The notes beneath the pieces are model-generated. The model worked only from the letters and a program-made list of their open reading frames with translations, was not told where the DNA came from and did no database searches. Shown here piece after piece: positions 1 through 53,869 of a stretch of DNA of 53,869 nucleotides. The stretch comes from Minisyncoccota bacterium (GTDB lineage Bacteria > Patescibacteriota > Minisyncoccia > Phycocordibacterales > DSPV01): NCBI GenBank assembly GCA_041662545.1, contig JBAZSH010000005.1:1-53869 (forward strand). The letters are read 5' to 3'. A program made the position numbers and the translations under genes. Position 1 is the first letter of the stretch. Each line of letters begins with the position of its first letter.

Positions 1-135
1 AAACTCGTTAATACATCGCACCAACTTTTTTCTTTTTTAACGGGGTGAGTTCCCCGAAACCTCGCCACCCGAAGCGATTTACCGCGGATGCCAGCGGGTC
101 CAGATAAAATTATACCCCGTTCCGATGTGCCTCGG

Positions 136-176
136 AACAGAAAAAGAAAAGACCCCGCGTTCGGAAACGCGGGGTC
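136..176 (-). terminator. Rho-independent terminator after the 225-aa orphan gene
   Basis: 9-bp stem GACCCCGCG (151-159) / CGCGGGGTC (168-176) with an 8-nt loop. On the minus strand it is followed by TTTTCTTTTTCTGTTCC. It lies about 25 nt downstream of the stop at 202-204. Confidence 0.75.
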
Positions 177-201
177 AAGAAGTGTCCAAGGGACCAGAGG
201 G

Positions 202-879
202 TCAAAGGGTCCTGGGAAAGTTGCGGAGGAAAAACCGGTAAACGGCAAACCACCTGTGGCCGCGGCCAAGCGAGCGCTGGTAGACATCCCACTGCCCACC
301 ACCCCGATCCACAGCGACGACCGAGACGCTTCCGTCTTCGTTTTCCACAAAGAAGAAGTTGGCGTAGCCGTTGGTTAGAAGACCGACATCTTCACCGTTT
401 TCTTGGCGCTCAATGAGCGCTTCAATAGTGGGAAGAGTGGTGGTGTGGCCGTGTTCCTTGAGAAGTTTGGAGAGAGTGTTGATGTCTCCCTGGACTCCAA
501 GGATGTTTTCCACCATTTGTTTGAAGGTGGAGGCTTCCGTCAGCTCGCAGACCGCGAACTTGCTTTCCGGTTGGTCCGGTTGGACTTTGGGTAGATACCG
601 GTCCAGGTCACCATCGCGGTAGTAGTACCGCGATTGGTTGGTGAAGCAGTCAGTGGTGGGTTTGGCCCCGATGGCGGAAACCGGGATGGTTTTGAGTTGT
701 CGGAAGATGGTTTTGATCTTGACGACCAATTCCGCCAAACCTCGGGCGAGCAAAATAACTGACTTGAAGTTTTCGCCCGCGGAAAGCCAATCCACATCAG
801 TAGTAACGCCACTGTTCCGGTTGACTGCGAACTCCAGTTTTTGACCCGCACCTTGTGTTAATACGAACTCGCTGTTCAT
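202..879 (-). CDS. Hypothetical protein (225 aa), no family recognised; G+C-rich relative to the rest of the window
   Basis: Longest ORF in the region. AAGGA Shine-Dalgarno 8 nt upstream of the ATG, and its own terminator. Overlapping ORFs in other frames look like shadows. Confidence 0.6.
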   Translation of the reverse strand: MNSEFVLTQGAGQKLEFAVNRNSGVTTDVDWLSAGENFKSVILLARGLAELVVKIKTIFRQLKTIPVSAIGAKPTTDCFTNQSRYYYRDGDLDRYLPKVQPDQPESKFAVCELTEASTFKQMVENILGVQGDINTLSKLLKEHGHTTTLPTIEALIERQENGEDVGLLTNGYANFFFVENEDGSVSVVAVDRGGGQWDVYQRSLGRGHRWFAVYRFFLRNFPRTL

Positions 880-901
880 ACAGCTTGTCCTTTCTTTTGT
901 T

Positions 902-936
902 ATAGAGCTTGCTCAAACAAAGCGAGCTTGCTCTAT
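902..936. promoter_or_regulatory. Operator-like or leader-hairpin element: two copies of the palindromic GAGCTTGCTC
   Basis: ATAGAGCTTGCTC-N9-GAGCTTGCTCTAT, with the 10-mer at 905-914 and 924-933. It lies 23-57 nt upstream of the ATG at 879. Confidence 0.35.
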
Positions 937-1040
937 GGTTTATTGTTGCTGGACTCTTCGCCACAGCATTCAGCGGCCTATATTTCAAGCCCCTAAACGC
1001 TGTGGCAAATCTCACTTTTTTCAATTTTCAATCTGCTAAG

Positions 1041-1070
1041 ATGTTAGCATAAAACACCAGTGTTTGTCAA
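1041..1070 (-). promoter_or_regulatory. Sigma70-like promoter (TTGACA-N18-TAACAT with TGC extension)
   Basis: Minus-strand read: TTGACAAACACTGGTGTTTTATGCTAACAT. The -35 overlaps the polA stop codon. It would give a roughly 155-nt leader before the 225-aa ORF. Confidence 0.5.
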
Positions 1071-3439
1071 GCACAAAAATTTCTTATTGTACCCCAATTT
1101 TCACCAGTTGCCACTTCCACCACAATCGGCACTTCTTTGGTTTCTAAAAGCGGCAAAACATTTTCCATAATCTCCTTAATTTTCGGCGCGACTTCTTTGA
1201 CCAAATCATCCGCTATTTCATAGACCAATTCATCGTGCACTTGCAACAAAAGATAAACTTTTTCCGTCAATTTTTCCTTCCGTAAAAATTCCGCCACTCG
1301 CGTCATAGCAATTTTGATAATGTCTGATTCAGTTCCTTGAATCGGTGCATTAATCGCCATTCTTTCCGCCGCCGCCCGCACGAAAGGAATCTTTGAATTC
1401 AAACCTTCAAAATACCGCCGCCGGCCAAAATAGGTTTCGGTATAGCCAGTGCGGGCGGCGGCGGCTCGCGTCTCGTCCAAATATTTTGCCAAACCAGCAA
1501 AAGTTTTAAAATAATTTTCGTAAAACTTTTGCGCCTCTTTTCTGTCCGTGCCCAATTGTTGCCGCAAAGCATTTATCCCCATACCATACATTACGCCAAA
1601 ATTAATAACTTTCGCCCGCCGCCTCATTTCTTTATTCACTTCATCAAGCGACACATTGAAAACCTGCGAAGCGACAGCGGTGTGGACATCGGCGCCAGCT
1701 TTAAAAATTTCAATTAGTTTTTTATCGCCAGAAAGAAAAGCGGCAATGCGCAATTCTATCTGCGAATAATCAAAACTAACCAGTTGAAAATCTGCTGTGG
1801 CGACAAAACCTTCCCGAATTTCTCGGCCAATATCGGTTTTATTTGGAATGTTTTGAAGATTGGGTTCGCGCGAAGTCATCCGACCGGTTGTCGTTCCCGC
1901 TTGAATAAAGGTGGTGTGAAGCCGGCCATTTTTATCAATTAACATTGGTAACGGGTCAATGTAAGTGCCAAGTAATTTTGCTAATTCGCGATGTTCTAAA
2001 ACCAATGAGATAACCGGATGGGTGTCGGCCAATTTCAAAAGTTCCGATTCTTTAGTAGAAAAAGCTCCGGTCTTGGCGGTTTTTTTCTGATTTTTTACTT
2101 TTAGTCCCAATTTAACAAAAAGCACTTCGCCCAATTGCTTCGGCGAACTAACATTGAAATTTACACCGGCCAATTCCCAAATTTTCTTTTCTAATTCGGC
2201 CAATCGCTGGTGATATTTTTCCGATAATTTTTTAAAAATATCTTTGTCCAACAAAATTCCCCGCTCGTTCATTTTTTTTACCACCGGCAAAAGCGGCTGT
2301 TCAATTTCTTCAAAAACTTTAATTAGATTTTTTTTCTTTAATTCTTCAAGTAAAACCTGATGCGTTCCACTAATCTCCTCCGGCTTTGGGTCGGTCTTTG
2401 TGGAATCCAGCAACCAAGTCATAATTCCTAATTCCGTTTCTCCTGTAGTAGTCGGACTACCGTCAACTGATGGCGGTCTGACTGCCGTAGATTCCGTCGA
2501 GACTTTCGTCCCCATCATCTGCTCAAATCTCGCGCCAAGCGTCCGAAATTCTAATTCGCTAAAAATCTTTTTAACTTTTTCCAAATCAACCGCTTCGCGC
2601 CAACTCTGTTCCGGTAATTTAAAATCAATCGGTGCGTCGGTTCTAATGGTCGCTAAGGTCTTAGAAAACAACGCTTCTTCTTCGTTTTTTTTCAGCAATT
2701 CAATAATTCTCAGCTTAACTCCCGCTTGTTCAAATTGATTTTTGTCCTTCGCCAACTTTTCATAAATTTCTTCAATCGTCCCAAAATTCACGATTAAATT
2801 AGTTGCTGTTTTTTCGCCAATACCAGAAACACCAATAATGTTGTCTGATTGGTCGCCAGCTAAACCTTTGTAATCAGGCAAAAGTTTTGGCCCAAAACCA
2901 AACCGTTCAAAAACTTTTTTCTCGTTATACATAATCGTATCGGAAATTCCTTTGCGCAAAGTAAAAACTTTCACTTCATCGCCTGACACCAATTGCAGGG
3001 TGTCCATATCGCCCGAAGCGATTATTATCTCAACTCCACCACTTTCGACTTTTGACTTTTGACTTTTGACTTGTTCAACAATCGTGCCGAGAATGTCGTC
3101 GGCTTCAAAACCCGGGCAATCATAAATTGGAATATTGAAAGCAGTGAAAATTTCGCGCGAGCGTTTCAATTGGCTAATTAAATTACCTTCGGCTTTCGGT
3201 CGTTTAGCTTTATAACCTTCATAGGCAATGTGGCGACGGGTCGGCCCGGGCAAATCATAAGCGGCAACAAGATAGTCTGGTTTCAGATCAGCAATCAGTT
3301 TCATCAGCATCGTGGAAACTCCATATAGGCCACCAGTCGGCTCACCTTTACTGGTCGCGAAATCCGGCAGGGCGTGATAGGCGCGATGAATAATCGCGTG
3401 GGCGTCCAAAAGCACTAGTCGCTTTTTATTGTTTACCAT
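1067..3439 (-). CDS. polA: DNA polymerase I: 5' nuclease plus polymerase domains, with the 3'-5' exonuclease region largely missing
   Basis: N-terminal FEN-like region (LVLLDAHAIIHRAYHA), polymerase motifs (DYSQIELRI, QVHDELV). 790 aa, ends at TGA. Confidence 0.95.
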   Translation of the reverse strand: MVNNKKRLVLLDAHAIIHRAYHALPDFATSKGEPTGGLYGVSTMLMKLIADLKPDYLVAAYDLPGPTRRHIAYEGYKAKRPKAEGNLISQLKRSREIFTAFNIPIYDCPGFEADDILGTIVEQVKSQKSKVESGGVEIIIASGDMDTLQLVSGDEVKVFTLRKGISDTIMYNEKKVFERFGFGPKLLPDYKGLAGDQSDNIIGVSGIGEKTATNLIVNFGTIEEIYEKLAKDKNQFEQAGVKLRIIELLKKNEEEALFSKTLATIRTDAPIDFKLPEQSWREAVDLEKVKKIFSELEFRTLGARFEQMMGTKVSTESTAVRPPSVDGSPTTTGETELGIMTWLLDSTKTDPKPEEISGTHQVLLEELKKKNLIKVFEEIEQPLLPVVKKMNERGILLDKDIFKKLSEKYHQRLAELEKKIWELAGVNFNVSSPKQLGEVLFVKLGLKVKNQKKTAKTGAFSTKESELLKLADTHPVISLVLEHRELAKLLGTYIDPLPMLIDKNGRLHTTFIQAGTTTGRMTSREPNLQNIPNKTDIGREIREGFVATADFQLVSFDYSQIELRIAAFLSGDKKLIEIFKAGADVHTAVASQVFNVSLDEVNKEMRRRAKVINFGVMYGMGINALRQQLGTDRKEAQKFYENYFKTFAGLAKYLDETRAAAARTGYTETYFGRRRYFEGLNSKIPFVRAAAERMAINAPIQGTESDIIKIAMTRVAEFLRKEKLTEKVYLLLQVHDELVYEIADDLVKEVAPKIKEIMENVLPLLETKEVPIVVEVATGENWGTIRNFCA
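3047..3074. repeat. Heptanucleotide tandem repeat (GACTTTT)x3 plus one degenerate unit inside polA
   Basis: Perfect units at 3047-3053, 3054-3060 and 3061-3067, followed by GACTTGT. Encodes KSQKSKV in the inter-domain linker. Confidence 0.8.
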
Positions 3440-3882
3440 TACTCTATTTTACGATACTCTATCGCCCTTGTCGCTTCGTCAATAAAAGAAAATTTTATGG
3501 TTAAATAATCGGCCGGCAGGACTTCAGAAACATTTTCTGGCCATTCTAGAAAAATTAAATTACTGGGATTGGCGACAATTTCTTCAAAACCAAGTTTCGC
3601 CAGCTCTTGCCCGTTTTCTAAACGATAGGCGTCTATGTGGAAAAGAATTTTAAAATCCCCCTTTGGAAATTGGTATTTTTTAATTAAGACAAAAGTGGGG
3701 CTAGTGATATTTTCTTTGACACCAAGAGCGCGAGCCACACATTGAACAAAGGTAGTTTTGCCCGAACCCAATTCGCCTGAAAGAACAACCAAAGTCGCTT
3801 CGTCTTTTTTGGGCGCCAATTTACTTACAAAATCTTTGGCAAACTTTTCCGTCTCCGCCAAACTTTTGCTTAAAAATTTCAT
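3439..3882 (-). CDS. tsaE: tRNA t6A37 biosynthesis ATPase TsaE (YjeE)
   Basis: P-loop GELGSGKTTF, SPTF motif and HIDAYRL motif. 147 aa. Stop overlaps the polA start. Confidence 0.9.
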   Translation of the reverse strand: MKFLSKSLAETEKFAKDFVSKLAPKKDEATLVVLSGELGSGKTTFVQCVARALGVKENITSPTFVLIKKYQFPKGDFKILFHIDAYRLENGQELAKLGFEEIVANPSNLIFLEWPENVSEVLPADYLTIKFSFIDEATRAIEYRKIE

Positions 3883-3888
3883 AGTGCC

Positions 3889-3912
3889 ATTTTATCATAG
3901 CTATGATAAAAT
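3889..3912. promoter_or_regulatory. Palindromic divergent promoter giving two leaderless starts (tsaE and pilB)
   Basis: Perfect 20-bp palindrome TTTATCATAG|CTATGATAAA (3891-3910). Each strand reads TGATAAAAT-N6-ATG. Confidence 0.55.
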
Positions 3913-3918
3913 TTACCC

Positions 3919-5610
3919 ATGCCCATCCAATTTGACGAAGAAAAACAAAAACAGAAGCTAGACACTATGCGCCACAAGGAAGAAGAGGACTTGGCGCAAA
4001 CTTTGTCTACAAAATATGGTGTGCCTTACATTAACCTGTCTAGTGTTGCTGTATCCACTGACGCCCTCCGTTTGGTGGATGAAAAAACCGCCCGCGATTT
4101 AAAGGTCGCACCTTTTAGCTTAACTGGCAAAAAAGTAGCAATCGGCGCTCTCTCCCCTAACAAAGACGGTGTCTCCCAAATAATTCAAAAGTTAAAAAAC
4201 GACGACTATGAACCGGAACTTTATATTGTTTCCAACGACGGCTTAGAAAGGACTTGGGAGCGTTATAAAGATTTATCTTTCGCCAAAAGAACCGAGGCCG
4301 GTTCTTTGGAAATTTCCAGCGAGGAAGTGGCGAACCTGGCAAAAGAACTCATTACCATCAAAGATACTGCCGCCTTGATTAAAAAAACCATAGATGAAAA
4401 ACAGCGCCTGCGAGTGTCCCACATTATGGAAATTATTTTGGCCGGCGCTTTGGCGGCTGAATCATCAGATATTCACATTGAACCAGAAGAGTCTGATGTT
4501 AGAATGCGTTATCGTTTGGACGGCGTCTTGAATGATGTATTAAATTTTGACCACAAAACCTATAAACTACTTTTGTCGCGCATCAAATTACTTTCCGGTT
4601 TAAAACTTAATGTAAAAGCCGAAGCCCAAGACGGCCGGTTCAGCGTCAAAATCGGTGTTGAAATTGAAATCAGAACTTCCATCATTCCCGGCAATTACGG
4701 CGAATCAATCGTGATGCGGATATTGAATCCAAAAACCATCGCCGTACCCTTTGAAGAATTGGGTATGAATCAAAAACTTCGCGACACCATCTCTACCGAA
4801 CTAAACAAACCCAATGGCCTAATTCTAACCACCGGCCCTACCGGCTCCGGTAAAACGACCACTCTTTATGCCTTCCTAAAAAAAATCCACACCCCAACGG
4901 TAAAAATCATTACCATTGAAGACCCAATTGAATACCACTTGCAGGGTATTGTCCAAACTCAAACCGACAATCAGGAATATACTTTCGCCAACGGCTTGCG
5001 TTCGGCACTTCGCCAAGACCCAGATGTAATAATGGTCGGCGAAATTCGTGATAATGAAACAGCCGATATTGCCATCAATGCTTCTTTGACTGGTCACTTG
5101 GTTTTCTCCACCTTGCACACCAACGACGCCGCCGGCGCCTATCCGCGATTAATAGATATTGGTATTAACCCGAAAATTATCGGTTCAGCCGTCACCTTGA
5201 CCATGGCCCAACGATTGGTGCGCCGTCTCTGCCCTGTTTGTAAGAAAAAAGCACCACCCAAAGATACTGATAAAAAAATGATTGAAAAAATATTAAAAAC
5301 TCTGCCGCCCGGTGAATCAGCGCCAAAAGACTGGCAAACTTTTGAGCCAACCAGTTGCGCTAAATGTAACCATACCGGCTATAAAGGCCGTATTGGTATC
5401 TTTGAAGGCATCAAAACCAACGAGGCCATTGAAAAATTAATCAGTGAAAACCCCAGCGATCGCGAAATCCGCAAGATTGCCAAGCCCCAAGGCCTGTTAA
5501 CTATGCAGCAAGACGGCATTATTAAAGTTTTAGAGGGTATGACCTCATTGGATGAGCTCGTTCGAGTAGTTGACTTAGAACAAGACACGGAAAAAGAAAT
5601 CGTCAATTGA
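3919..5610 (+). CDS. pilB: GspE/PilB-family secretion or type IV pilus assembly ATPase
   Basis: Walker A GPTGSGKTTT, Asp box and Walker B (VIMVGEIRD), His box (TGHLVFSTLHTN), tetracysteine CPVC...CAKC. 563 aa. Confidence 0.9.
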   Translation: MPIQFDEEKQKQKLDTMRHKEEEDLAQTLSTKYGVPYINLSSVAVSTDALRLVDEKTARDLKVAPFSLTGKKVAIGALSPNKDGVSQIIQKLKNDDYEPELYIVSNDGLERTWERYKDLSFAKRTEAGSLEISSEEVANLAKELITIKDTAALIKKTIDEKQRLRVSHIMEIILAGALAAESSDIHIEPEESDVRMRYRLDGVLNDVLNFDHKTYKLLLSRIKLLSGLKLNVKAEAQDGRFSVKIGVEIEIRTSIIPGNYGESIVMRILNPKTIAVPFEELGMNQKLRDTISTELNKPNGLILTTGPTGSGKTTTLYAFLKKIHTPTVKIITIEDPIEYHLQGIVQTQTDNQEYTFANGLRSALRQDPDVIMVGEIRDNETADIAINASLTGHLVFSTLHTNDAAGAYPRLIDIGINPKIIGSAVTLTMAQRLVRRLCPVCKKKAPPKDTDKKMIEKILKTLPPGESAPKDWQTFEPTSCAKCNHTGYKGRIGIFEGIKTNEAIEKLISENPSDREIRKIAKPQGLLTMQQDGIIKVLEGMTSLDELVRVVDLEQDTEKEIVN

Positions 5611-5650
5611 CCGAAATCAAACTGCCGACTAATATCGGAAGAGAGTTCGT

Positions 5651-5805
5651 TGCCATGAATCTCTAAGCAATACTTCCGATGTAAACATCAGAAGTTAAAC
5701 GATTTTTATAAGGGATGTTTGAGAAAATACGCAAGCGCATAACAAAAACATCCTCTAAAAAGGTCAATCGGCCTGTGCGGCTTAATTGCTTAGAGATTGA
5801 TGGCA
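5651..5805. ncRNA. Candidate structured RNA, or MITE-like element with 21-bp terminal inverted repeats
   Basis: Outer stem 5651-5671 / 5785-5805 (20 of 21 bp). Inner hairpins at 5672-5695 and 5713-5753. The strand is unresolved. Confidence 0.3.
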
Positions 5806-5864
5806 AAGAAAAATCCCCTTTAGGGATTTAGGGACTGCCATAAGCCTAGCATAGTTTGTAATTT

Positions 5865-6854
5865 ATGTCAACAAAAGAAAAAAAATCGCCGGTGGCGGCT
5901 TTTGATGAAGGATTTCTGGATCAAACCCTCCGACCAGATAATTTCAACGATTATATCGGCCAAGAAAACATCAAAGACAACCTGCGCATCCTGTTGGAAG
6001 CTGCAGCCGAAAGAAGGCACCCACCCGAACACCTACTCTTTTATGGCCCACCAGGTTTGGGTAAAACCACCCTCGCTCATTTGATTGCTAAAGAGGCCAA
6101 TGCGTCGCTTAAAGTGACAGCCGGACCAGCTATTGAAAAAGTCGGTGACCTCGCTTCCATTTTAACCAACCTTTCACCGGGCGATGTTTTATTCATTGAT
6201 GAAATTCACCGATTGAGTAAGGCCATTGAAGAAGTACTTTACCCGGCAATGGAATCCGGCTCGCTTAACATCATTATTGGCAAAGGTCCATCGGCCCGAA
6301 CCATTCAATTGGAATTGCCGCCATTCACTTTAATCGCCGCCACCACTAAAATCGGTGGAGTTTCTTCACCACTGCGCTCGCGCTTTTCCGGAGGCGTTTT
6401 TAAATTGGAGTTTTATACTCACAAAGAAATTGAAAAAATTATCAACCGATCAGCTAAAATTTTGGCGACTGTAATTGACGCGGCCGCCGCCGAGGAAATC
6501 GCCCAGCGTAGTCGTTATACACCACGAACCGCCAATTACCTTCTGAAACGATGTCGTGACTTTGCCCAGGTTAAAAAAGAAAAATTAGAAATAGAAACCG
6601 TAAAAGGGGCACTGGAACTTCTGGGTATAGACGAGATGGGCTTAAATCAATCAGACCGAATGATCTTGAAGGCTATTGCCGAAAAATTTTCTGGCGGACC
6701 GGTCGGTCTGGGGACTCTAGCTGCCTCTTTGGGTGACGAGACTGGCACCATTGAGGAATACAACGAGCCCTACTTAATGCAAATTGGTTTTTTGGAACGA
6801 ACACCTAGGGGTAGATTAATTACGCAAAAAGGTAGACAACATATTAAAAAATAA
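5865..6854 (+). CDS. ruvB: Holliday junction branch migration helicase RuvB
   Basis: AAA+ Walker A GPPGLGKTT, Walker B FIDEIH, typical RuvB N- and C-terminal regions. 329 aa. Confidence 0.95.
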   Translation: MSTKEKKSPVAAFDEGFLDQTLRPDNFNDYIGQENIKDNLRILLEAAAERRHPPEHLLFYGPPGLGKTTLAHLIAKEANASLKVTAGPAIEKVGDLASILTNLSPGDVLFIDEIHRLSKAIEEVLYPAMESGSLNIIIGKGPSARTIQLELPPFTLIAATTKIGGVSSPLRSRFSGGVFKLEFYTHKEIEKIINRSAKILATVIDAAAAEEIAQRSRYTPRTANYLLKRCRDFAQVKKEKLEIETVKGALELLGIDEMGLNQSDRMILKAIAEKFSGGPVGLGTLAASLGDETGTIEEYNEPYLMQIGFLERTPRGRLITQKGRQHIKK

Positions 6855-6858
6855 AAAT

Positions 6859-7389
6859 ATGAGCGGTCATAATAAATGGTCCCAGATAAAAACCCAGAAA
6901 GCGAAAACTGACGCCTATAAGTCAAAAGTTTTTGGCAAATTTGCCAAATTGATTACCGTCGAAGCAAAAAAAGCTAAAGGTAATCTTAGTGATCCGGGCC
7001 TAAAGGCGGCGGTTGAAAAAGCCAAAGCGGCTAATATGCCCAGCGATAATATTGACCGGGCTATTAAGAAAGCCAGCGGTGACACCGGCACAACTATGGA
7101 AGAAATTATTTACGAAGCCTATGGACCCGGTGGTGTGGCGTTGATGATTAAGGCGTTGACCGACAATCGCAACAAGGCGGCTCAATTGGTTAAGCACATT
7201 TTAAGCGAACATGGCTTTGCCATAGCTGCGCCCGGCTCGGCTTCTTGGGCATTTACCAAAACTGCCGATGGATTAAAACCAACAACTACCGTTCCCATAT
7301 CTGAAGAGAATTTAAAAACTTTAGAAAAATTAGTTGAGGATTTAGAAAATTGTGAAGAAGTGCAGGAAGTTTTTACAAACGCTGAATGA
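6859..7389 (+). CDS. yebC: YebC/PmpR-family protein, short form (176 aa)
   Basis: N-terminus MSGHNKWSQIKTQKA is characteristic of the family. Shorter than the usual length of about 240 aa. Confidence 0.8.
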   Translation: MSGHNKWSQIKTQKAKTDAYKSKVFGKFAKLITVEAKKAKGNLSDPGLKAAVEKAKAANMPSDNIDRAIKKASGDTGTTMEEIIYEAYGPGGVALMIKALTDNRNKAAQLVKHILSEHGFAIAAPGSASWAFTKTADGLKPTTTVPISEENLKTLEKLVEDLENCEEVQEVFTNAE

Positions 7390-7889
7390 AAATTATTGCC
7401 ATAGATCCGGGCTATGAACGACTCGGTATAGCAATTCTGGAAAACACCGACAAGCCGGTGGTAATTTTTTCCTGTTGTTTCAAAACCTCAAAAACTTTGC
7501 CCCACCAAGAACGGTTGGCAGCGATCACCAAAGAAATAAAAAAAGTTATTAAAAAATATCAACCGGAAGAATTGGTAATAGAAAAACTCTTTTTCAATGT
7601 TAATCAAAAAACCGCTCTCAAGGTGGCCGAGGCGCGTGGCGTGATTTTGAACGCCGGCGCCGAAGCCAATCTCATCGTTGCTGAATATACACCCCTTCAA
7701 GTAAAAATCGCTGTTACTGGCTACGGTCGCGGCGACAAAAAACAAGTAATTGATATGGTAAAAAAACTGGCGGTATTTCCAAGCCCCACAAAATCGCAGG
7801 ACAATCGCCAAACAAGCGACGATGAAATGGACGCGGTGGCAATTGGTTTGACCCATTTAGCTTGTCGAAAAATTTCCCTTTCAAAATAA
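7386..7889 (+). CDS. ruvC: Crossover junction endodeoxyribonuclease RuvC
   Basis: MKIIAIDPGYERLGIAILE catalytic N-terminus. 4-nt overlap with yebC. 167 aa. Confidence 0.9.
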   Translation: MKIIAIDPGYERLGIAILENTDKPVVIFSCCFKTSKTLPHQERLAAITKEIKKVIKKYQPEELVIEKLFFNVNQKTALKVAEARGVILNAGAEANLIVAEYTPLQVKIAVTGYGRGDKKQVIDMVKKLAVFPSPTKSQDNRQTSDDEMDAVAIGLTHLACRKISLSK

Positions 7890-8000
7890 TTATCCACAGT
7901 TGGGCTTGCTGGCTATTGCGCGATTTTTTAAATCTGCTACAAATTAAACGCGGTGTGTAAAATTGCCGCGGTCGTTTAAAAAAAATAAACAATTTTTATC

Positions 8001-8102
8001 ATGAGCCCAGACGACATGGGTATTCCGCCCGGCGACGGGATGGGAATAGACGACGAAGAAGAAGCTGGTGAGCCAACAGTCAGTGATGAGGAGAGTTTTT
8101 AA
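8001..8102 (+). CDS. Possible small acidic peptide (33 aa, MSPDDMGIPPGDGMGIDDEEEAGEPTVSDEESF)
   Basis: ATG-to-TAA ORF I translated by hand. It is below the ORF-track cutoff and is followed directly by a strong terminator. Confidence 0.3.
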   Translation: MSPDDMGIPPGDGMGIDDEEEAGEPTVSDEESF

Positions 8103-8136
8103 AAAAATCCCCCCGCTAAGCGGGGGAATTTTTATA
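8103..8136. terminator. Bidirectional rho-independent terminator (small ORF / tyrS)
   Basis: CCCCCGC (8110-8116) / GCGGGGG (8120-8126) stem flanked by an A-run and a T-run. It abuts the tyrS stop at 8132-8134. Confidence 0.8.
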
Positions 8137-9331
8137 TTTTAATTTTTAGAAATCTGAGTGGGCCAATGCGAATTATGAGATTGCTGGTGATTTTAAAAAA
8201 TGGGTCGGTAATTTTTTCTTTGGTTTCGGCATTGGACACTGCCCCTTCGACAATCAACCGACGAAAATCTGATTTAGAAGAAACCAATTTTTCTCGCGAA
8301 ACAATGTCTATCAAAAGCTCCCCCATTTCGGCTTTCGCCTCTTTAACTTCACCCATTCTAGATTTATCAGAAAAAACAGCCAGAAAATTTTTCTTCGCCT
8401 CGCGCGCCTTTTTTTGGCTATGATAAATAGCTGTAATCTCTTCAGCTAAAATAAATTTAGCGTCACGAGGATTCATTCCACCATCAAGTTTTGATTTAAT
8501 TTCTTGAATTTTTTCCATCGGCAACCTTGTACAAAGCTCAAACCCGGACAAAATTAGACCGTCGGCCCAACTCATGACTTTACCAAACATTTGATTGGCA
8601 TCCTCATCAAGCGCCACCATATTACCCTCGGTCTTGCCCATTTTTTTGCCGGAAGCGTCCACCAACAACTTCGTACAAACAACAAACTTTTCTTTGTTTT
8701 TTAATTTCTTCATCAAATCGCGACCAACGAGCATATTGAAAGTTTGGTCACTTCCTCCAATTTCACCATCAACATCCAATGCCACCGAGTCGTAACCCTG
8801 CATCATTGGATACATAAACTCATGTAAATAAAGATCTTTACCCTCGGCGATTCTTTTTTGGAACATATCGCGCTTAATCGTCTGAGCATAAGTCATATTT
8901 GAATAAACTTTAAAAGTGTCGGCCAAAGTCATCCTTGCGAGCCATTTGGAATTATAACGAAGCTTGGCTGGATTTTCTCCGCTAAATTTGATAATTTTTG
9001 ACGCCTGTTTTTTATATAATTTAGAATTTTCCAAAACCTCTTCTCGGGTCAAAGGCACGCGCGCCGCCGTTTTGTCCGTCGGGTCGCCAATGGTAGCTGT
9101 CATATCACCAATAAGAAAAATTATTTGATGGCCTAGTTGCTGAAACTGGGCAAGCTTAAATAAAGGGACGGAATGCCCAACATGCAAGGTTGGTCCAGTG
9201 GGGTCAACGCCGTGATAAATTGTCAGCTTTTCCCCGCTTTTCAACTTACTCTCCAAAAATTCTTTGGATGGATAAATCGCCACCACTCCACGCGTCAAAA
9301 GTTCGTTAATTGATTTTTCTAAATCAGCCAT
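8132..9331 (-). CDS. tyrS: Tyrosine--tRNA ligase
   Basis: HIGH-type motif (TLHVGH), KMSKS-type motif (KMGKT), C-terminal S4-like domain. 399 aa. Confidence 0.95.
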   Translation of the reverse strand: MADLEKSINELLTRGVVAIYPSKEFLESKLKSGEKLTIYHGVDPTGPTLHVGHSVPLFKLAQFQQLGHQIIFLIGDMTATIGDPTDKTAARVPLTREEVLENSKLYKKQASKIIKFSGENPAKLRYNSKWLARMTLADTFKVYSNMTYAQTIKRDMFQKRIAEGKDLYLHEFMYPMMQGYDSVALDVDGEIGGSDQTFNMLVGRDLMKKLKNKEKFVVCTKLLVDASGKKMGKTEGNMVALDEDANQMFGKVMSWADGLILSGFELCTRLPMEKIQEIKSKLDGGMNPRDAKFILAEEITAIYHSQKKAREAKKNFLAVFSDKSRMGEVKEAKAEMGELLIDIVSREKLVSSKSDFRRLIVEGAVSNAETKEKITDPFFKITSNLIIRIGPLRFLKIKI

Positions 9332-9374
9332 TTTTTATACTTAATTTTGTAAAGATTTTTCATCGCCTGTAATT

Positions 9375-9785
9375 CTAACTAGCAAGATTTGCAATTATTC
9401 CAACCAGAAACAAAATTCCAAAAGGAATTAGTAACACCGCAAGAGTAATCTTGAAAGCCTTGCTGGCCTTTTTAGATTCAGATTTTATACCACCGTCTTT
9501 TTCAAGTTTCTTAATTTTTCGATTAAGGACAATCGCCGGTATAAATAAAACAATCCACGACACCAGATACAAACCGATAATAGTAGAGACCAAATCTTGA
9601 CTAAAGAACAAGCTTAAGAGTGGATATAAAATAAGAGTGGCGACAAAAGGTATCCCAACTGATTTTAAAATAGTATCAAGCAAAACAACAACACCCAATG
9701 TTGCGAATATTTTATACTGCAATTTATAGCTTCTTAATTTATCTTGTGTGGTACTATTGGACGGAAAATTATTTTGCGGGTCCAT
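9375..9785 (-). CDS. Hypothetical integral membrane protein (about 4 TM)
   Basis: Hydrophobic segments throughout. 136 aa. No family recognised. Confidence 0.55.
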   Translation of the reverse strand: MDPQNNFPSNSTTQDKLRSYKLQYKIFATLGVVVLLDTILKSVGIPFVATLILYPLLSLFFSQDLVSTIIGLYLVSWIVLFIPAIVLNRKIKKLEKDGGIKSESKKASKAFKITLAVLLIPFGILFLVGIIANLAS

Positions 9786-9803
9786 ATTTTTATTAATTAG
9801 CTA

Positions 9804-10061
9804 TTAATATAATTCATCATGTGTGCCAATATCAGTGTACAAAACAATGTCATTCTTCAAGAAAGAAAAAAAAATCCGATACCTGTAATTCACCGAGTAA
9901 GCCCATTCAGCCCCATGTTTACCGTGCAACTTATGTGTTTCTAAACTTGGATGAAATGGGTTCTGTCTAAAAATCTCGTTCTTGAACTTAGCTTTTTTTT
10001 GAATATCGAGGGGTAATTTCTGGAAATGTTTCTTAAAAAGAGGTGCTGTAAAAATTGTCAT
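9804..10061 (-). CDS. RelE/ParE (YafQ-like) type II toxin
   Basis: 85 aa. HKLHGKHGAEW...YRYRIFF...IVLYTDIGTHDELY pattern typical of the RelE/ParE superfamily. Paired with a small upstream ORF. Confidence 0.7.
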   Translation of the reverse strand: MTIFTAPLFKKHFQKLPLDIQKKAKFKNEIFRQNPFHPSLETHKLHGKHGAEWAYSVNYRYRIFFSFLKNDIVLYTDIGTHDELY

Positions 10062-10066
10062 ATTTT

Positions 10067-10282
10067 CTACATAAGTTCAGACAACGACTCAATTTTTTGG
10101 CACTTACCCATTCGATAAGCGCGCAAACTAGAGGCAACTCTCTTATCAAGACGCTTCGCCGCTCGACCAGTCAAAAAATAAACCGGGATTTGATTGGCCC
10201 GCAGTTCCTCATAATGCTTTCGTGGGACAATCACCAAATCGTCGTTTTGGAATATGCTTTTAGGAATAGTCATTGTGGTCAT
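10067..10282 (-). CDS. Putative cognate antitoxin
   Basis: 71 aa ORF 5 nt upstream of the toxin. Position and size only; family not recognised. Confidence 0.5.
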   Translation of the reverse strand: MTTMTIPKSIFQNDDLVIVPRKHYEELRANQIPVYFLTGRAAKRLDKRVASSLRAYRMGKCQKIESLSELM

Positions 10283-10289
10283 AGAGAAA

Positions 10290-10322
10290 ACTTTAACATA
10301 ATAAAAAAAAATATGCTAATAT
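10290..10322. promoter_or_regulatory. Back-to-back extended -10 elements for the antitoxin (minus) and the PBP (plus)
   Basis: Minus strand: TGTTAAAGT (10290-10298)-N7-ATG. Plus strand: TGCTAATAT (10314-10322)-N8-ATG. Neither has a Shine-Dalgarno. Confidence 0.45.
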
Positions 10323-10330
10323 AAAAAGTA

Positions 10331-12835
10331 ATGAAAAAACAGCGCTGGACAAAAAAACATATCGGGAAAGCGGCGGCGCTCGCCGCCGGCTTATTTTTGT
10401 TAAGTAGTGGTGCGATTCTGTTGTGGCTTGGTAATATGGAAATCCCCAATTTAGACACCATCGGCGAGCGCCGCGTCAGCCAATCAACTAAAATCTTTGA
10501 CCGCACTGGCGAAATCTTGCTTTATGATGTCCACAAAGATGTTCGCCGAACCATCGTACCTTTTGACCAAATTTCGCGAAATATAAAAAATGCCACAGTG
10601 GCAATTGAAGACGCTAATTTTTATCAACACAACGGTCTTGAACCGAAAGCGATCCTACGTGCGATTTTCGCCAATCTCGTTGATTTTGGTTACAGTCAAG
10701 GTGGCTCCACCATCACTCAACAGGTAGTAAAAAACTCCATTTTAACCAATGACAAAACTATCACCCGCAAACTTAAAGAGTGGGTCTTGGCACTAAAGCT
10801 TGAGAAAAAAATGAGTAAAGAAGAAATTCTGTCTCTTTATCTTAACGAAATTCCTTACGGTGGCAGTATTTATGGTGTTGAAGAGGCCAGCCAAAACTTC
10901 TTCGGAAAGAAGGCCTCCGACCTTTCCGTCGCCGAAGCCGCTTACCTCGCCTCCCTGCCCCAAGCACCGTCATACTATTCACCTTACGGTATCCATAAAG
11001 ATAAATTAGAGGAGCGGAAAAATTTCGCACTGGAAAGAATGCTGGCGGAACACTTCATCAACCAAGAAGAATACGAAACGGCAAAAACAGAGGTGGTAAA
11101 CTGGCCGCCACCCAGCGATGTTGGTATCAGAGCGCCACATTTTGTAATGTTTATAAAGAACTATTTGGAAAATAAATACGGTGAAGAAAAAGTGCGAGAC
11201 AGTGGTTTTAAAGTAACAACTACTCTAGATTATGAATTGCAGGCCAAGGCCGAAGAGATTGTAAAAAAATGGGCTCTGCAAAACGAGGTTAAATATAATG
11301 CCGAGAATGCGTCATTGGTAGCCATTGACCCCAAGACCGGCCAAATTTTAACAATGGTCGGCTCCCGTGATTATTTTGACAAAGAAATTGACGGCAATTT
11401 CAATGTGGCACTAGCCCATCGCCAACCCGGTTCGGCCTTCAAACCAATTGTCTACGCCACCGCCTTTGAAAAAGGCTACACACCAGAGACGGTAGTTTTT
11501 GATCTGCAAACGGAGTTCTCAACTTACTGCAGTCCTGACGGCACACCGATTGTTACCGGCGACGAAGATAAATGCTATATGCCAGAAAATTACGACCACA
11601 TTTATCGTGGACCAGTTGATTTGCGTCACGCCTTAGCCCAGTCCATCAACATTCCCGCCATTAAAACTTTGTATCTCGCTGGTTTGAAAGATTCACTCCG
11701 CACCGCCAAGGATTTGGGTATTGAAAGTCTAACCAACACTAATCAGTACGGCTTAACTCTAGTTTTGGGTGGTGGTGAGGTGTCATTGACGGACCTGACT
11801 AGTGTTTACGCTACCTTCGCCAACAACGGTATTCGCAATCCTTATGTGGGTATTTTGAAAGTGGAAGATGAAAGTGGAAAAATTTTAGAAGAATTCCAAC
11901 CAAAACCATCGGTGGTTCTACCAGAAAATATTGCCTTAACGATTTCCGATATTCTTTCCGACGAACCAGCGCGTCAACCGGCATTCGGTGTTCATTCTTT
12001 CCTTTACGTTGGTGAAGGTAATGTGGCAGCAAAAACTGGCACCACCAATGATTATCGCGACGCTTGGATTTTGGGTTATACACCGTCGTTAGCGGTCGGT
12101 GCCTGGGCCGGTAACAATGACAACAGCCCAATGGAAAAAAAGATTGCTGGCTTTATTATTGCGCCACTCTGGCACGAATTCATGACTGAAGCGCTAAAAA
12201 CTTACCCCGAAGAAAAATTCAAAAAACCAACCACCGTTGATGACACCAATCTCAAACCGATTTTGCGTGGTCTTTGGCAAGGTAATCAATCTTATTTCAT
12301 TGACAATTTGTCAGGCAAACTAGCCACCCAATATACCCCGACAGAAACCAAAACAGAAAAAGTGATTCAGCAAGTTCACTCCATTCTTTATTGGGTAGAC
12401 AAAAACAATCCTTTGGGTGCAGCGCCCGCTAATCCAACCAGTGACTCGCAGTTCAATTCTTGGGAATACGCGGTGAGAAAGTGGGCAATGGAAAAAAACT
12501 TAGCGGATGAAAATCAAAGTGTTATTCCAATTGCTACTGACGATATACATCTACCAAGCCGGATGCCAATTTTACAAATTCAGAGCTTAAAAGATTCTTA
12601 CAATAAGAACGAAACCTTAAGTGTTGTTATCACAAGTGTTGGTATTTACCCTCTACGCAAAATAGATTTATTTTTGAATGGTCGCTATGTTAGCTCAGCT
12701 ACTAGGTCGCCATTTTTATTCAATGTCAAACTTTCCGATTTCGGCGAAAACGGCGACAATAAAATTGAAGTCATCGGTTCCGACGCTGTTTATAACAAAG
12801 TCACAACCAATACGAGTTTTAGGATTAATGAGTAG
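10331..12835 (+). CDS. Class A penicillin-binding protein (transglycosylase/transpeptidase, PBP1A-like)
   Basis: GT51 motifs (EDANFYQHNG, GGSTITQQ), transpeptidase SAFK, KTGTT. N-terminal TM. 834 aa. Confidence 0.92.
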   Translation: MKKQRWTKKHIGKAAALAAGLFLLSSGAILLWLGNMEIPNLDTIGERRVSQSTKIFDRTGEILLYDVHKDVRRTIVPFDQISRNIKNATVAIEDANFYQHNGLEPKAILRAIFANLVDFGYSQGGSTITQQVVKNSILTNDKTITRKLKEWVLALKLEKKMSKEEILSLYLNEIPYGGSIYGVEEASQNFFGKKASDLSVAEAAYLASLPQAPSYYSPYGIHKDKLEERKNFALERMLAEHFINQEEYETAKTEVVNWPPPSDVGIRAPHFVMFIKNYLENKYGEEKVRDSGFKVTTTLDYELQAKAEEIVKKWALQNEVKYNAENASLVAIDPKTGQILTMVGSRDYFDKEIDGNFNVALAHRQPGSAFKPIVYATAFEKGYTPETVVFDLQTEFSTYCSPDGTPIVTGDEDKCYMPENYDHIYRGPVDLRHALAQSINIPAIKTLYLAGLKDSLRTAKDLGIESLTNTNQYGLTLVLGGGEVSLTDLTSVYATFANNGIRNPYVGILKVEDESGKILEEFQPKPSVVLPENIALTISDILSDEPARQPAFGVHSFLYVGEGNVAAKTGTTNDYRDAWILGYTPSLAVGAWAGNNDNSPMEKKIAGFIIAPLWHEFMTEALKTYPEEKFKKPTTVDDTNLKPILRGLWQGNQSYFIDNLSGKLATQYTPTETKTEKVIQQVHSILYWVDKNNPLGAAPANPTSDSQFNSWEYAVRKWAMEKNLADENQSVIPIATDDIHLPSRMPILQIQSLKDSYNKNETLSVVITSVGIYPLRKIDLFLNGRYVSSATRSPFLFNVKLSDFGENGDNKIEVIGSDAVYNKVTTNTSFRINE

Positions 12836-12850
12836 TAAAAATTTTTAGTT

Positions 12851-13948
12851 TTACTTATTCATCGGCATTACGAGGTAAGTGAAAGATTTCTCACTAACAC
12901 CATTTAGTACCACCGGCCGGCTTAAACCATTAAATCCCAGAAAAACACTATCAGAATTGATGGAAGAAAAAGCTTCAGAAAGATAACGATAGTTAAAATT
13001 AATATCAATATCCTCACCTTTAATCGCCGCTTTCAAATTGTTCACATTTTCACCAACATTATTGTTTTTGGTTTTTAATTCCAGTAAATTCTTTTTGGGT
13101 AAACAGTGAACATTAATTTGATTGAAATTGTCAGAGAAAATATTAGCTAATTTCAAGGAGTTGATTAAGTCTTGTTTAAGTAAAGTTATTTCAGTTTTGA
13201 ATTCTTTGGGCACAATCTGTTTGTAATCAGGAAAAACACCATCTACTAAACGCGATACCAAATACAAGCCTTCAACAGAAATCGACAGTTGATTTTTAGA
13301 AATATTAATCTCCAATTCTTCGGTCACCCCATCTAAAACTTTAATAATTTCCTGAATGTTTTTATTGGGAATGAGTATTGATGAAAAATTACCATGTTTT
13401 TTGATTTTAATTCTCTTTTCTGCCAACCTAAAAGAATCTGTCGCAACAAAAATTAAATCGTCACCTTGCTCGTAAATATAAACACTAGATAACTCCGGTT
13501 TAATAGTTGAAGTGGATGCACTATAGTAAACAGCCGATAAGCCTTTCAAAAAATCACTGGGATTAAGTTTAAGAGAAAATTCTTTGGTTGGCTGAGGAAT
13601 ATTGGGAAAATCACTATGGTTATAAACCTTAATAGTTGTTTTATTTCTATCAGTGGTAATAGTTAAATTATTTTCATCCGCTTCCAATAAAACAGTTCGA
13701 TCGTTAATACTCTCTATAAAACTTGCCACCACATTAGCTGGTACCGCCACCATTCCCTCTTTTATAACTTTAGTTGGAATCGCTACTTCCACACCAAAAT
13801 CAAGGTTAGTAGCTTTAATTTTTAACGAACCTTTTTTAGCTTCAAAAAGAACACAAGCTAAAATTGGTAAAGTAAGATTCTTACCAGCCACTCGAACAAT
13901 TTTATTTAATCCCCAGGATAACTTTTCTTTAATACATTCTATTTTCAT
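12851..13948 (-). CDS. dnaN: DNA polymerase III beta sliding clamp
   Basis: 365 aa, three-domain clamp-like sequence immediately downstream of dnaA. Ends LVMPM-type. Confidence 0.9.
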   Translation of the reverse strand: MKIECIKEKLSWGLNKIVRVAGKNLTLPILACVLFEAKKGSLKIKATNLDFGVEVAIPTKVIKEGMVAVPANVVASFIESINDRTVLLEADENNLTITTDRNKTTIKVYNHSDFPNIPQPTKEFSLKLNPSDFLKGLSAVYYSASTSTIKPELSSVYIYEQGDDLIFVATDSFRLAEKRIKIKKHGNFSSILIPNKNIQEIIKVLDGVTEELEINISKNQLSISVEGLYLVSRLVDGVFPDYKQIVPKEFKTEITLLKQDLINSLKLANIFSDNFNQINVHCLPKKNLLELKTKNNNVGENVNNLKAAIKGEDIDINFNYRYLSEAFSSINSDSVFLGFNGLSRPVVLNGVSEKSFTYLVMPMNK

Positions 13949-14175
13949 ATAATTAAGATACTACTAATATTAGTACTGTTGATAAGTGGAAAACTTAAAA
14001 AACCTTTATTCATAAACCTTAAATCAAATTAATAATTTTAACAATCTCTGGGTAAAAAATGATAAGTTTTTTAAATTATAATAAATTTTTCTTTTACTGT
14101 GGAAAACTGATTTTTTACTAACAACTTTTAAACAAAATTTACACAGTCTTATCACATACTTATCAACAAGTTTTC
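13949..14175. other. Candidate oriC segment (dnaA-dnaN intergenic, very AT-rich, DnaA-box-like 9-mers)
   Basis: TTTTCCACA (revcomp of 14098-14106), TTATCAACA (14160-14168), TTTTCCACT (revcomp of 13985-13993). Classical location for an origin. Confidence 0.55.
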
Positions 14176-15516
14176 CTAAAACATTGCTCTAATCTGAGCA
14201 ACTTCCTGGGCTAAAACAGTGTCGTTTTTCATATCCTCCTCCACCTTTTCACAGGAATGTATAACAGTGGTGTGATCTCGACCCCCCATTTTTTCACCAA
14301 TTGATGGGAAGGAAATGTTGAAATCTTTTCTTAAAACATACATCACAATCTGGCGAGGTCTAACTATTTCTTTCCGGCGAGTTTTTTCATAGATTGAGGA
14401 TTCTTCTATGTTGTAGAAATTAGCGATAGTCTTGATCACATCTTTGGGGGCAATGGATTTTTTTGGTTTGTCGGTATTTTTAATTAGATTTTTTACTTCC
14501 ACCAAAGAAAGGTCCTTGTTTTTAAATTGGGATTGGCAAACAATCACATTTAAAGCACCCTCCAACTCTCTAATGCTACCCGACACCGAGTCAGCTAAGT
14601 ATTCAACAATCTCGTCAGCCAAGAAGAAATTATTTTGCTGGGCCTTAGATCGCAAAATTGATAAACGCGACTCATGATCTGGTGTTGGTATATCAATGAT
14701 CATACCCGAAACACAGCGTGATTTGAGCCGATCTTCTAGGTTAGGAATGTAATTAGGGTGTTTATCAGAAGAGAAAATAATTTGACGATTACTATCATAC
14801 AAATTGTTAAATAAATGGAAAAGTTCCTCCTGGGTTCGTTCGGTGTTTGAGAAAAATTGAATGTCATCCATTATCAACACATCATATTTGCGATATTTTT
14901 CTTTAAACTCATTCATTTTTTGATGCTGAACAGAGTTGATGTAATCAACAGTAAATCTTTCCGAAGTAACATAAAATACTCTCTTTTCTGGGGAATTGAT
15001 TTTGATTTGATTACCAACAGCTTGAATCAAATGAGTCTTGCCGTGGCCACTGCCGCCATAGATAAATAACGGATTGTAAGAAAGAGGTTTCTTGATTACT
15101 GATTGGGAGGCGGCATGAGCTAGTTCGTTGAAAGAACCGACAATAAAAGTATCAAAAGTGTAACGCGGGTTTAAATTATCTTCCTTATTGATGTAATGTT
15201 CTTTAAGTGGCAGTTCAATGGTTGGTGCCAACGAGAACTTTTCAGTTCCGACGGTCTTCCTACGCAGTTCTTTTTCGGAAACAACATATTCTACTGCCCT
15301 AACAAAATCGGCAAGACCACGTAATGTTTTCAAGATAGTTTTATGATATTTTTGCACTAACCAATCTTTGACAAAAGTATTAGGTACGCTTAAATAAACT
15401 ATCCCATCTTGTAGATTGGCGATGTTGGTGTTTTTGAACCAGGTGTTGAAAGTGGCACCAGATACACCCAATTCAATTTCAGCTAAAGCGCTGTCCCAAA
15501 GTTTTTTATTATCCAT
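14176..15516 (-). CDS. dnaA: Chromosomal replication initiator DnaA
   Basis: Walker A GGSGHGKTHL, AAA+ core, C-terminal DNA-binding region (GGRDHTTVIH). 446 aa. Confidence 0.97.
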   Translation of the reverse strand: MDNKKLWDSALAEIELGVSGATFNTWFKNTNIANLQDGIVYLSVPNTFVKDWLVQKYHKTILKTLRGLADFVRAVEYVVSEKELRRKTVGTEKFSLAPTIELPLKEHYINKEDNLNPRYTFDTFIVGSFNELAHAASQSVIKKPLSYNPLFIYGGSGHGKTHLIQAVGNQIKINSPEKRVFYVTSERFTVDYINSVQHQKMNEFKEKYRKYDVLIMDDIQFFSNTERTQEELFHLFNNLYDSNRQIIFSSDKHPNYIPNLEDRLKSRCVSGMIIDIPTPDHESRLSILRSKAQQNNFFLADEIVEYLADSVSGSIRELEGALNVIVCQSQFKNKDLSLVEVKNLIKNTDKPKKSIAPKDVIKTIANFYNIEESSIYEKTRRKEIVRPRQIVMYVLRKDFNISFPSIGEKMGGRDHTTVIHSCEKVEEDMKNDTVLAQEVAQIRAMF

Positions 15517-15602
15517 CAGAGTTATTATACTAGTGTTCTCATTATACGAAACTTGTGAATAAACCTTAAATATGTTAGTAATATGTGTATAACTTGTTAA
15601 TC
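15517..15602. promoter_or_regulatory. dnaA/rpmH divergent control region with DnaA-box-like sites
   Basis: Minus strand: TATAAT (15524-15529)-N7-ATG of dnaA. Boxes: TTATTCACA (revcomp of 15554-15562) and TTATACACA (revcomp of 15584-15592). Confidence 0.5.
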
Positions 15603-15743
15603 ATGTCTTTTACTTACCATCCAAAAAAACGAAAACGCGCCAAGACCCACGGCTTCCTTTCCCGCCAAAAGACCTACGGTGGTCGCCGGGCGATTCGTGA
15701 GCGCCGCCGCAAGGGCCGGAAAAAACTCTCGGTGTCGGGTTAG
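15603..15743 (+). CDS. rpmH: 50S ribosomal protein L34
   Basis: Hand translation [46 protein letters not shown]. 46 aa, ends at TAG. Below the ORF-track cutoff. Confidence 0.9.
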
Positions 15744-15748
15744 TTTTT

Positions 15749-16138
15749 ATGTTGCCCAAAAAACAAAGAGTTTCTAGAAAATTATTTGAAGCCGTTTTCC
15801 GTTCGGCCGCTACTGTTAGTTCGCCATTTTTTGTGTTGAAAGTGAAAAAAGCTCAAGTAAGTAAATTTGCCTTTTCGGTGTCGGCAAAGATTTGCCCAAA
15901 AGCAGTAGACAGAAACAAACTGCGCCGCCGCGGTTACGCGGCGGCGCGGAATCTTTTGCTGCAAATTAAAACACCAACAATTTGTCTTTTCATTATCAAA
16001 AAAGGCGCCGAAAAATTAACATTCCAAAAACTTCAAGAAGAAATAAAAAATATTTTACAGAAAGCAGGTATTTTAAATCTGGTTCACGCTTTCCACATAC
16101 TTGATGACCACTTTCCTGTCCCGCCCAAAGCCAGTTGA
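15749..16138 (+). CDS. rnpA: RNase P protein component
   Basis: 129 aa basic protein directly after rpmH. The C-terminal roughly 20 aa look like read-on into the convergent jag gene. Confidence 0.8.
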   Translation: MLPKKQRVSRKLFEAVFRSAATVSSPFFVLKVKKAQVSKFAFSVSAKICPKAVDRNKLRRRGYAAARNLLLQIKTPTICLFIIKKGAEKLTFQKLQEEIKNILQKAGILNLVHAFHILDDHFPVPPKAS

Positions 16139-16552
16139 TTCAGTTTTAATGTCGGTAAACGCTTCCAGTGCCGAATGGATAATCATCCGCTCGTAGGGCG
16201 TCATCGGTTCCAGCTCCATATTAGTTTTAAAAGACCGTGCCCGTTCCGCCATAATTTTAGCTCTCATTTGTAGTTCCTTAATATTATTTTCAAAATAACC
16301 ATTGATATCTATAAAAAATTTTACTGGTGAAATTTCCATCCCCACTTTTTTACCTACCAACCGTCGCGCCACCATAGTAAGGGCGCCCAAGTGTTCACCC
16401 CGAGTGCCGATTAAAACATTAGAATCATTACTTTTTACCATAAACCGCGGATGATCATCTTTGGAATCGGGTGCCAACTCCACGCTTTCCCAATGCATAT
16501 CCATTTTTCCCAATAATTCTTTGATGGTTTGGATGATGATTTCATTGTTCAT
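16073..16552 (-). CDS. jag: Jag/KhpB-like RNA-binding protein (KH plus R3H)
   Basis: LIGTRGEHLGAL (KH-like), YERMIIHSAL...GRDRKVVI (R3H). 4-nt overlap with yidC. Confidence 0.85.
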   Translation of the reverse strand: MNNEIIIQTIKELLGKMDMHWESVELAPDSKDDHPRFMVKSNDSNVLIGTRGEHLGALTMVARRLVGKKVGMEISPVKFFIDINGYFENNIKELQMRAKIMAERARSFKTNMELEPMTPYERMIIHSALEAFTDIKTESTGFGRDRKVVIKYVESVNQI

Positions 16553-17280
16553 AGTTTTTGTTGGCCGCTTTTTAATTGTTTGCGGATAACCAATTCTTGA
16601 CCGATGGCGAAGATATTACTCGTTGTCCAGTATAAAGCAATGGCGCCGGAAATACTGTAAGCGATAAAAAATACGACGACCGGAAAAATGTAGCGCATCT
16701 GCAAACCCATACTTCGTGCCAGATCGGCCTTGAAATCAGGTTTGTCACCACGCGGTTTAATTGGCGGCATCGCCAGTTTAGCTTGGAAAAATTGCGAGAT
16801 ACCAGCGAAAATCGCCAACAAAGCGCTTTTTTGGGAAATATCTATAAGTCCCAAAAAAAGCATATTAACTTTTTCCGGTACCGGCACAAAAGAGTAAAGC
16901 CACTCGGTATTAATAACCGGCAGACCGCCCCTGAAAAAAACATAGTATAGTCCAAAAATGATAGGAATTTGTATCAAAATTACCACAAAACTGGAAAAAG
17001 GATTGACTTGATGTTTCTTGTAAAGAGCCATTGTTTGCCGGGCTAACTCTTCTTTGTTGTTTTTAAATTGCTCTTTGATTTTAGCGGTTTCTGGTTCAAT
17101 GGCTTTCATTGCCATTTGGGTTTTAACTGCTTTTTTGGATAGCGGGAACATCAAAAATTTGATGATGCAGGTTAAAACTATAACTGCAATACCAACATCA
17201 GCGAGGGGTGTGATATCAATCAAAAAAACTAAGCCGTTATAAATCGGCTCAAAAACAACAGAATGGAAAAAACTTGCCAT
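16549..17280 (-). CDS. yidC: Membrane protein insertase YidC (short form)
   Basis: 243 aa with the five-TM YidC/Oxa1 core pattern. Followed by jag, as is usual. Confidence 0.88.
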   Translation of the reverse strand: MASFFHSVVFEPIYNGLVFLIDITPLADVGIAVIVLTCIIKFLMFPLSKKAVKTQMAMKAIEPETAKIKEQFKNNKEELARQTMALYKKHQVNPFSSFVVILIQIPIIFGLYYVFFRGGLPVINTEWLYSFVPVPEKVNMLFLGLIDISQKSALLAIFAGISQFFQAKLAMPPIKPRGDKPDFKADLARSMGLQMRYIFPVVVFFIAYSISGAIALYWTTSNIFAIGQELVIRKQLKSGQQKL

Positions 17281-17301
17281 TCGTCCATTCTAGCTTAAAA
17301 T

Positions 17302-18543
17302 TTATCTTACATCCAGAACCCAGGGAGTTAAGTCAATTTTATTCATAAATAGCAAGAACGATTCATCCTCGTTGAGCAGTGGGTTTATTACATCAATAGT
17401 TTTGTTGATAAATGTCTCGGGTGAAATCAGGCGGCTGGTTTCGCCGGTAACAGTATTGACTTTCCAAATATCATCGCTGAAAACTACTCGGCCCTGATAC
17501 CAGGAATCCGGATAATCACTTGCGGGCAAAGTTTTGGGCACAGCGCAAAAGACAATCGTCGGCTCGTTCCGGCTCCAGACGCACTTTTCAGGCAGAGTTT
17601 GAAGACCAAAATCACTGGCATTATTTTCAATCAAATCATAAATTTTAGTCCGGAACGAGCCGGTGGAGCTTTCCGAATAGAGCGCCAGTTTTTTATTGGG
17701 CGAAACCAAAATGGTTAAACCATTGATGCTCCCGACAATTTTTCGAAGTCCGCCACCGCTAGTGTTTAGGAAATAAGTAAAACCTTTGGCGCCAACCGAT
17801 GGCTTGGTGGTCAACACAACTGTTTTATTATCAGCGAAAGAAACCGACCACTCACTAAGTGGCGATTCAAAAATTAGGGTCTTTTTACCACCATCGGCGC
17901 CGGCAAAAATACCCCCTACCCCATTTCCAGATGGATAGAGATAAAAAATTTTACTTTTATCTGGCGAAACAACCAAGTCAGAAATTTTTTGCGGTAAATA
18001 AATCCCACCCAAAGTCATTTCCGTAGAGCTCGCAGGGCCAGAAAGTGTGGCGGCAAAACTTTCAATGGTTTCATTATCATCTTTCAATTGGCGAGTGACG
18101 ACAATATTATCGCCACCCTGCCCGCCATCGCTGCGCTCAGGCGCTGGCAGGCGGGCCCAAAACGCCTCATAGATTTTCGGTATGGTTTTGTTGGAAATTC
18201 TATTAATCACCAATGAGTTGGTTTGGGTTTCAAAGATGTTGCCGTCGGCGCGTTGGATGTATCGGATTAAATCATCAAAAATACCAGCGCCACCCACCGG
18301 TTCAGTGGTAATTTGTCGTAAGCGCGGTATGGGGGCGCTTATTCCTCCCGGAGGTGGTGTTCCACTTTGGCCTGGCGGAATTACGGGTATTTCACCACCC
18401 GGTCCGGTGGGTAAAGTGGGAGGCGTAACCGGTTCACCTGCGCCGTTTTTCATAAAGAAGAAATAGTAAGCAATACCCAAAGCAATCGCGATTATCACTA
18501 CGACGATAAAAATTATTATTAGGTTTTTTCGGTTAGAGTTCAT
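17302..18543 (-). CDS. Hypothetical membrane-anchored protein: N-terminal TM, Pro-rich linker, beta-rich ectodomain
   Basis: 413 aa, TM at residues about 8-30, PPTLPTGPGGEIPVIPPGQSGTPPPGG linker. Within the T4SS-like operon. Confidence 0.6.
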   Translation of the reverse strand: MNSNRKNLIIIFIVVVIIAIALGIAYYFFFMKNGAGEPVTPPTLPTGPGGEIPVIPPGQSGTPPPGGISAPIPRLRQITTEPVGGAGIFDDLIRYIQRADGNIFETQTNSLVINRISNKTIPKIYEAFWARLPAPERSDGGQGGDNIVVTRQLKDDNETIESFAATLSGPASSTEMTLGGIYLPQKISDLVVSPDKSKIFYLYPSGNGVGGIFAGADGGKKTLIFESPLSEWSVSFADNKTVVLTTKPSVGAKGFTYFLNTSGGGLRKIVGSINGLTILVSPNKKLALYSESSTGSFRTKIYDLIENNASDFGLQTLPEKCVWSRNEPTIVFCAVPKTLPASDYPDSWYQGRVVFSDDIWKVNTVTGETSRLISPETFINKTIDVINPLLNEDESFLLFMNKIDLTPWVLDVR

Positions 18544-18560
18544 ATAAGAAATATTATTTA

Positions 18561-19475
18561 TTAGGGTGCCTCAGTACAATTTTCCGTAATAATATAATAA
18601 GGGCTTGTGCTATTGAGAGCTGCGCTCGCTCGGGATTGACAGCTGTTATAAGTCAAAACAGAAGTGACGGGATTACCGGTTGCTGTTTTGGTGCAGGGTT
18701 CAGTTATCGTGTATGTGAGTCCACCACTATTGGAGCTAGTACGCACAACACTCATCCGTGCGTTACAAGAAGTGGGATTAAGGAAACCGTGTTCCTCCTC
18801 TGCTGTTCCTGCCTTTGGTTCCAACACACAATCTTTTGCAATGGCCGATGCACTTACCGACAATAATCTCGAATTACATTCATTATATGTATCAAACGAG
18901 ACACTGTAATCTGTTCCGTTAACAGCACTTGTGTATTCCAACACATATACACCTTGTTGATATTTTAACTTAAATTCTGCCTCGTAGTATGTGATTCTAA
19001 ACCTTGCCGTTGCTGCTGGTGGCGTGGTTGGTCCAGTAGCTGGTGTAACGGGGGTTATATTAAGGTTAAAATTTACCAAGGATGGATTAATGGTAAGTAA
19101 AATAAGATAAGAGCCAAGTGCCAACAGTAAGCCATAAATGGCGTTTGTGATAGTTTTTCTGGCATCACCTTTACTAGTTATCGCTTCGGCTGTCATATAT
19201 TTAATACCACCCCAGATAATCATAATAATCGCCAAAGCGGCGGCGATACCAATGGCTAGATTAAAAGCTCCCTTAATGTAATTACCAGCATCTTGTACGG
19301 CTGGTTTGCCACCAACTGTGGTGTCAGTTGTTCCCGGCAACGGTGCTAAGGGCACATAGGGTGCGGCAAAAACAGTGGTTACTGCCAAAAAATTAGCCAC
19401 AATAATCAAAGCCAAACCGACAGCGAATATTTTTTTATTAAAACGAGAAGAACCCATTGTTGTTTTGTTCACCAA
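18561..19475 (-). CDS. VirB2/TrbC-like (T4SS pilin-like) protein with a C-terminal triple Cys-pair repeat domain
   Basis: Signal peptide (..VTTVFA/AP), then two hydrophobic helices (AFNLAIGIAAALAIIMIIWGG; AIYGLLLALGSYLILLTINP) joined by a charged loop. The start may be the ATG at 19457. Confidence 0.6.
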   Translation of the reverse strand: MVNKTTMGSSRFNKKIFAVGLALIIVANFLAVTTVFAAPYVPLAPLPGTTDTTVGGKPAVQDAGNYIKGAFNLAIGIAAALAIIMIIWGGIKYMTAEAITSKGDARKTITNAIYGLLLALGSYLILLTINPSLVNFNLNITPVTPATGPTTPPAATARFRITYYEAEFKLKYQQGVYVLEYTSAVNGTDYSVSFDTYNECNSRLLSVSASAIAKDCVLEPKAGTAEEEHGFLNPTSCNARMSVVRTSSNSGGLTYTITEPCTKTATGNPVTSVLTYNSCQSRASAALNSTSPYYIITENCTEAP

Positions 19476-20451
19476 ATGAAATATTAAAGGATTTGGTGGT
19501 GAATTGGAAAATATCTTTTAGGTGATTGATCCGTAGTCCGACGGCAGCCACGCCGGCTTCATCACTAACCTGTCTTAAAGTGATTTGATTATTCTCATCA
19601 CCCGATGGAACTGTCTGGTTATTCATTTGCCAGACAAAATTAAGTTGAGGGTCGGCGGCGGTTGTTGCGTCAAAAAAGTAAGGAACGGCAAAAAGATTAA
19701 TTTCTTGGCCACTTAGGGCCGTGCCAGCCGATAACTCTTTATTGAACAAAATTCCTAAGCGCGGATTATTTTCATAAAAAGCTACCGATGGGGATTGGGG
19801 TTGAGCGGTTATTGTTCCGTAAGCGGAGACCATACCGTCTAAAGTTGAGACTGTTACTGAGATAGTAGTTGCCTTCACAGGCACCGAGCTTTTAGCGGTT
19901 ATTATATTTTTGCCAGCACCAGAAGCGCTTTGAATTGTTTTGTAATCCACTTGCCATTTGTAAATAAGTTCGTTGTCGCCGAATCTTTGACCGTCTTTAA
20001 TAATTTCTGGTATGGCGATGACTTTGATGGGCGAACCGTAACTGTAAAGTTTTTTTCCTTTGTAAAATGGCGGTGCGTAGGAAATTGGTTCCCAAATTAA
20101 GCTCACTTCAGCTGGCGTAATAGATACAGTTTCGTTAAGCTTGGCGCCGTCTATGGTTTCTATGGTAACAATCAAATTGCTTGATATGCCGATGTTGCCG
20201 GTTTTGAAACTGAAACTTTTTTCACCGACTGACGCCTTTTCCAACTTGCCGTTTAAGAACCAAGAAATTTTTGAACGGTCCAAGTCAATGCCCAGACCTT
20301 CAAGGGTGGCTTTGACAGTTTGATTGGCACCCGGGGATTCTGGCAAAAGATGAATTGTTACATCGCCGGCAGTGAGATAAGACGGTAAAAGTTGAGCACC
20401 GGCGAATAGTGGTAAGATGAGTAAGAGAGTGATTATAAATTTTGTTGGCAT
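19438..20451 (-). CDS. Secreted hypothetical protein, beta-sandwich-repeat-like
   Basis: Signal peptide MPTKFIITLLLILPLFAGA. 337 aa, no family recognised. Operon context. Confidence 0.6.
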   Translation of the reverse strand: MPTKFIITLLLILPLFAGAQLLPSYLTAGDVTIHLLPESPGANQTVKATLEGLGIDLDRSKISWFLNGKLEKASVGEKSFSFKTGNIGISSNLIVTIETIDGAKLNETVSITPAEVSLIWEPISYAPPFYKGKKLYSYGSPIKVIAIPEIIKDGQRFGDNELIYKWQVDYKTIQSASGAGKNIITAKSSVPVKATTISVTVSTLDGMVSAYGTITAQPQSPSVAFYENNPRLGILFNKELSAGTALSGQEINLFAVPYFFDATTAADPQLNFVWQMNNQTVPSGDENNQITLRQVSDEAGVAAVGLRINHLKDIFQFTTKSFNISFGEQNNNGFFSF

Positions 20452-20456
20452 TGTTA

Positions 20457-20840
20457 TTATTTTACCACACTCGCAATTTTTGGTGGAATTTTGCCGTGGC
20501 GACCTTTAAGTGCGGTGACAGCGGTTGCCGCGACCTGGCTTTTAGTGGTTATCCACATTATCGCGATGGCGACTGTCCAAGCGGGCAAAACATTAAGCGC
20601 TGGAATAATTTCAACTAAACCGGCTCCTACAAAAGGTAAACCGCGTCTGACACTGATAAAATTAACCCCGTAAATTTTGAACCAAATATAGAAGGTTATC
20701 CAAATAAATATATCCAATAAGGTATTAACAACGATACCTATTACAAAAAGACCGGCAATAATTTGGACCAAATCAATAAAACCAGCGATAGCCAGCATAA
20801 AAACCCAAGTGTGTTTTTCAATTTTTCTTTCGTCGTTCAT
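20457..20840 (-). CDS. Small polytopic membrane protein (about 4 TM)
   Basis: 127 aa, hydrophobic. First gene after the virB4-distal hairpins. Confidence 0.55.
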   Translation of the reverse strand: MNDERKIEKHTWVFMLAIAGFIDLVQIIAGLFVIGIVVNTLLDIFIWITFYIWFKIYGVNFISVRRGLPFVGAGLVEIIPALNVLPAWTVAIAIMWITTKSQVAATAVTALKGRHGKIPPKIASVVK

Positions 20841-20861
20841 TTTTGTTCGGTAATATTAATT

Positions 20862-20901
20862 CCTCCTTTGAAAAAGGAGGTGCCCCGATGTCAATCGGGG
20901 C
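20862..20901 (-). promoter_or_regulatory. Tandem intra-operon hairpins (possible attenuator or processing site)
   Basis: GCCCCGAT/ATCGGGGC (20882-20901) and CCTCCTTT/AAAGGAGG (20862-20880). This is the only sizeable gap (70 nt) in the operon. Confidence 0.4.
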
Positions 20902-20910
20902 GGAGGATTT

Positions 20911-22725
20911 TTAAATCCCCCCCTCACTTGCCTCCAGTTCCTGGCGGGCTTTTTTGATAGCTAAAATTTGCGACGGGTCGGAGGTGATGATTTGGTCCTC
21001 GGTGTAGGAGGCGATAATTTTTATAGCCACATGTTTTAAGCCGGCAAAGAAAATCCCCTCCCCCACATCTGATTCCAGCAACAGAAATTTTTCCTCATCA
21101 GTTAAATTAAAAATCTGTTGGACTTTGTCTATTACTGAAGTGGATTGTTTAAGCAAAATCTGAATGGATGAGTTAGTAATAATTGGTAGGCCGTAAGAAG
21201 ATTTTAAGAAGTCGTCAACATCTTGAGTGATGGTTGCCAAACCCAAAAAATATTTTCGGCCTCGTTTTGCCAATGACAACAAAAATGACGCCGTGTCCTC
21301 GGATTTCATCATCCACCACGCCTCGTCAATTACCAGTAGCCGTTTTTTCAGTTTTTTTCTGATAGCATTCCAAATAAAGTGGGTAACGATATACATTGCT
21401 ACCGGTTTTAACTCTTCCTCCATATCTCTCAAAGAAAAAACAACAAATTTACCATCGATATCCACATTAGACGGTTGATTGATAAAACCGGCCCAAGTGC
21501 CGTGGGTGTATTTGGATAGCCGTTGGGTCAGACTTTGACCACCTTCCATACCAGCTAACACCATTTCAAAATCAGACATTAGGGGGGGCTCCACTGCCGC
21601 GAAGTCACTTTCAACTCCAATATCTTTTAGAGCATAAGTTTCAGTAACGGCACGATCAACAATAGAGTCCTCTTCCGGCGATAAACCACTTAACATTATT
21701 CGGAATAGTCCGACTAAGTTGATAATGTGAGAACGCAAAACATCCGCCGGGGATTCATCCTCGCGCGCTACCGGTAATTCAAAAGGATTGATGTGATGCT
21801 CGGAGGTGAGCGAGATGTTGAAATATTTTCCGCCGGTAGCGTTGGCCATATATTCGTATTCTCGCTCTGGGTCAAGCACCAAAACATCAACATCAAACAT
21901 CAAGGAGCGAAGAATTTCCAATTTGGTCATATAGCTTTTTCCTGAACCAGATTTGGCGAAAACGATGGAGTTGAAATTTTCCAATGAGAAACGATCAAAT
22001 AACACCAATGAAGAATTGTGGCGGTTAATACCATAAAGAATGCCTTTGTCGGAAGTCAGGTCAAAAGAAACGAAAGGAAAAACACTGGATAATGGTGATG
22101 AATTGAGTTTGGAATGGACCATTAGCTCGTCGGTGGCGGTAGGAATGATGCTTCGGAAACCTTGTTCCTGTTGAAAAAGCGCGGGTTTTAGATAAACCAT
22201 TTTGGCTTCCAACATTGATTTGATTTCCGATTCCAAACGGTTGAGGTCATTATCATTTTCGGCAAAGATGGAAATATAGAGTCCGACATCAAAAATTTTT
22301 TCGGTGGCCTGTTGAAGAGAGTCGCGCAAACTTTCCAAATCTTGATAAGCTGTGTCCAGCTTTGGGTCGCGCACTAGTCCTTTTTCTTCCCTCAAGTGAA
22401 TCTGACTTTGGACTTCGGCAACTTTTTTCTGGAATTGGCGTAGGACTCGTGCCGTTTCCACTGGATGGATGAAAATGGAAACATTAAATACTTTATCTAG
22501 ATTGATAATTGGCGCGAACCAACTTTCCGAAAGATATCGTGGATAGGAAATAACGAAGAAAGTTCTGATCAGTTTTTCGCCCAAATTAATTTCTCTAGGA
22601 TTTACCTTAAAAGCTGACGGAGCAATAATGTCTTGTAATTCCAAAACACCCGCCTCGTAAATTTCGCTAGGCAAAACCGGCGCCACTTGCAACTTATTTT
22701 TTTTAAATATGTCTAGCAATCCCAT
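20911..22725 (-). CDS. virB4: VirB4/TrbE/CagE-like type IV secretion ATPase
   Basis: Walker A FAKSGSGKSYMTK, Walker B LLVIDEAWWMM, N-terminal region FFVISYPRYL...W typical of VirB4-like ATPases. 604 aa. Confidence 0.85.
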   Translation of the reverse strand: MGLLDIFKKNKLQVAPVLPSEIYEAGVLELQDIIAPSAFKVNPREINLGEKLIRTFFVISYPRYLSESWFAPIINLDKVFNVSIFIHPVETARVLRQFQKKVAEVQSQIHLREEKGLVRDPKLDTAYQDLESLRDSLQQATEKIFDVGLYISIFAENDNDLNRLESEIKSMLEAKMVYLKPALFQQEQGFRSIIPTATDELMVHSKLNSSPLSSVFPFVSFDLTSDKGILYGINRHNSSLVLFDRFSLENFNSIVFAKSGSGKSYMTKLEILRSLMFDVDVLVLDPEREYEYMANATGGKYFNISLTSEHHINPFELPVAREDESPADVLRSHIINLVGLFRIMLSGLSPEEDSIVDRAVTETYALKDIGVESDFAAVEPPLMSDFEMVLAGMEGGQSLTQRLSKYTHGTWAGFINQPSNVDIDGKFVVFSLRDMEEELKPVAMYIVTHFIWNAIRKKLKKRLLVIDEAWWMMKSEDTASFLLSLAKRGRKYFLGLATITQDVDDFLKSSYGLPIITNSSIQILLKQSTSVIDKVQQIFNLTDEEKFLLLESDVGEGIFFAGLKHVAIKIIASYTEDQIITSDPSQILAIKKARQELEASEGGI

Positions 22726-22728
22726 AAA

Positions 22729-23400
22729 TTAAATTTGACTTAGCTGGATTGGTTTTTCCATTTCGCCCGGATTGAAAATTTTATAAAACAACTCAATTAC
22801 CTCTTCGGTGCCCAACGGTGCGGTACGCAAACCACAACTAGCTAATCCTTGCGCCACCACTCCAACCCTTTGGTCCATTTGCAAGCGGTCTTCCTCAAAT
22901 CTTTCTATTCTTCTAACCGCTTCATCAGTTGCTTGTTCTCGCCGGCCCAGAAATTTTTGAACTGGATTATTTGTCGCATTTAACATTGCCGGTGAATAAG
23001 GAATAGTAACAAAAAAACTTTTGCTCATTATATTAGTATTCTCGGTAAAATTTTTAATGAAACCGATATATTCGCGGACTTGGATTTTCATTAGGTCATT
23101 GGTTTGTTCTTTAACTCTTTCTTCCAAAAGAGCTAGATAAGGTCGAATATCCAATCGTCGCGATTGAATGAAAATTTGAACGGAAAAATCTAATGAGTTT
23201 AAAAAATTTTGGAATTGGCCAATGATTGCCTGTTGCTCATCCGCACCTTTCAAAGCAAAATTAATTGATGACACCAAAAGAATTGCCCGATAGGAACCAT
23301 CTTTCAAAACAACAATACCATCTCGCACCTCTTTGATGGGCACGAACTCTTGGGAGGGTTTTGGTTGTGAATTAAAGAAAGCCATTGATTCATTATACAC
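22729..23400 (-). CDS. Hypothetical protein resembling a VirB4 N-terminal (CagE/TrbE/VirB-type) domain, without a P-loop
   Basis: VPIKEVRDGIVVLKDGSYRAILLVSSINFALKGADEQQAIIGQFQNFLNSL pattern. In frame with virB4 and 6 nt from it. Confidence 0.45.
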   Translation of the reverse strand: MYNESMAFFNSQPKPSQEFVPIKEVRDGIVVLKDGSYRAILLVSSINFALKGADEQQAIIGQFQNFLNSLDFSVQIFIQSRRLDIRPYLALLEERVKEQTNDLMKIQVREYIGFIKNFTENTNIMSKSFFVTIPYSPAMLNATNNPVQKFLGRREQATDEAVRRIERFEEDRLQMDQRVGVVAQGLASCGLRTAPLGTEEVIELFYKIFNPGEMEKPIQLSQI

Positions 23401-23831
23401 TACTTATTTTTCATCGTTTCTCTGGTACCGGGACCCATTTGGTCATAAATGTCCAAACTCCAAGTTAGGTCTTTTAATTTACTTTCGGACAAACGGGGCA
23501 CAGTGATGGGCGATTCTTCTGCCGCTTTAATACCTTTGCCCGTTGGCACTTTTGGTATTTTGCGCCAGATATATAGTCGGTTGCCTCGGAAAAAATGAAA
23601 AGCCGATTCCATAACGGAAACAAATGTCCGGCCGTTTACTCGGTAAAAAGCCAAAGCCAAGGCCAGACCGGCGGCGGCCAATATCAAAGGGATGGCAATA
23701 AATATATTTAGAAAACGATAAAGAGCAAAACAAATTCCCGCGCCGCCGGCAAGGTAAATAAACTGCTTCAAGGTTAAGGGCCCGAAAATTCTGTCTTCTA
23801 CTTCAATGAATTGTGGGATTTGAAAACGCAT
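23400..23831 (-). CDS. PrgI-family (VirB3-like) small membrane protein
   Basis: MRFQIPQFIEVEDRIFGPLTLKQFIYL followed by two TM helices. Sits upstream of virB4, as in Gram-positive T4SS loci. Confidence 0.65.
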   Translation of the reverse strand: MRFQIPQFIEVEDRIFGPLTLKQFIYLAGGAGICFALYRFLNIFIAIPLILAAAGLALALAFYRVNGRTFVSVMESAFHFFRGNRLYIWRKIPKVPTGKGIKAAEESPITVPRLSESKLKDLTWSLDIYDQMGPGTRETMKNK

Positions 23832-23832
23832 A

Positions 23833-24489
23833 TTATTTCAATGGCTCGCGATAAGGGTCGGCTACATAAGGAGGTGGTTCTTTTATTTCCTCCACCGATT
23901 TCGGCATTCTCACCATTCCACTCAACTTATCTTGCACAATGTTGCTAGTTGGTTTCGTCGGCACTGGGTTTTCAATGTCGCGCAAAATTTCTTCGCGGCT
24001 TGGTGGTTTTTCTTCCGGCTCCATTGTTGGAGGTAACGGAGGTGTTGGGGGTAACGGAACTAGTTGCGGGGTTGGGAGCGGTTCGGGAACAACGGGCGCT
24101 GGTGGAACAGGTATTGGGGGTTTGGGAACAATTGGTGTTGGGATTGGCGGTTTTCCACTTCCTACTTCCTCCTCACGAATCCCATGAATCTTTCTCAATG
24201 ATTCCCGAACGGGGCGGAAAATTTCTGTGTTAATGTCTTCGGCAATCGCCCGCGCTTTTTCCTCCGGCACATTAAGTGCTTTGGCAATGTTCCCAATAAA
24301 TTTTAATGGATGTTCTAGACCTATCATTACTAGATTGGTTTCTATTTCAAGATTCCCCGATTGGTTGTCGCGCAAACTATATTTGTTCATAATGCCGGTG
24401 AATTTTTGTTTGGTATCGGCAGATAAAATTACCATCCGGATGTCTTCAGGAATTGTTTTGCCAAATGTAGTTTTTGTGTTTTCGTCCAT
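23833..24489 (-). CDS. Hypothetical protein with a long Pro-rich segment
   Basis: 218 aa. PPIPTPIVPKPPIPVPPAPVVPEPLPTPQLVPLPPTPPLPP. Confidence 0.55.
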   Translation of the reverse strand: MDENTKTTFGKTIPEDIRMVILSADTKQKFTGIMNKYSLRDNQSGNLEIETNLVMIGLEHPLKFIGNIAKALNVPEEKARAIAEDINTEIFRPVRESLRKIHGIREEEVGSGKPPIPTPIVPKPPIPVPPAPVVPEPLPTPQLVPLPPTPPLPPTMEPEEKPPSREEILRDIENPVPTKPTSNIVQDKLSGMVRMPKSVEEIKEPPPYVADPYREPLK

Positions 24490-24503
24490 TTTATTTTTTC
24501 AGT

Positions 24504-26522
24504 TTATTTACTTCTTAGAGCATCAAGAAGTTTCTTTTTTTCATCATCAGTAAATGAGCTTTTGTTTATTGTCTCTTCCATTCTACTATATTCCTCGCCC
24601 TTTAATTTTTTGGCATTTTTTCTCAAATCGCTCACTATATCGTCGTGTCTTTCTTTGTCCTCAATTCTCTCTCTAATTTTTTTTGTCACTTCTGAAATGT
24701 TTTCTTCCCCATCTCCGTCATCTTTTTTGTTTTTTTCATCCCTTGTTATTTTTTTGGCAATATTTTTAATTATTTCTTCACCAAATTTTTGTCTTAAATA
24801 AACTCGCGCCAATTTCATAAAGCGTTCGTTAGACGAAACCTTTTTGTATGTGTCGTCCCCAAGGATTTTTTCAATTTCCACATCCACCCCACTTTTAACT
24901 ATTGGTGGAGGTGGAATAACGGGTGGCACTTCACTAGCAGATGCTGGTGATGTGCCGGGTGGAGATGATGATGGACCAGCGTAGAATGTTCTTTTGCCTG
25001 ATGGTCCAGTTCCACTTGTAGTGCCAGGCCCACCAGGGGTAGCAGTTGTTGGTGGTGAAGGTGTGATAATGGGAGGTCTACTTGATGGTGTTGTGGTACC
25101 GGTTGGTGTGATCGGTCTCCGAATTAGTGGAGATGGTTTAGCTAAATGTTCGCCGAATTCTTCTTTGGACTCTTTTTTCTTTTTCTGTGCCGCATCATAA
25201 CCACCTCTGTCACCACTGAAGCGAGCGCTGGAAACTTTGCCCAGACCACTGAAAGCTGCTCGCCCCATAGTTGGGTGTCGCGAGGCCCAATCTTTGAATT
25301 TATCCGAATCGGCAATACCTCGGGCTGTAGCGCCAAATGTATTTCTTCCCGCCCAACCTTGCGCACCTTTTCTAAGCGACTGACCCCAGCCAATCATTGT
25401 GGTTGCGCCGGTAGCGCCGACGGACTTTGATATAATAAGGGTTGCAATAAGGAGTCCTATAATGAACAAATAACCAAATAGCATTCCGGCTATCGTGGTA
25501 TTACCGCTTAAAGCACCAGCCCAGCTACCGTTTTCTCCGCCAAGCAACGCTTTTACACTTGGGGCTTGAACGATTCTGATAGAGAGGTAAAGCATTGCCA
25601 TAAAAACGGGAGCAAAAATCAACTGCTCGGTTAATTTGCCAGACCACTTTCCCCAAACATCAAGTTTTGGTATTAGTCGGGATGCCACAGCAATCGGCGA
25701 TACCATTAAGAGGAACAACAAAATAACAGTTCTAGCCACAAACATAATGGCGCCGGCAAAGAAAACAAAGGCGGCAATGAGCATCAAAACTACCCCAACT
25801 GTTTGAGACAAAATTCTTTGGACCGCCATTGTGATAAAAGATTTGACCAATTCAGTTGCCCCACTATTAGCTAATTGCTCTTCTGTTGGAAAGATTGTTT
25901 GGATTTTCAATGTGTCAAAAAATGGAGCAGCTAAACCAAAACGCCATGTTGTCGAGTCTGTAATATCGAATGAGGAAAGTTCCGCGCCACTACGAGGAAT
26001 TGCATCATAAAACCAAAGCGCCGTAATGTTTGAAGCATCAATGGCAACTTTAGTGAAAAACATACTAAAATTAATGAGCAGTGCCGTGATTATTATTGTA
26101 GCTAACATCTTGCCCGGATTGTCGCCGAGAATGGTTTTTATGGCAACATAGAGGAGGATGAAAATGAAAAACATATTAGCGAGGTCGCGGATTATTTTCC
26201 AACCATCATTAATGACCGGTGTTTTGTCCAGAAAATCCTTAATATTAAGCGAGAAACTTATAGAGGCATCAAATAGCACGCCGGCGAAAGCTGTTATCAA
26301 ACCGGCAATCATAAGAAAAATATTTGCCAAACCATCAACAACACTTAATATGGCCTCAAAGGCGAAACTTTTGATACTTAAAAAACTAAGAGCCTTGGCA
26401 ATAGCTTCGGGAATAACATCAGCATAGGCGTGCACCGGCACCAGCGCCAAAGGGCCGGCGATAATGCTCACCAGCACCACGGCGAGGATTAGTTTTTTAT
26501 TTTTTTGGAAGAAGTTGGGCAT
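24504..26522 (-). CDS. VirB6/TrbL-like polytopic membrane protein with a Pro-rich and Lys/Glu-rich C-terminal tail
   Basis: 672 aa, signal/TM plus multiple TM helices over about 400 aa. Position upstream of the VirB3-like and VirB4-like genes matches T4SS synteny. Confidence 0.6.
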   Translation of the reverse strand: MPNFFQKNKKLILAVVLVSIIAGPLALVPVHAYADVIPEAIAKALSFLSIKSFAFEAILSVVDGLANIFLMIAGLITAFAGVLFDASISFSLNIKDFLDKTPVINDGWKIIRDLANMFFIFILLYVAIKTILGDNPGKMLATIIITALLINFSMFFTKVAIDASNITALWFYDAIPRSGAELSSFDITDSTTWRFGLAAPFFDTLKIQTIFPTEEQLANSGATELVKSFITMAVQRILSQTVGVVLMLIAAFVFFAGAIMFVARTVILLFLLMVSPIAVASRLIPKLDVWGKWSGKLTEQLIFAPVFMAMLYLSIRIVQAPSVKALLGGENGSWAGALSGNTTIAGMLFGYLFIIGLLIATLIISKSVGATGATTMIGWGQSLRKGAQGWAGRNTFGATARGIADSDKFKDWASRHPTMGRAAFSGLGKVSSARFSGDRGGYDAAQKKKKESKEEFGEHLAKPSPLIRRPITPTGTTTPSSRPPIITPSPPTTATPGGPGTTSGTGPSGKRTFYAGPSSSPPGTSPASASEVPPVIPPPPIVKSGVDVEIEKILGDDTYKKVSSNERFMKLARVYLRQKFGEEIIKNIAKKITRDEKNKKDDGDGEENISEVTKKIRERIEDKERHDDIVSDLRKNAKKLKGEEYSRMEETINKSSFTDDEKKKLLDALRSK

Positions 26523-26537
26523 TATTTGAAGAAATTT

Positions 26538-28661
26538 CTAATTTCTAACAGTTACCGTTCGGGTGAATGAAGCACTTGTAACCCCATCATTTACTGTGTA
26601 AGTAATGATGTAATTGCGGGTGGCTTGGAAAGTGATTAGGTTGGCATTAGTTGGATCAACGATAAAATCCAACAAGGGGTCAATTGTGAATGACACGCTA
26701 GAGTTTGGAAGCGCGCTATTATCGGCGCACTTTGTGGCCGTATCTCCCCCAAGGACATCAAAGTCCTCATTGACTTTCGGATTTGCCCCAGACCAGTTGA
26801 TAATGGGATTTACATAGCGGTTGAGGGTAAGTTCTGACACATAAAGGTCATAACTTGGTTGTTCAATTCTTATTTTCTGTATACTAGTTGGAGGAATTAG
26901 GTTAATAACAAAATTAGCGGTATTTGAAGTTGGGGATTTAGTTAAAGTTATTTGGGATGTCTCGGTTGCATAAAGTTTTACAATACTAGGTATAATAGTG
27001 GTGCTCTTATGGATGTAAGGAGCATAAAGAGGGAAAGAAGAATCGTAAGTTTGAATTTGTATAGAAGATAGTGTCTCTGGTTTATTAAGAATGAATTCGA
27101 GTGATCCACCATTTACTCTCGCGTATGTTTCAGTGGTATTGTCAATGGCGTAATTTGCCCCGCCGCCCCCACCGGCCCGGTCAATGTCAAAAGAGGAAGC
27201 CCACCAAGATTTGTAGTCAGTGGAATATAGTCTTGATTGTTGCGAACATTGGTTGCTTGACGCTGTAACAATACTATCTTCAAGATTATCAATTGTCGCT
27301 TGAGCGGCTTGCCACGAAGGGTTTTGAGCGCAGTAATTGGCGGCTTGTTGGTAATCAGCGACTGTCGCTAGGTTTGGATTTGCCACAAAAGGATCAGTTC
27401 CGTTTGTGATATCAACCCACGCGGGTGGAGTTCTAGTTTTGTCAAAGAACATTACTGCCGTATCATTAGCGGAAAGCGTATAGTTTTGGATGTAATGTGG
27501 GTCACTTGGAGTATTACAATTTACACCCGTACTGATTGGTGAATTTTCAGCAAAAACACCAGTAGTTGGTTTTGCGTATGCATTGAAGGTTCCGCTGGCA
27601 ACTTGTTGTCTGAACTGGTTTTGATAATAGTTAGGATTACTTCTTCCGCCACTGAAAAGACCGGTGGCTTTGAAAGCGCTGCCAATCAATTGATTCATCA
27701 AGGCGCCGAAAATAGCGTCAAGGTCTTCGGCAGCAACATATTCATCCACTTCCGCGCCGAGGGATTTGGATAAACCTTCCTGAATAGTTTTGCCCGGTGT
27801 AACAATTTCATATCTTATACAAGGATCCACCCCCATATCTAAGTCTGCCTCAAGCGCATCACCAGTATCTTCTTCTACACATCTTTTTGTTGATAAAAAT
27901 CCGGCACCCCAGTCGGCTTCTGTTTTTGCCACAAGTTGTTGGTTGGCAATGCGCATATTAATTTCATCTTGGGCAATAAGAAACGCGCCGTAAGGATTAT
28001 TTTGCGGAATAGTAGTCAAGTTTATCCAGTTTTGCCAACCCTCACCACTTCCGTTTGGATCCCACTGGCCGCCCATAAAGGCATTTTGAACATTTTGTTG
28101 AATATCCGAAAGAGTGCAGCCGATTCTCTCACGGAAACCACCCCCGCCTCCCCAATAACTTAAGCCGAGTGATAACCGGATATTTGCTTGAAACGGACTA
28201 CATAAGAAGTTTAGATCAGTGCCCATAACCACTTGTCCAATGGCTCGGTCGGCAATGTCGGCAAAGAAACTAGCTGGGTCGGAAACAAACCGTGGTCCAG
28301 AACCGTCAAAGCCGTCATTTATCCAATCCACAATACTGGTTAGAAAACTATGAATAAGCTGTTTTACCAAGTTTTTAACCAACGGCTTGATGATACAGTC
28401 AGAAACAAAACTTCCACCAGTGTAACCGCTAGTTTTTTGGGTATTGCCTCTGGTAGCAGAATCTTTTGTGGGGACTTCTCCTCCGCCCATGCCTCCCAGC
28501 ATTCCACCCAAACTACCGAAAAGGTTGGAAATAATTCCGGCAATACAACTACTTTGCGCTTCGGTTTTTTTGGGCCAAAGCAAAATTGCTGATGGTAACA
28601 CGACGGTCGCAAGAAACGCCATCAGAACAAAACCCAGAGTTACTTGGCGGAGTTTATTCAT
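26538..28661 (-). CDS. Large secreted or anchored hypothetical protein (707 aa)
   Basis: N-terminal TM/signal, Gly-rich stretches, possible discoidin-like and Ig-like C-terminal modules. No family recognised. Confidence 0.6.
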   Translation of the reverse strand: MNKLRQVTLGFVLMAFLATVVLPSAILLWPKKTEAQSSCIAGIISNLFGSLGGMLGGMGGGEVPTKDSATRGNTQKTSGYTGGSFVSDCIIKPLVKNLVKQLIHSFLTSIVDWINDGFDGSGPRFVSDPASFFADIADRAIGQVVMGTDLNFLCSPFQANIRLSLGLSYWGGGGGFRERIGCTLSDIQQNVQNAFMGGQWDPNGSGEGWQNWINLTTIPQNNPYGAFLIAQDEINMRIANQQLVAKTEADWGAGFLSTKRCVEEDTGDALEADLDMGVDPCIRYEIVTPGKTIQEGLSKSLGAEVDEYVAAEDLDAIFGALMNQLIGSAFKATGLFSGGRSNPNYYQNQFRQQVASGTFNAYAKPTTGVFAENSPISTGVNCNTPSDPHYIQNYTLSANDTAVMFFDKTRTPPAWVDITNGTDPFVANPNLATVADYQQAANYCAQNPSWQAAQATIDNLEDSIVTASSNQCSQQSRLYSTDYKSWWASSFDIDRAGGGGGANYAIDNTTETYARVNGGSLEFILNKPETLSSIQIQTYDSSFPLYAPYIHKSTTIIPSIVKLYATETSQITLTKSPTSNTANFVINLIPPTSIQKIRIEQPSYDLYVSELTLNRYVNPIINWSGANPKVNEDFDVLGGDTATKCADNSALPNSSVSFTIDPLLDFIVDPTNANLITFQATRNYIITYTVNDGVTSASFTRTVTVRN

Positions 28662-28665
28662 AGTT

Positions 28666-29646
28666 CTATTCTATAATATTTATAAATTGAAAGCCCGACT
28701 CTGCCTGTGTAAAACTAACACCGCTTTCCATCAACCCATCTTTGATACTTTTTAAGAGTGGGTAGAAGTTGTCGGTAGCATCGGGATAATTTTGTAGGCC
28801 GGCGGCGGCTTTGATTGGATTAGAAAAAGTTAATTTCATTGATTCAATGCCAAGAGTAATAGTTGATATGGTGTTGGTTAAAGCAATGTGGTCGGGCAAA
28901 AAGATACTGGGCACGGCCATTTTCAATAAAGCGGCGCGACCTTTTTGGTAAGCGAGAATGTTGGCATTTAATTTATCCAGTTCCAATGGGTTGTTGTTGT
29001 CTACCGCCCTCTGAAGCACGATTAGTTCGTTTTCAAATTTTGGCGCGCTGTAATCAACAAAAAGCGCGCCTAATTCATTACCATAAAGGTGAACATCGGC
29101 GGGTGTTTCGTTGGTAATGACTTTAAAATCACTAGCGCTGTAAATTTTTGCCGACATTGTTGACGCCTCTTGGTCAATATAGGATTGAACCAAATCGGCA
29201 TAATTATCATAGTTAGCTGGATCGCCACTGCCGGTTTGTTTAATGGTCACATAACGAGTAAATAAATCACGGGAAAATTGATCGGAAGCCGTGAGTTTTC
29301 TTGTTGTGCTTGGTGTGGTGGAGGCAGTAGTAATTTGGTCGTTGGGACCTTTTATTAAAGGACTACGGCCGGCGGCAATTTCTGCGCCGTCCGGTGTGCC
29401 GTCACCATCGGTGTCGGGATTGTCCGGGGCGGTTTTCCAGAGCGCCTCTTCCCAATCTTTTAAACCATCATTATCGGTGTCTTTGTTGGCAATGGAATCA
29501 ATAAGTTTTTGGTCGGTTACTGAAATTACGCCATCGTTGTTGATTGTTTTGGTGTGGTTTTTATATTCAAGCAAAGCGAAAATACCGCCGATAACAATTA
29601 AGCAGATAACAACAACCGGAACTATTTTTCTGGTTGGGAAAACCAC
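28666..29646 (-). CDS. Membrane-anchored protein with thrombospondin type 3-like Ca-binding repeats
   Basis: N-terminal TM, DTDNDGLKDWEE and DTDGDGTPDGAE motifs. GTG start. First gene of the operon. Confidence 0.6.
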   Translation of the reverse strand: MVFPTRKIVPVVVICLIVIGGIFALLEYKNHTKTINNDGVISVTDQKLIDSIANKDTDNDGLKDWEEALWKTAPDNPDTDGDGTPDGAEIAAGRSPLIKGPNDQITTASTTPSTTRKLTASDQFSRDLFTRYVTIKQTGSGDPANYDNYADLVQSYIDQEASTMSAKIYSASDFKVITNETPADVHLYGNELGALFVDYSAPKFENELIVLQRAVDNNNPLELDKLNANILAYQKGRAALLKMAVPSIFLPDHIALTNTISTITLGIESMKLTFSNPIKAAAGLQNYPDATDNFYPLLKSIKDGLMESGVSFTQAESGFQFINIIE

Positions 29647-29653
29647 TGGCTAT

Positions 29654-29662
29654 ATTGTATCA
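29654..29662 (-). promoter_or_regulatory. Extended -10 (TGATACAAT) for the T4SS-like operon
   Basis: TGATACAAT-N7-GTG start at 29644-29646. No Shine-Dalgarno. Confidence 0.45.
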
Positions 29663-29730
29663 AATTTTCCCGCAACTGTTAGATGAAATGTGGATAGTGA
29701 AGAAAGGCGAATTTGTCTTTTCTTAAACTA

Positions 29731-29739
29731 TGATAAAAT
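29731..29739 (+). promoter_or_regulatory. Extended -10 (TGATAAAAT) for the divergent 389-aa gene
   Basis: Same 12-mer CTATGATAAAAT as at tsaE/pilB. N6 to the GTG at 29746, N9 to the ATG at 29749. Confidence 0.45.
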
Positions 29740-29745
29740 ATATTA

Positions 29746-30915
29746 GTGATGAGAAAAAATTTACTACTTACCTTTTTGGCGATATTGGTATTAGCAATTG
29801 TCATGGTGGCAGTATTTTTGATAATTCCGCGTGGGGATGAAATTCCGATGGTGAAGTCAGAGCCAATACCACAGCTACCAGTAGATAATACCCAGACGCC
29901 AATTATTATCGGAAGTGGAAACTATTTGGAAAGAATTGGTACGGGCGATAATTCTGATGTTACTTCCCTTCTCGAGCGCACAAATCCACTTGATGTTTTT
30001 GAGTCCCTTTGGCAACAAACAACACAATCTAGGACAGACACAGATTCAAAACCAGGAAATCCAATATTTCAAAATCTCAAGCAACCGGTAGTACTGTCGG
30101 TTTTGCCCGATTATGTTCGGAGGGGAGATTCAGTTACTATCACCGGCGAAAACTTTACGCCGACGAATAATACCGTTACCCTTGGGGACGGTCCAATTAG
30201 CGCCACATTTACAAATCTTATTTCTACCGATGGAAAGACGATAACTTTTGTATATCAACCTCCAGTTGTTAAAACTATGACTGAAGAGGAAATCAGGGCT
30301 TTACCGGTAGATATTATCAGCCAAATTGTAACACCCATAAAAGCTGCCGGTGCAAATCTAAAAGACGCTTTGATTGCCAATAATACAACACGCGACGAAA
30401 CGCAGGTGCGTAATATTTTACAAAACAATGGTTACTCGTCTGATGCGATGTATCATTACTTTCATGTAACCGTGGAAAATTCACAAGGCAGTGGAGTCTC
30501 TGACACCGCCTTGCTGTATGGATTACGAAACACAATTCGGACTGATGTGGCGAACAATAAGTTACCTTCTCTATTAGAGAGGTTTGCCAAATATTTAAAC
30601 GATTTTACTGGTGGTTTAATTCCCGTAGCTTATGCACAGATGAATCAAAGTGGCGGTGGGTTTACCACTGGTATAGTTATGATTTGTACTTGTGATGCCA
30701 ATGTTCTGACCTTTCAAACAAGTTACACTGGTGGAGGTAGTGGTCTTTATGTCTTTTCTCCTGGTTTTAAACCATCAGCTGGTTCCGGACGGATCGCTGG
30801 TTTTTGGCTTGGTGGTTATCAAATAATGGGTGGCACATGTAAGATGTATGCTGGCATAACTTGCATTACCATTATGGGAAATACCCCAGTAAATCCTGTT
30901 GGTTATTCTATGTGA
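29746..30915 (+). CDS. Membrane-anchored hypothetical protein with an IPT/TIG-like module
   Basis: N-terminal TM. RGDSVTITGENFTPTNNTVTLGDGPISATF resembles an IPT/TIG fold. Cys/Gly-rich C-terminus. 389 aa. Confidence 0.6.
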   Translation: MMRKNLLLTFLAILVLAIVMVAVFLIIPRGDEIPMVKSEPIPQLPVDNTQTPIIIGSGNYLERIGTGDNSDVTSLLERTNPLDVFESLWQQTTQSRTDTDSKPGNPIFQNLKQPVVLSVLPDYVRRGDSVTITGENFTPTNNTVTLGDGPISATFTNLISTDGKTITFVYQPPVVKTMTEEEIRALPVDIISQIVTPIKAAGANLKDALIANNTTRDETQVRNILQNNGYSSDAMYHYFHVTVENSQGSGVSDTALLYGLRNTIRTDVANNKLPSLLERFAKYLNDFTGGLIPVAYAQMNQSGGGFTTGIVMICTCDANVLTFQTSYTGGGSGLYVFSPGFKPSAGSGRIAGFWLGGYQIMGGTCKMYAGITCITIMGNTPVNPVGYSM

Positions 30916-30923
30916 TTTGGTGT

Positions 30924-31700
30924 TTACAAATCCTTCGCCAAACATTTCCACTGGCGCGGGGTGAGGTTTTCGGCGCGGGCACTGGGAGCAATGTCGCAAT
31001 CGGTGAAAACCTTTTTGCCGGCGGCGGTGATAATTTCTAAATTGTTAATGAGCAATTTTCTTTTGTGGGCGAAACCGCGCTTGACGACGCTGAAAAATCT
31101 CGCCTCGCTAACATTACTGAAAAAATCTTTAGAAATTTTATTAATCATTAACACCGCTGAATTAACTTTCGGTTTAGGTGTGAAAAGTTCGGCGTCTACT
31201 GTTTCCAGATATTTTGGTTCGCCGTAGGCTTTTACGGAAATTGATAAAATACTTTCTTTGCCGTCGCGTACTAAAATTCTTTCCGCGACTTCTTTTTGAA
31301 CCATTAAAACCATTTTGCTTGGTTGAACAACTTCGCTTAAAAAATGGCGCAAAAATTCGCCGGTGATGTAATAAGGAATGTTGGCGACGATTTTATAGCC
31401 ACCGGCTTGTAGGCCAACAGTGGCTGGGTCAAATTTCAAAATATCGGCACCGACAATTACCAATTTATTTTGCTTGAACTCATCTTTGAATTTTAGGGTA
31501 AGGTAAAAAACCAATCGTTCGTCTTTTTCCACGGCAAAAACTTGTCTGGCAAGCGGCAAAATTTTTTCTGTTAGGGCGCCCTTGCCAGGTCCGACTTCTA
31601 AGACCAAATCAGCCGAAGAAATTTCGGCCACATCAACCATTCGCTCGGCTACGGCCGGCGATCTCAAAAAATTTTGCCCAAAAGTTTTGTTTGGTTTCAT
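30924..31700 (-). CDS. rsmA: 16S rRNA (adenine1518/1519-N6)-dimethyltransferase
   Basis: FGQNFL motif and SAM-binding VLEVGPGKGALT. 258 aa. Confidence 0.93.
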   Translation of the reverse strand: MKPNKTFGQNFLRSPAVAERMVDVAEISSADLVLEVGPGKGALTEKILPLARQVFAVEKDERLVFYLTLKFKDEFKQNKLVIVGADILKFDPATVGLQAGGYKIVANIPYYITGEFLRHFLSEVVQPSKMVLMVQKEVAERILVRDGKESILSISVKAYGEPKYLETVDAELFTPKPKVNSAVLMINKISKDFFSNVSEARFFSVVKRGFAHKRKLLINNLEIITAAGKKVFTDCDIAPSARAENLTPRQWKCLAKDL

Positions 31701-31748
31701 AATTTAATTAAAAGGCTCCAAGAACTAAATTTTAAAAATTCCTTAACC

Positions 31749-31929
31749 CCAAATTGCTTCGCCAAGCTCGCAATTTGGCACGCCCCCACCTAGAATTTTT
31801 AAAATTTGTTCTTTTCGCCTTGCCAAATTCGTTGAAGGCGCAGGTTTGGCGGGGGCTTGCGAGCGCGACTGGCGCGAACACGAGGAAAATTTTAGTAGAA
31901 ATTTATCCGTGCCCCGACAAACCTGTGCC
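31749..31929. ncRNA. Candidate structured RNA or cis-regulatory leader (G+C-rich intergenic)
   Basis: 12+5 bp stem 31837-31854 / 31912-31929. Mutually exclusive stems 31749-31757 / 31770-31778 and 31772-31780 / 31821-31829. Confidence 0.35.
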
Positions 31930-31948
31930 GAGAAAGAATTTGCCATTA

Positions 31949-33886
31949 TTACAAATAAATTATTTTCCCCGTGCCCTTGAGATTATATTCCTCTTCTAAA
32001 TGCTCCCTGTCAATGTCGGCGAAAAATTCGGAAGGTAAATTGACTTGTCGCGAGCCGAAAATTGTTCGAATGGAAGCGTGAGAAAGAAAAATCTTTTTGC
32101 GAGCGCGAGTTAGGGCAACATAAAATAATCGTCGTTCTTCCTCGCTTTCTTCTTCGCTAATTTCTTTTTCGCCTAATTTTTCATGGGGAAACAAACCGTC
32201 TTCTAAACCGGTAATGAAAACATAATCAAACTCCAGACCCTTGGCGGCGTGGACGGTCATTAATTTTACCGCTGGCTTGTGTTCTTGAAGCTCGTCTTGG
32301 TCGGAAGCTAAAGCGGCGTCGGTTAAAAGTTTTTCCATTCCCTCTTCTGGTGGTAGACCATCATATTTTACCGCCAAGCTTGCTAACTCGCGGATGTTTT
32401 CTAATCTTTCTTTTTCGTCTTCCCCACCCGCCTTCAATTGTGTTTCAATACCGCTTATTCGCAAAACAAATTTGATGGTTTCCGATGGTTTGCCGCCCAA
32501 CGCCTGTTTTTTTATTTCCCCCAATAAATTTCTGAACTCGCCGATTTTTTGTCGCGCCGCGGCGGGCAATTTTTCCTCCATACCGGAAAGCGCTTTGACC
32601 AGCGTAACTTTACCGACGCCGCGGCGCGGACTTTCAATGGCTCGTTTGAAATCAGTGAGGTTGTCCGGACTTAATGATGCTTTGATATAGGCGAGAATAT
32701 CTTTGATTTCTTTTCTTTCAAAAAACCGCGTGCCCAGCACTTGATAAGGAATTTTTTCATTAAGAAACGCTTCTTCAATGGCTCGCGATTGAAAATTAGC
32801 GCGGTAAAGCACGGCGATTTCTTCTGGTCTATTTCCGGCGCCGATGAGCGATTGGGCTTTACCAGCGAGGTAATTGGCCTCGTCGGTTTCATCATAGGCC
32901 GGATAAATACCCATTTTTTCGCCTAGAGGTTTTTGAGTAAATAATTTTTTTTCATGGCGGAAACGATTTTTTTCAATTACCCGATTTGCCACTTCCAAAA
33001 TTCTTTTGCTGGAACGATAATTTTCTTCCAGCAAAACTACAGTAGTGTTAGGATAATCATTTTCAAATTCCATCAGATTACGAATACTTGCTCCGCGCCA
33101 GCCGTAAATCAATTGGTCCGTGTCCCCCACCGCGCAAATGTTTTTGCTTTTCGCCGCCAAAAATTTTGCTAATTCATATTGAATTTTGTTGGTGTCTTGA
33201 TACTCGTCAATCAAAAGATAGTGCCAAGCGTTTTGATATTTTTCCAAAATTTCCGGTTGGTCTTTGAGTAGACGAACAGTGCGTAATAAAAGGTCGTCAA
33301 AATCCAAGGCCTTTTCTTCGGCCAGAATTTTATCGTATTGCCGCCAAACTTTAGCGATGATGGCGGGCAAATATTCATTGCCGATCTCCGCTTCGTATTC
33401 ATCGGCTAACAAATTATTACCTTTTTCGCGAGAGATGATTTCCAAAATCCTGCCCGGCTCAAATTGTTTGGGATTAATGCCGACGACTTCCATCGCTTGG
33501 CGAATGCTTTTTTTGGAATCGCTTCGGTCAAAGATGCCGAAGTGACGATTCAAACCAATGGTTCGGGCATTTTCCCGCAAAATGTGAACGCCCAAAGAAT
33601 GAAAGGTGGAAACGAATGGCCAGCTAGCCAACGAGATCGGTCGATTTAAACTTTTTTCACTACGCAACGCTTTTTCTATGCGGTCGCGCATTTCTTTGGC
33701 AGCTTTGTTGGTGAAAGTAATCGCCAAAATTTTTTCTGGTGCAACGCCTTTTTGAACTAGTCGAACAATTCTGGCGGCAATGGTTTTGGTTTTGCCAGCG
33801 CCAGCGCCGGCAACAATCAACAGCGGTCCACTTTGGTGCTCCACTGCTTTTCTTTGCCGCTCGTTTAAATCAATAAGATAAGACAT
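31949..33886 (-). CDS. pcrA: UvrD/PcrA-family ATP-dependent DNA helicase
   Basis: Walker A AGAGAGKTKT and UvrD helicase motifs throughout. I prefer the ATG at 33886 (MSYLIDLNE...) over the TTG at 33904. Confidence 0.9.
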   Translation of the reverse strand: MSYLIDLNERQRKAVEHQSGPLLIVAGAGAGKTKTIAARIVRLVQKGVAPEKILAITFTNKAAKEMRDRIEKALRSEKSLNRPISLASWPFVSTFHSLGVHILRENARTIGLNRHFGIFDRSDSKKSIRQAMEVVGINPKQFEPGRILEIISREKGNNLLADEYEAEIGNEYLPAIIAKVWRQYDKILAEEKALDFDDLLLRTVRLLKDQPEILEKYQNAWHYLLIDEYQDTNKIQYELAKFLAAKSKNICAVGDTDQLIYGWRGASIRNLMEFENDYPNTTVVLLEENYRSSKRILEVANRVIEKNRFRHEKKLFTQKPLGEKMGIYPAYDETDEANYLAGKAQSLIGAGNRPEEIAVLYRANFQSRAIEEAFLNEKIPYQVLGTRFFERKEIKDILAYIKASLSPDNLTDFKRAIESPRRGVGKVTLVKALSGMEEKLPAAARQKIGEFRNLLGEIKKQALGGKPSETIKFVLRISGIETQLKAGGEDEKERLENIRELASLAVKYDGLPPEEGMEKLLTDAALASDQDELQEHKPAVKLMTVHAAKGLEFDYVFITGLEDGLFPHEKLGEKEISEEESEEERRLFYVALTRARKKIFLSHASIRTIFGSRQVNLPSEFFADIDREHLEEEYNLKGTGKIIYL

Positions 33887-33892
33887 TGGTGA

Positions 33893-33901
33893 AATATACC
33901 A
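33893..33901 (-). promoter_or_regulatory. Extended -10 (TGGTATATT) for pcrA
   Basis: TGGTATATT-N6-ATG (33886). Confidence 0.45.
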
Positions 33902-33925
33902 CAATTTCTCTTATCAACAGGTCAA

Positions 33926-33953
33926 TTGACTTTGAATGAGCGGGCGCTATAGT
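33926..33953 (+). promoter_or_regulatory. Sigma70-like promoter for the LysM/M23 gene
   Basis: TTGACT (33926-33931)-N16-TATAGT (33948-33953), with a roughly 60-nt leader. Confidence 0.4.
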
Positions 33954-34016
33954 GGAGGAGTTGGTTTTTTCAGTAAAACAGCAAGTAGAACACGAAAGTG
34001 AGCAGAACGACCATTA

Positions 34017-35069
34017 ATGGCTAAGAATAAGCGTATTTTACTTACCCCACATACTCCAGTCCTACGGTTGTTTAAGCTTGTTGGCAAGCTAGTTTTCTTT
34101 TTGGGTCTAATTTCTCTACCTATGGCGGCTAGTGCCGGTATTTTTTCAGCGCTGATTGGTATCTTTAATAATGATGCTCAATTAGCAACTGTACCAATGG
34201 CCAATGTTCGCAACATGGCTTTACTTCAAGCAGCTTTGAATCCCGATCCAAATCCATCTAAGGGTGGTGGTGATATTACCGTAGTTGGCGGTTCAGCTTT
34301 ATTGCCCGAGATCGGTCCGACCGGCACTATTGCCGATGTGGAAGTTGAGCCCCGTGGTAGCGCTATCAGTATTTATGTTGTCCGCCAAGGTGATACCCTT
34401 TCGCAAATTGCTCAAATGTTTGGTGTTTCAGCTAACACTATTGCTTGGGGTAATGATATTTCCGGCGGTTTGATTCACGAAGGACAAAAACTTATTATTT
34501 TGCCGATTTCAGGTATTCGCCATGTTGTTAAAGCTGGCGACACTATTCAAACCATTGCCAAATTTTATAAAGGTGATGTGACAGAAATTTCTCGCTATAA
34601 CGACTTGGTTGCCAATTCCATATTAACGCCGGGTCAGATAGTTATTGTGCCCGATGGCGAAATTGCAACACCAAAGTATGTCGCTGCCAGCAGTTCGGTG
34701 CGTGGTGGTGGCGGCCCAGATTACAGTGGATATTATATGCGACCGATTATCGGTGGCGTTAAGACCCAAGGTTTGCATGGTTACAATGCCGTTGATTTAG
34801 CCGATGCTTACGGCACGCCAATTTACGCGGCTGCCGCAGGTACAGTAATAATTGCTAAGGATTCGGGTTGGAATGGCGGCTACGGTACTTATGTTGTTAT
34901 TCAACATAACAACAACACTCAGACTCTTTACTCTCACAATACGAAAAATTTGGTGGTGGAAGGCCAATGGGTTGGGCGTGGCCAAGCCATTGCTCTGATG
35001 GGTTCTACCGGTAAAGCCACTGGGTCTCATGTTCACTATGAAATCCGCGGCGCCAAGAATCCGTTTTAA
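34017..35069 (+). CDS. LysM-domain M23-family peptidoglycan metalloendopeptidase
   Basis: Two LysM repeats (YVVRQGDTLSQIA..., HVVKAGDTIQTIA...). M23 motifs HGYNAVD and GSHVHYEIR. N-terminal TM. Confidence 0.9.
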   Translation: MAKNKRILLTPHTPVLRLFKLVGKLVFFLGLISLPMAASAGIFSALIGIFNNDAQLATVPMANVRNMALLQAALNPDPNPSKGGGDITVVGGSALLPEIGPTGTIADVEVEPRGSAISIYVVRQGDTLSQIAQMFGVSANTIAWGNDISGGLIHEGQKLIILPISGIRHVVKAGDTIQTIAKFYKGDVTEISRYNDLVANSILTPGQIVIVPDGEIATPKYVAASSSVRGGGGPDYSGYYMRPIIGGVKTQGLHGYNAVDLADAYGTPIYAAAAGTVIIAKDSGWNGGYGTYVVIQHNNNTQTLYSHNTKNLVVEGQWVGRGQAIALMGSTGKATGSHVHYEIRGAKNPF

Positions 35070-35158
35070 TATTAGTACAAAGAGTTGCAAATATTTGGCA
35101 AAAGAATTAGGATTGCAGAGGAAGTATGAACATCGGATAACATAGAAATGGAGGAAAT

Positions 35159-35395
35159 ATGGTCTTTTTACTCAGGATAAACATTAATAACTGCTCGTAT
35201 GATGTTGGTGTTATTGTTGCCGACGGTCCGGAAGCGGCGGCCAGAACGATTGGCAGAAAGATTCAAAGTAGAGGTGCCGGTCCGAAAGGACAGAGTTATT
35301 TCGATCTTACCTGTGGGACTGGTGTATTACCGTACTTCACAATGAATAGTATGCCAGAAATCAGTTCGGTGGAGCAGTTGAAGTCCTTTTGCTAG
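35159..35395 (+). CDS. Small hypothetical protein (78 aa)
   Basis: GGAGGAAAT-ATG Shine-Dalgarno, followed by a terminator. No family recognised. Confidence 0.45.
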   Translation: MVFLLRININNCSYDVGVIVADGPEAAARTIGRKIQSRGAGPKGQSYFDLTCGTGVLPYFTMNSMPEISSVEQLKSFC

Positions 35396-35435
35396 TTGGG
35401 CAAAATCAATCGTTCGAAATCGTTTTCTCCAGACT

Positions 35436-35471
35436 AAAAAACCGCTCTGCGTTAGGCAGACTGGTTTTTTT
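35436..35471. terminator. Bidirectional terminator (78-aa ORF / hicA)
   Basis: A-run, imperfect stem 35442-35450 / 35456-35464 with loop GTTAG, then T7. Confidence 0.65.
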
Positions 35472-35488
35472 ATTTAATTATTACAACG

Positions 35489-35710
35489 CTATTTTCCCTT
35501 CAACCAATCAGTTCTAGAAATACCGGCTTGTCGCAAAATTCTACTCAAGAGGTCAGGGCTAAAATCTTCGCCGTGCGGATTGGGAATCGTAATGGATAAA
35601 TCACCCTTAACCATATAAGGATGCCGACCTTCTTGATGAGGCCCATCAAAACCAAAACTTTTCATTTTTTTTACAAACTTAGCCCAAGAAATTGGGGCAA
35701 GTTTAGGCAT
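35489..35710 (-). CDS. hicA: HicA-family mRNA interferase toxin
   Basis: 73 aa. KFVKKMKSFGFDGPHQEGRHPYMVKGDLSITIPNPHGEDF pattern typical of HicA. Confidence 0.8.
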   Translation of the reverse strand: MPKLAPISWAKFVKKMKSFGFDGPHQEGRHPYMVKGDLSITIPNPHGEDFSPDLLSRILRQAGISRTDWLKGK

Positions 35711-35951
35711 AACTTCGAAGTGGAATGTGATAACTTGGTATTTTGAAATTTGGAATAGACAAATTGCGTCGCAACCGGAGAATCAGCCAGCCCTCCAGGG
35801 CGCTAGAAAGATTGGCGCGACAATCTTCCAAAGTCTTGCCGGTCGCCCAAACGCCACGCAATTCTTTTACTTCCGCGTAAAAGCGCTTGCCGCCGTCTAT
35901 CAATTCATAGCGGGCTTTACCAAGATATTTTGAAATATAATCGTTTAACAT
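35703..35951 (-). CDS. hicB: HicB-family antitoxin
   Basis: YYAEV-type motif (RFYAEVKELRGVWATGKTLEDCRANL). 8-nt overlap with hicA. I prefer the ATG at 35951 over the TTG at 35969. Confidence 0.7.
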   Translation of the reverse strand: MLNDYISKYLGKARYELIDGGKRFYAEVKELRGVWATGKTLEDCRANLSSALEGWLILRLRRNLSIPNFKIPSYHIPLRSYA

Positions 35952-35957
35952 AATATT

Positions 35958-35966
35958 AATATAGCA
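35958..35966 (-). promoter_or_regulatory. Extended -10 (TGCTATATT) for hicBA
   Basis: TGCTATATT-N6-ATG (35951). Confidence 0.45.
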
Positions 35967-35982
35967 CAAAACTGCTATTTTG

Positions 35983-37542
35983 CTAATTTACCATCATTTC
36001 TTTGGGGCGGTATTGGAGGGCCTCCATTAGGTGGGCTTCTTCAATTTTGTCGGCATTTTCCAGATCGGCAATGGTGCGTGCTAGCTTGATGATCCGGTGA
36101 TAGGCGCGAGCTGATAGCCCTAGCCGTTCGGAAGCGGCGTTTAGGGTGGTGCGCTCGTGTTCTCCTAATGGTGTCAATTTTTCCAATTGTCTGGAATTCA
36201 TTTGGCTGTTGGTTTGGATTTTTATTTTCGCTTTTTCAAATCTTTCTTTTTGCTTTTGGCGCGCTATCATAATTTTTTTCTTAACTTCAGTGCTGGTTTC
36301 GCCACCGCTTTCTTTGGCGCTCAAAACTTGAGCCGAGACTCGCGGTACCTCAATCCACATATCAATTCGGTCGGCAATTGGTCCGGAGACTTTGTTGCGA
36401 TAACGAATTAAGCTGGTTGGTAAACACGAACAAGATTTTTCTTTGGAACCGTAATTTCCGCAAGGGCAAGGATTCATCGCCGCGATTAAAATAAAATCAG
36501 CGGGAAAAGATGCCGAACCTCGAGCGCGTGAGACCGAAACAACCCGATCCTCTAGTGGTTGGCGTAACGCTTCAATCACTCGTCTCTCAAATTCCGGAAA
36601 TTCATCCAAAAACAAAACACCGCGGTGGGCCAAAGTAACCTCGCCGGGTTTTGGAAAAGTGCCACCGCCGACCAGCGAAACATAGGACGAAGTGTGATGA
36701 GGCGAGCGGAAAGGTCGGCGGGTTACCAAATCGCCATTTAGCGCCCCGGCCACCGAATGAATAGCAGTAGCTTCTAGCATTTCTTCAAAAGATAATGGTG
36801 GCAAAATATCAGCCAAAGCTCGAGCTAACATCGTTTTACCGGTGCCCGGTGGTCCCCAGAGAGCAATATTGTGGCCGCCGGCGGCAGCGATTTCTAATCC
36901 CCTTTTTCCACTTTGCTGACCCTTAATGTCTGACAAATCAATTATTGATTCGCCGTAATCCTCTTCTGGTTTGGTTCTGGGTTGAAGTTTTAAAGAGAAA
37001 TTTTTTGGGCCATCCAGTATTGCTTTTGGATCCAGATGACGGATTACTCCTTCTAAATTATCCACGGCGAAAATTTTAATGCCACCGATTAAAGCCGCTT
37101 CACGGGCGTTTTCTGCCGGTACAAACAATTCTTTGAAACCGCGTTTTGTTGCTTCTTCGGCTAAAGGTAAAACGCCAGTGATTGGTCGCAAGTCGCCTTG
37201 GAGTGATAATTCGCCAAGAAAAATTTTCTTTTCGGGATTAAAATTAATTTTTTCTGCCGCCAAAAGGTAAGCCAAGGCCATAGATAAATCAAAAGCCGAC
37301 CCTTCTTTTTTCAGGCCAGCTGGCGCTAAAGCGATAACAACTTTTTGGTTTTGGCTTTTAGGTGAATCAAAACCGGTATTTTTTATTGCCGCCGAAATTC
37401 TGTCTTTGGCTTCTTCTACCGCCTTATCGGGTAAGCCGACAATAGTAAAAGCATGAAGTCCCTTAGACAAATCTACTTCTATCGTAACGATTTTTGCTTT
37501 CAAAAAATGGGTTTGGGCACTATAGGTTTTGGCGAAGCTCAT
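35983..37542 (-). CDS. comM: YifB/ComM-family Mg-chelatase-like ATPase
   Basis: Lon-like N-domain, AAA+ Walker A GPPGTGKTMLA, Walker B LFLDEFPE, C-terminal ChlI-like region. I prefer the start MSFAKTY at 37542. Confidence 0.88.
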   Translation of the reverse strand: MSFAKTYSAQTHFLKAKIVTIEVDLSKGLHAFTIVGLPDKAVEEAKDRISAAIKNTGFDSPKSQNQKVVIALAPAGLKKEGSAFDLSMALAYLLAAEKINFNPEKKIFLGELSLQGDLRPITGVLPLAEEATKRGFKELFVPAENAREAALIGGIKIFAVDNLEGVIRHLDPKAILDGPKNFSLKLQPRTKPEEDYGESIIDLSDIKGQQSGKRGLEIAAAGGHNIALWGPPGTGKTMLARALADILPPLSFEEMLEATAIHSVAGALNGDLVTRRPFRSPHHTSSYVSLVGGGTFPKPGEVTLAHRGVLFLDEFPEFERRVIEALRQPLEDRVVSVSRARGSASFPADFILIAAMNPCPCGNYGSKEKSCSCLPTSLIRYRNKVSGPIADRIDMWIEVPRVSAQVLSAKESGGETSTEVKKKIMIARQKQKERFEKAKIKIQTNSQMNSRQLEKLTPLGEHERTTLNAASERLGLSARAYHRIIKLARTIADLENADKIEEAHLMEALQYRPKEMMVN

Positions 37543-37546
37543 AAGT

Positions 37547-37897
37547 TTACATGTGTGCTTTACAAGTTTTTGCCGCTGGATTAGCTTCAAGTCGGGCTTC
37601 TTCAATTTGCCCGCCACAAGTTTCGCAAATACCAAATTTCCCACCCCCGATTCTTTTTAAGGCATTTTTGATTTCGTTGTAGCGGATTTCCAATTGTTTC
37701 AAAATTCCCGCATTGTCTTCAAACGCCTCAATGCTGTCTGCCACCTCATCTCTATCCGAAGCTAAAACATCACCTTTTTCTGGTGTCGGTTCCCAATCGG
37801 CGGGATTTGCAGGATTAATTCGGCCAACGGTTTTCAACTCTTCTTCCACTCTCGCCAATTCCTCGGTTAATTTTTGTTTAAATTTTTCCATATTCAT
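37547..37897 (-). CDS. DksA/TraR-family C4 zinc-finger protein
   Basis: CETCGGQIEEARLEANPAAKTCKAH. I prefer the start MNMEKF at 37897. Confidence 0.75.
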   Translation of the reverse strand: MNMEKFKQKLTEELARVEEELKTVGRINPANPADWEPTPEKGDVLASDRDEVADSIEAFEDNAGILKQLEIRYNEIKNALKRIGGGKFGICETCGGQIEEARLEANPAAKTCKAHM

Positions 37898-37903
37898 ACT
37901 TGA

Positions 37904-37912
37904 ATGATAACA
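37904..37912 (-). promoter_or_regulatory. Extended -10 (TGTTATCAT) for the dksA-like/comM unit
   Basis: TGTTATCAT-N6-ATG (37897). Confidence 0.45.
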
Positions 37913-37938
37913 GAGCAAACTATTAAATCAATACCTAA

Positions 37939-38880
37939 TTACCTAATTAATTTCGCGGCGCGGAGGCGGTCCACGAGATTTTTGAAAGTGGTTTCATTGG
38001 TGGTGATGATAATAGTGTTTTTGTCGTTGAAAGAATAGAGCAGAATAATTTTTCCATCGGCGTCGCTCAAGATACGAGTATCTTTGTTGTAAATAATTTT
38101 GTCTTCAAAGAAACCGACCACTCCGCCGGCTGGCGGAGTGGACAGAAAAATCGGTCCCAAATCGGTAGCTAAATAATTTTCCCAGCGCAGTAAACCGGCA
38201 TAGGCAGAATCATAGGAATTGGTTTTTAGAATTAGAAATGGTTCGGTTTGGCCAAGAATATGGAAACCAAATACAAAGTTTGGTTCCAAGGCGCGGATGA
38301 ATGAAGTGTCAGCTTGAATTTGCAGTTGTTCTAAAAAGTCACCAGCTGGCACCGGTTCAGTGGTGGTGGCACTTGCCTCGCTACTAAGCGGGCTAGTTTT
38401 TCGGATGATGTTTACGCCGGTGATGGTTGAAAGATTTTTTGGCAGAGAATTTTTTTCGGTGTTGATAATAGCGACGAGTTTTGGTCGGTCCAGATTACTG
38501 ATATCTAAAACTTTTTCCACCTCGGTATTGATGAGTGTTTGTTTTTGGGCGTTGAGAGCAACCGGCTCTGGTGTGCTAGCTTTCTGATAGATGAAATATA
38601 GACCAATACCGCCACCGATAATCAAGATTGTCGCGGCGATACCAATCAAAATATTTTTAATTGGTAATTCGTGGCGAGGCGCGGTAAAGTTGGAAATGGT
38701 TTCTTCAGCCCCGGTGGCGCGCTTGTTTTCTGCCACGGCGATATTCACTGCTGAAGTTTTCCCCTCTTTGACTACCGATTCAATATCGCCACGCAATGTC
38801 TGTAGCGGTTTAATAATCCACTCCGGTCTTTCCGGCTTTGGTTTTTGTTCCGGCACCTGTTCGCTCATTTGTTCCACCAT
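37939..38880 (-). CDS. Hypothetical membrane-anchored protein (313 aa)
   Basis: Single TM around residues 85-107. No family recognised. Confidence 0.55.
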   Translation of the reverse strand: MVEQMSEQVPEQKPKPERPEWIIKPLQTLRGDIESVVKEGKTSAVNIAVAENKRATGAEETISNFTAPRHELPIKNILIGIAATILIIGGGIGLYFIYQKASTPEPVALNAQKQTLINTEVEKVLDISNLDRPKLVAIINTEKNSLPKNLSTITGVNIIRKTSPLSSEASATTTEPVPAGDFLEQLQIQADTSFIRALEPNFVFGFHILGQTEPFLILKTNSYDSAYAGLLRWENYLATDLGPIFLSTPPAGGVVGFFEDKIIYNKDTRILSDADGKIILLYSFNDKNTIIITTNETTFKNLVDRLRAAKLIR

Positions 38881-38886
38881 ACCAGA

Positions 38887-38895
38887 ATTATATCA
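38887..38895 (-). promoter_or_regulatory. Extended -10 (TGATATAAT) for the 313-aa gene
   Basis: TGATATAAT-N6-ATG (38880). Confidence 0.5.
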
Positions 38896-38906
38896 TTTTT
38901 ATAATT

Positions 38907-41114
38907 TTAGTATCGTTTTCGTCTTTCCGGCCGGCCACCTTGGGATCGAAAACCGCCACCAAAACCACCACTTCCACCCATACCAGTGCCTGGTTTAATA
39001 CCTTTTTTCTCGGCGAAGCTCGGGTCGGCGGCTTTAATAGACAAATTAATTCTGCCTTTTTCGTCAATTTCTTTAACCATTACTGGCACGATATCACCTT
39101 CGCTCAAAGCGCCGCTAATTTGATCAATCCGGAATGGCGCGATTTCAGAAATGTGCACCATACCTTCAGCGTTGGGGCCGATTTTTACGAAAGCACCGAA
39201 ATCCATCAATCGAGTAACTGTGCCCTCATATTTTTCGCCCGGCTTGTATTCGTGAGTCATTGACTCTACGATTTTTTGAGCCGCTTCAGCCGCTCCGTTT
39301 TTGCCGGTGAAGAATACCGTACCATCATCTTCAATATCAATTTCCGCGCCGGTTTTTTCCATAATTTCGTTAATAATTTTTCCACCAGTACCGATAATTG
39401 AACCAATTTGGTCTGGTCTAATTTTGATGGAAATAATTTTTGGCGCGTTCGGTGAAATATCTGGACGGGGTGCAGCGATTTCTTTTTTTATCACTTCCAG
39501 AATTTGTAGTCGCGCCTTCTTCGCGGCTTCAAACGCTTCGCCTAAAATTTTAATAGGAATACCATTGACCTTAACATCCATTTGAACGGCGGTAACACCA
39601 GTGTTGCTACCAGCCACTTTGAAATCCATATCACCGTGATGATCTTCGGGTCCTTGAATGTCAGTTAAAATTTTATATTTTTTATCCCGAGCATAGTCGA
39701 GGGACATCATCAGTCCCGAAGCGATGCCAGCCACCGGAGCTTTAATTGGTGCACCCGCATCCATCAAAGCCAAAGTGGAACCACACACTGAACCCATAGA
39801 AGTAGAGCCGTTGGAAGCTAGTGCTTCAGAAACGATGCGAATGGTATAGGGGAAGGCTTCTTTTGATGGCAAAATTGGCAAGATGGCTTTTTCTGCCAAG
39901 GCGCCATGACCGATTGCTCGTCTATTCATCCCCCCCACCCTACCGGTCTCGCCGGAAGAAAATGGCGGGAAATTATAGTGATGCATAAAGCGTTTTTTTC
40001 CTTGGACTTCCATGCCATCAATTACTTGAGTGTCGCCTGGTCCACCTAAAGTCAAAGCCGAAAGAATGTGCGTGCCACCGCGGTAGAAAATACCCGAGCC
40101 GTGAAGAATTGGCGAAACGCCGCCAGCTTTGGCAAACAAAGGCCGCAATTCGTCCATTTTCCGGCCATCGGGTCGGTGTTCATTTTCAATAGCTTCGCGG
40201 TGGACCAATTCGTTAATTTTTTCTTCAAAAAAGAAATCAGCGTGTGAAGTTTTTTCTTCCGGTAATTTTTCGGCAAAAATTTTCAACCACGCTTCTTTCA
40301 AGTTATAGATTTGGTGTTTGCCCGGTCCGCTGAAAATCGCGTCAAAAAGTTTTTTGCCGATTTCAGTTTCAAAAAGTTTTGCCATTTCCGCCGGTGGTTC
40401 TGGTTCTTTAGTCGCCAACTTTTCTTTGCCGATTTCTTTGATAATTTTTTTCTGCCAGGCCTGAATTTTTTCAATCTCCTCCGCTGATTTTTCTAACGCT
40501 TTAACGATTACACCCTCATTCACTTCCTTAGCACCGATTTCAATCATGTTTATTAATTCATCTTTGCCACAAGCCAGTAAATCCAATTTATTTTCCACAG
40601 CATTTCTGGTCTCGTAAATTGGATTGATGAGGAAATTTTTCTCGTCTTCCAAAACACCGATACGGACAGCCGAAACTGGTCCGTTCCAAGGGATGTCGGA
40701 GACGCCGAGCGCCAGCGAGGCGCCGATAATCGCCGGAATGTCTGGGTCATCTTCGGCGATGGAAAGAATTGTTACCACCACCTGCACTTCTTGTCGCAAG
40801 TTTTGGTTGAATAATGGCCGAATAGTGCGGTCTACGACACGGCCGGAGAGCACCGCTTCATCAGATGGACGGCCTTCTCGACGCATAAACCGCGAACCCA
40901 AAATTTGGCCAGCAGCGTAAAATCTTTCTTCGTAATCAACCATCAAGGGGAAATAGTCGGCATCTTTTTCGTATTTACTCATTACCGCTGTAACCAAAAC
41001 CGTGGTATTGCCCAAACGAACAATCACCGAGCCATTGGCTTGGTCGGCTAAATCAGTGAACTCGGCGGTTAATTTTTTTCCGCCTACTTCCAAAGCATAT
41101 TCTTTTGTTTTCAT
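38907..41114 (-). CDS. pnp: Polyribonucleotide nucleotidyltransferase (PNPase) with a Gly/Arg-rich C-terminal tail
   Basis: Two RNase PH-like domains, then KH and S1 domains. Tail GGSGGFGGGFRSQGGRPERRKRY. 735 aa. Confidence 0.95.
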   Translation of the reverse strand: MKTKEYALEVGGKKLTAEFTDLADQANGSVIVRLGNTTVLVTAVMSKYEKDADYFPLMVDYEERFYAAGQILGSRFMRREGRPSDEAVLSGRVVDRTIRPLFNQNLRQEVQVVVTILSIAEDDPDIPAIIGASLALGVSDIPWNGPVSAVRIGVLEDEKNFLINPIYETRNAVENKLDLLACGKDELINMIEIGAKEVNEGVIVKALEKSAEEIEKIQAWQKKIIKEIGKEKLATKEPEPPAEMAKLFETEIGKKLFDAIFSGPGKHQIYNLKEAWLKIFAEKLPEEKTSHADFFFEEKINELVHREAIENEHRPDGRKMDELRPLFAKAGGVSPILHGSGIFYRGGTHILSALTLGGPGDTQVIDGMEVQGKKRFMHHYNFPPFSSGETGRVGGMNRRAIGHGALAEKAILPILPSKEAFPYTIRIVSEALASNGSTSMGSVCGSTLALMDAGAPIKAPVAGIASGLMMSLDYARDKKYKILTDIQGPEDHHGDMDFKVAGSNTGVTAVQMDVKVNGIPIKILGEAFEAAKKARLQILEVIKKEIAAPRPDISPNAPKIISIKIRPDQIGSIIGTGGKIINEIMEKTGAEIDIEDDGTVFFTGKNGAAEAAQKIVESMTHEYKPGEKYEGTVTRLMDFGAFVKIGPNAEGMVHISEIAPFRIDQISGALSEGDIVPVMVKEIDEKGRINLSIKAADPSFAEKKGIKPGTGMGGSGGFGGGFRSQGGRPERRKRY

Positions 41115-41209
41115 AAACTACTGGGCTGGCTTTCAGATTTTAGGTTTCGAATTGGCCTTGGCTTTTTCGAAATCTACTTATCCAAAAACCAGCAATTAAA
41201 TTGATAACA
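41115..41209 (-). promoter_or_regulatory. pnp promoter (TGTTATCAA) and structured roughly 80-nt leader
   Basis: TGTTATCAA is the revcomp of 41201-41209. The leader contains nested inverted repeats (GCTGGTTT/AAAGCCAGC, AGATTT/AAATCT, TTCGAA/TTCGAA). Confidence 0.35.
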
Positions 41210-41237
41210 TTGATACTTTATCATGTCGGTCATGATT

Positions 41238-41840
41238 CTACAAATGGCTTTCGTGGAGGGATTGATTGATGACGGTGATGAGGTGTGGAATTCTTGGTTG
41301 GGTGGCGACTAGAAGTTTTTCATTCCAATCACTGGTTTCAGCAAAGGGCGAAATATTTTGATGTTTTTGGACATAACCAAGTTGGTGGAGAATCCTCAAA
41401 ACCAGCGCGGTTTCAAAGATAAGAATTTTTTCCTTTTTTTCCGTTGGCTGGCAGAGAAGATTGTCCAGGAAATCAAAACCACTTTGAACTAAATCAAAAA
41501 GTTTTTCATTTTTTTCTTCGCCGTGAAGCAGGCGTTCCAACAAACGAATCACATTGGCCGCGGCCTTAAGTTTAAGTGGCGCATCTTTTAAAGAATAATA
41601 ATAATTTTTTTCCGATGTGGCGCCAGTTAGTCGCCAAAAATTCTTACCGCGCACCAGCGATACTTTTACCAAAGAAAAATCCGCCAGATGCGAGCGCAAT
41701 TTGGAATTGTTTTTGCGCACGCCTTGAGCGTGCGCTCTGATCAAACCCAACTCGCGGCAAAACAGCGAAAAAATCTTGCCGTTTTCCCCACTATTTCTTG
41801 ACCGGACGACAATCGCCGGTGTAGTGATGATGGAGTACAT
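41238..41840 (-). CDS. recO: DNA repair protein RecO
   Basis: OB-fold N-terminus MYSIITTPAIVVRSRNSGENGKIFSLF. I prefer the start at 41840 over the upstream extension to 41936. Confidence 0.75.
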   Translation of the reverse strand: MYSIITTPAIVVRSRNSGENGKIFSLFCRELGLIRAHAQGVRKNNSKLRSHLADFSLVKVSLVRGKNFWRLTGATSEKNYYYSLKDAPLKLKAAANVIRLLERLLHGEEKNEKLFDLVQSGFDFLDNLLCQPTEKKEKILIFETALVLRILHQLGYVQKHQNISPFAETSDWNEKLLVATQPRIPHLITVINQSLHESHL

Positions 41841-41846
41841 ATAAAG

Positions 41847-41855
41847 ATGATAACA
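41847..41855 (-). promoter_or_regulatory. Extended -10 (TGTTATCAT) for recO
   Basis: TGTTATCAT-N6-ATG (41840). Confidence 0.45.
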
Positions 41856-42024
41856 AAATTTAATTATATCTAGACCTTGACAAAATCCACATTTCTTGCT
41901 AACCTCTCGACAGTTGTCAATACCACAGAAAACCACAAAAGAAAGGATTAACGATGAAAATTCCCTGTTCTTTGAAAGCCATCTCGGTTTCCGCTATCCG
42001 AAAAGGCGAGGGTGGAGCGAACTT

Positions 42025-42495
42025 TTACCACGCAAAATGGGCAAATGCCTTGTTGGCCTCTGCCATTTTGTGAGTGTTTTCTCTTTTTTTGACTGCTTCC
42101 CCTTCGTTTTTGGAGGCGGCGATGATTTCCTCGGCCAATTTTTCCGCCATCGGTTTACCTTTTTTATTTGCCGCCGCGTCCACTAACCAGCGAATGGAGA
42201 GTGCTTGCCGCCGTTCCGGTCTAACTTCCACCGGCACTTGATAGTTGGCACCACCGACGCGTCGTGAACGCACTTCCATAGTCGGTGCGGTATTTTTTAA
42301 AGCCAGTTCAAAAATTTCCAAAGGATTGGCGGTTTTGGTTTTTTCTTTAATAATATCAAAAGCACCGTAGACAACTTTTTTGGCAACGGTCTTTTTCCCC
42401 TGCTTCATAATGTAGTTGGTGAACTTAGAAACCTTTAAAGAATCATAGATCTTATCTGGCTTCACCACCGCTTTGATTTTTGCTTTTCTACGCAT
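42025..42495 (-). CDS. rpsG: 30S ribosomal protein S7
   Basis: 156 aa with a clear S7 sequence. Confidence 0.97.
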
Positions 42496-42503
42496 TGAAT
42501 TAT

Positions 42504-42917
42504 TTAAGCTTTCTTGGGGCGTTTTGTCCCATACTGACTGCGACCCTTTTTGCGGTTTTCTACGCCACCGGCATCCAGTTTTCCGCGAACAATTTGATAA
42601 CGCAAGCCGACATCCTTTACTCGGCCGCCGCGCAATATTACCACCGCGTGCTCTTGCAAGGTGTGCCCCATACCCGGTACATAAGCCGTTACTTCCATAC
42701 CATTGGTTAAGCGGACGCGGGCGATTTTTCGAATAGCCGAGTTTGGTTTCTTTGGCGTTTTGGTTGTTACTTTAGTGCAGACACCCCTTTTGAAAGGCGA
42801 AGGAAAAAAGTTTGGTCGATTTTTCAAAGTATTGAAAGTGCGCATCAAAGCCACGGATTTTGGTTTCCGCTTGATTTGAACCCTCTTTCTTTTTATCAGT
42901 TGATTGATGGTCGGCAT
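42504..42917 (-). CDS. rpsL: 30S ribosomal protein S12
   Basis: [12 protein letters not shown]..., PKKPNSA. 137 aa. Confidence 0.97.
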
Positions 42918-42968
42918 ATAAACAAAATTACCGAGCGACTCGGTGGCAACACTCTAATATATGTTCAA

Positions 42969-44249
42969 TTAAAAAGCAAGGCGCAGGGTTTTTTCTAATT
43001 CGGTTTTGTCGGCGTTTTGGCCGATGACGGCCAGGTTGAGTTGGTTTTCGACAAAAATTTCACTGGCCAGTTTTTTCAAATCAGTGGCGGAAATCGCCCG
43101 GATTTTTTCGGCGATTTCCTCCGGCTTTTTTATTTCCTTTTTGAAAATTTCCTGAAAGCCATAATATTCTGCAATAGCGTCTGACGATTCCAATGATAAA
43201 AACATTGAGCCGATTAAGTAAGCTTTGGCTTTCTCTAATTCGGCTTCGGCCACCGGTGTTTTTTTTAATTTTTCAAATTCAGCCAATACTACTTTGATAA
43301 CTTCCGCCAACCGACTGCGGTCCACCCCAGCGGAAACACCGAAAATACCATGGTCGGTAAAGGCATCATTATCGGCTTTGACATAATAACAAACGCCCAT
43401 TTCCTCACGCAGTTTTTGAAAAAGCCGCGAGCTCATTCCCCCACCCAACACTTCTGCCAACAAGCGCAAAGGAATATCTCTTTTATCAAAAAGTCCGAAG
43501 CTCTTGACACCAAGAATAAAATGAGTTTGATCGGTCTTTTTTTCTTTAATCGCCAATGCTGGCGCGTTTTGTTTTTCTTTGACTGCTAGCTTGGTAGATT
43601 TTTCTCCCGCCGGTGAATTTTTAAAAGCGTCCGCCACTTCCTCTTTAACTTTTTCTTCGTCAATGTTGCCGGCCACCACCACTGTTGTCGCTTGGGCCAG
43701 GTAGTGGGCTTTCCGGTAAGTCAAAAAATCTTGCCGTTTCATCTCTCGAATATGTTCTTTGGTTCCAGCAATGGAATATCCGGCCGGCTGATTGGGATAA
43801 AGTAAGGCCATAAATTCGTCCGCCACTTGTCGTTGAGGAATGTCTTCATACATATTAATTTCCTCAATAATCACGCCGCGTTCTTTTTCCAGCGCTTCAG
43901 CCGGCAGAGTGGAGTTTAGATAAATATCGGAGACCACATCCAACAATTGGGCTCGGTCGCCGAATTGGCCCTTGGCATAATAACCAGTAAATTCTTGAGA
44001 AGTAAAAGCGTTGTATTGAGCGCCGATGGAATCTAATTCATGAGAAATCGATAATGGTGTTAGGCGTTTTTTTGTCCCCTTGAAACACATATGTTCCAAA
44101 AAATGCGATACGCCATTATTGGCCATAGTCTCATATTTTGAGCCGGCTTCTACCAACACCAAAACCGTTGCCGTTGGATTGTCTTTCATTGGCACGGTAA
44201 TCAACCGCAAACCACTTGGCAAAATTGTCCTTGAGAATTTCATAATCAC
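42969..44249 (-). CDS. M16-family (insulinase/pitrilysin-like) zinc peptidase
   Basis: HxxEH motif HFLEHMCFKGT. 426 aa. Confidence 0.88.
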   Translation of the reverse strand: MIMKFSRTILPSGLRLITVPMKDNPTATVLVLVEAGSKYETMANNGVSHFLEHMCFKGTKKRLTPLSISHELDSIGAQYNAFTSQEFTGYYAKGQFGDRAQLLDVVSDIYLNSTLPAEALEKERGVIIEEINMYEDIPQRQVADEFMALLYPNQPAGYSIAGTKEHIREMKRQDFLTYRKAHYLAQATTVVVAGNIDEEKVKEEVADAFKNSPAGEKSTKLAVKEKQNAPALAIKEKKTDQTHFILGVKSFGLFDKRDIPLRLLAEVLGGGMSSRLFQKLREEMGVCYYVKADNDAFTDHGIFGVSAGVDRSRLAEVIKVVLAEFEKLKKTPVAEAELEKAKAYLIGSMFLSLESSDAIAEYYGFQEIFKKEIKKPEEIAEKIRAISATDLKKLASEIFVENQLNLAVIGQNADKTELEKTLRLAF

Positions 44250-45595
44250 TCAATGAGTTTCTTTTTCAAAAATTCTGGTAATCCGGAAATCGGGAGGCGT
44301 TCTTGTTTGCCGGAGTCGCGGTCGCGGACGGTGACATCTTCCTTCTCAAGCGAATCAAAATCAATCGTGATACAAAATGGCGTGCCGATTTCGTCCTGAC
44401 GGCGGTAGCGTTTGCCAATGTTGCCGTTGTCATCAAATTCAATTACGCCGATATTGGCCACTTTCAAATTTCCGTAAACTTCCAGTGCTTTTTTCACCAA
44501 TTCCGGTTTATTGCGAAGCAATGGAAATACCGCGACTTTTACTGGTGCAATTTTTGGCGAAAGTTTTAGATAGGTGCGTTTTTCATTGTTCATTTCATCT
44601 TCGGTATAAGTAGCACAAAGTAGAGCCAGAACAATTCTGTCCAAACCGAAAGACGGCTCAATGACATGAGGTATAAATTTTTCTTTTGATTCATCGTCCA
44701 GATATTCTAGCGAAACACCGCTCACACGGGCATGATTCGCCAAATCAAAATCAGTGCGATAAGCCAAACCGTAGAGTTCTTTTCTGCCAAACGGGAAATC
44801 AAATTCAAAATCAATAGTTCGTTTGGAATAATGGGCTCGCTCGCCATCGGGCACTTCCAATTCATGAATTTTTTCTGACGCCAAACCAATTTCAGCCAGC
44901 CATTTTTTGGTTTCCAGGCGAAAATCCTCAAAACTTTTTTCCCAATCTTTTGGATTTACAAAATATTCAATTTCCATTTGTTCAAACTCTCGCGTTCGGA
45001 AAAGGAAATCGCGCGGCGCGATTTCATTACGGAAGGCCTTACCTATTTGCGCCAAACCGAATGGCAATTTCGGATGATAAGCATCTAGCGCGTTTTTGAA
45101 ATTGGTGAACATCCCTTGGGCTGTTTCGGGGCGAAGATATGAAACCGAATCCTTCCCTTCTTCGGCACCAACTTGCGTCTTGAACATCATATTAAATTGT
45201 CTCACTTCACTAAGCTTGCCACCACAATCCGAACAGAGGTCAGACCTCAAATCTGTAGAGAGGTCTGACCTCTCTAACTGGTCTTCGCGAAATTGCTTTT
45301 TACATTTCTCACATTCCACTAACGGGTCGGCAAAACCTTCAGCGTGGCCGCTAGCCCGCCAAACTTTTTGATTCATTAAAATTGCTGCGTCAAAGCGAAA
45401 CATATCGGAACGCGAACCAACGAAATATTGCCACCAAGATTGTTTAAGATTTTCTTTAAGCAAAACACCGTAATGACCATAATCCCAAGTACCGGCCAGA
45501 CCGCCGTAAATTTCGGAACCGGGAAATACGAAACCGCGTCGTTTGCAGAGCGAGACAATTTTTTCCAACAGATCAGTTTGTTTTGGTTTTTTCAT
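44246..45595 (-). CDS. glyQS: Glycine--tRNA ligase (dimeric class II type)
   Basis: N-terminus ...RRGFVFPGSEIYGGLAGTWDYGHYG, class II motifs, anticodon-binding C-terminus. 449 aa. Confidence 0.95.
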   Translation of the reverse strand: MKKPKQTDLLEKIVSLCKRRGFVFPGSEIYGGLAGTWDYGHYGVLLKENLKQSWWQYFVGSRSDMFRFDAAILMNQKVWRASGHAEGFADPLVECEKCKKQFREDQLERSDLSTDLRSDLCSDCGGKLSEVRQFNMMFKTQVGAEEGKDSVSYLRPETAQGMFTNFKNALDAYHPKLPFGLAQIGKAFRNEIAPRDFLFRTREFEQMEIEYFVNPKDWEKSFEDFRLETKKWLAEIGLASEKIHELEVPDGERAHYSKRTIDFEFDFPFGRKELYGLAYRTDFDLANHARVSGVSLEYLDDESKEKFIPHVIEPSFGLDRIVLALLCATYTEDEMNNEKRTYLKLSPKIAPVKVAVFPLLRNKPELVKKALEVYGNLKVANIGVIEFDDNGNIGKRYRRQDEIGTPFCITIDFDSLEKEDVTVRDRDSGKQERLPISGLPEFLKKKLIE

Positions 45596-45600
45596 AAAAA

Positions 45601-47523
45601 TTATTTAACCACAATGCCGTCTGAATATTTAGCTCTAGAATCGGCGCGTAAGTCGGTGGTCAGGTCATTAACATTGCTGTTTAATTTTTCACTAGTAAAA
45701 TCATCATCACCCGTTATTTTGATATTACTTATAACCAAAGGTGATGAACCGATGTGAATAACACTGGGCAAAACAGCGATCTGGAATGATACCTCTTTGG
45801 CTGGGCCGGAGAAACCAGCTAGGGCCGGCACTCGGCCGACATTCCAGATTATCATTCCACCCAATTGATTGAATACCACATTTTCGGTTTGAGGATTAAC
45901 TACTCCCAAAAATCTGGCGTAAAGTGGCAGACGGCCGGTTACCGTAACATTAGAAGCGTCGTTGACCGCATTGGCGATTTTTAAAGTAACCGTGTAAAAA
46001 GTTTCAGTGTCAGCTTTGGGCGGAAGCGGTCCACGGTTTTGAAATGGTCCGTCATAGTAAGTGAGCTTGGCATCCAATGACAATTCGGAAGAAATTTTTA
46101 TTGTTTTGGAATCTTTAGTGCTGAAATTTGAGCTACCGTTACCAGTAATAGTTTGACCTTTGACGGTTGTGTTAAGGGTCATAGTCGGATTGGTAATACC
46201 GGAGCTGATTAGAGAAACCATATCCGAGATGGCGAAGTTCAAACTCAATGATGTCTTGGTGCCGGGGTCAAGTTGTGTCAGAGCGGAGGCGATGTTTTTG
46301 TTCCAGATTACCGCACTGTCGGTTGAACGATAGTAACCATTAGTGGTAACAGCGAAGCGATTAAAGGCCGAACCGGTCAAGACAGTGTCAACCTCAACAT
46401 TTTCTGCTGGTGTTACCGAATTATTATTTAAAAGTAAATCGGCCCTAATTTGACTACCGGCGGTGGCAATAGTTTCTTTAGAAATAGTGTCGCCGTTTAA
46501 GGCAACTGATACTTCAATGGCTGATTTTTTCAAGACAACAGTTTGAATGGTGGTTAAGAAAGCGACAGCGATGAGTTTCTCATCCTGTTTATCTGCGGTG
46601 CCAATAGTAAACCGAAAGACTTTCTCTTCCTCGTTTTGACCTTCAAATCGCCCATGAATTTTAATTGTCCGCTTACTGCCGGATTTCAAATCTCCCAGTT
46701 GCCAAGTATTGTCTCCCGAGAATGTCGCTGGGCTGGAATCGGAAAAAATAAAACCAAAACCGTATTCGGCTTTTAGCAGGAGGTTTTCAATGACGCTTTC
46801 TGAATTAGAGGCGATGGAGACTGTCAATTCAAAAGGTAAGCCGGCGGAAATTTCGGTGGGCGCGTTAATGGCCAGCGTTACTGGCGCCGAGCTTAAAACA
46901 ATTTCAAACTTCTTTTCTTTAAATAACAAAGCGCTAGAACCAGACACGCGATATTCAACGGAAATAGTGATTTCTTTTGTTTCTTTCTCTTGACCAAATA
47001 AAATTGATCGGATTTCCCTCCTCACACTTTCGCCGGAAGCGATGACCCCAAGATCTTCCTTTTGTCGTAAAAGTTCTCTACTAACATCATCGGCCTGGCG
47101 TGTGCCAGTAGGAAACTCTACTACCAAATTAACTGCTCCCATTGCCGTGGGATTTTGGTTATCAACAATAATAGTGAGTGGCAATTCTTCACCAGCGCCA
47201 ATGGATACTGGGCTGGTGATGGAAATATTTACATTATTGCCGGAAATTGTTTGACCGCCGCCGAGGAACATATAGCCAGCGAAACCGGCTGAAATCAAAA
47301 AGAAGACCGCCGCCGCGATGAAAAAATATTTTACAAATGAACCTCCGGTTGGTTTGCTCATAAAAAGATATTTTGACGGGCCTTCATTGTTCCAGTCACC
47401 TCTAATTTCTGGCGAGCTGTCATCATGAAGCACCCGGCGCTCTCGCTCGGCACCGATTCCTTTAGAATCAATACTTTCCTGTAATTTTTCTAGACCACTT
47501 TTTTCCTCTTCAGGATGGTACAT
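45601..47523 (-). CDS. Large membrane-anchored hypothetical surface protein (640 aa)
   Basis: TM around residues 65-87, long beta-rich Ser/Thr/Asn-rich ectodomain. No family recognised. Confidence 0.6.
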   Translation of the reverse strand: MYHPEEEKSGLEKLQESIDSKGIGAERERRVLHDDSSPEIRGDWNNEGPSKYLFMSKPTGGSFVKYFFIAAAVFFLISAGFAGYMFLGGGQTISGNNVNISITSPVSIGAGEELPLTIIVDNQNPTAMGAVNLVVEFPTGTRQADDVSRELLRQKEDLGVIASGESVRREIRSILFGQEKETKEITISVEYRVSGSSALLFKEKKFEIVLSSAPVTLAINAPTEISAGLPFELTVSIASNSESVIENLLLKAEYGFGFIFSDSSPATFSGDNTWQLGDLKSGSKRTIKIHGRFEGQNEEEKVFRFTIGTADKQDEKLIAVAFLTTIQTVVLKKSAIEVSVALNGDTISKETIATAGSQIRADLLLNNNSVTPAENVEVDTVLTGSAFNRFAVTTNGYYRSTDSAVIWNKNIASALTQLDPGTKTSLSLNFAISDMVSLISSGITNPTMTLNTTVKGQTITGNGSSNFSTKDSKTIKISSELSLDAKLTYYDGPFQNRGPLPPKADTETFYTVTLKIANAVNDASNVTVTGRLPLYARFLGVVNPQTENVVFNQLGGMIIWNVGRVPALAGFSGPAKEVSFQIAVLPSVIHIGSSPLVISNIKITGDDDFTSEKLNSNVNDLTTDLRADSRAKYSDGIVVK

Positions 47524-47529
47524 CCCAAA

Positions 47530-47538
47530 ATTGTAGCA
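47530..47538 (-). promoter_or_regulatory. Extended -10 (TGCTACAAT) for the 640-aa/glyQS/M16 unit
   Basis: TGCTACAAT-N6-ATG (47523). Confidence 0.5.
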
Positions 47539-47554
47539 TACTTGGGTATTTTTC

Positions 47555-48097
47555 CTATTTGAACGCTTTCATCAATTGCTCAACGGCTCGCAGGACATTA
47601 GCGGAGTTAAGATTGTTTTGTTGGCTGAAAGCTGTCATCGCGCTTATTATCTCTGGAGTAAGTGAAGCAGATGCTTGATTTCCAATTAATGTAACGCTTT
47701 TAGCGGAAGTGCCTCCCGAACCAGTACAGGTAACCGTCACCGTAGCGCCTGTATAAACTTGCGCGGTAATACTGCCCGAAGTTTGCACTGGACCAATATA
47801 TCCCGACCAAAAATCAAAGTCCTCGGTATCTTTCGTGGCATTTGTAGTCAAGACGCAAGAAGTAGCGTTGGTGGCTGACCAAGCGATGGTATATGCTCGG
47901 GGTTGCGCGTCACTGGTAGCCATTTGACTGGCGGATAAAGTAACAACAGGCGCTGCGGGCGCGGGTGTGGCTACAACCGGTGCGACGACATTAAATTCTC
48001 CTCCCCAGAAGTAAGTTGGCACGCGAGTTCGGGTGTAACAATCAGCGCAGGAAATCTGAACTTTATATTTGCCTAGGGTTATTCCAGCCGGCACTGT
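47555..48097 (-). pseudogene. C-terminal continuation of the modular surface protein, cut off by an in-frame TAG
   Basis: Same frame as 48098-50362. The track's M is a GTG codon. The sequence continues the repeat module (VPAGITLGKYKVQISCADC vs VPAGQYKLKISCASC). Confidence 0.6.
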
Positions 48098-50362
48098 CTA
48101 GGTATAACTTCCTGTATTCGGCACACCAATTGTATCAGGAGCCCAGTATCCGAGAGTTGTGTTGTTGGAATTTGAGAACAGAATAGTTATTTTTTCCGAT
48201 GAAAGAACATTACTGGAAGTCCAGTTAATGGTCACTGGTTGTCCCGCGACCACATTCTGATTAGCGGAAGGAGAAGTTAAGGAAAGTGACGGATTCGTAT
48301 TTGAAGCTTGAATGGTGAAGTATGAATCACTGATATCTTGGATACCGCCGGCGCCACAAGAAGCACAAGAAATTTTAAGCTTGTATTGTCCAGCTGGGAC
48401 ATTTGAAGGAATATCCATATTCCACACGGAAGAATCGCCGCTATTATTGTAATTATAATAACCGTTAAAGCCAGCTGTGAACATTGAATTCTTTACTAAT
48501 GTAAGAGGATAGGTCGCATTATTTGAAGATATGAGCGTAAATGCAAAACTATCAATAGTGGTTGCTGCTGGAAAATTTGCCGCCGTCCAGCCCACACTTG
48601 GTATAGTTTGTCCCGCCACAAAGGTTTCCCCGCCATTCGGGCGTTTGAGGGTGATGGAGGGTTGGGTAGTCGGTGCGGTGATGGTGAAGTAGGAGTTGCT
48701 TTGATCAGTAATACTGAAATTATTGGGATCAGTAATTGTTATCTTGTACTGGCCTACTGGCAAGCCGGTACCTAATGTCCAGTTAAAAATACCATTGTTA
48801 GTAGCATGTGGCTCAACCTGTGAAAGATTGGTGCCTTGAGGACCAATCAAACCTATATGTAGATAGGCACTATTTATATTACTTGATGACCAACGAATTG
48901 TCTGAGTCGAACCAGTTTGCCAACCTTCTCCCCCATTCGGACTCAAGACGGTGATGGAGGGTTGGGTGGTCGCAACAATTTGATACGAAACCGTTACACC
49001 ATTACCAACTATGGAGGCGCCTTGTTTAACACTCACCGATGCGGTCCAATTGCCAATATCTCTCGTGCCGATATGGTCGTTGGCTCGCATTTCATAATAT
49101 CCACCCGTGCGATTAAATGTCATAATATCGCTGTCATCAATACCAGCTGATGTTGAAACCTGTCTCAACCATACAACGGCTCCTTCTTCTGGAGTGAATG
49201 CTGTTCCATCCGATTCTTTCACATTAGATTTGAAAACAACCGTCTCTCCGACTTTATATTCAGATTTATCAGTCTCTAAATTTACGGTGATGGAGGGTTG
49301 AGTATTAGTTAAAGAAATAATATCAAGAAGGCCAGTTGTTAACAAATTGTTGTTAGCGTCATAAACATTAATTGTGTGTTGACCTAAGGTAAGTGCCGGG
49401 GAAACAGTCACAGACCAGTTGCCATTTACAACCGAAACCAATCCACTGCCATACACCTTTCCGCCTGAATTACTAATGGTAATTCCGACTTGGCTCACTC
49501 CGCTTGCGGTGCCAACGATATATGGTGTTGGGTTAGTAGTAGCACTTGTAGTGATGGTGGCTGAGGATTGAGTTGTTGAACTTCTGATTTCAAATTTTTG
49601 GCTTTTAGCAATTATAGGATCATTAAATCCTTTGGTGTAAGTTTTGATTTCAAGCGTATATGTTCCGTCTGGAACAGCGGGTATTATTACATTTTCTGCC
49701 CCATCATTTTGAGTATTGTTAGCAAGATTATATTCTTGACTTGTTGAAATATTTTTTAAGCGTATAACATCTAGCGTTGCAGATTGAGGAATGTTGGTTT
49801 TCCAATATACAGTTACGGAATCACCATTTGACTTGAATGTTTCGCCACCGCGAGGGTAAGTGATAGTAATAAATGGTTGATTTTGATTTCCGCACCCATA
49901 AAGCGAATTCAATTTCGCGCGAGTAAGAGGGCCGACATAGCCGGTCTGGCGAATACCATATTTTGCTTGGAATCTAACAACTGCGGCGGCAACTTCTTCA
50001 TTAAAATCTTCTCCTAAAATATTTTCGTTGTTCGGATTTGGAATAATATTCTCTTTAACTAAGACCTTAACAAGAGCATCTGCATCATTACCTCGACTTC
50101 CGACTGTTAAATCAGTATTAAATGTATAACACCAAGCTGTGCCGGTGGTTGGCGGTGTTGCCGTTGGTGTTCCGCCCGAAAGCGAGACCTGAACATTATT
50201 GATAACCGACTGATCAGCGCCGAAGGCCTGAAGTAAAGTCATAACAGCATTTATTTGTTGCTGGGTTAATCCAGCCGCTTGCGCGACAACAGGAAAACCG
50301 GCCACAGCAACCGAAACAAACATCACCACCGCGAGTCCTAAAATGAGAATTTTATTTTTCAT
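48098..50362 (-). CDS. Modular cell-surface protein: signal peptide, peptidoglycan-binding-like domain, then tandem modules of about 100 aa
   Basis: Signal MKNKILILGLAVVMFVSVAVAGFPVVAQA. PG_binding-like VVRFQAKYGIRQTGYVGPLTRAKL. Repeated QPSIT...PNGGE...W...GQYK modules. Ends at a TAG inside a module. Confidence 0.75.
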   Translation of the reverse strand: MKNKILILGLAVVMFVSVAVAGFPVVAQAAGLTQQQINAVMTLLQAFGADQSVINNVQVSLSGGTPTATPPTTGTAWCYTFNTDLTVGSRGNDADALVKVLVKENIIPNPNNENILGEDFNEEVAAAVVRFQAKYGIRQTGYVGPLTRAKLNSLYGCGNQNQPFITITYPRGGETFKSNGDSVTVYWKTNIPQSATLDVIRLKNISTSQEYNLANNTQNDGAENVIIPAVPDGTYTLEIKTYTKGFNDPIIAKSQKFEIRSSTTQSSATITTSATTNPTPYIVGTASGVSQVGITISNSGGKVYGSGLVSVVNGNWSVTVSPALTLGQHTINVYDANNNLLTTGLLDIISLTNTQPSITVNLETDKSEYKVGETVVFKSNVKESDGTAFTPEEGAVVWLRQVSTSAGIDDSDIMTFNRTGGYYEMRANDHIGTRDIGNWTASVSVKQGASIVGNGVTVSYQIVATTQPSITVLSPNGGEGWQTGSTQTIRWSSSNINSAYLHIGLIGPQGTNLSQVEPHATNNGIFNWTLGTGLPVGQYKITITDPNNFSITDQSNSYFTITAPTTQPSITLKRPNGGETFVAGQTIPSVGWTAANFPAATTIDSFAFTLISSNNATYPLTLVKNSMFTAGFNGYYNYNNSGDSSVWNMDIPSNVPAGQYKLKISCASCGAGGIQDISDSYFTIQASNTNPSLSLTSPSANQNVVAGQPVTINWTSSNVLSSEKITILFSNSNNTTLGYWAPDTIGVPNTGSYT
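48650..49291. repeat. Module-boundary DNA repeats within the surface-protein gene
   Basis: 17-mer GGTGATGGAGGGTTGGG at 48650-48666 and 48950-48966, exactly 300 nt apart. A 15-nt version lies at 49277-49291. Confidence 0.8.
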
Positions 50363-50413
50363 AATTTTAACTTAAATTGCTAATATATAGAACGACAAAA
50401 CCACTCACTCAAC

Positions 50414-50441
50414 ATTACACCATTTTACCCCCCCCCAGCAA
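50414..50441 (-). promoter_or_regulatory. Putative promoter with a G9 homopolymer in its spacer
   Basis: Minus strand TTGCTG-N16-TGTAAT, preceded by TGG. The N16 spacer contains 8 of the 9 Gs (C9 on the plus strand, 50428-50436). Lies 51 nt upstream of the ATG at 50362. Confidence 0.35.
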
Positions 50442-50457
50442 ATTAGTTATCCCCTTC

Positions 50458-52599
50458 CTATTTTCTCGCTTCTATAATTTCCATCGCAACATTACCCGGA
50501 ACAATTTCGTATTTATCAAATTCCATAGTGAAACTGGCTCGGCCCTCGGTCATAGAACGAAGCGCCGTGATATAGCCGAACATTTCGGACAATGGAACTC
50601 TGGCTTTTATAGCTTTATTCATTCCCCTATCCTCCATACCTTGAATTTCCGCTCGTTTAGAGCCGAGATTGCCTGTTACATCACCCATAAATTTTTCCGG
50701 CGTTACCACTTCAACTTTCATAATCGGTTCAAGTAAAACCGGTTTGGCTCTTTTGGCGGCGTCTTGCAAGGCCTGCGACGCCGCAATTTTGTAAGCGATT
50801 TCCGAAGAATCAACATCATGATAAGAACCAAAAGTCAGCTCGCAAGAAATATTGACCAGACGAAAACTAGCTACCACGCCCCTATCCATACCCTCGCGAA
50901 TGCCCTTTTCCACCGCCGGAATAAATTCCTGCGGAATCACGCCGCCTTTGATGGAATTAATAAATTCAAATTCATCTTCTCTTTTGACATTCTTGGGAAT
51001 TTTTTCACCTTCAACGAGCGGTTTCAGCGGCCGGATAGTAATTTTGACATGACCATACTGACCGTGACCGCCGGTTTGGCGAATATATTTACCTTCCGCT
51101 TCGGCTTCGATGGTAATGGTTTCTTTGTAAGCCACTTGTGGTTTACCGGTTGACGCTTCCACGCCGAACTCGCGCTTCATTCGGTCTACCATAATTTCCA
51201 ATTGTAATTCACCCATACCCCAGACCACCGTTTCGCCGGTTTCTTGGTCTGATTTAATTTTGAAAGTTGGGTCCTCGTCAGACAATCGTTTCAAGGCCAT
51301 ACCCATTTTTTCTTGGTCAGCTTTGGTTTTCGGCTCAATCCTCATAGAAATTACCGGGTCAGTGAATTTAATTGGGTCTAGAATAATCGGATGGTCTTCG
51401 TCGCAAAGGGTGCTGGAAGTTTTGGCTTCTTTCAAGCCAACGGCGGCGGCGATTTCTCCGGCAAAAACTTTTTTTACTTCCTCTCGTTTGTCGGCTTGGA
51501 GCTGAACAATTCGGCCTAGCCGTTCTTTTTTACCGTTAGTGGAATTGTAGACATAGGTGCCGGATTCTACCGAGCCGGAATAAACACGAAAAAAGTTTAA
51601 TTGACCAACGAACGGATCGGTCTGAAGCTTGAAGACCAAAGCCGAAAATGGTTCTTCATCAGAGGCCTTGCGGCTGATTTCTTCGCCGGTTCTGGGGTCA
51701 ATGCCGTGAACTGGTGGCACCTCAACTGGGCTTGGCAAGTAATCTACCACCGCATCCAAAACCAATTGGACGCCCTTGTTTTTCAAAGCCGAGCCAGCGA
51801 AGACCGGGAAAATTTTGTTTTCAATGACCGCTTTTCGTAAGGTTTTTTTCAAATCATCAACGGGAATTTCTTTGCCTTCCAAATAAGCGTGCATCAAAAT
51901 GTCATCATTCTCCACAATTCTTTCAACCAGTTCGGCGCGATATTTTTTTGCTTCTTCCAAAAGTTCCGCTGGAATTTCGTTTTCTATTACCTTTTCCCCC
52001 ATCTGACCTTCAAAATAGTAGGCCTTCATTTTTAGCAAGTCTACCACCCCTTTGTGATTTTCTTCCAAGCCAATAGGAATCTGCATCCGGACGGCGCTTT
52101 TGGATAATCGTTCCAAAATGGCTTTAAAAGAAAATTCAAAAGATGCGCCCATTCGGTCCATTTTATTTACAAAACAAAGCCGTGGCACTTGGCCTTCTTC
52201 GGCATAGCGCCAGTTGGTTTCGCTTTGTGGTTCCACACCGGCTACGCCGTCAAAAATTACCACTGCGCCATCTAATACTCGCATTGAGCGTTTTACCTCG
52301 GCGGTAAAATCAATGTGGCCCGGCGTATCAATAATATTAAAACGGACCTTCCTAGAAGTGTCGGTTCCCATATAGGTCGGATTCCAAAAACAAGTGATGG
52401 CGGCGGCAGTGATGGTGATACCGCGCTCGCGTTCTTGTTCCATCCAGTCGGTTACCGTATCACCTTCGTGAACCTCGCCAATTTTGTGAGTCATGCCGGT
52501 GTAGAACAAAATCCGCTCGCTGACCGTTGTTTTGCCAGCGTCAATGTGGGCAATGATGCCGAAATTCCTCACCTTTTCTAATGGGTAGTCGCGTTGCAT
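50458..52599 (-). CDS. fusA: Translation elongation factor G
   Basis: NFGIIAHIDAGKTT, DTPGHIDF, NKMD. I prefer the start MQRDYPLEK at 52599. Confidence 0.97.
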   Translation of the reverse strand: MQRDYPLEKVRNFGIIAHIDAGKTTVSERILFYTGMTHKIGEVHEGDTVTDWMEQERERGITITAAAITCFWNPTYMGTDTSRKVRFNIIDTPGHIDFTAEVKRSMRVLDGAVVIFDGVAGVEPQSETNWRYAEEGQVPRLCFVNKMDRMGASFEFSFKAILERLSKSAVRMQIPIGLEENHKGVVDLLKMKAYYFEGQMGEKVIENEIPAELLEEAKKYRAELVERIVENDDILMHAYLEGKEIPVDDLKKTLRKAVIENKIFPVFAGSALKNKGVQLVLDAVVDYLPSPVEVPPVHGIDPRTGEEISRKASDEEPFSALVFKLQTDPFVGQLNFFRVYSGSVESGTYVYNSTNGKKERLGRIVQLQADKREEVKKVFAGEIAAAVGLKEAKTSSTLCDEDHPIILDPIKFTDPVISMRIEPKTKADQEKMGMALKRLSDEDPTFKIKSDQETGETVVWGMGELQLEIMVDRMKREFGVEASTGKPQVAYKETITIEAEAEGKYIRQTGGHGQYGHVKITIRPLKPLVEGEKIPKNVKREDEFEFINSIKGGVIPQEFIPAVEKGIREGMDRGVVASFRLVNISCELTFGSYHDVDSSEIAYKIAASQALQDAAKRAKPVLLEPIMKVEVVTPEKFMGDVTGNLGSKRAEIQGMEDRGMNKAIKARVPLSEMFGYITALRSMTEGRASFTMEFDKYEIVPGNVAMEIIEARK

Positions 52600-52645
52600 A
52601 AAAACAAAAACGCCGAGGCGTGTATAATAGAGTAGACCAAATCTC

Positions 52646-52681
52646 AAAAAAAAGCAAAAAAACGGCAGGATGTCCTGCCGT
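52646..52681 (-). terminator. Rho-independent terminator after the 161-aa gene
   Basis: ACGGCAGGA/TCCTGCCGT stem (52662-52681). On the minus strand it is followed by TTTTTTTGCTTTTTTTT. Confidence 0.8.
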
Positions 52682-52687
52682 GCGCGG

Positions 52688-53173
52688 TTATTTTTTCTCC
52701 CAGAAACGGTCTTCTGGATCGCTTTCCCATCTCCACTCTTCCATTAATCCCTTGAGAAAGAGCGCGCTGGCAACTTGGCTATCCACAGATCCTGGGTTTA
52801 AAACTCCCAACGCCGCATACTTTTCTCTTTTCAGCTTAAGATATTCAGCAAGCTCCTGACCATTTGTCCCAATTACCTCGTCAATTTCCTTTCGGATGGA
52901 AGCAGCCTTTTCCAAATTTGGTCGTGCATATTGCCTATCAAGGGGGTCTGCCACCGAAAGCAACCCATAGAGCTTGTATATTTTCAAGCCAATTTCTTCA
53001 AGGCCTAGGCGGTTGAGTTCCGCAGTGACTTGATCACGGATGGTTTGCTCGCGTTTTTGTTTTTCAAACCAAGCGTGACTTTCTTGCCGACGCTTATCTT
53101 CTTTATCTTCATTATTTTGACTTTCCTGAAAACCAAACAAATGTTTGAACATAGAAACGAATTTATTTTTCAT
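52688..53173 (-). CDS. Hypothetical protein (161 aa from the ATG at 53173)
   Basis: GGAGGAATT-ATG Shine-Dalgarno at 53174-53182. Charged, helical-looking sequence. No family recognised. Confidence 0.55.
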   Translation of the reverse strand: MKNKFVSMFKHLFGFQESQNNEDKEDKRRQESHAWFEKQKREQTIRDQVTAELNRLGLEEIGLKIYKLYGLLSVADPLDRQYARPNLEKAASIRKEIDEVIGTNGQELAEYLKLKREKYAALGVLNPGSVDSQVASALFLKGLMEEWRWESDPEDRFWEKK

Positions 53174-53220
53174 AATTCCTCCAAGCGATAATATATCACA
53201 TCTCCACCCAAAAATCCAAA

Positions 53221-53487
53221 TCAATTTTTGTAAATTTTTGAGCGATGACCGATTGCCACTACTAAAACAATCTTTTTACTCCAATCAATTTTGTAAATCA
53301 CGCGGTAATCACCAACGCGAAATTTATAAAACCCCTTCCAATTTGCGCCGAGAGCAATGGGTGTTACAGAATCAAAATTTTTCTCTAACCACACCAACTT
53401 TTCAATAATTCTTAGCCGGTCAAAATCACCAAGATGGGCTAAATCTTTCTCGGCTTCCTGAGAAATTTCCACATACCAAGTCAGCAT
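53221..53487 (-). CDS. RelE/ParE-family type II toxin
   Basis: 88 aa. GFYKFRVGDYRVIYKIDWSKKIVLVVAIGHRSKIY is a typical RelE/ParE core. Confidence 0.8.
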   Translation of the reverse strand: MLTWYVEISQEAEKDLAHLGDFDRLRIIEKLVWLEKNFDSVTPIALGANWKGFYKFRVGDYRVIYKIDWSKKIVLVVAIGHRSKIYKN

Positions 53488-53493
53488 AAAAAA

Positions 53494-53688
53494 TTACGCG
53501 TATTTTTTCTTTATTTCGCTCAATGGATGGGAACGAAAACTTTTTGCAAGAGAATATTTTTTAAGCCGTCGTTTGATTTCTGGCCTTAACTCCAAACCCT
53601 GATCTGGATCAGTCAAAATACCTTGCAAGGATTCTAGCAAGGTTTTGCGTATAATATTCACTAAATTATCGCTGGTTACTCCGTTCAT
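53494..53688 (-). CDS. Putative cognate antitoxin (64 aa from the ATG at 53688)
   Basis: Small ORF 6 nt upstream of the toxin. Family not recognised. Confidence 0.5.
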   Translation of the reverse strand: MNGVTSDNLVNIIRKTLLESLQGILTDPDQGLELRPEIKRRLKKYSLAKSFRSHPLSEIKKKYA

Positions 53689-53695
53689 AAATGTT

Positions 53696-53704
53696 ATGAT
53701 AACA
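53696..53704 (-). promoter_or_regulatory. Extended -10 (TGTTATCAT) for the antitoxin-toxin pair
   Basis: TGTTATCAT-N7-ATG (53688). Confidence 0.45.
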
Positions 53705-53714
53705 TACAACATTC

Positions 53715-53869
53715 TTACCTTGCAATGTATGGTAAAAGGGCTAAAAAGCGGGCGCGCTTGACGGCCATGGCGAGTTGGCGCTGATACTTGGCAGCGACGC
53801 CGGTTTTTTTACGCGGCATTATTCGGCCGTGCGGGTCCATGAACTTTTTCAAAAGCTCCGTATCTTTGT
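53715..53869 (-). CDS. rpsR: 30S ribosomal protein S18, C-terminal part (gene runs off the window edge)
   Basis: Hand translation [50 protein letters not shown]. Stop at 53715-53717. Confidence 0.85.

Follow-up and report, generated by a model that had tools for sequence, protein, structure and literature searches.

A relaxase-free type IV secretion gene cluster adjoining the replication origin of an ultrasmall Paceibacteria bacterium

Gene content of the cluster

The window (the whole stretch of DNA that was analysed, 53,869 nt, with positions counted from its first letter) carries 13 closely spaced minus-strand open reading frames at 16073-29646 (Table 1). From g1 to jag the intergenic distances are 4, 15, 14, 1, -1, 3, 70, 5, -38, 17, 21 and -4 nt, where the overlap between g9 and the pilin gene changes from -38 to -20 nt with the ATG pilin start of the ENA gene call. 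This layout agrees exactly with the genes and spacing described in a first-pass annotation, and the locus is a genuine relaxase-free type IV secretion system (T4SS) gene cluster of an ultrasmall Paceibacteria (CPR) bacterium. Its reported location beside the replication origin was likewise borne out by dnaA, the dnaA-dnaN spacer, rpmH and rnpA.

Table 1. Coordinates of genes and sequence features in the window
Feature	Position	Strand	Details
g1	28666-29646	-	326 aa, GTG start
g2	26538-28661	-	707 aa
g3	24504-26522	-	672 aa
g4	23833-24489	-	218 aa
PrgI/VirB3-like	23400-23831	-	143 aa
TrsD-like	22729-23400	-	223 aa
VirB4 ATPase	20911-22725	-	604 aa
g8	20457-20840	-	127 aa
g9	19438-20451	-	337 aa, ATG start
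VirB2-like T4SS pilin	18561-19475	-	304 aa
g11	17302-18543	-	413 aa
yidC	16549-17280	-	ATG start; Pfam 60KD_IMP, YidC profile 151.8 bits
jag	16073-16552	-	Pfam R3H (Jag) 61 bits
Extended -10, TGATACAAT	29654-29662	-	7 nt before g1 GTG
Internal extended -10, TGGTAAAAT	20459-20467	-	7 nt before g9 ATG, overlapping g8 stop codon
-10, AGCTAGAAT	17287-17295	-	six nt before yidC ATG, within 21-nt g11-yidC spacer
Two tandem hairpins	20862-20901	-	in 70-nt VirB4-g8 spacer; second pairs g8 Shine-Dalgarno AAGGAGG
Inverted housekeeping segment	16073-17301	-	yidC, jag, 21-nt spacer with -10
Origin region	13949-16138		dnaA-dnaN spacer, dnaA, rpmH, rnpA
AT-rich dnaA-dnaN spacer	13949-14175		DnaA-box-like sites
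dnaA	14176-15516	-	
rpmH	about 15603-15743	+	
rnpA	15749-16138	+	
PilB	3919-5610		
ComM-like Mg-chelatase ATPase	35983-37644		

The 604-aa protein, which carries both motifs claimed for it, Walker A (FAKSGSGKS) and Walker B (LLVIDEAWW), matches NF045971 at 351.8 bits (cut-off 325; profile positions 185-733 of 752) and Pfam P-loop_TraG at E 5e-26, identifying it by homology as a VirB4 ATPase of the MPF_FATA/CD1110 type. The 223-aa protein, previously called VirB4-N-like, aligns to the CD1110 VirB4 profile at positions 2-167 (E 7.7e-9) and to Mbov_0397 VirB4 at positions 98-233 (E 1.4e-10), matches TrsD NF041427 at E 6.6e-5, under its cut-off, and has orthologues with PF26593 (TraC-like). These N-terminal matches support the earlier call and identify the protein, at the level of profiles, as TrsD-like, a VirB4 N-terminal domain standing alone; together with the 604-aa ATPase it spans a full-length VirB4, as a split motor. 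The PrgI/VirB3-like product has two TM segments and a PF12666 (PrgI) match of 40.1 bits (cut-off 27; E 5.4e-10), and its gene was found at 79 of 80 related loci. Similarly, the 304-aa pilin matches PF18895 (T4SS_pilin) at 28.2 bits (cut-off 26.6) and an Mbov_0395 pilin-like model at E 1e-4; it has a predicted signal peptide and two TM helices, a pilin domain at aa 67-120 and a variable C-terminal extension of ~180 aa with three Cys-pair repeats, and conservation in its orthologues extends over only ~41% of the query. Three of the four T4SS assignments first proposed (VirB4, PrgI/VirB3 and pilin) therefore stand above curated cut-offs, and the fourth, VirB6, is reached via orthologues only. The g3 protein has a signal or TM segment, ~7 predicted TM helices and a hydrophilic C-terminal tail that is long and rich in Pro and Lys. 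It has no Pfam match itself and reaches NCBIfam Mbov_0396 ICE TM protein at E 0.034, but four of its 39 orthologues match TrbL PF04610 (best E 6e-5), which makes it a probable extended VirB6/TrbL-like channel subunit. The Gram-positive-type T4SS gene order proposed for the locus is also supported.

A further six proteins of the cluster (g1, g2, g4, g8, g9 and g11) are lineage-specific envelope or accessory components. For example, g1, described earlier as a TSP3-repeat anchor, indeed combines an N-terminal TM anchor with TSP3 Ca-binding repeats at aa ~55-100 (TSP3_bac, 26.2 bits; cut-off 25); aa 120-326 form an all-helical domain outside the cytoplasm, and the protein has 553 full-length homologues. 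Its AF2 model (pLDDT 85.9) is all-alpha and Foldseek returned nothing from the PDB better than E 0.79, for which reasons a VirB8-like identity was rejected; g1 is a lineage-specific envelope component. In g2 a signal peptide is followed by a conserved helical N-domain that contains Cys (aa ~35-340) and by variable C-terminal adhesin-type modules, which in the window are discoidin-like and Ig-like by homology and in homologues include F5/8 type C, Bact_surface_Ig-like, PKD, SdrD_B and GH5 domains. Most of its 75 homologues align with only about its N-terminal third to half, its profile is matched by 6,325 clusters at 50% identity, the family has no Pfam model, and a low-confidence AF2 model of the N-domain (pLDDT 60.6) has no PDB match; g2 is a candidate host-binding subunit. 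The soluble g4 protein joins a conserved ~100-aa N-domain through a Pro-rich linker to a conserved C-terminal DPYREP motif, and g8 is a small polytopic membrane protein (2-4 TM helices) that is variably present, found in 34 of 80 relatives but missing from close relative L083; neither was assigned to a family. The secreted g9 protein, which has a signal peptide, probably consists of Ig-like beta-sandwich repeats, as weakly suggested by a profile match to Hoc in the PDB (E 0.0023) and by weak BiPBP_C and Ig_3 matches (8 times each) in orthologues. Finally, g11 (278 homologues) has an N-terminal TM anchor and a Pro/Gly linker, and weak matches to a run of TolB chains in the PDB, all on the propeller region (best E 0.055), with PD40 twice and DPPIV_N once in orthologues, point to a probable TolB/PD40-like beta-propeller.

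Promoter-like elements and the yidC-jag segment

The first-pass annotation had the operon headed by a single -10. That element, TGATACAAT, is present and probably drives a leaderless or near-leaderless transcript; further leaderless-type -10 elements lie 6-7 nt before g2, before g9 (TGGTAAAAT, a likely internal leaderless promoter of g9-pilin-g11) and before yidC (AGCTAGAAT). These calls are consensus-based. A histogram of spacers places TAnWAT 6-7 nt before the start codon in 12 of 45 window genes and at any other spacer in at most 2. The g9 element is kept in 40 of 69 orthologues (58%), 33 of them with TGn, compared with 5-8% for most other cluster genes. We infer that there are probably at least three transcription units, each headed by a leaderless-type -10: g1 to VirB4 (perhaps g8), g9-pilin-g11, and yidC-jag. 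The hairpin-bearing gap of 70 nt was confirmed and holds two tandem hairpins (MFE -25.4 kcal/mol, z = -4.39), with 0 of 200 shuffles folding equally well. They have no Rfam match and are not conserved in relatives, where this spacer is variable; an attenuator, terminator or translational control element is possible.

The position of yidC-jag downstream of the cluster had been taken as a fusion to its 3′ end and as an argument for a fixed apparatus. This argument is not supported, as yidC has its own -10 and lies on the strand opposite to the T4SS cluster in 57 of the 57 yidC-containing loci (of 80 from the genome collection), where it belongs to a canonical rnpA-yidC-jag unit converging on the cluster. 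Only the window and its close relatives L081-L085 have yidC-jag in the same orientation as the cluster, and the rnpA ORF, 129 aa long where the median is 113, overlaps jag antisense by 66 nt. The gene arrangement thus indicates a local inversion of a ~1.2-kb segment in a small subclade, because of which yidC-jag lies downstream of the cluster; it is a neighbour, not a conserved part.

Conservation of the locus and the missing DNA-transfer genes

The cluster was compared with loci of 80 Paceibacteria species, the best VirB4 matches among more than 561 relatives; all 80 are Patescibacteria MAGs. Apart from the yidC-jag orientation, the order uvrD-ksgA-g1...g11 / jag-yidC-rnpA / dnaA-dnaN is collinear in the 80 species as far as their contigs extend to these genes. 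VirB4 is 76-81% identical in the 80 species and, with a mean pairwise identity of 0.81, exceeds DnaA (0.61), DnaN (0.50), YidC (0.47), and g9 and g11 (both 0.32), its value being somewhat inflated because the loci were picked as best VirB4 matches. VirB4 distances and those of housekeeping genes are correlated (rho 0.30-0.45), and there is no compositional anomaly. In addition, the 54-kb window contains no relaxase, coupling protein (T4CP), VirB11, integrase, tRNA, att repeats or flanking direct repeats, in keeping with the earlier statement that DNA-transfer machinery is lacking.

These data bear on whether the locus is a degenerate or cryptic integrative conjugative element (ICE) with its relaxase, T4CP and integrase beyond the window. 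The CD1110-family VirB4, PrgI and the Mbov_0395/0396/0397-like parts are homologous to Firmicutes and Mycoplasma ICE and plasmid machinery, and only 54 kb of genome is visible; however, the conserved ksgA / rnpA-dnaA position, the unremarkable composition, a VirB4 that is more conserved than DnaA and co-varies with housekeeping genes, and the lack of tRNA, integrase and att repeats bring this reading close to refuted, and we regard it as very improbable. Of 3,035 Patescibacteria genomes only 103 have relaxases, seldom near virB4 (PMC12102498). A T4CP or relaxase may lie in the genome at a distance from the window, and VirD4-like genes are reported far from virB4 in many Patescibacteria (PMC12102498). 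The gene order kept between ksgA and dnaA and the tracking of housekeeping divergence by VirB4 support the earlier view of a fixed chromosomal apparatus rather than a mobile element.

Predicted function and comparison with known systems

We consider it likely that the locus is the Paceibacteria version of a chromosomal, vertically inherited 'Patescibacteria-clade' T4SS derived from monoderm (MPF_FATA) conjugation machinery. By analogy with Southlakia epibionticum, its most likely task is not conjugation but contact-dependent exchange with a host cell. In such a machine a VirB4/TrsD hexamer would dock onto PrgI and VirB6 in the single membrane and power assembly of a VirB2-type filament or conduit across the wall, and the stalk and host-contact surface would consist of exposed proteins that evolve fast (g2, the pilin extension, g9, g1 and g11). 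Its most probable role is either to export proteins or to attach the cell to its host.

T4CPs normally act as the receptors for substrates, and with none within reach the cluster might instead build only a pilus or adhesion organelle, in which VirB4 assembles a VirB2-type fibre whose adhesin modules (g2, pilin extension) tether the host and no substrate is translocated. The variable domains of g2 and the pilin extension fit this reading, as does the pilin itself, which monoderm-type systems normally lack (PMC12102498). Yet the VirB6-like channel subunit is kept, type IV pili (T4P) for adhesion are already encoded (PilB) and mediate host adhesion in Saccharibacteria (PMC10633639), and protein secretion by Bordetella Ptl and Brucella VirB involves no T4CP (PMC12102498), so that we hold a purely adhesive organelle to be rather unlikely.

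Helicobacter ComB and the archaeal Ced system are inward-running DNA-uptake machines, and the cluster resembles ComB in having VirB2, VirB3, VirB4 and VirB6-type parts but no relaxase, T4CP or VirB11. An inward-running T4SS could bring in DNA from the host or the environment, to be used for its nucleotides or in recombination, and recombination and repair genes are abundant nearby (uvrD, ruvB, ruvC, recO, polA), together with a ComM-like ATPase; comF, recG and radA adjoin the T4SS in class ABY1 (PMC12102498). However, the nearby genes are ordinary origin-proximal housekeeping, found in relatives irrespective of the cluster, and the partial match of VirB4 to the CedB DNA-import ATPase (E 7.7e-10) reaches 38 bits against a cut-off of 700, over the P-loop core alone. 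In Southlakia, moreover, competence needs T4P and ComEC, and comEC deletion ends transformation with viability kept, whereas the T4SS is essential (PMC10633639; PMC12857230). DNA uptake therefore appears improbable, and contact-dependent host exchange remains our preferred reading.

The central interpretation, a fixed, non-conjugative, origin-proximal Patescibacteria T4SS, is already published (Wang 2023; Quiñonero-Coronel 2025; reviewed in PMC12857230). The first-pass annotation is thus confirmed in its sequence observations save the single -10 and the conserved yidC-jag 3′ end, and its reading of the locus as T4SS-like, fixed and non-mobile stands; besides those two points, its statement that the role of such loci is not established is not supported, given the published class. 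Patescibacteria VirB4 proteins form a monophyletic clade nested in MPF_FATA, with TrsD, PrgI, VirB6 and VirB2 near virB4, relaxase absent, and dnaA, dnaN, rnpA, ksgA and rpmH as neighbours in Paceibacteria (PMC12102498). What our analysis adds is annotation: a g1 without VirB8 likeness, a g2 family with variable adhesin C-termini, the Ig-like look of g9 and the propeller look of g11. In the saccharibacterium Southlakia epibionticum, growth as an epibiont depends on the essential SEML1_0006-0019 cluster, in which neither a coupling protein nor a relaxase can be recognised (PMC10633639); T4SS essentiality is known from this one saccharibacterium, whose accessory genes differ from those described here and include a lysozyme, an NTF2-like protein and a pilin array.

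The T4SS-like cluster and its components

The 13 minus-strand genes reported by the first-pass annotation are indeed consecutive in the ORF listing and run, in order, through g1, g2, g3, g4, PrgI (g5), the TrsD-like g6, VirB4 (g7), g8, g9, a pilin (g10), g11, yidC and jag, with spacers of 4, 15, 14, 1, -1, 3, 70, 5, -38, 17, 21 and -4 nt. Four of the products had been read as T4SS parts, and profile searches placed three of these, VirB4, PrgI/VirB3 and the pilin, above curated cut-offs, while likeness to VirB6 emerged indirectly, via orthologues. The 604-aa VirB4 ATPase, with Walker A and Walker B motifs, reached 351.8 bits (cut-off 325) against NCBIfam NF045971, the VirB4-like conjugal transfer ATPase of the CD1110 family, and also matched P-loop_TraG (E 5e-26), AAA_10 and DUF87. 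It covers positions 185-733 of the 752-position NF045971 profile, and the 223-aa g6 covers the first ~170 positions of VirB4 profiles (E 1.4e-10 and 7.7e-9). Therefore, VirB4 is split in two in this organism. The g6 protein, which matched the TrsD profile NF041427 at E 6.6e-5, under that profile's curated cut-off, is the TrsD-like component that a recent survey found to be the commonest T4SS partner in Patescibacteria (Quiñonero-Coronel et al., PMC12102498). PrgI/VirB3 scored 40.1 bits against PF12666 (cut-off 27), and the pilin, which has a signal peptide and two TM helices, scored 28.2 bits against PF18895, T4SS_pilin (cut-off 26.6). The TSP3 repeat of g1, YidC and the R3H domain of Jag likewise passed their curated cut-offs.

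The candidate channel protein, g3 (672 aa), has about eight hydrophobic segments and, in the window protein itself, no Pfam match. It may be VirB6-like, as indirectly suggested by the TrbL/VirB6 profile, which matched 4 of 39 g3 orthologues (best E 6e-5); the window protein matched NCBIfam Mbov_0396 at E 0.034, and comparison with pCF10 PrgH by hhalign gave P 0.007, the positive control of this comparison being itself weak. At 304 aa the pilin is unusually long, and its conserved part is the pilin domain only (~41% of the protein). The remaining C-terminal extension (~180 aa) includes three repeats of ~35-45 aa with one Cys pair each, in the approximate pattern ...SC..R...(~20 aa)...C..., and orthologous pilins carry extensions of similar length and unrelated sequence.

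The first-pass annotation had left seven products without a family, for which structure prediction was carried out on g1 and the N-terminal domain of g2, with no PDB match for either. The AF2 model of the 326-aa g1 (pLDDT 85.9 from 68 of 553 full-length homologues) comprises a TM helix, TSP3 calcium-binding loops and an all-helical 200-aa domain. We considered g1 as the missing VirB8 on a Pfam VirB8 hint (E 0.074), and rejected this identity because the model is confidently all-helical, with no NTF2 or other match in PDB (best Foldseek E 0.79). For g2 (707 aa), most homologues align only over the N-terminal third to half of the query (~aa 35-340), a region of ~300 aa with conserved Cys, Trp and Gly positions. 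The C-termini differ between genomes and include F5/8 type C discoidin, Bact_surface_Ig-like, PKD, SdrD_B and GH5 cellulase domains; for example, a homologue with 55% identity over 99% coverage has discoidin and Ig-like domains opposite the C-terminal half of the window protein. A search of 1.84 billion representatives with the family profile gave at least 6,325 clusters at 50% identity, of which 4,213 matched at E <= 1e-30, and no Pfam model covers the family. The N-domain model is helical and of low confidence (pLDDT 60.6), Foldseek returned nothing from PDB below E 2.9, and DUF4141 weakly matched the extreme N-terminus of five homologues (28 bits, cut-off 30), the papers on this domain offering no lead.

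Of the other accessory proteins, the secreted g9 (337 aa) matched Hoc (E 0.0023), and BiPBP_C and Ig_3 were each found in 8 of 36 orthologues; these weak but consistent signals suggest Ig-like folds. Similarly weak but consistent signals point to a TolB/PD40-type propeller in the TM-anchored g11 (413 aa). The g4 protein is soluble and Pro-rich with a DPYREP motif conserved at its C-terminus, and g8 (127 aa) is a small polytopic membrane protein whose presence varies among relatives. Profile searches of PDB with g2, g3, g4 and g8 gave nothing meaningful, and all-against-all hhalign among the accessory families, a search for hidden paralogy, gave nothing above 12% probability. When each family was compared by hhalign with pCF10 PrgC-PcfA none reached 20%, a test that is insensitive since the positive control, PrgI against PrgI, scored only 13%.

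Features of the window discussed in the text
Feature	Position	Strand	Remark
PilB-type T2SSE/type IV pilus assembly ATPase	3919-5610	+	
rnpA	15749-16138	+	
T4SS-like cluster, jag to g1	16073-29646	-	13 genes
jag	16073-16552	-	
Cys-pair repeats of pilin	18561-19100	-	C-terminal extension
Two adjacent hairpins	20862-20901		VirB4-g8 spacer
-10 element of g1	29654-29662		TGATACAAT; 7 nt upstream of GTG start
-10 element of g2			TTATAGAAT
-10 element of g9	20459-20467		TGGTAAAAT
-10 element of g11			weak
-10 element of yidC			AGCTAGAAT; inside 21-nt spacer
Leaderless-type element	3889-3897	-	
Leaderless-type element	3904-3912	+	
Leaderless-type element	29731-29739	+	
Leaderless-type element	38887-38895	-	
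Leaderless-type element	47530-47538	-	
IPT/TIG-domain gene	29746-30915	+	389 aa; divergent from g1, between ksgA and cluster
LysM + Peptidase_M23 cell-wall hydrolase	34017-35069	+	4.4 kb upstream of cluster, beyond uvrD
ComM/YifB-like Mg-chelatase-family ATPase	35983-37644	-	
Two large predicted surface proteins	45601-50362	-	640 aa with DUF11; 754 aa with PG_binding_1 and several Ig-like domains

Genomic setting and conservation among relatives

The cluster is flanked by ksgA-uvrD on one side and rnpA-rpmH-dnaA-dnaN on the other. Because the dnaA-dnaN spacer (~20% GC) holds three DnaA-box-like sites and the rpmH-dnaA spacer two more, the cluster lies within ~2 kb of a probable origin. The remaining assignable large ORFs of the 54-kb window encode housekeeping or surface proteins: polA, tsaE, pilB, ruvB, yebC, ruvC, tyrS, dnaN, dnaA, rpmH, rnpA, ksgA and uvrD, together with a class A PBP, an M23/LysM peptidase, a ComM-like ATPase, a DksA-type protein, PNPase, recO, rpsG, rpsL, an M16 peptidase, a class II aaRS, EF-G and some Ig-like surface proteins. 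The 640-aa and 754-aa surface proteins, which adjoin the fusA-rpsG-rpsL region, may be further host-interaction proteins. For the divergent TIG-domain gene a homologue was detected in only two (tblastn) to five (blastp) of 80 related loci, both tblastn matches (L007 and L044) being at the same position, and the gene may encode a variable surface protein linked to the cluster.

A Pfam scan of nearly all window ORFs of at least 100 aa agreed with the first-pass annotation that relaxase, coupling ATPase, VirB11 and integrase are absent from the 54-kb window; neither a relaxase nor a VirD4/TcpA-type coupling protein was found among the scanned ORFs. The cluster has no VirB8-like (NTF2-fold) or VirB1-like hydrolase subunit, and no hydrolase domain occurs in its 11 T4SS proteins. 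The survey of Patescibacteria notes M23/LysM-containing VirB1 substitutes (PMC12102498), so the LysM/M23 hydrolase of the window could provide the missing wall-opening activity.

To collect relatives we searched a single genome from each GTDB species, with VirB4 as the query, and took for comparison the best 80 of more than 561 relatives found. These 80 matches share 76-81% identity and are all from MAGs of Patescibacteria, within the Paceibacteria/Parcubacteria (e.g. Taylor-, Zambryski-, Campbell- and Wolfebacteria). Searching them with 19 window proteins by tblastn and blastp revealed a single conserved order, uvrD-ksgA-g1-g2-g3-g4-PrgI-TrsD-VirB4-(g8)-g9-pilin-g11, with jag, yidC and rnpA next to it on the opposite strand and dnaA-dnaN beyond them. 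The synteny check proposed in the first pass thus came out in its favor, with order and position kept across the 80 species wherever the contig extends to the flanks. Matches were detectable for PrgI and TrsD (79 loci each), g9 (75), pilin (66), g3 (61), g11 (59), g2 (53), g1 (42), g4 (41) and g8 (34), counts that are lower bounds since many contigs end early. The Paceibacteria core amounts to some ten genes, six of them without family assignment.

All-against-all comparison of 51 genomes gave mean pairwise identities of 0.81 for VirB4, a value biased upward by the choice of loci as best VirB4 matches, 0.61 for DnaA, 0.50 for DnaN, 0.47 for YidC and 0.32 for both g9 and g11. The motor is thus more conserved than DnaA, whereas exposed parts fall to ~30% identity and swap adhesin modules. 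Distances of VirB4 correlated with those of housekeeping proteins at rho 0.30-0.45, as compared to 0.41-0.55 among housekeeping proteins themselves. This spread of identities and these correlations argue for core machinery that is passed on vertically and whose exposed parts evolve fast, and against a mobile element. In fact, the hallmarks of an ICE were not seen: the window has no integrase and no tRNA, no att-like direct repeats were found flanking the cluster, base composition is not anomalous, and in place of a patchy distribution the position is conserved across the 80 sampled species where the contig extends to the flanks. The first-pass conclusion of a fixed cellular apparatus is therefore borne out by conserved synteny, and not by the linkage to yidC-jag on which it had been based.

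The yidC-jag inversion and probable internal promoters

That linkage had been described as a fusion of yidC-jag onto the 3' end of the operon. However, all 57 yidC-containing loci among the 80 have yidC on the strand opposite VirB4, as part of the canonical rpmH-rnpA-yidC-jag unit, which points away from dnaA and toward the T4SS cluster. The window instead reads g11 -> yidC -> jag <- rnpA, with rnpA and jag overlapping convergently by 66 nt at the jag 3' end. The rnpA ORF is 129 aa long, as compared to a median of 113 in relatives, and its last ~20 codons lie antisense within jag, apparently because an inversion breakpoint let the frame read on. Since rnpA runs into jag and exceeds the median of relatives, one breakpoint can be placed at ~16073. 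No inverted repeats beyond chance were found at the borders of the segment. The same arrangement occurs in two independent assemblies of the same or a near-identical organism (L081 and L082), and also in L083/L084 and L085, whose g11 is 70-77% identical; NCBI records assign the L083/L084 g11 protein also to Parcubacteria bacterium GW2011_GWB1_44_7. A relative at 44% identity (L086) has the canonical layout. The inversion is real, fixed in a small subclade, and no property of the T4SS system; it is recent, and gene order here is a poor guide to function.

The first pass had also placed the whole array under a single -10 element, before g1. A generic sigma-70 scan performed at chance (35 sites, 33.7 in shuffles), and the promoter signal became visible only once spacing to the start codon was considered: the motif TAnWAT, in many cases preceded by TGn (TGnTAnAAT), stops exactly 6 or 7 nt short of the start in 12 of 45 window genes, while any other spacer from 0 to 54 nt occurs at most twice. 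This sharp peak suggests frequent leaderless transcripts, and leaderless-type promoters look common in this genome. Back-to-back pairs of such elements separate tsaE from pilB and g1 from the TIG-domain gene. Within the cluster, elements also stand 6-7 nt before g2, g9 and yidC, so the one before g1 is not alone. Across the 80 loci the same configuration was found before 58% of g9 orthologues (33 of 69 with TGn), 58% of yidC, 55% of uvrD and 37% of PrgI genes, and before only 5-8% of VirB4, g2, g3, g8, g11, jag, dnaA, dnaN and g1 genes. With these internal elements, and with yidC on the other strand in relatives, the proposed single polycistronic operon through yidC-jag is not supported. From the positions and conservation of the leaderless-type elements, which sit inside tightly packed gene arrays, the cluster is best read as at least three putative units: g1 to VirB4 (perhaps g8), g9-pilin-g11, and yidC-jag.

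The 70-nt spacer between VirB4 and g8 holds two adjacent hairpins (MFE -25.4 kcal/mol, z = -4.39, equalled by 0 of 200 shuffles), and the AAGGAGG ribosome-binding site of g8 is paired within the second. No Rfam family matched in the window, this spacer included, and the hairpins are not kept in relatives, where spacers are mostly shorter than 30 nt or contain other hairpins or promoters. Three related loci (L002, L005 and L007) have a strong GC-rich terminator-like hairpin directly after VirB4; in the first two, TGATACAAT comes next and lies 6 nt upstream of the g9 start codon, which makes an explicit terminator-promoter junction in the spot taken up by the two hairpins and g8 in the window.

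Possible role and comparison with known systems

We rank contact-dependent host interaction, by export or attachment, first among candidate roles, adhesion only second, and DNA import by a Ced/ComB-type T4SS third. ComM is a branch-migration factor in natural transformation, and the ComM-like ATPase of the window lies amid the recombination genes uvrD, recO, ruvB, ruvC and polA, as import might lead one to expect, but this neighborhood may simply be origin-proximal housekeeping. Moreover, VirB4 scored 38 bits against the CedB profile NF041017 (cut-off 700), with the P-loop core alone matched, and so does not qualify as a CedB/ComB4-type ATPase. A more specific and rather unlikely proposal is that the g2 family would be the missing VirB5/adhesin equivalent, a docking module by which exchangeable host-binding domains are carried on the VirB2-type filament, so that g2 swaps and the variable pilin extension would set host range in Paceibacteria. 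If true, the putative conserved internal leaderless promoter before g9-pilin-g11 would let the surface module be expressed apart from the motor. To our knowledge, no T4SS before the patescibacterial one had been shown to be essential to the cell that carries it, and this machine is a leading candidate for the means by which ultrasmall epibionts exploit a host. In Saccharibacteria essentiality has also been shown for a second envelope machine, the type IV pilus, for which the window encodes a PilB-type ATPase.

Helicobacter ComB (DNA uptake), Bordetella Ptl and Brucella VirB are, like the window system, VirB4-driven without a T4CP or relaxase, and therefore illustrate that an apparatus of this kind is able to take up DNA or secrete proteins. 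However, they are diderm systems with a VirB7-10 core complex, and the sequence relationship found here extends no further than VirB4, VirB2, VirB3 and VirB6. The Gram-positive MPF_FATA systems (pCF10 Prg/Pcf, the CTn2 CD1110 family, Mycoplasma ICE) share the VirB6-VirB3-VirB4 order (prgH-prgI-prgJ in pCF10), with g3 as the putative VirB6 of the window. The window VirB4 passes the CD1110-family equivalog cut-off, and the pilin, g3 and g6/g7 weakly match the Mycoplasma ICE trio Mbov_0395, 0396 and 0397. As compared to these conjugative systems, the window locus lacks a relaxase, a VirD4-like T4CP, a PrgK-type hydrolase, the VirB8-like PrgL/PrgD and the PrgB adhesin, its VirB4 is split, a pilin is present, and it occupies a fixed chromosomal site instead of a plasmid or ICE.

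Closer still is the origin-proximal cluster SEML1_0006-0019 of Southlakia epibionticum ML1, which encodes VirB4, TrsD-like, PrgI and VirB6-like proteins and a pilin array, has no recognisable relaxase or coupling protein, and is essential for epibiotic growth (Wang et al. 2023, PMC10633639). Both clusters are chromosomal and near the origin, with the order PrgI-TrsD-like-VirB4 and, upstream of it, large polytopic proteins that are VirB6-like in Southlakia and putatively so in the window. Both also encode VirB2-like pilins and have a gene for an exported Ig-like protein close by, and no relaxase or coupling protein is recognised in either. In contrast, Southlakia has six short tandem pilins (103-185 aa) where the window has one long one with a C-terminal extension, and lysozyme-like and NTF2 (VirB8-like) proteins where the window cluster has neither and g1 is all-helical; essentiality has been shown for Southlakia only.

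Finally, the survey of 3,035 genomes placed 2,425 patescibacterial VirB4s in a monophyletic clade nested in MPF_FATA, with TrsD, VirB3, VirB6 and VirB2 near virB4 and relaxases nearly absent, and in Paceibacteria and Microgenomatia with dnaA, dnaN, rnpA, ksgA and rpmH as neighbors (Quiñonero-Coronel et al. 2025, PMC12102498); in a 2025 nomenclature review they are listed as a new superfamily branch (PMC12857230). The window locus has in common with the surveyed Paceibacteria systems a VirB4 of MPF_FATA ancestry with a TrsD-like protein beside it, PrgI/VirB3, a VirB2-like pilin, the lack of a relaxase (here within 54 kb), the same chromosomal place and, putatively, a VirB6-like protein. The inverted yidC-jag and the extra TIG-domain gene are peculiar to the window and its near relatives, and g1, g2, g4, g8, g9 and g11 correspond to unannotated genes of the survey. 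The first-pass observation thus stands, its interpretation stands in part, and the headline claim is of low novelty: since the system is already described in the literature, the finding is a correct rediscovery. Its modest additions are the inverted yidC-jag, the putative leaderless promoters within the cluster, the dismissal of g1 as a VirB8, and a large g2 family of modular build. Nothing essential or conceptually new sets the locus apart; it is an instance of the surveyed system, and corroborates the published picture in the largest class, Paceibacteria.
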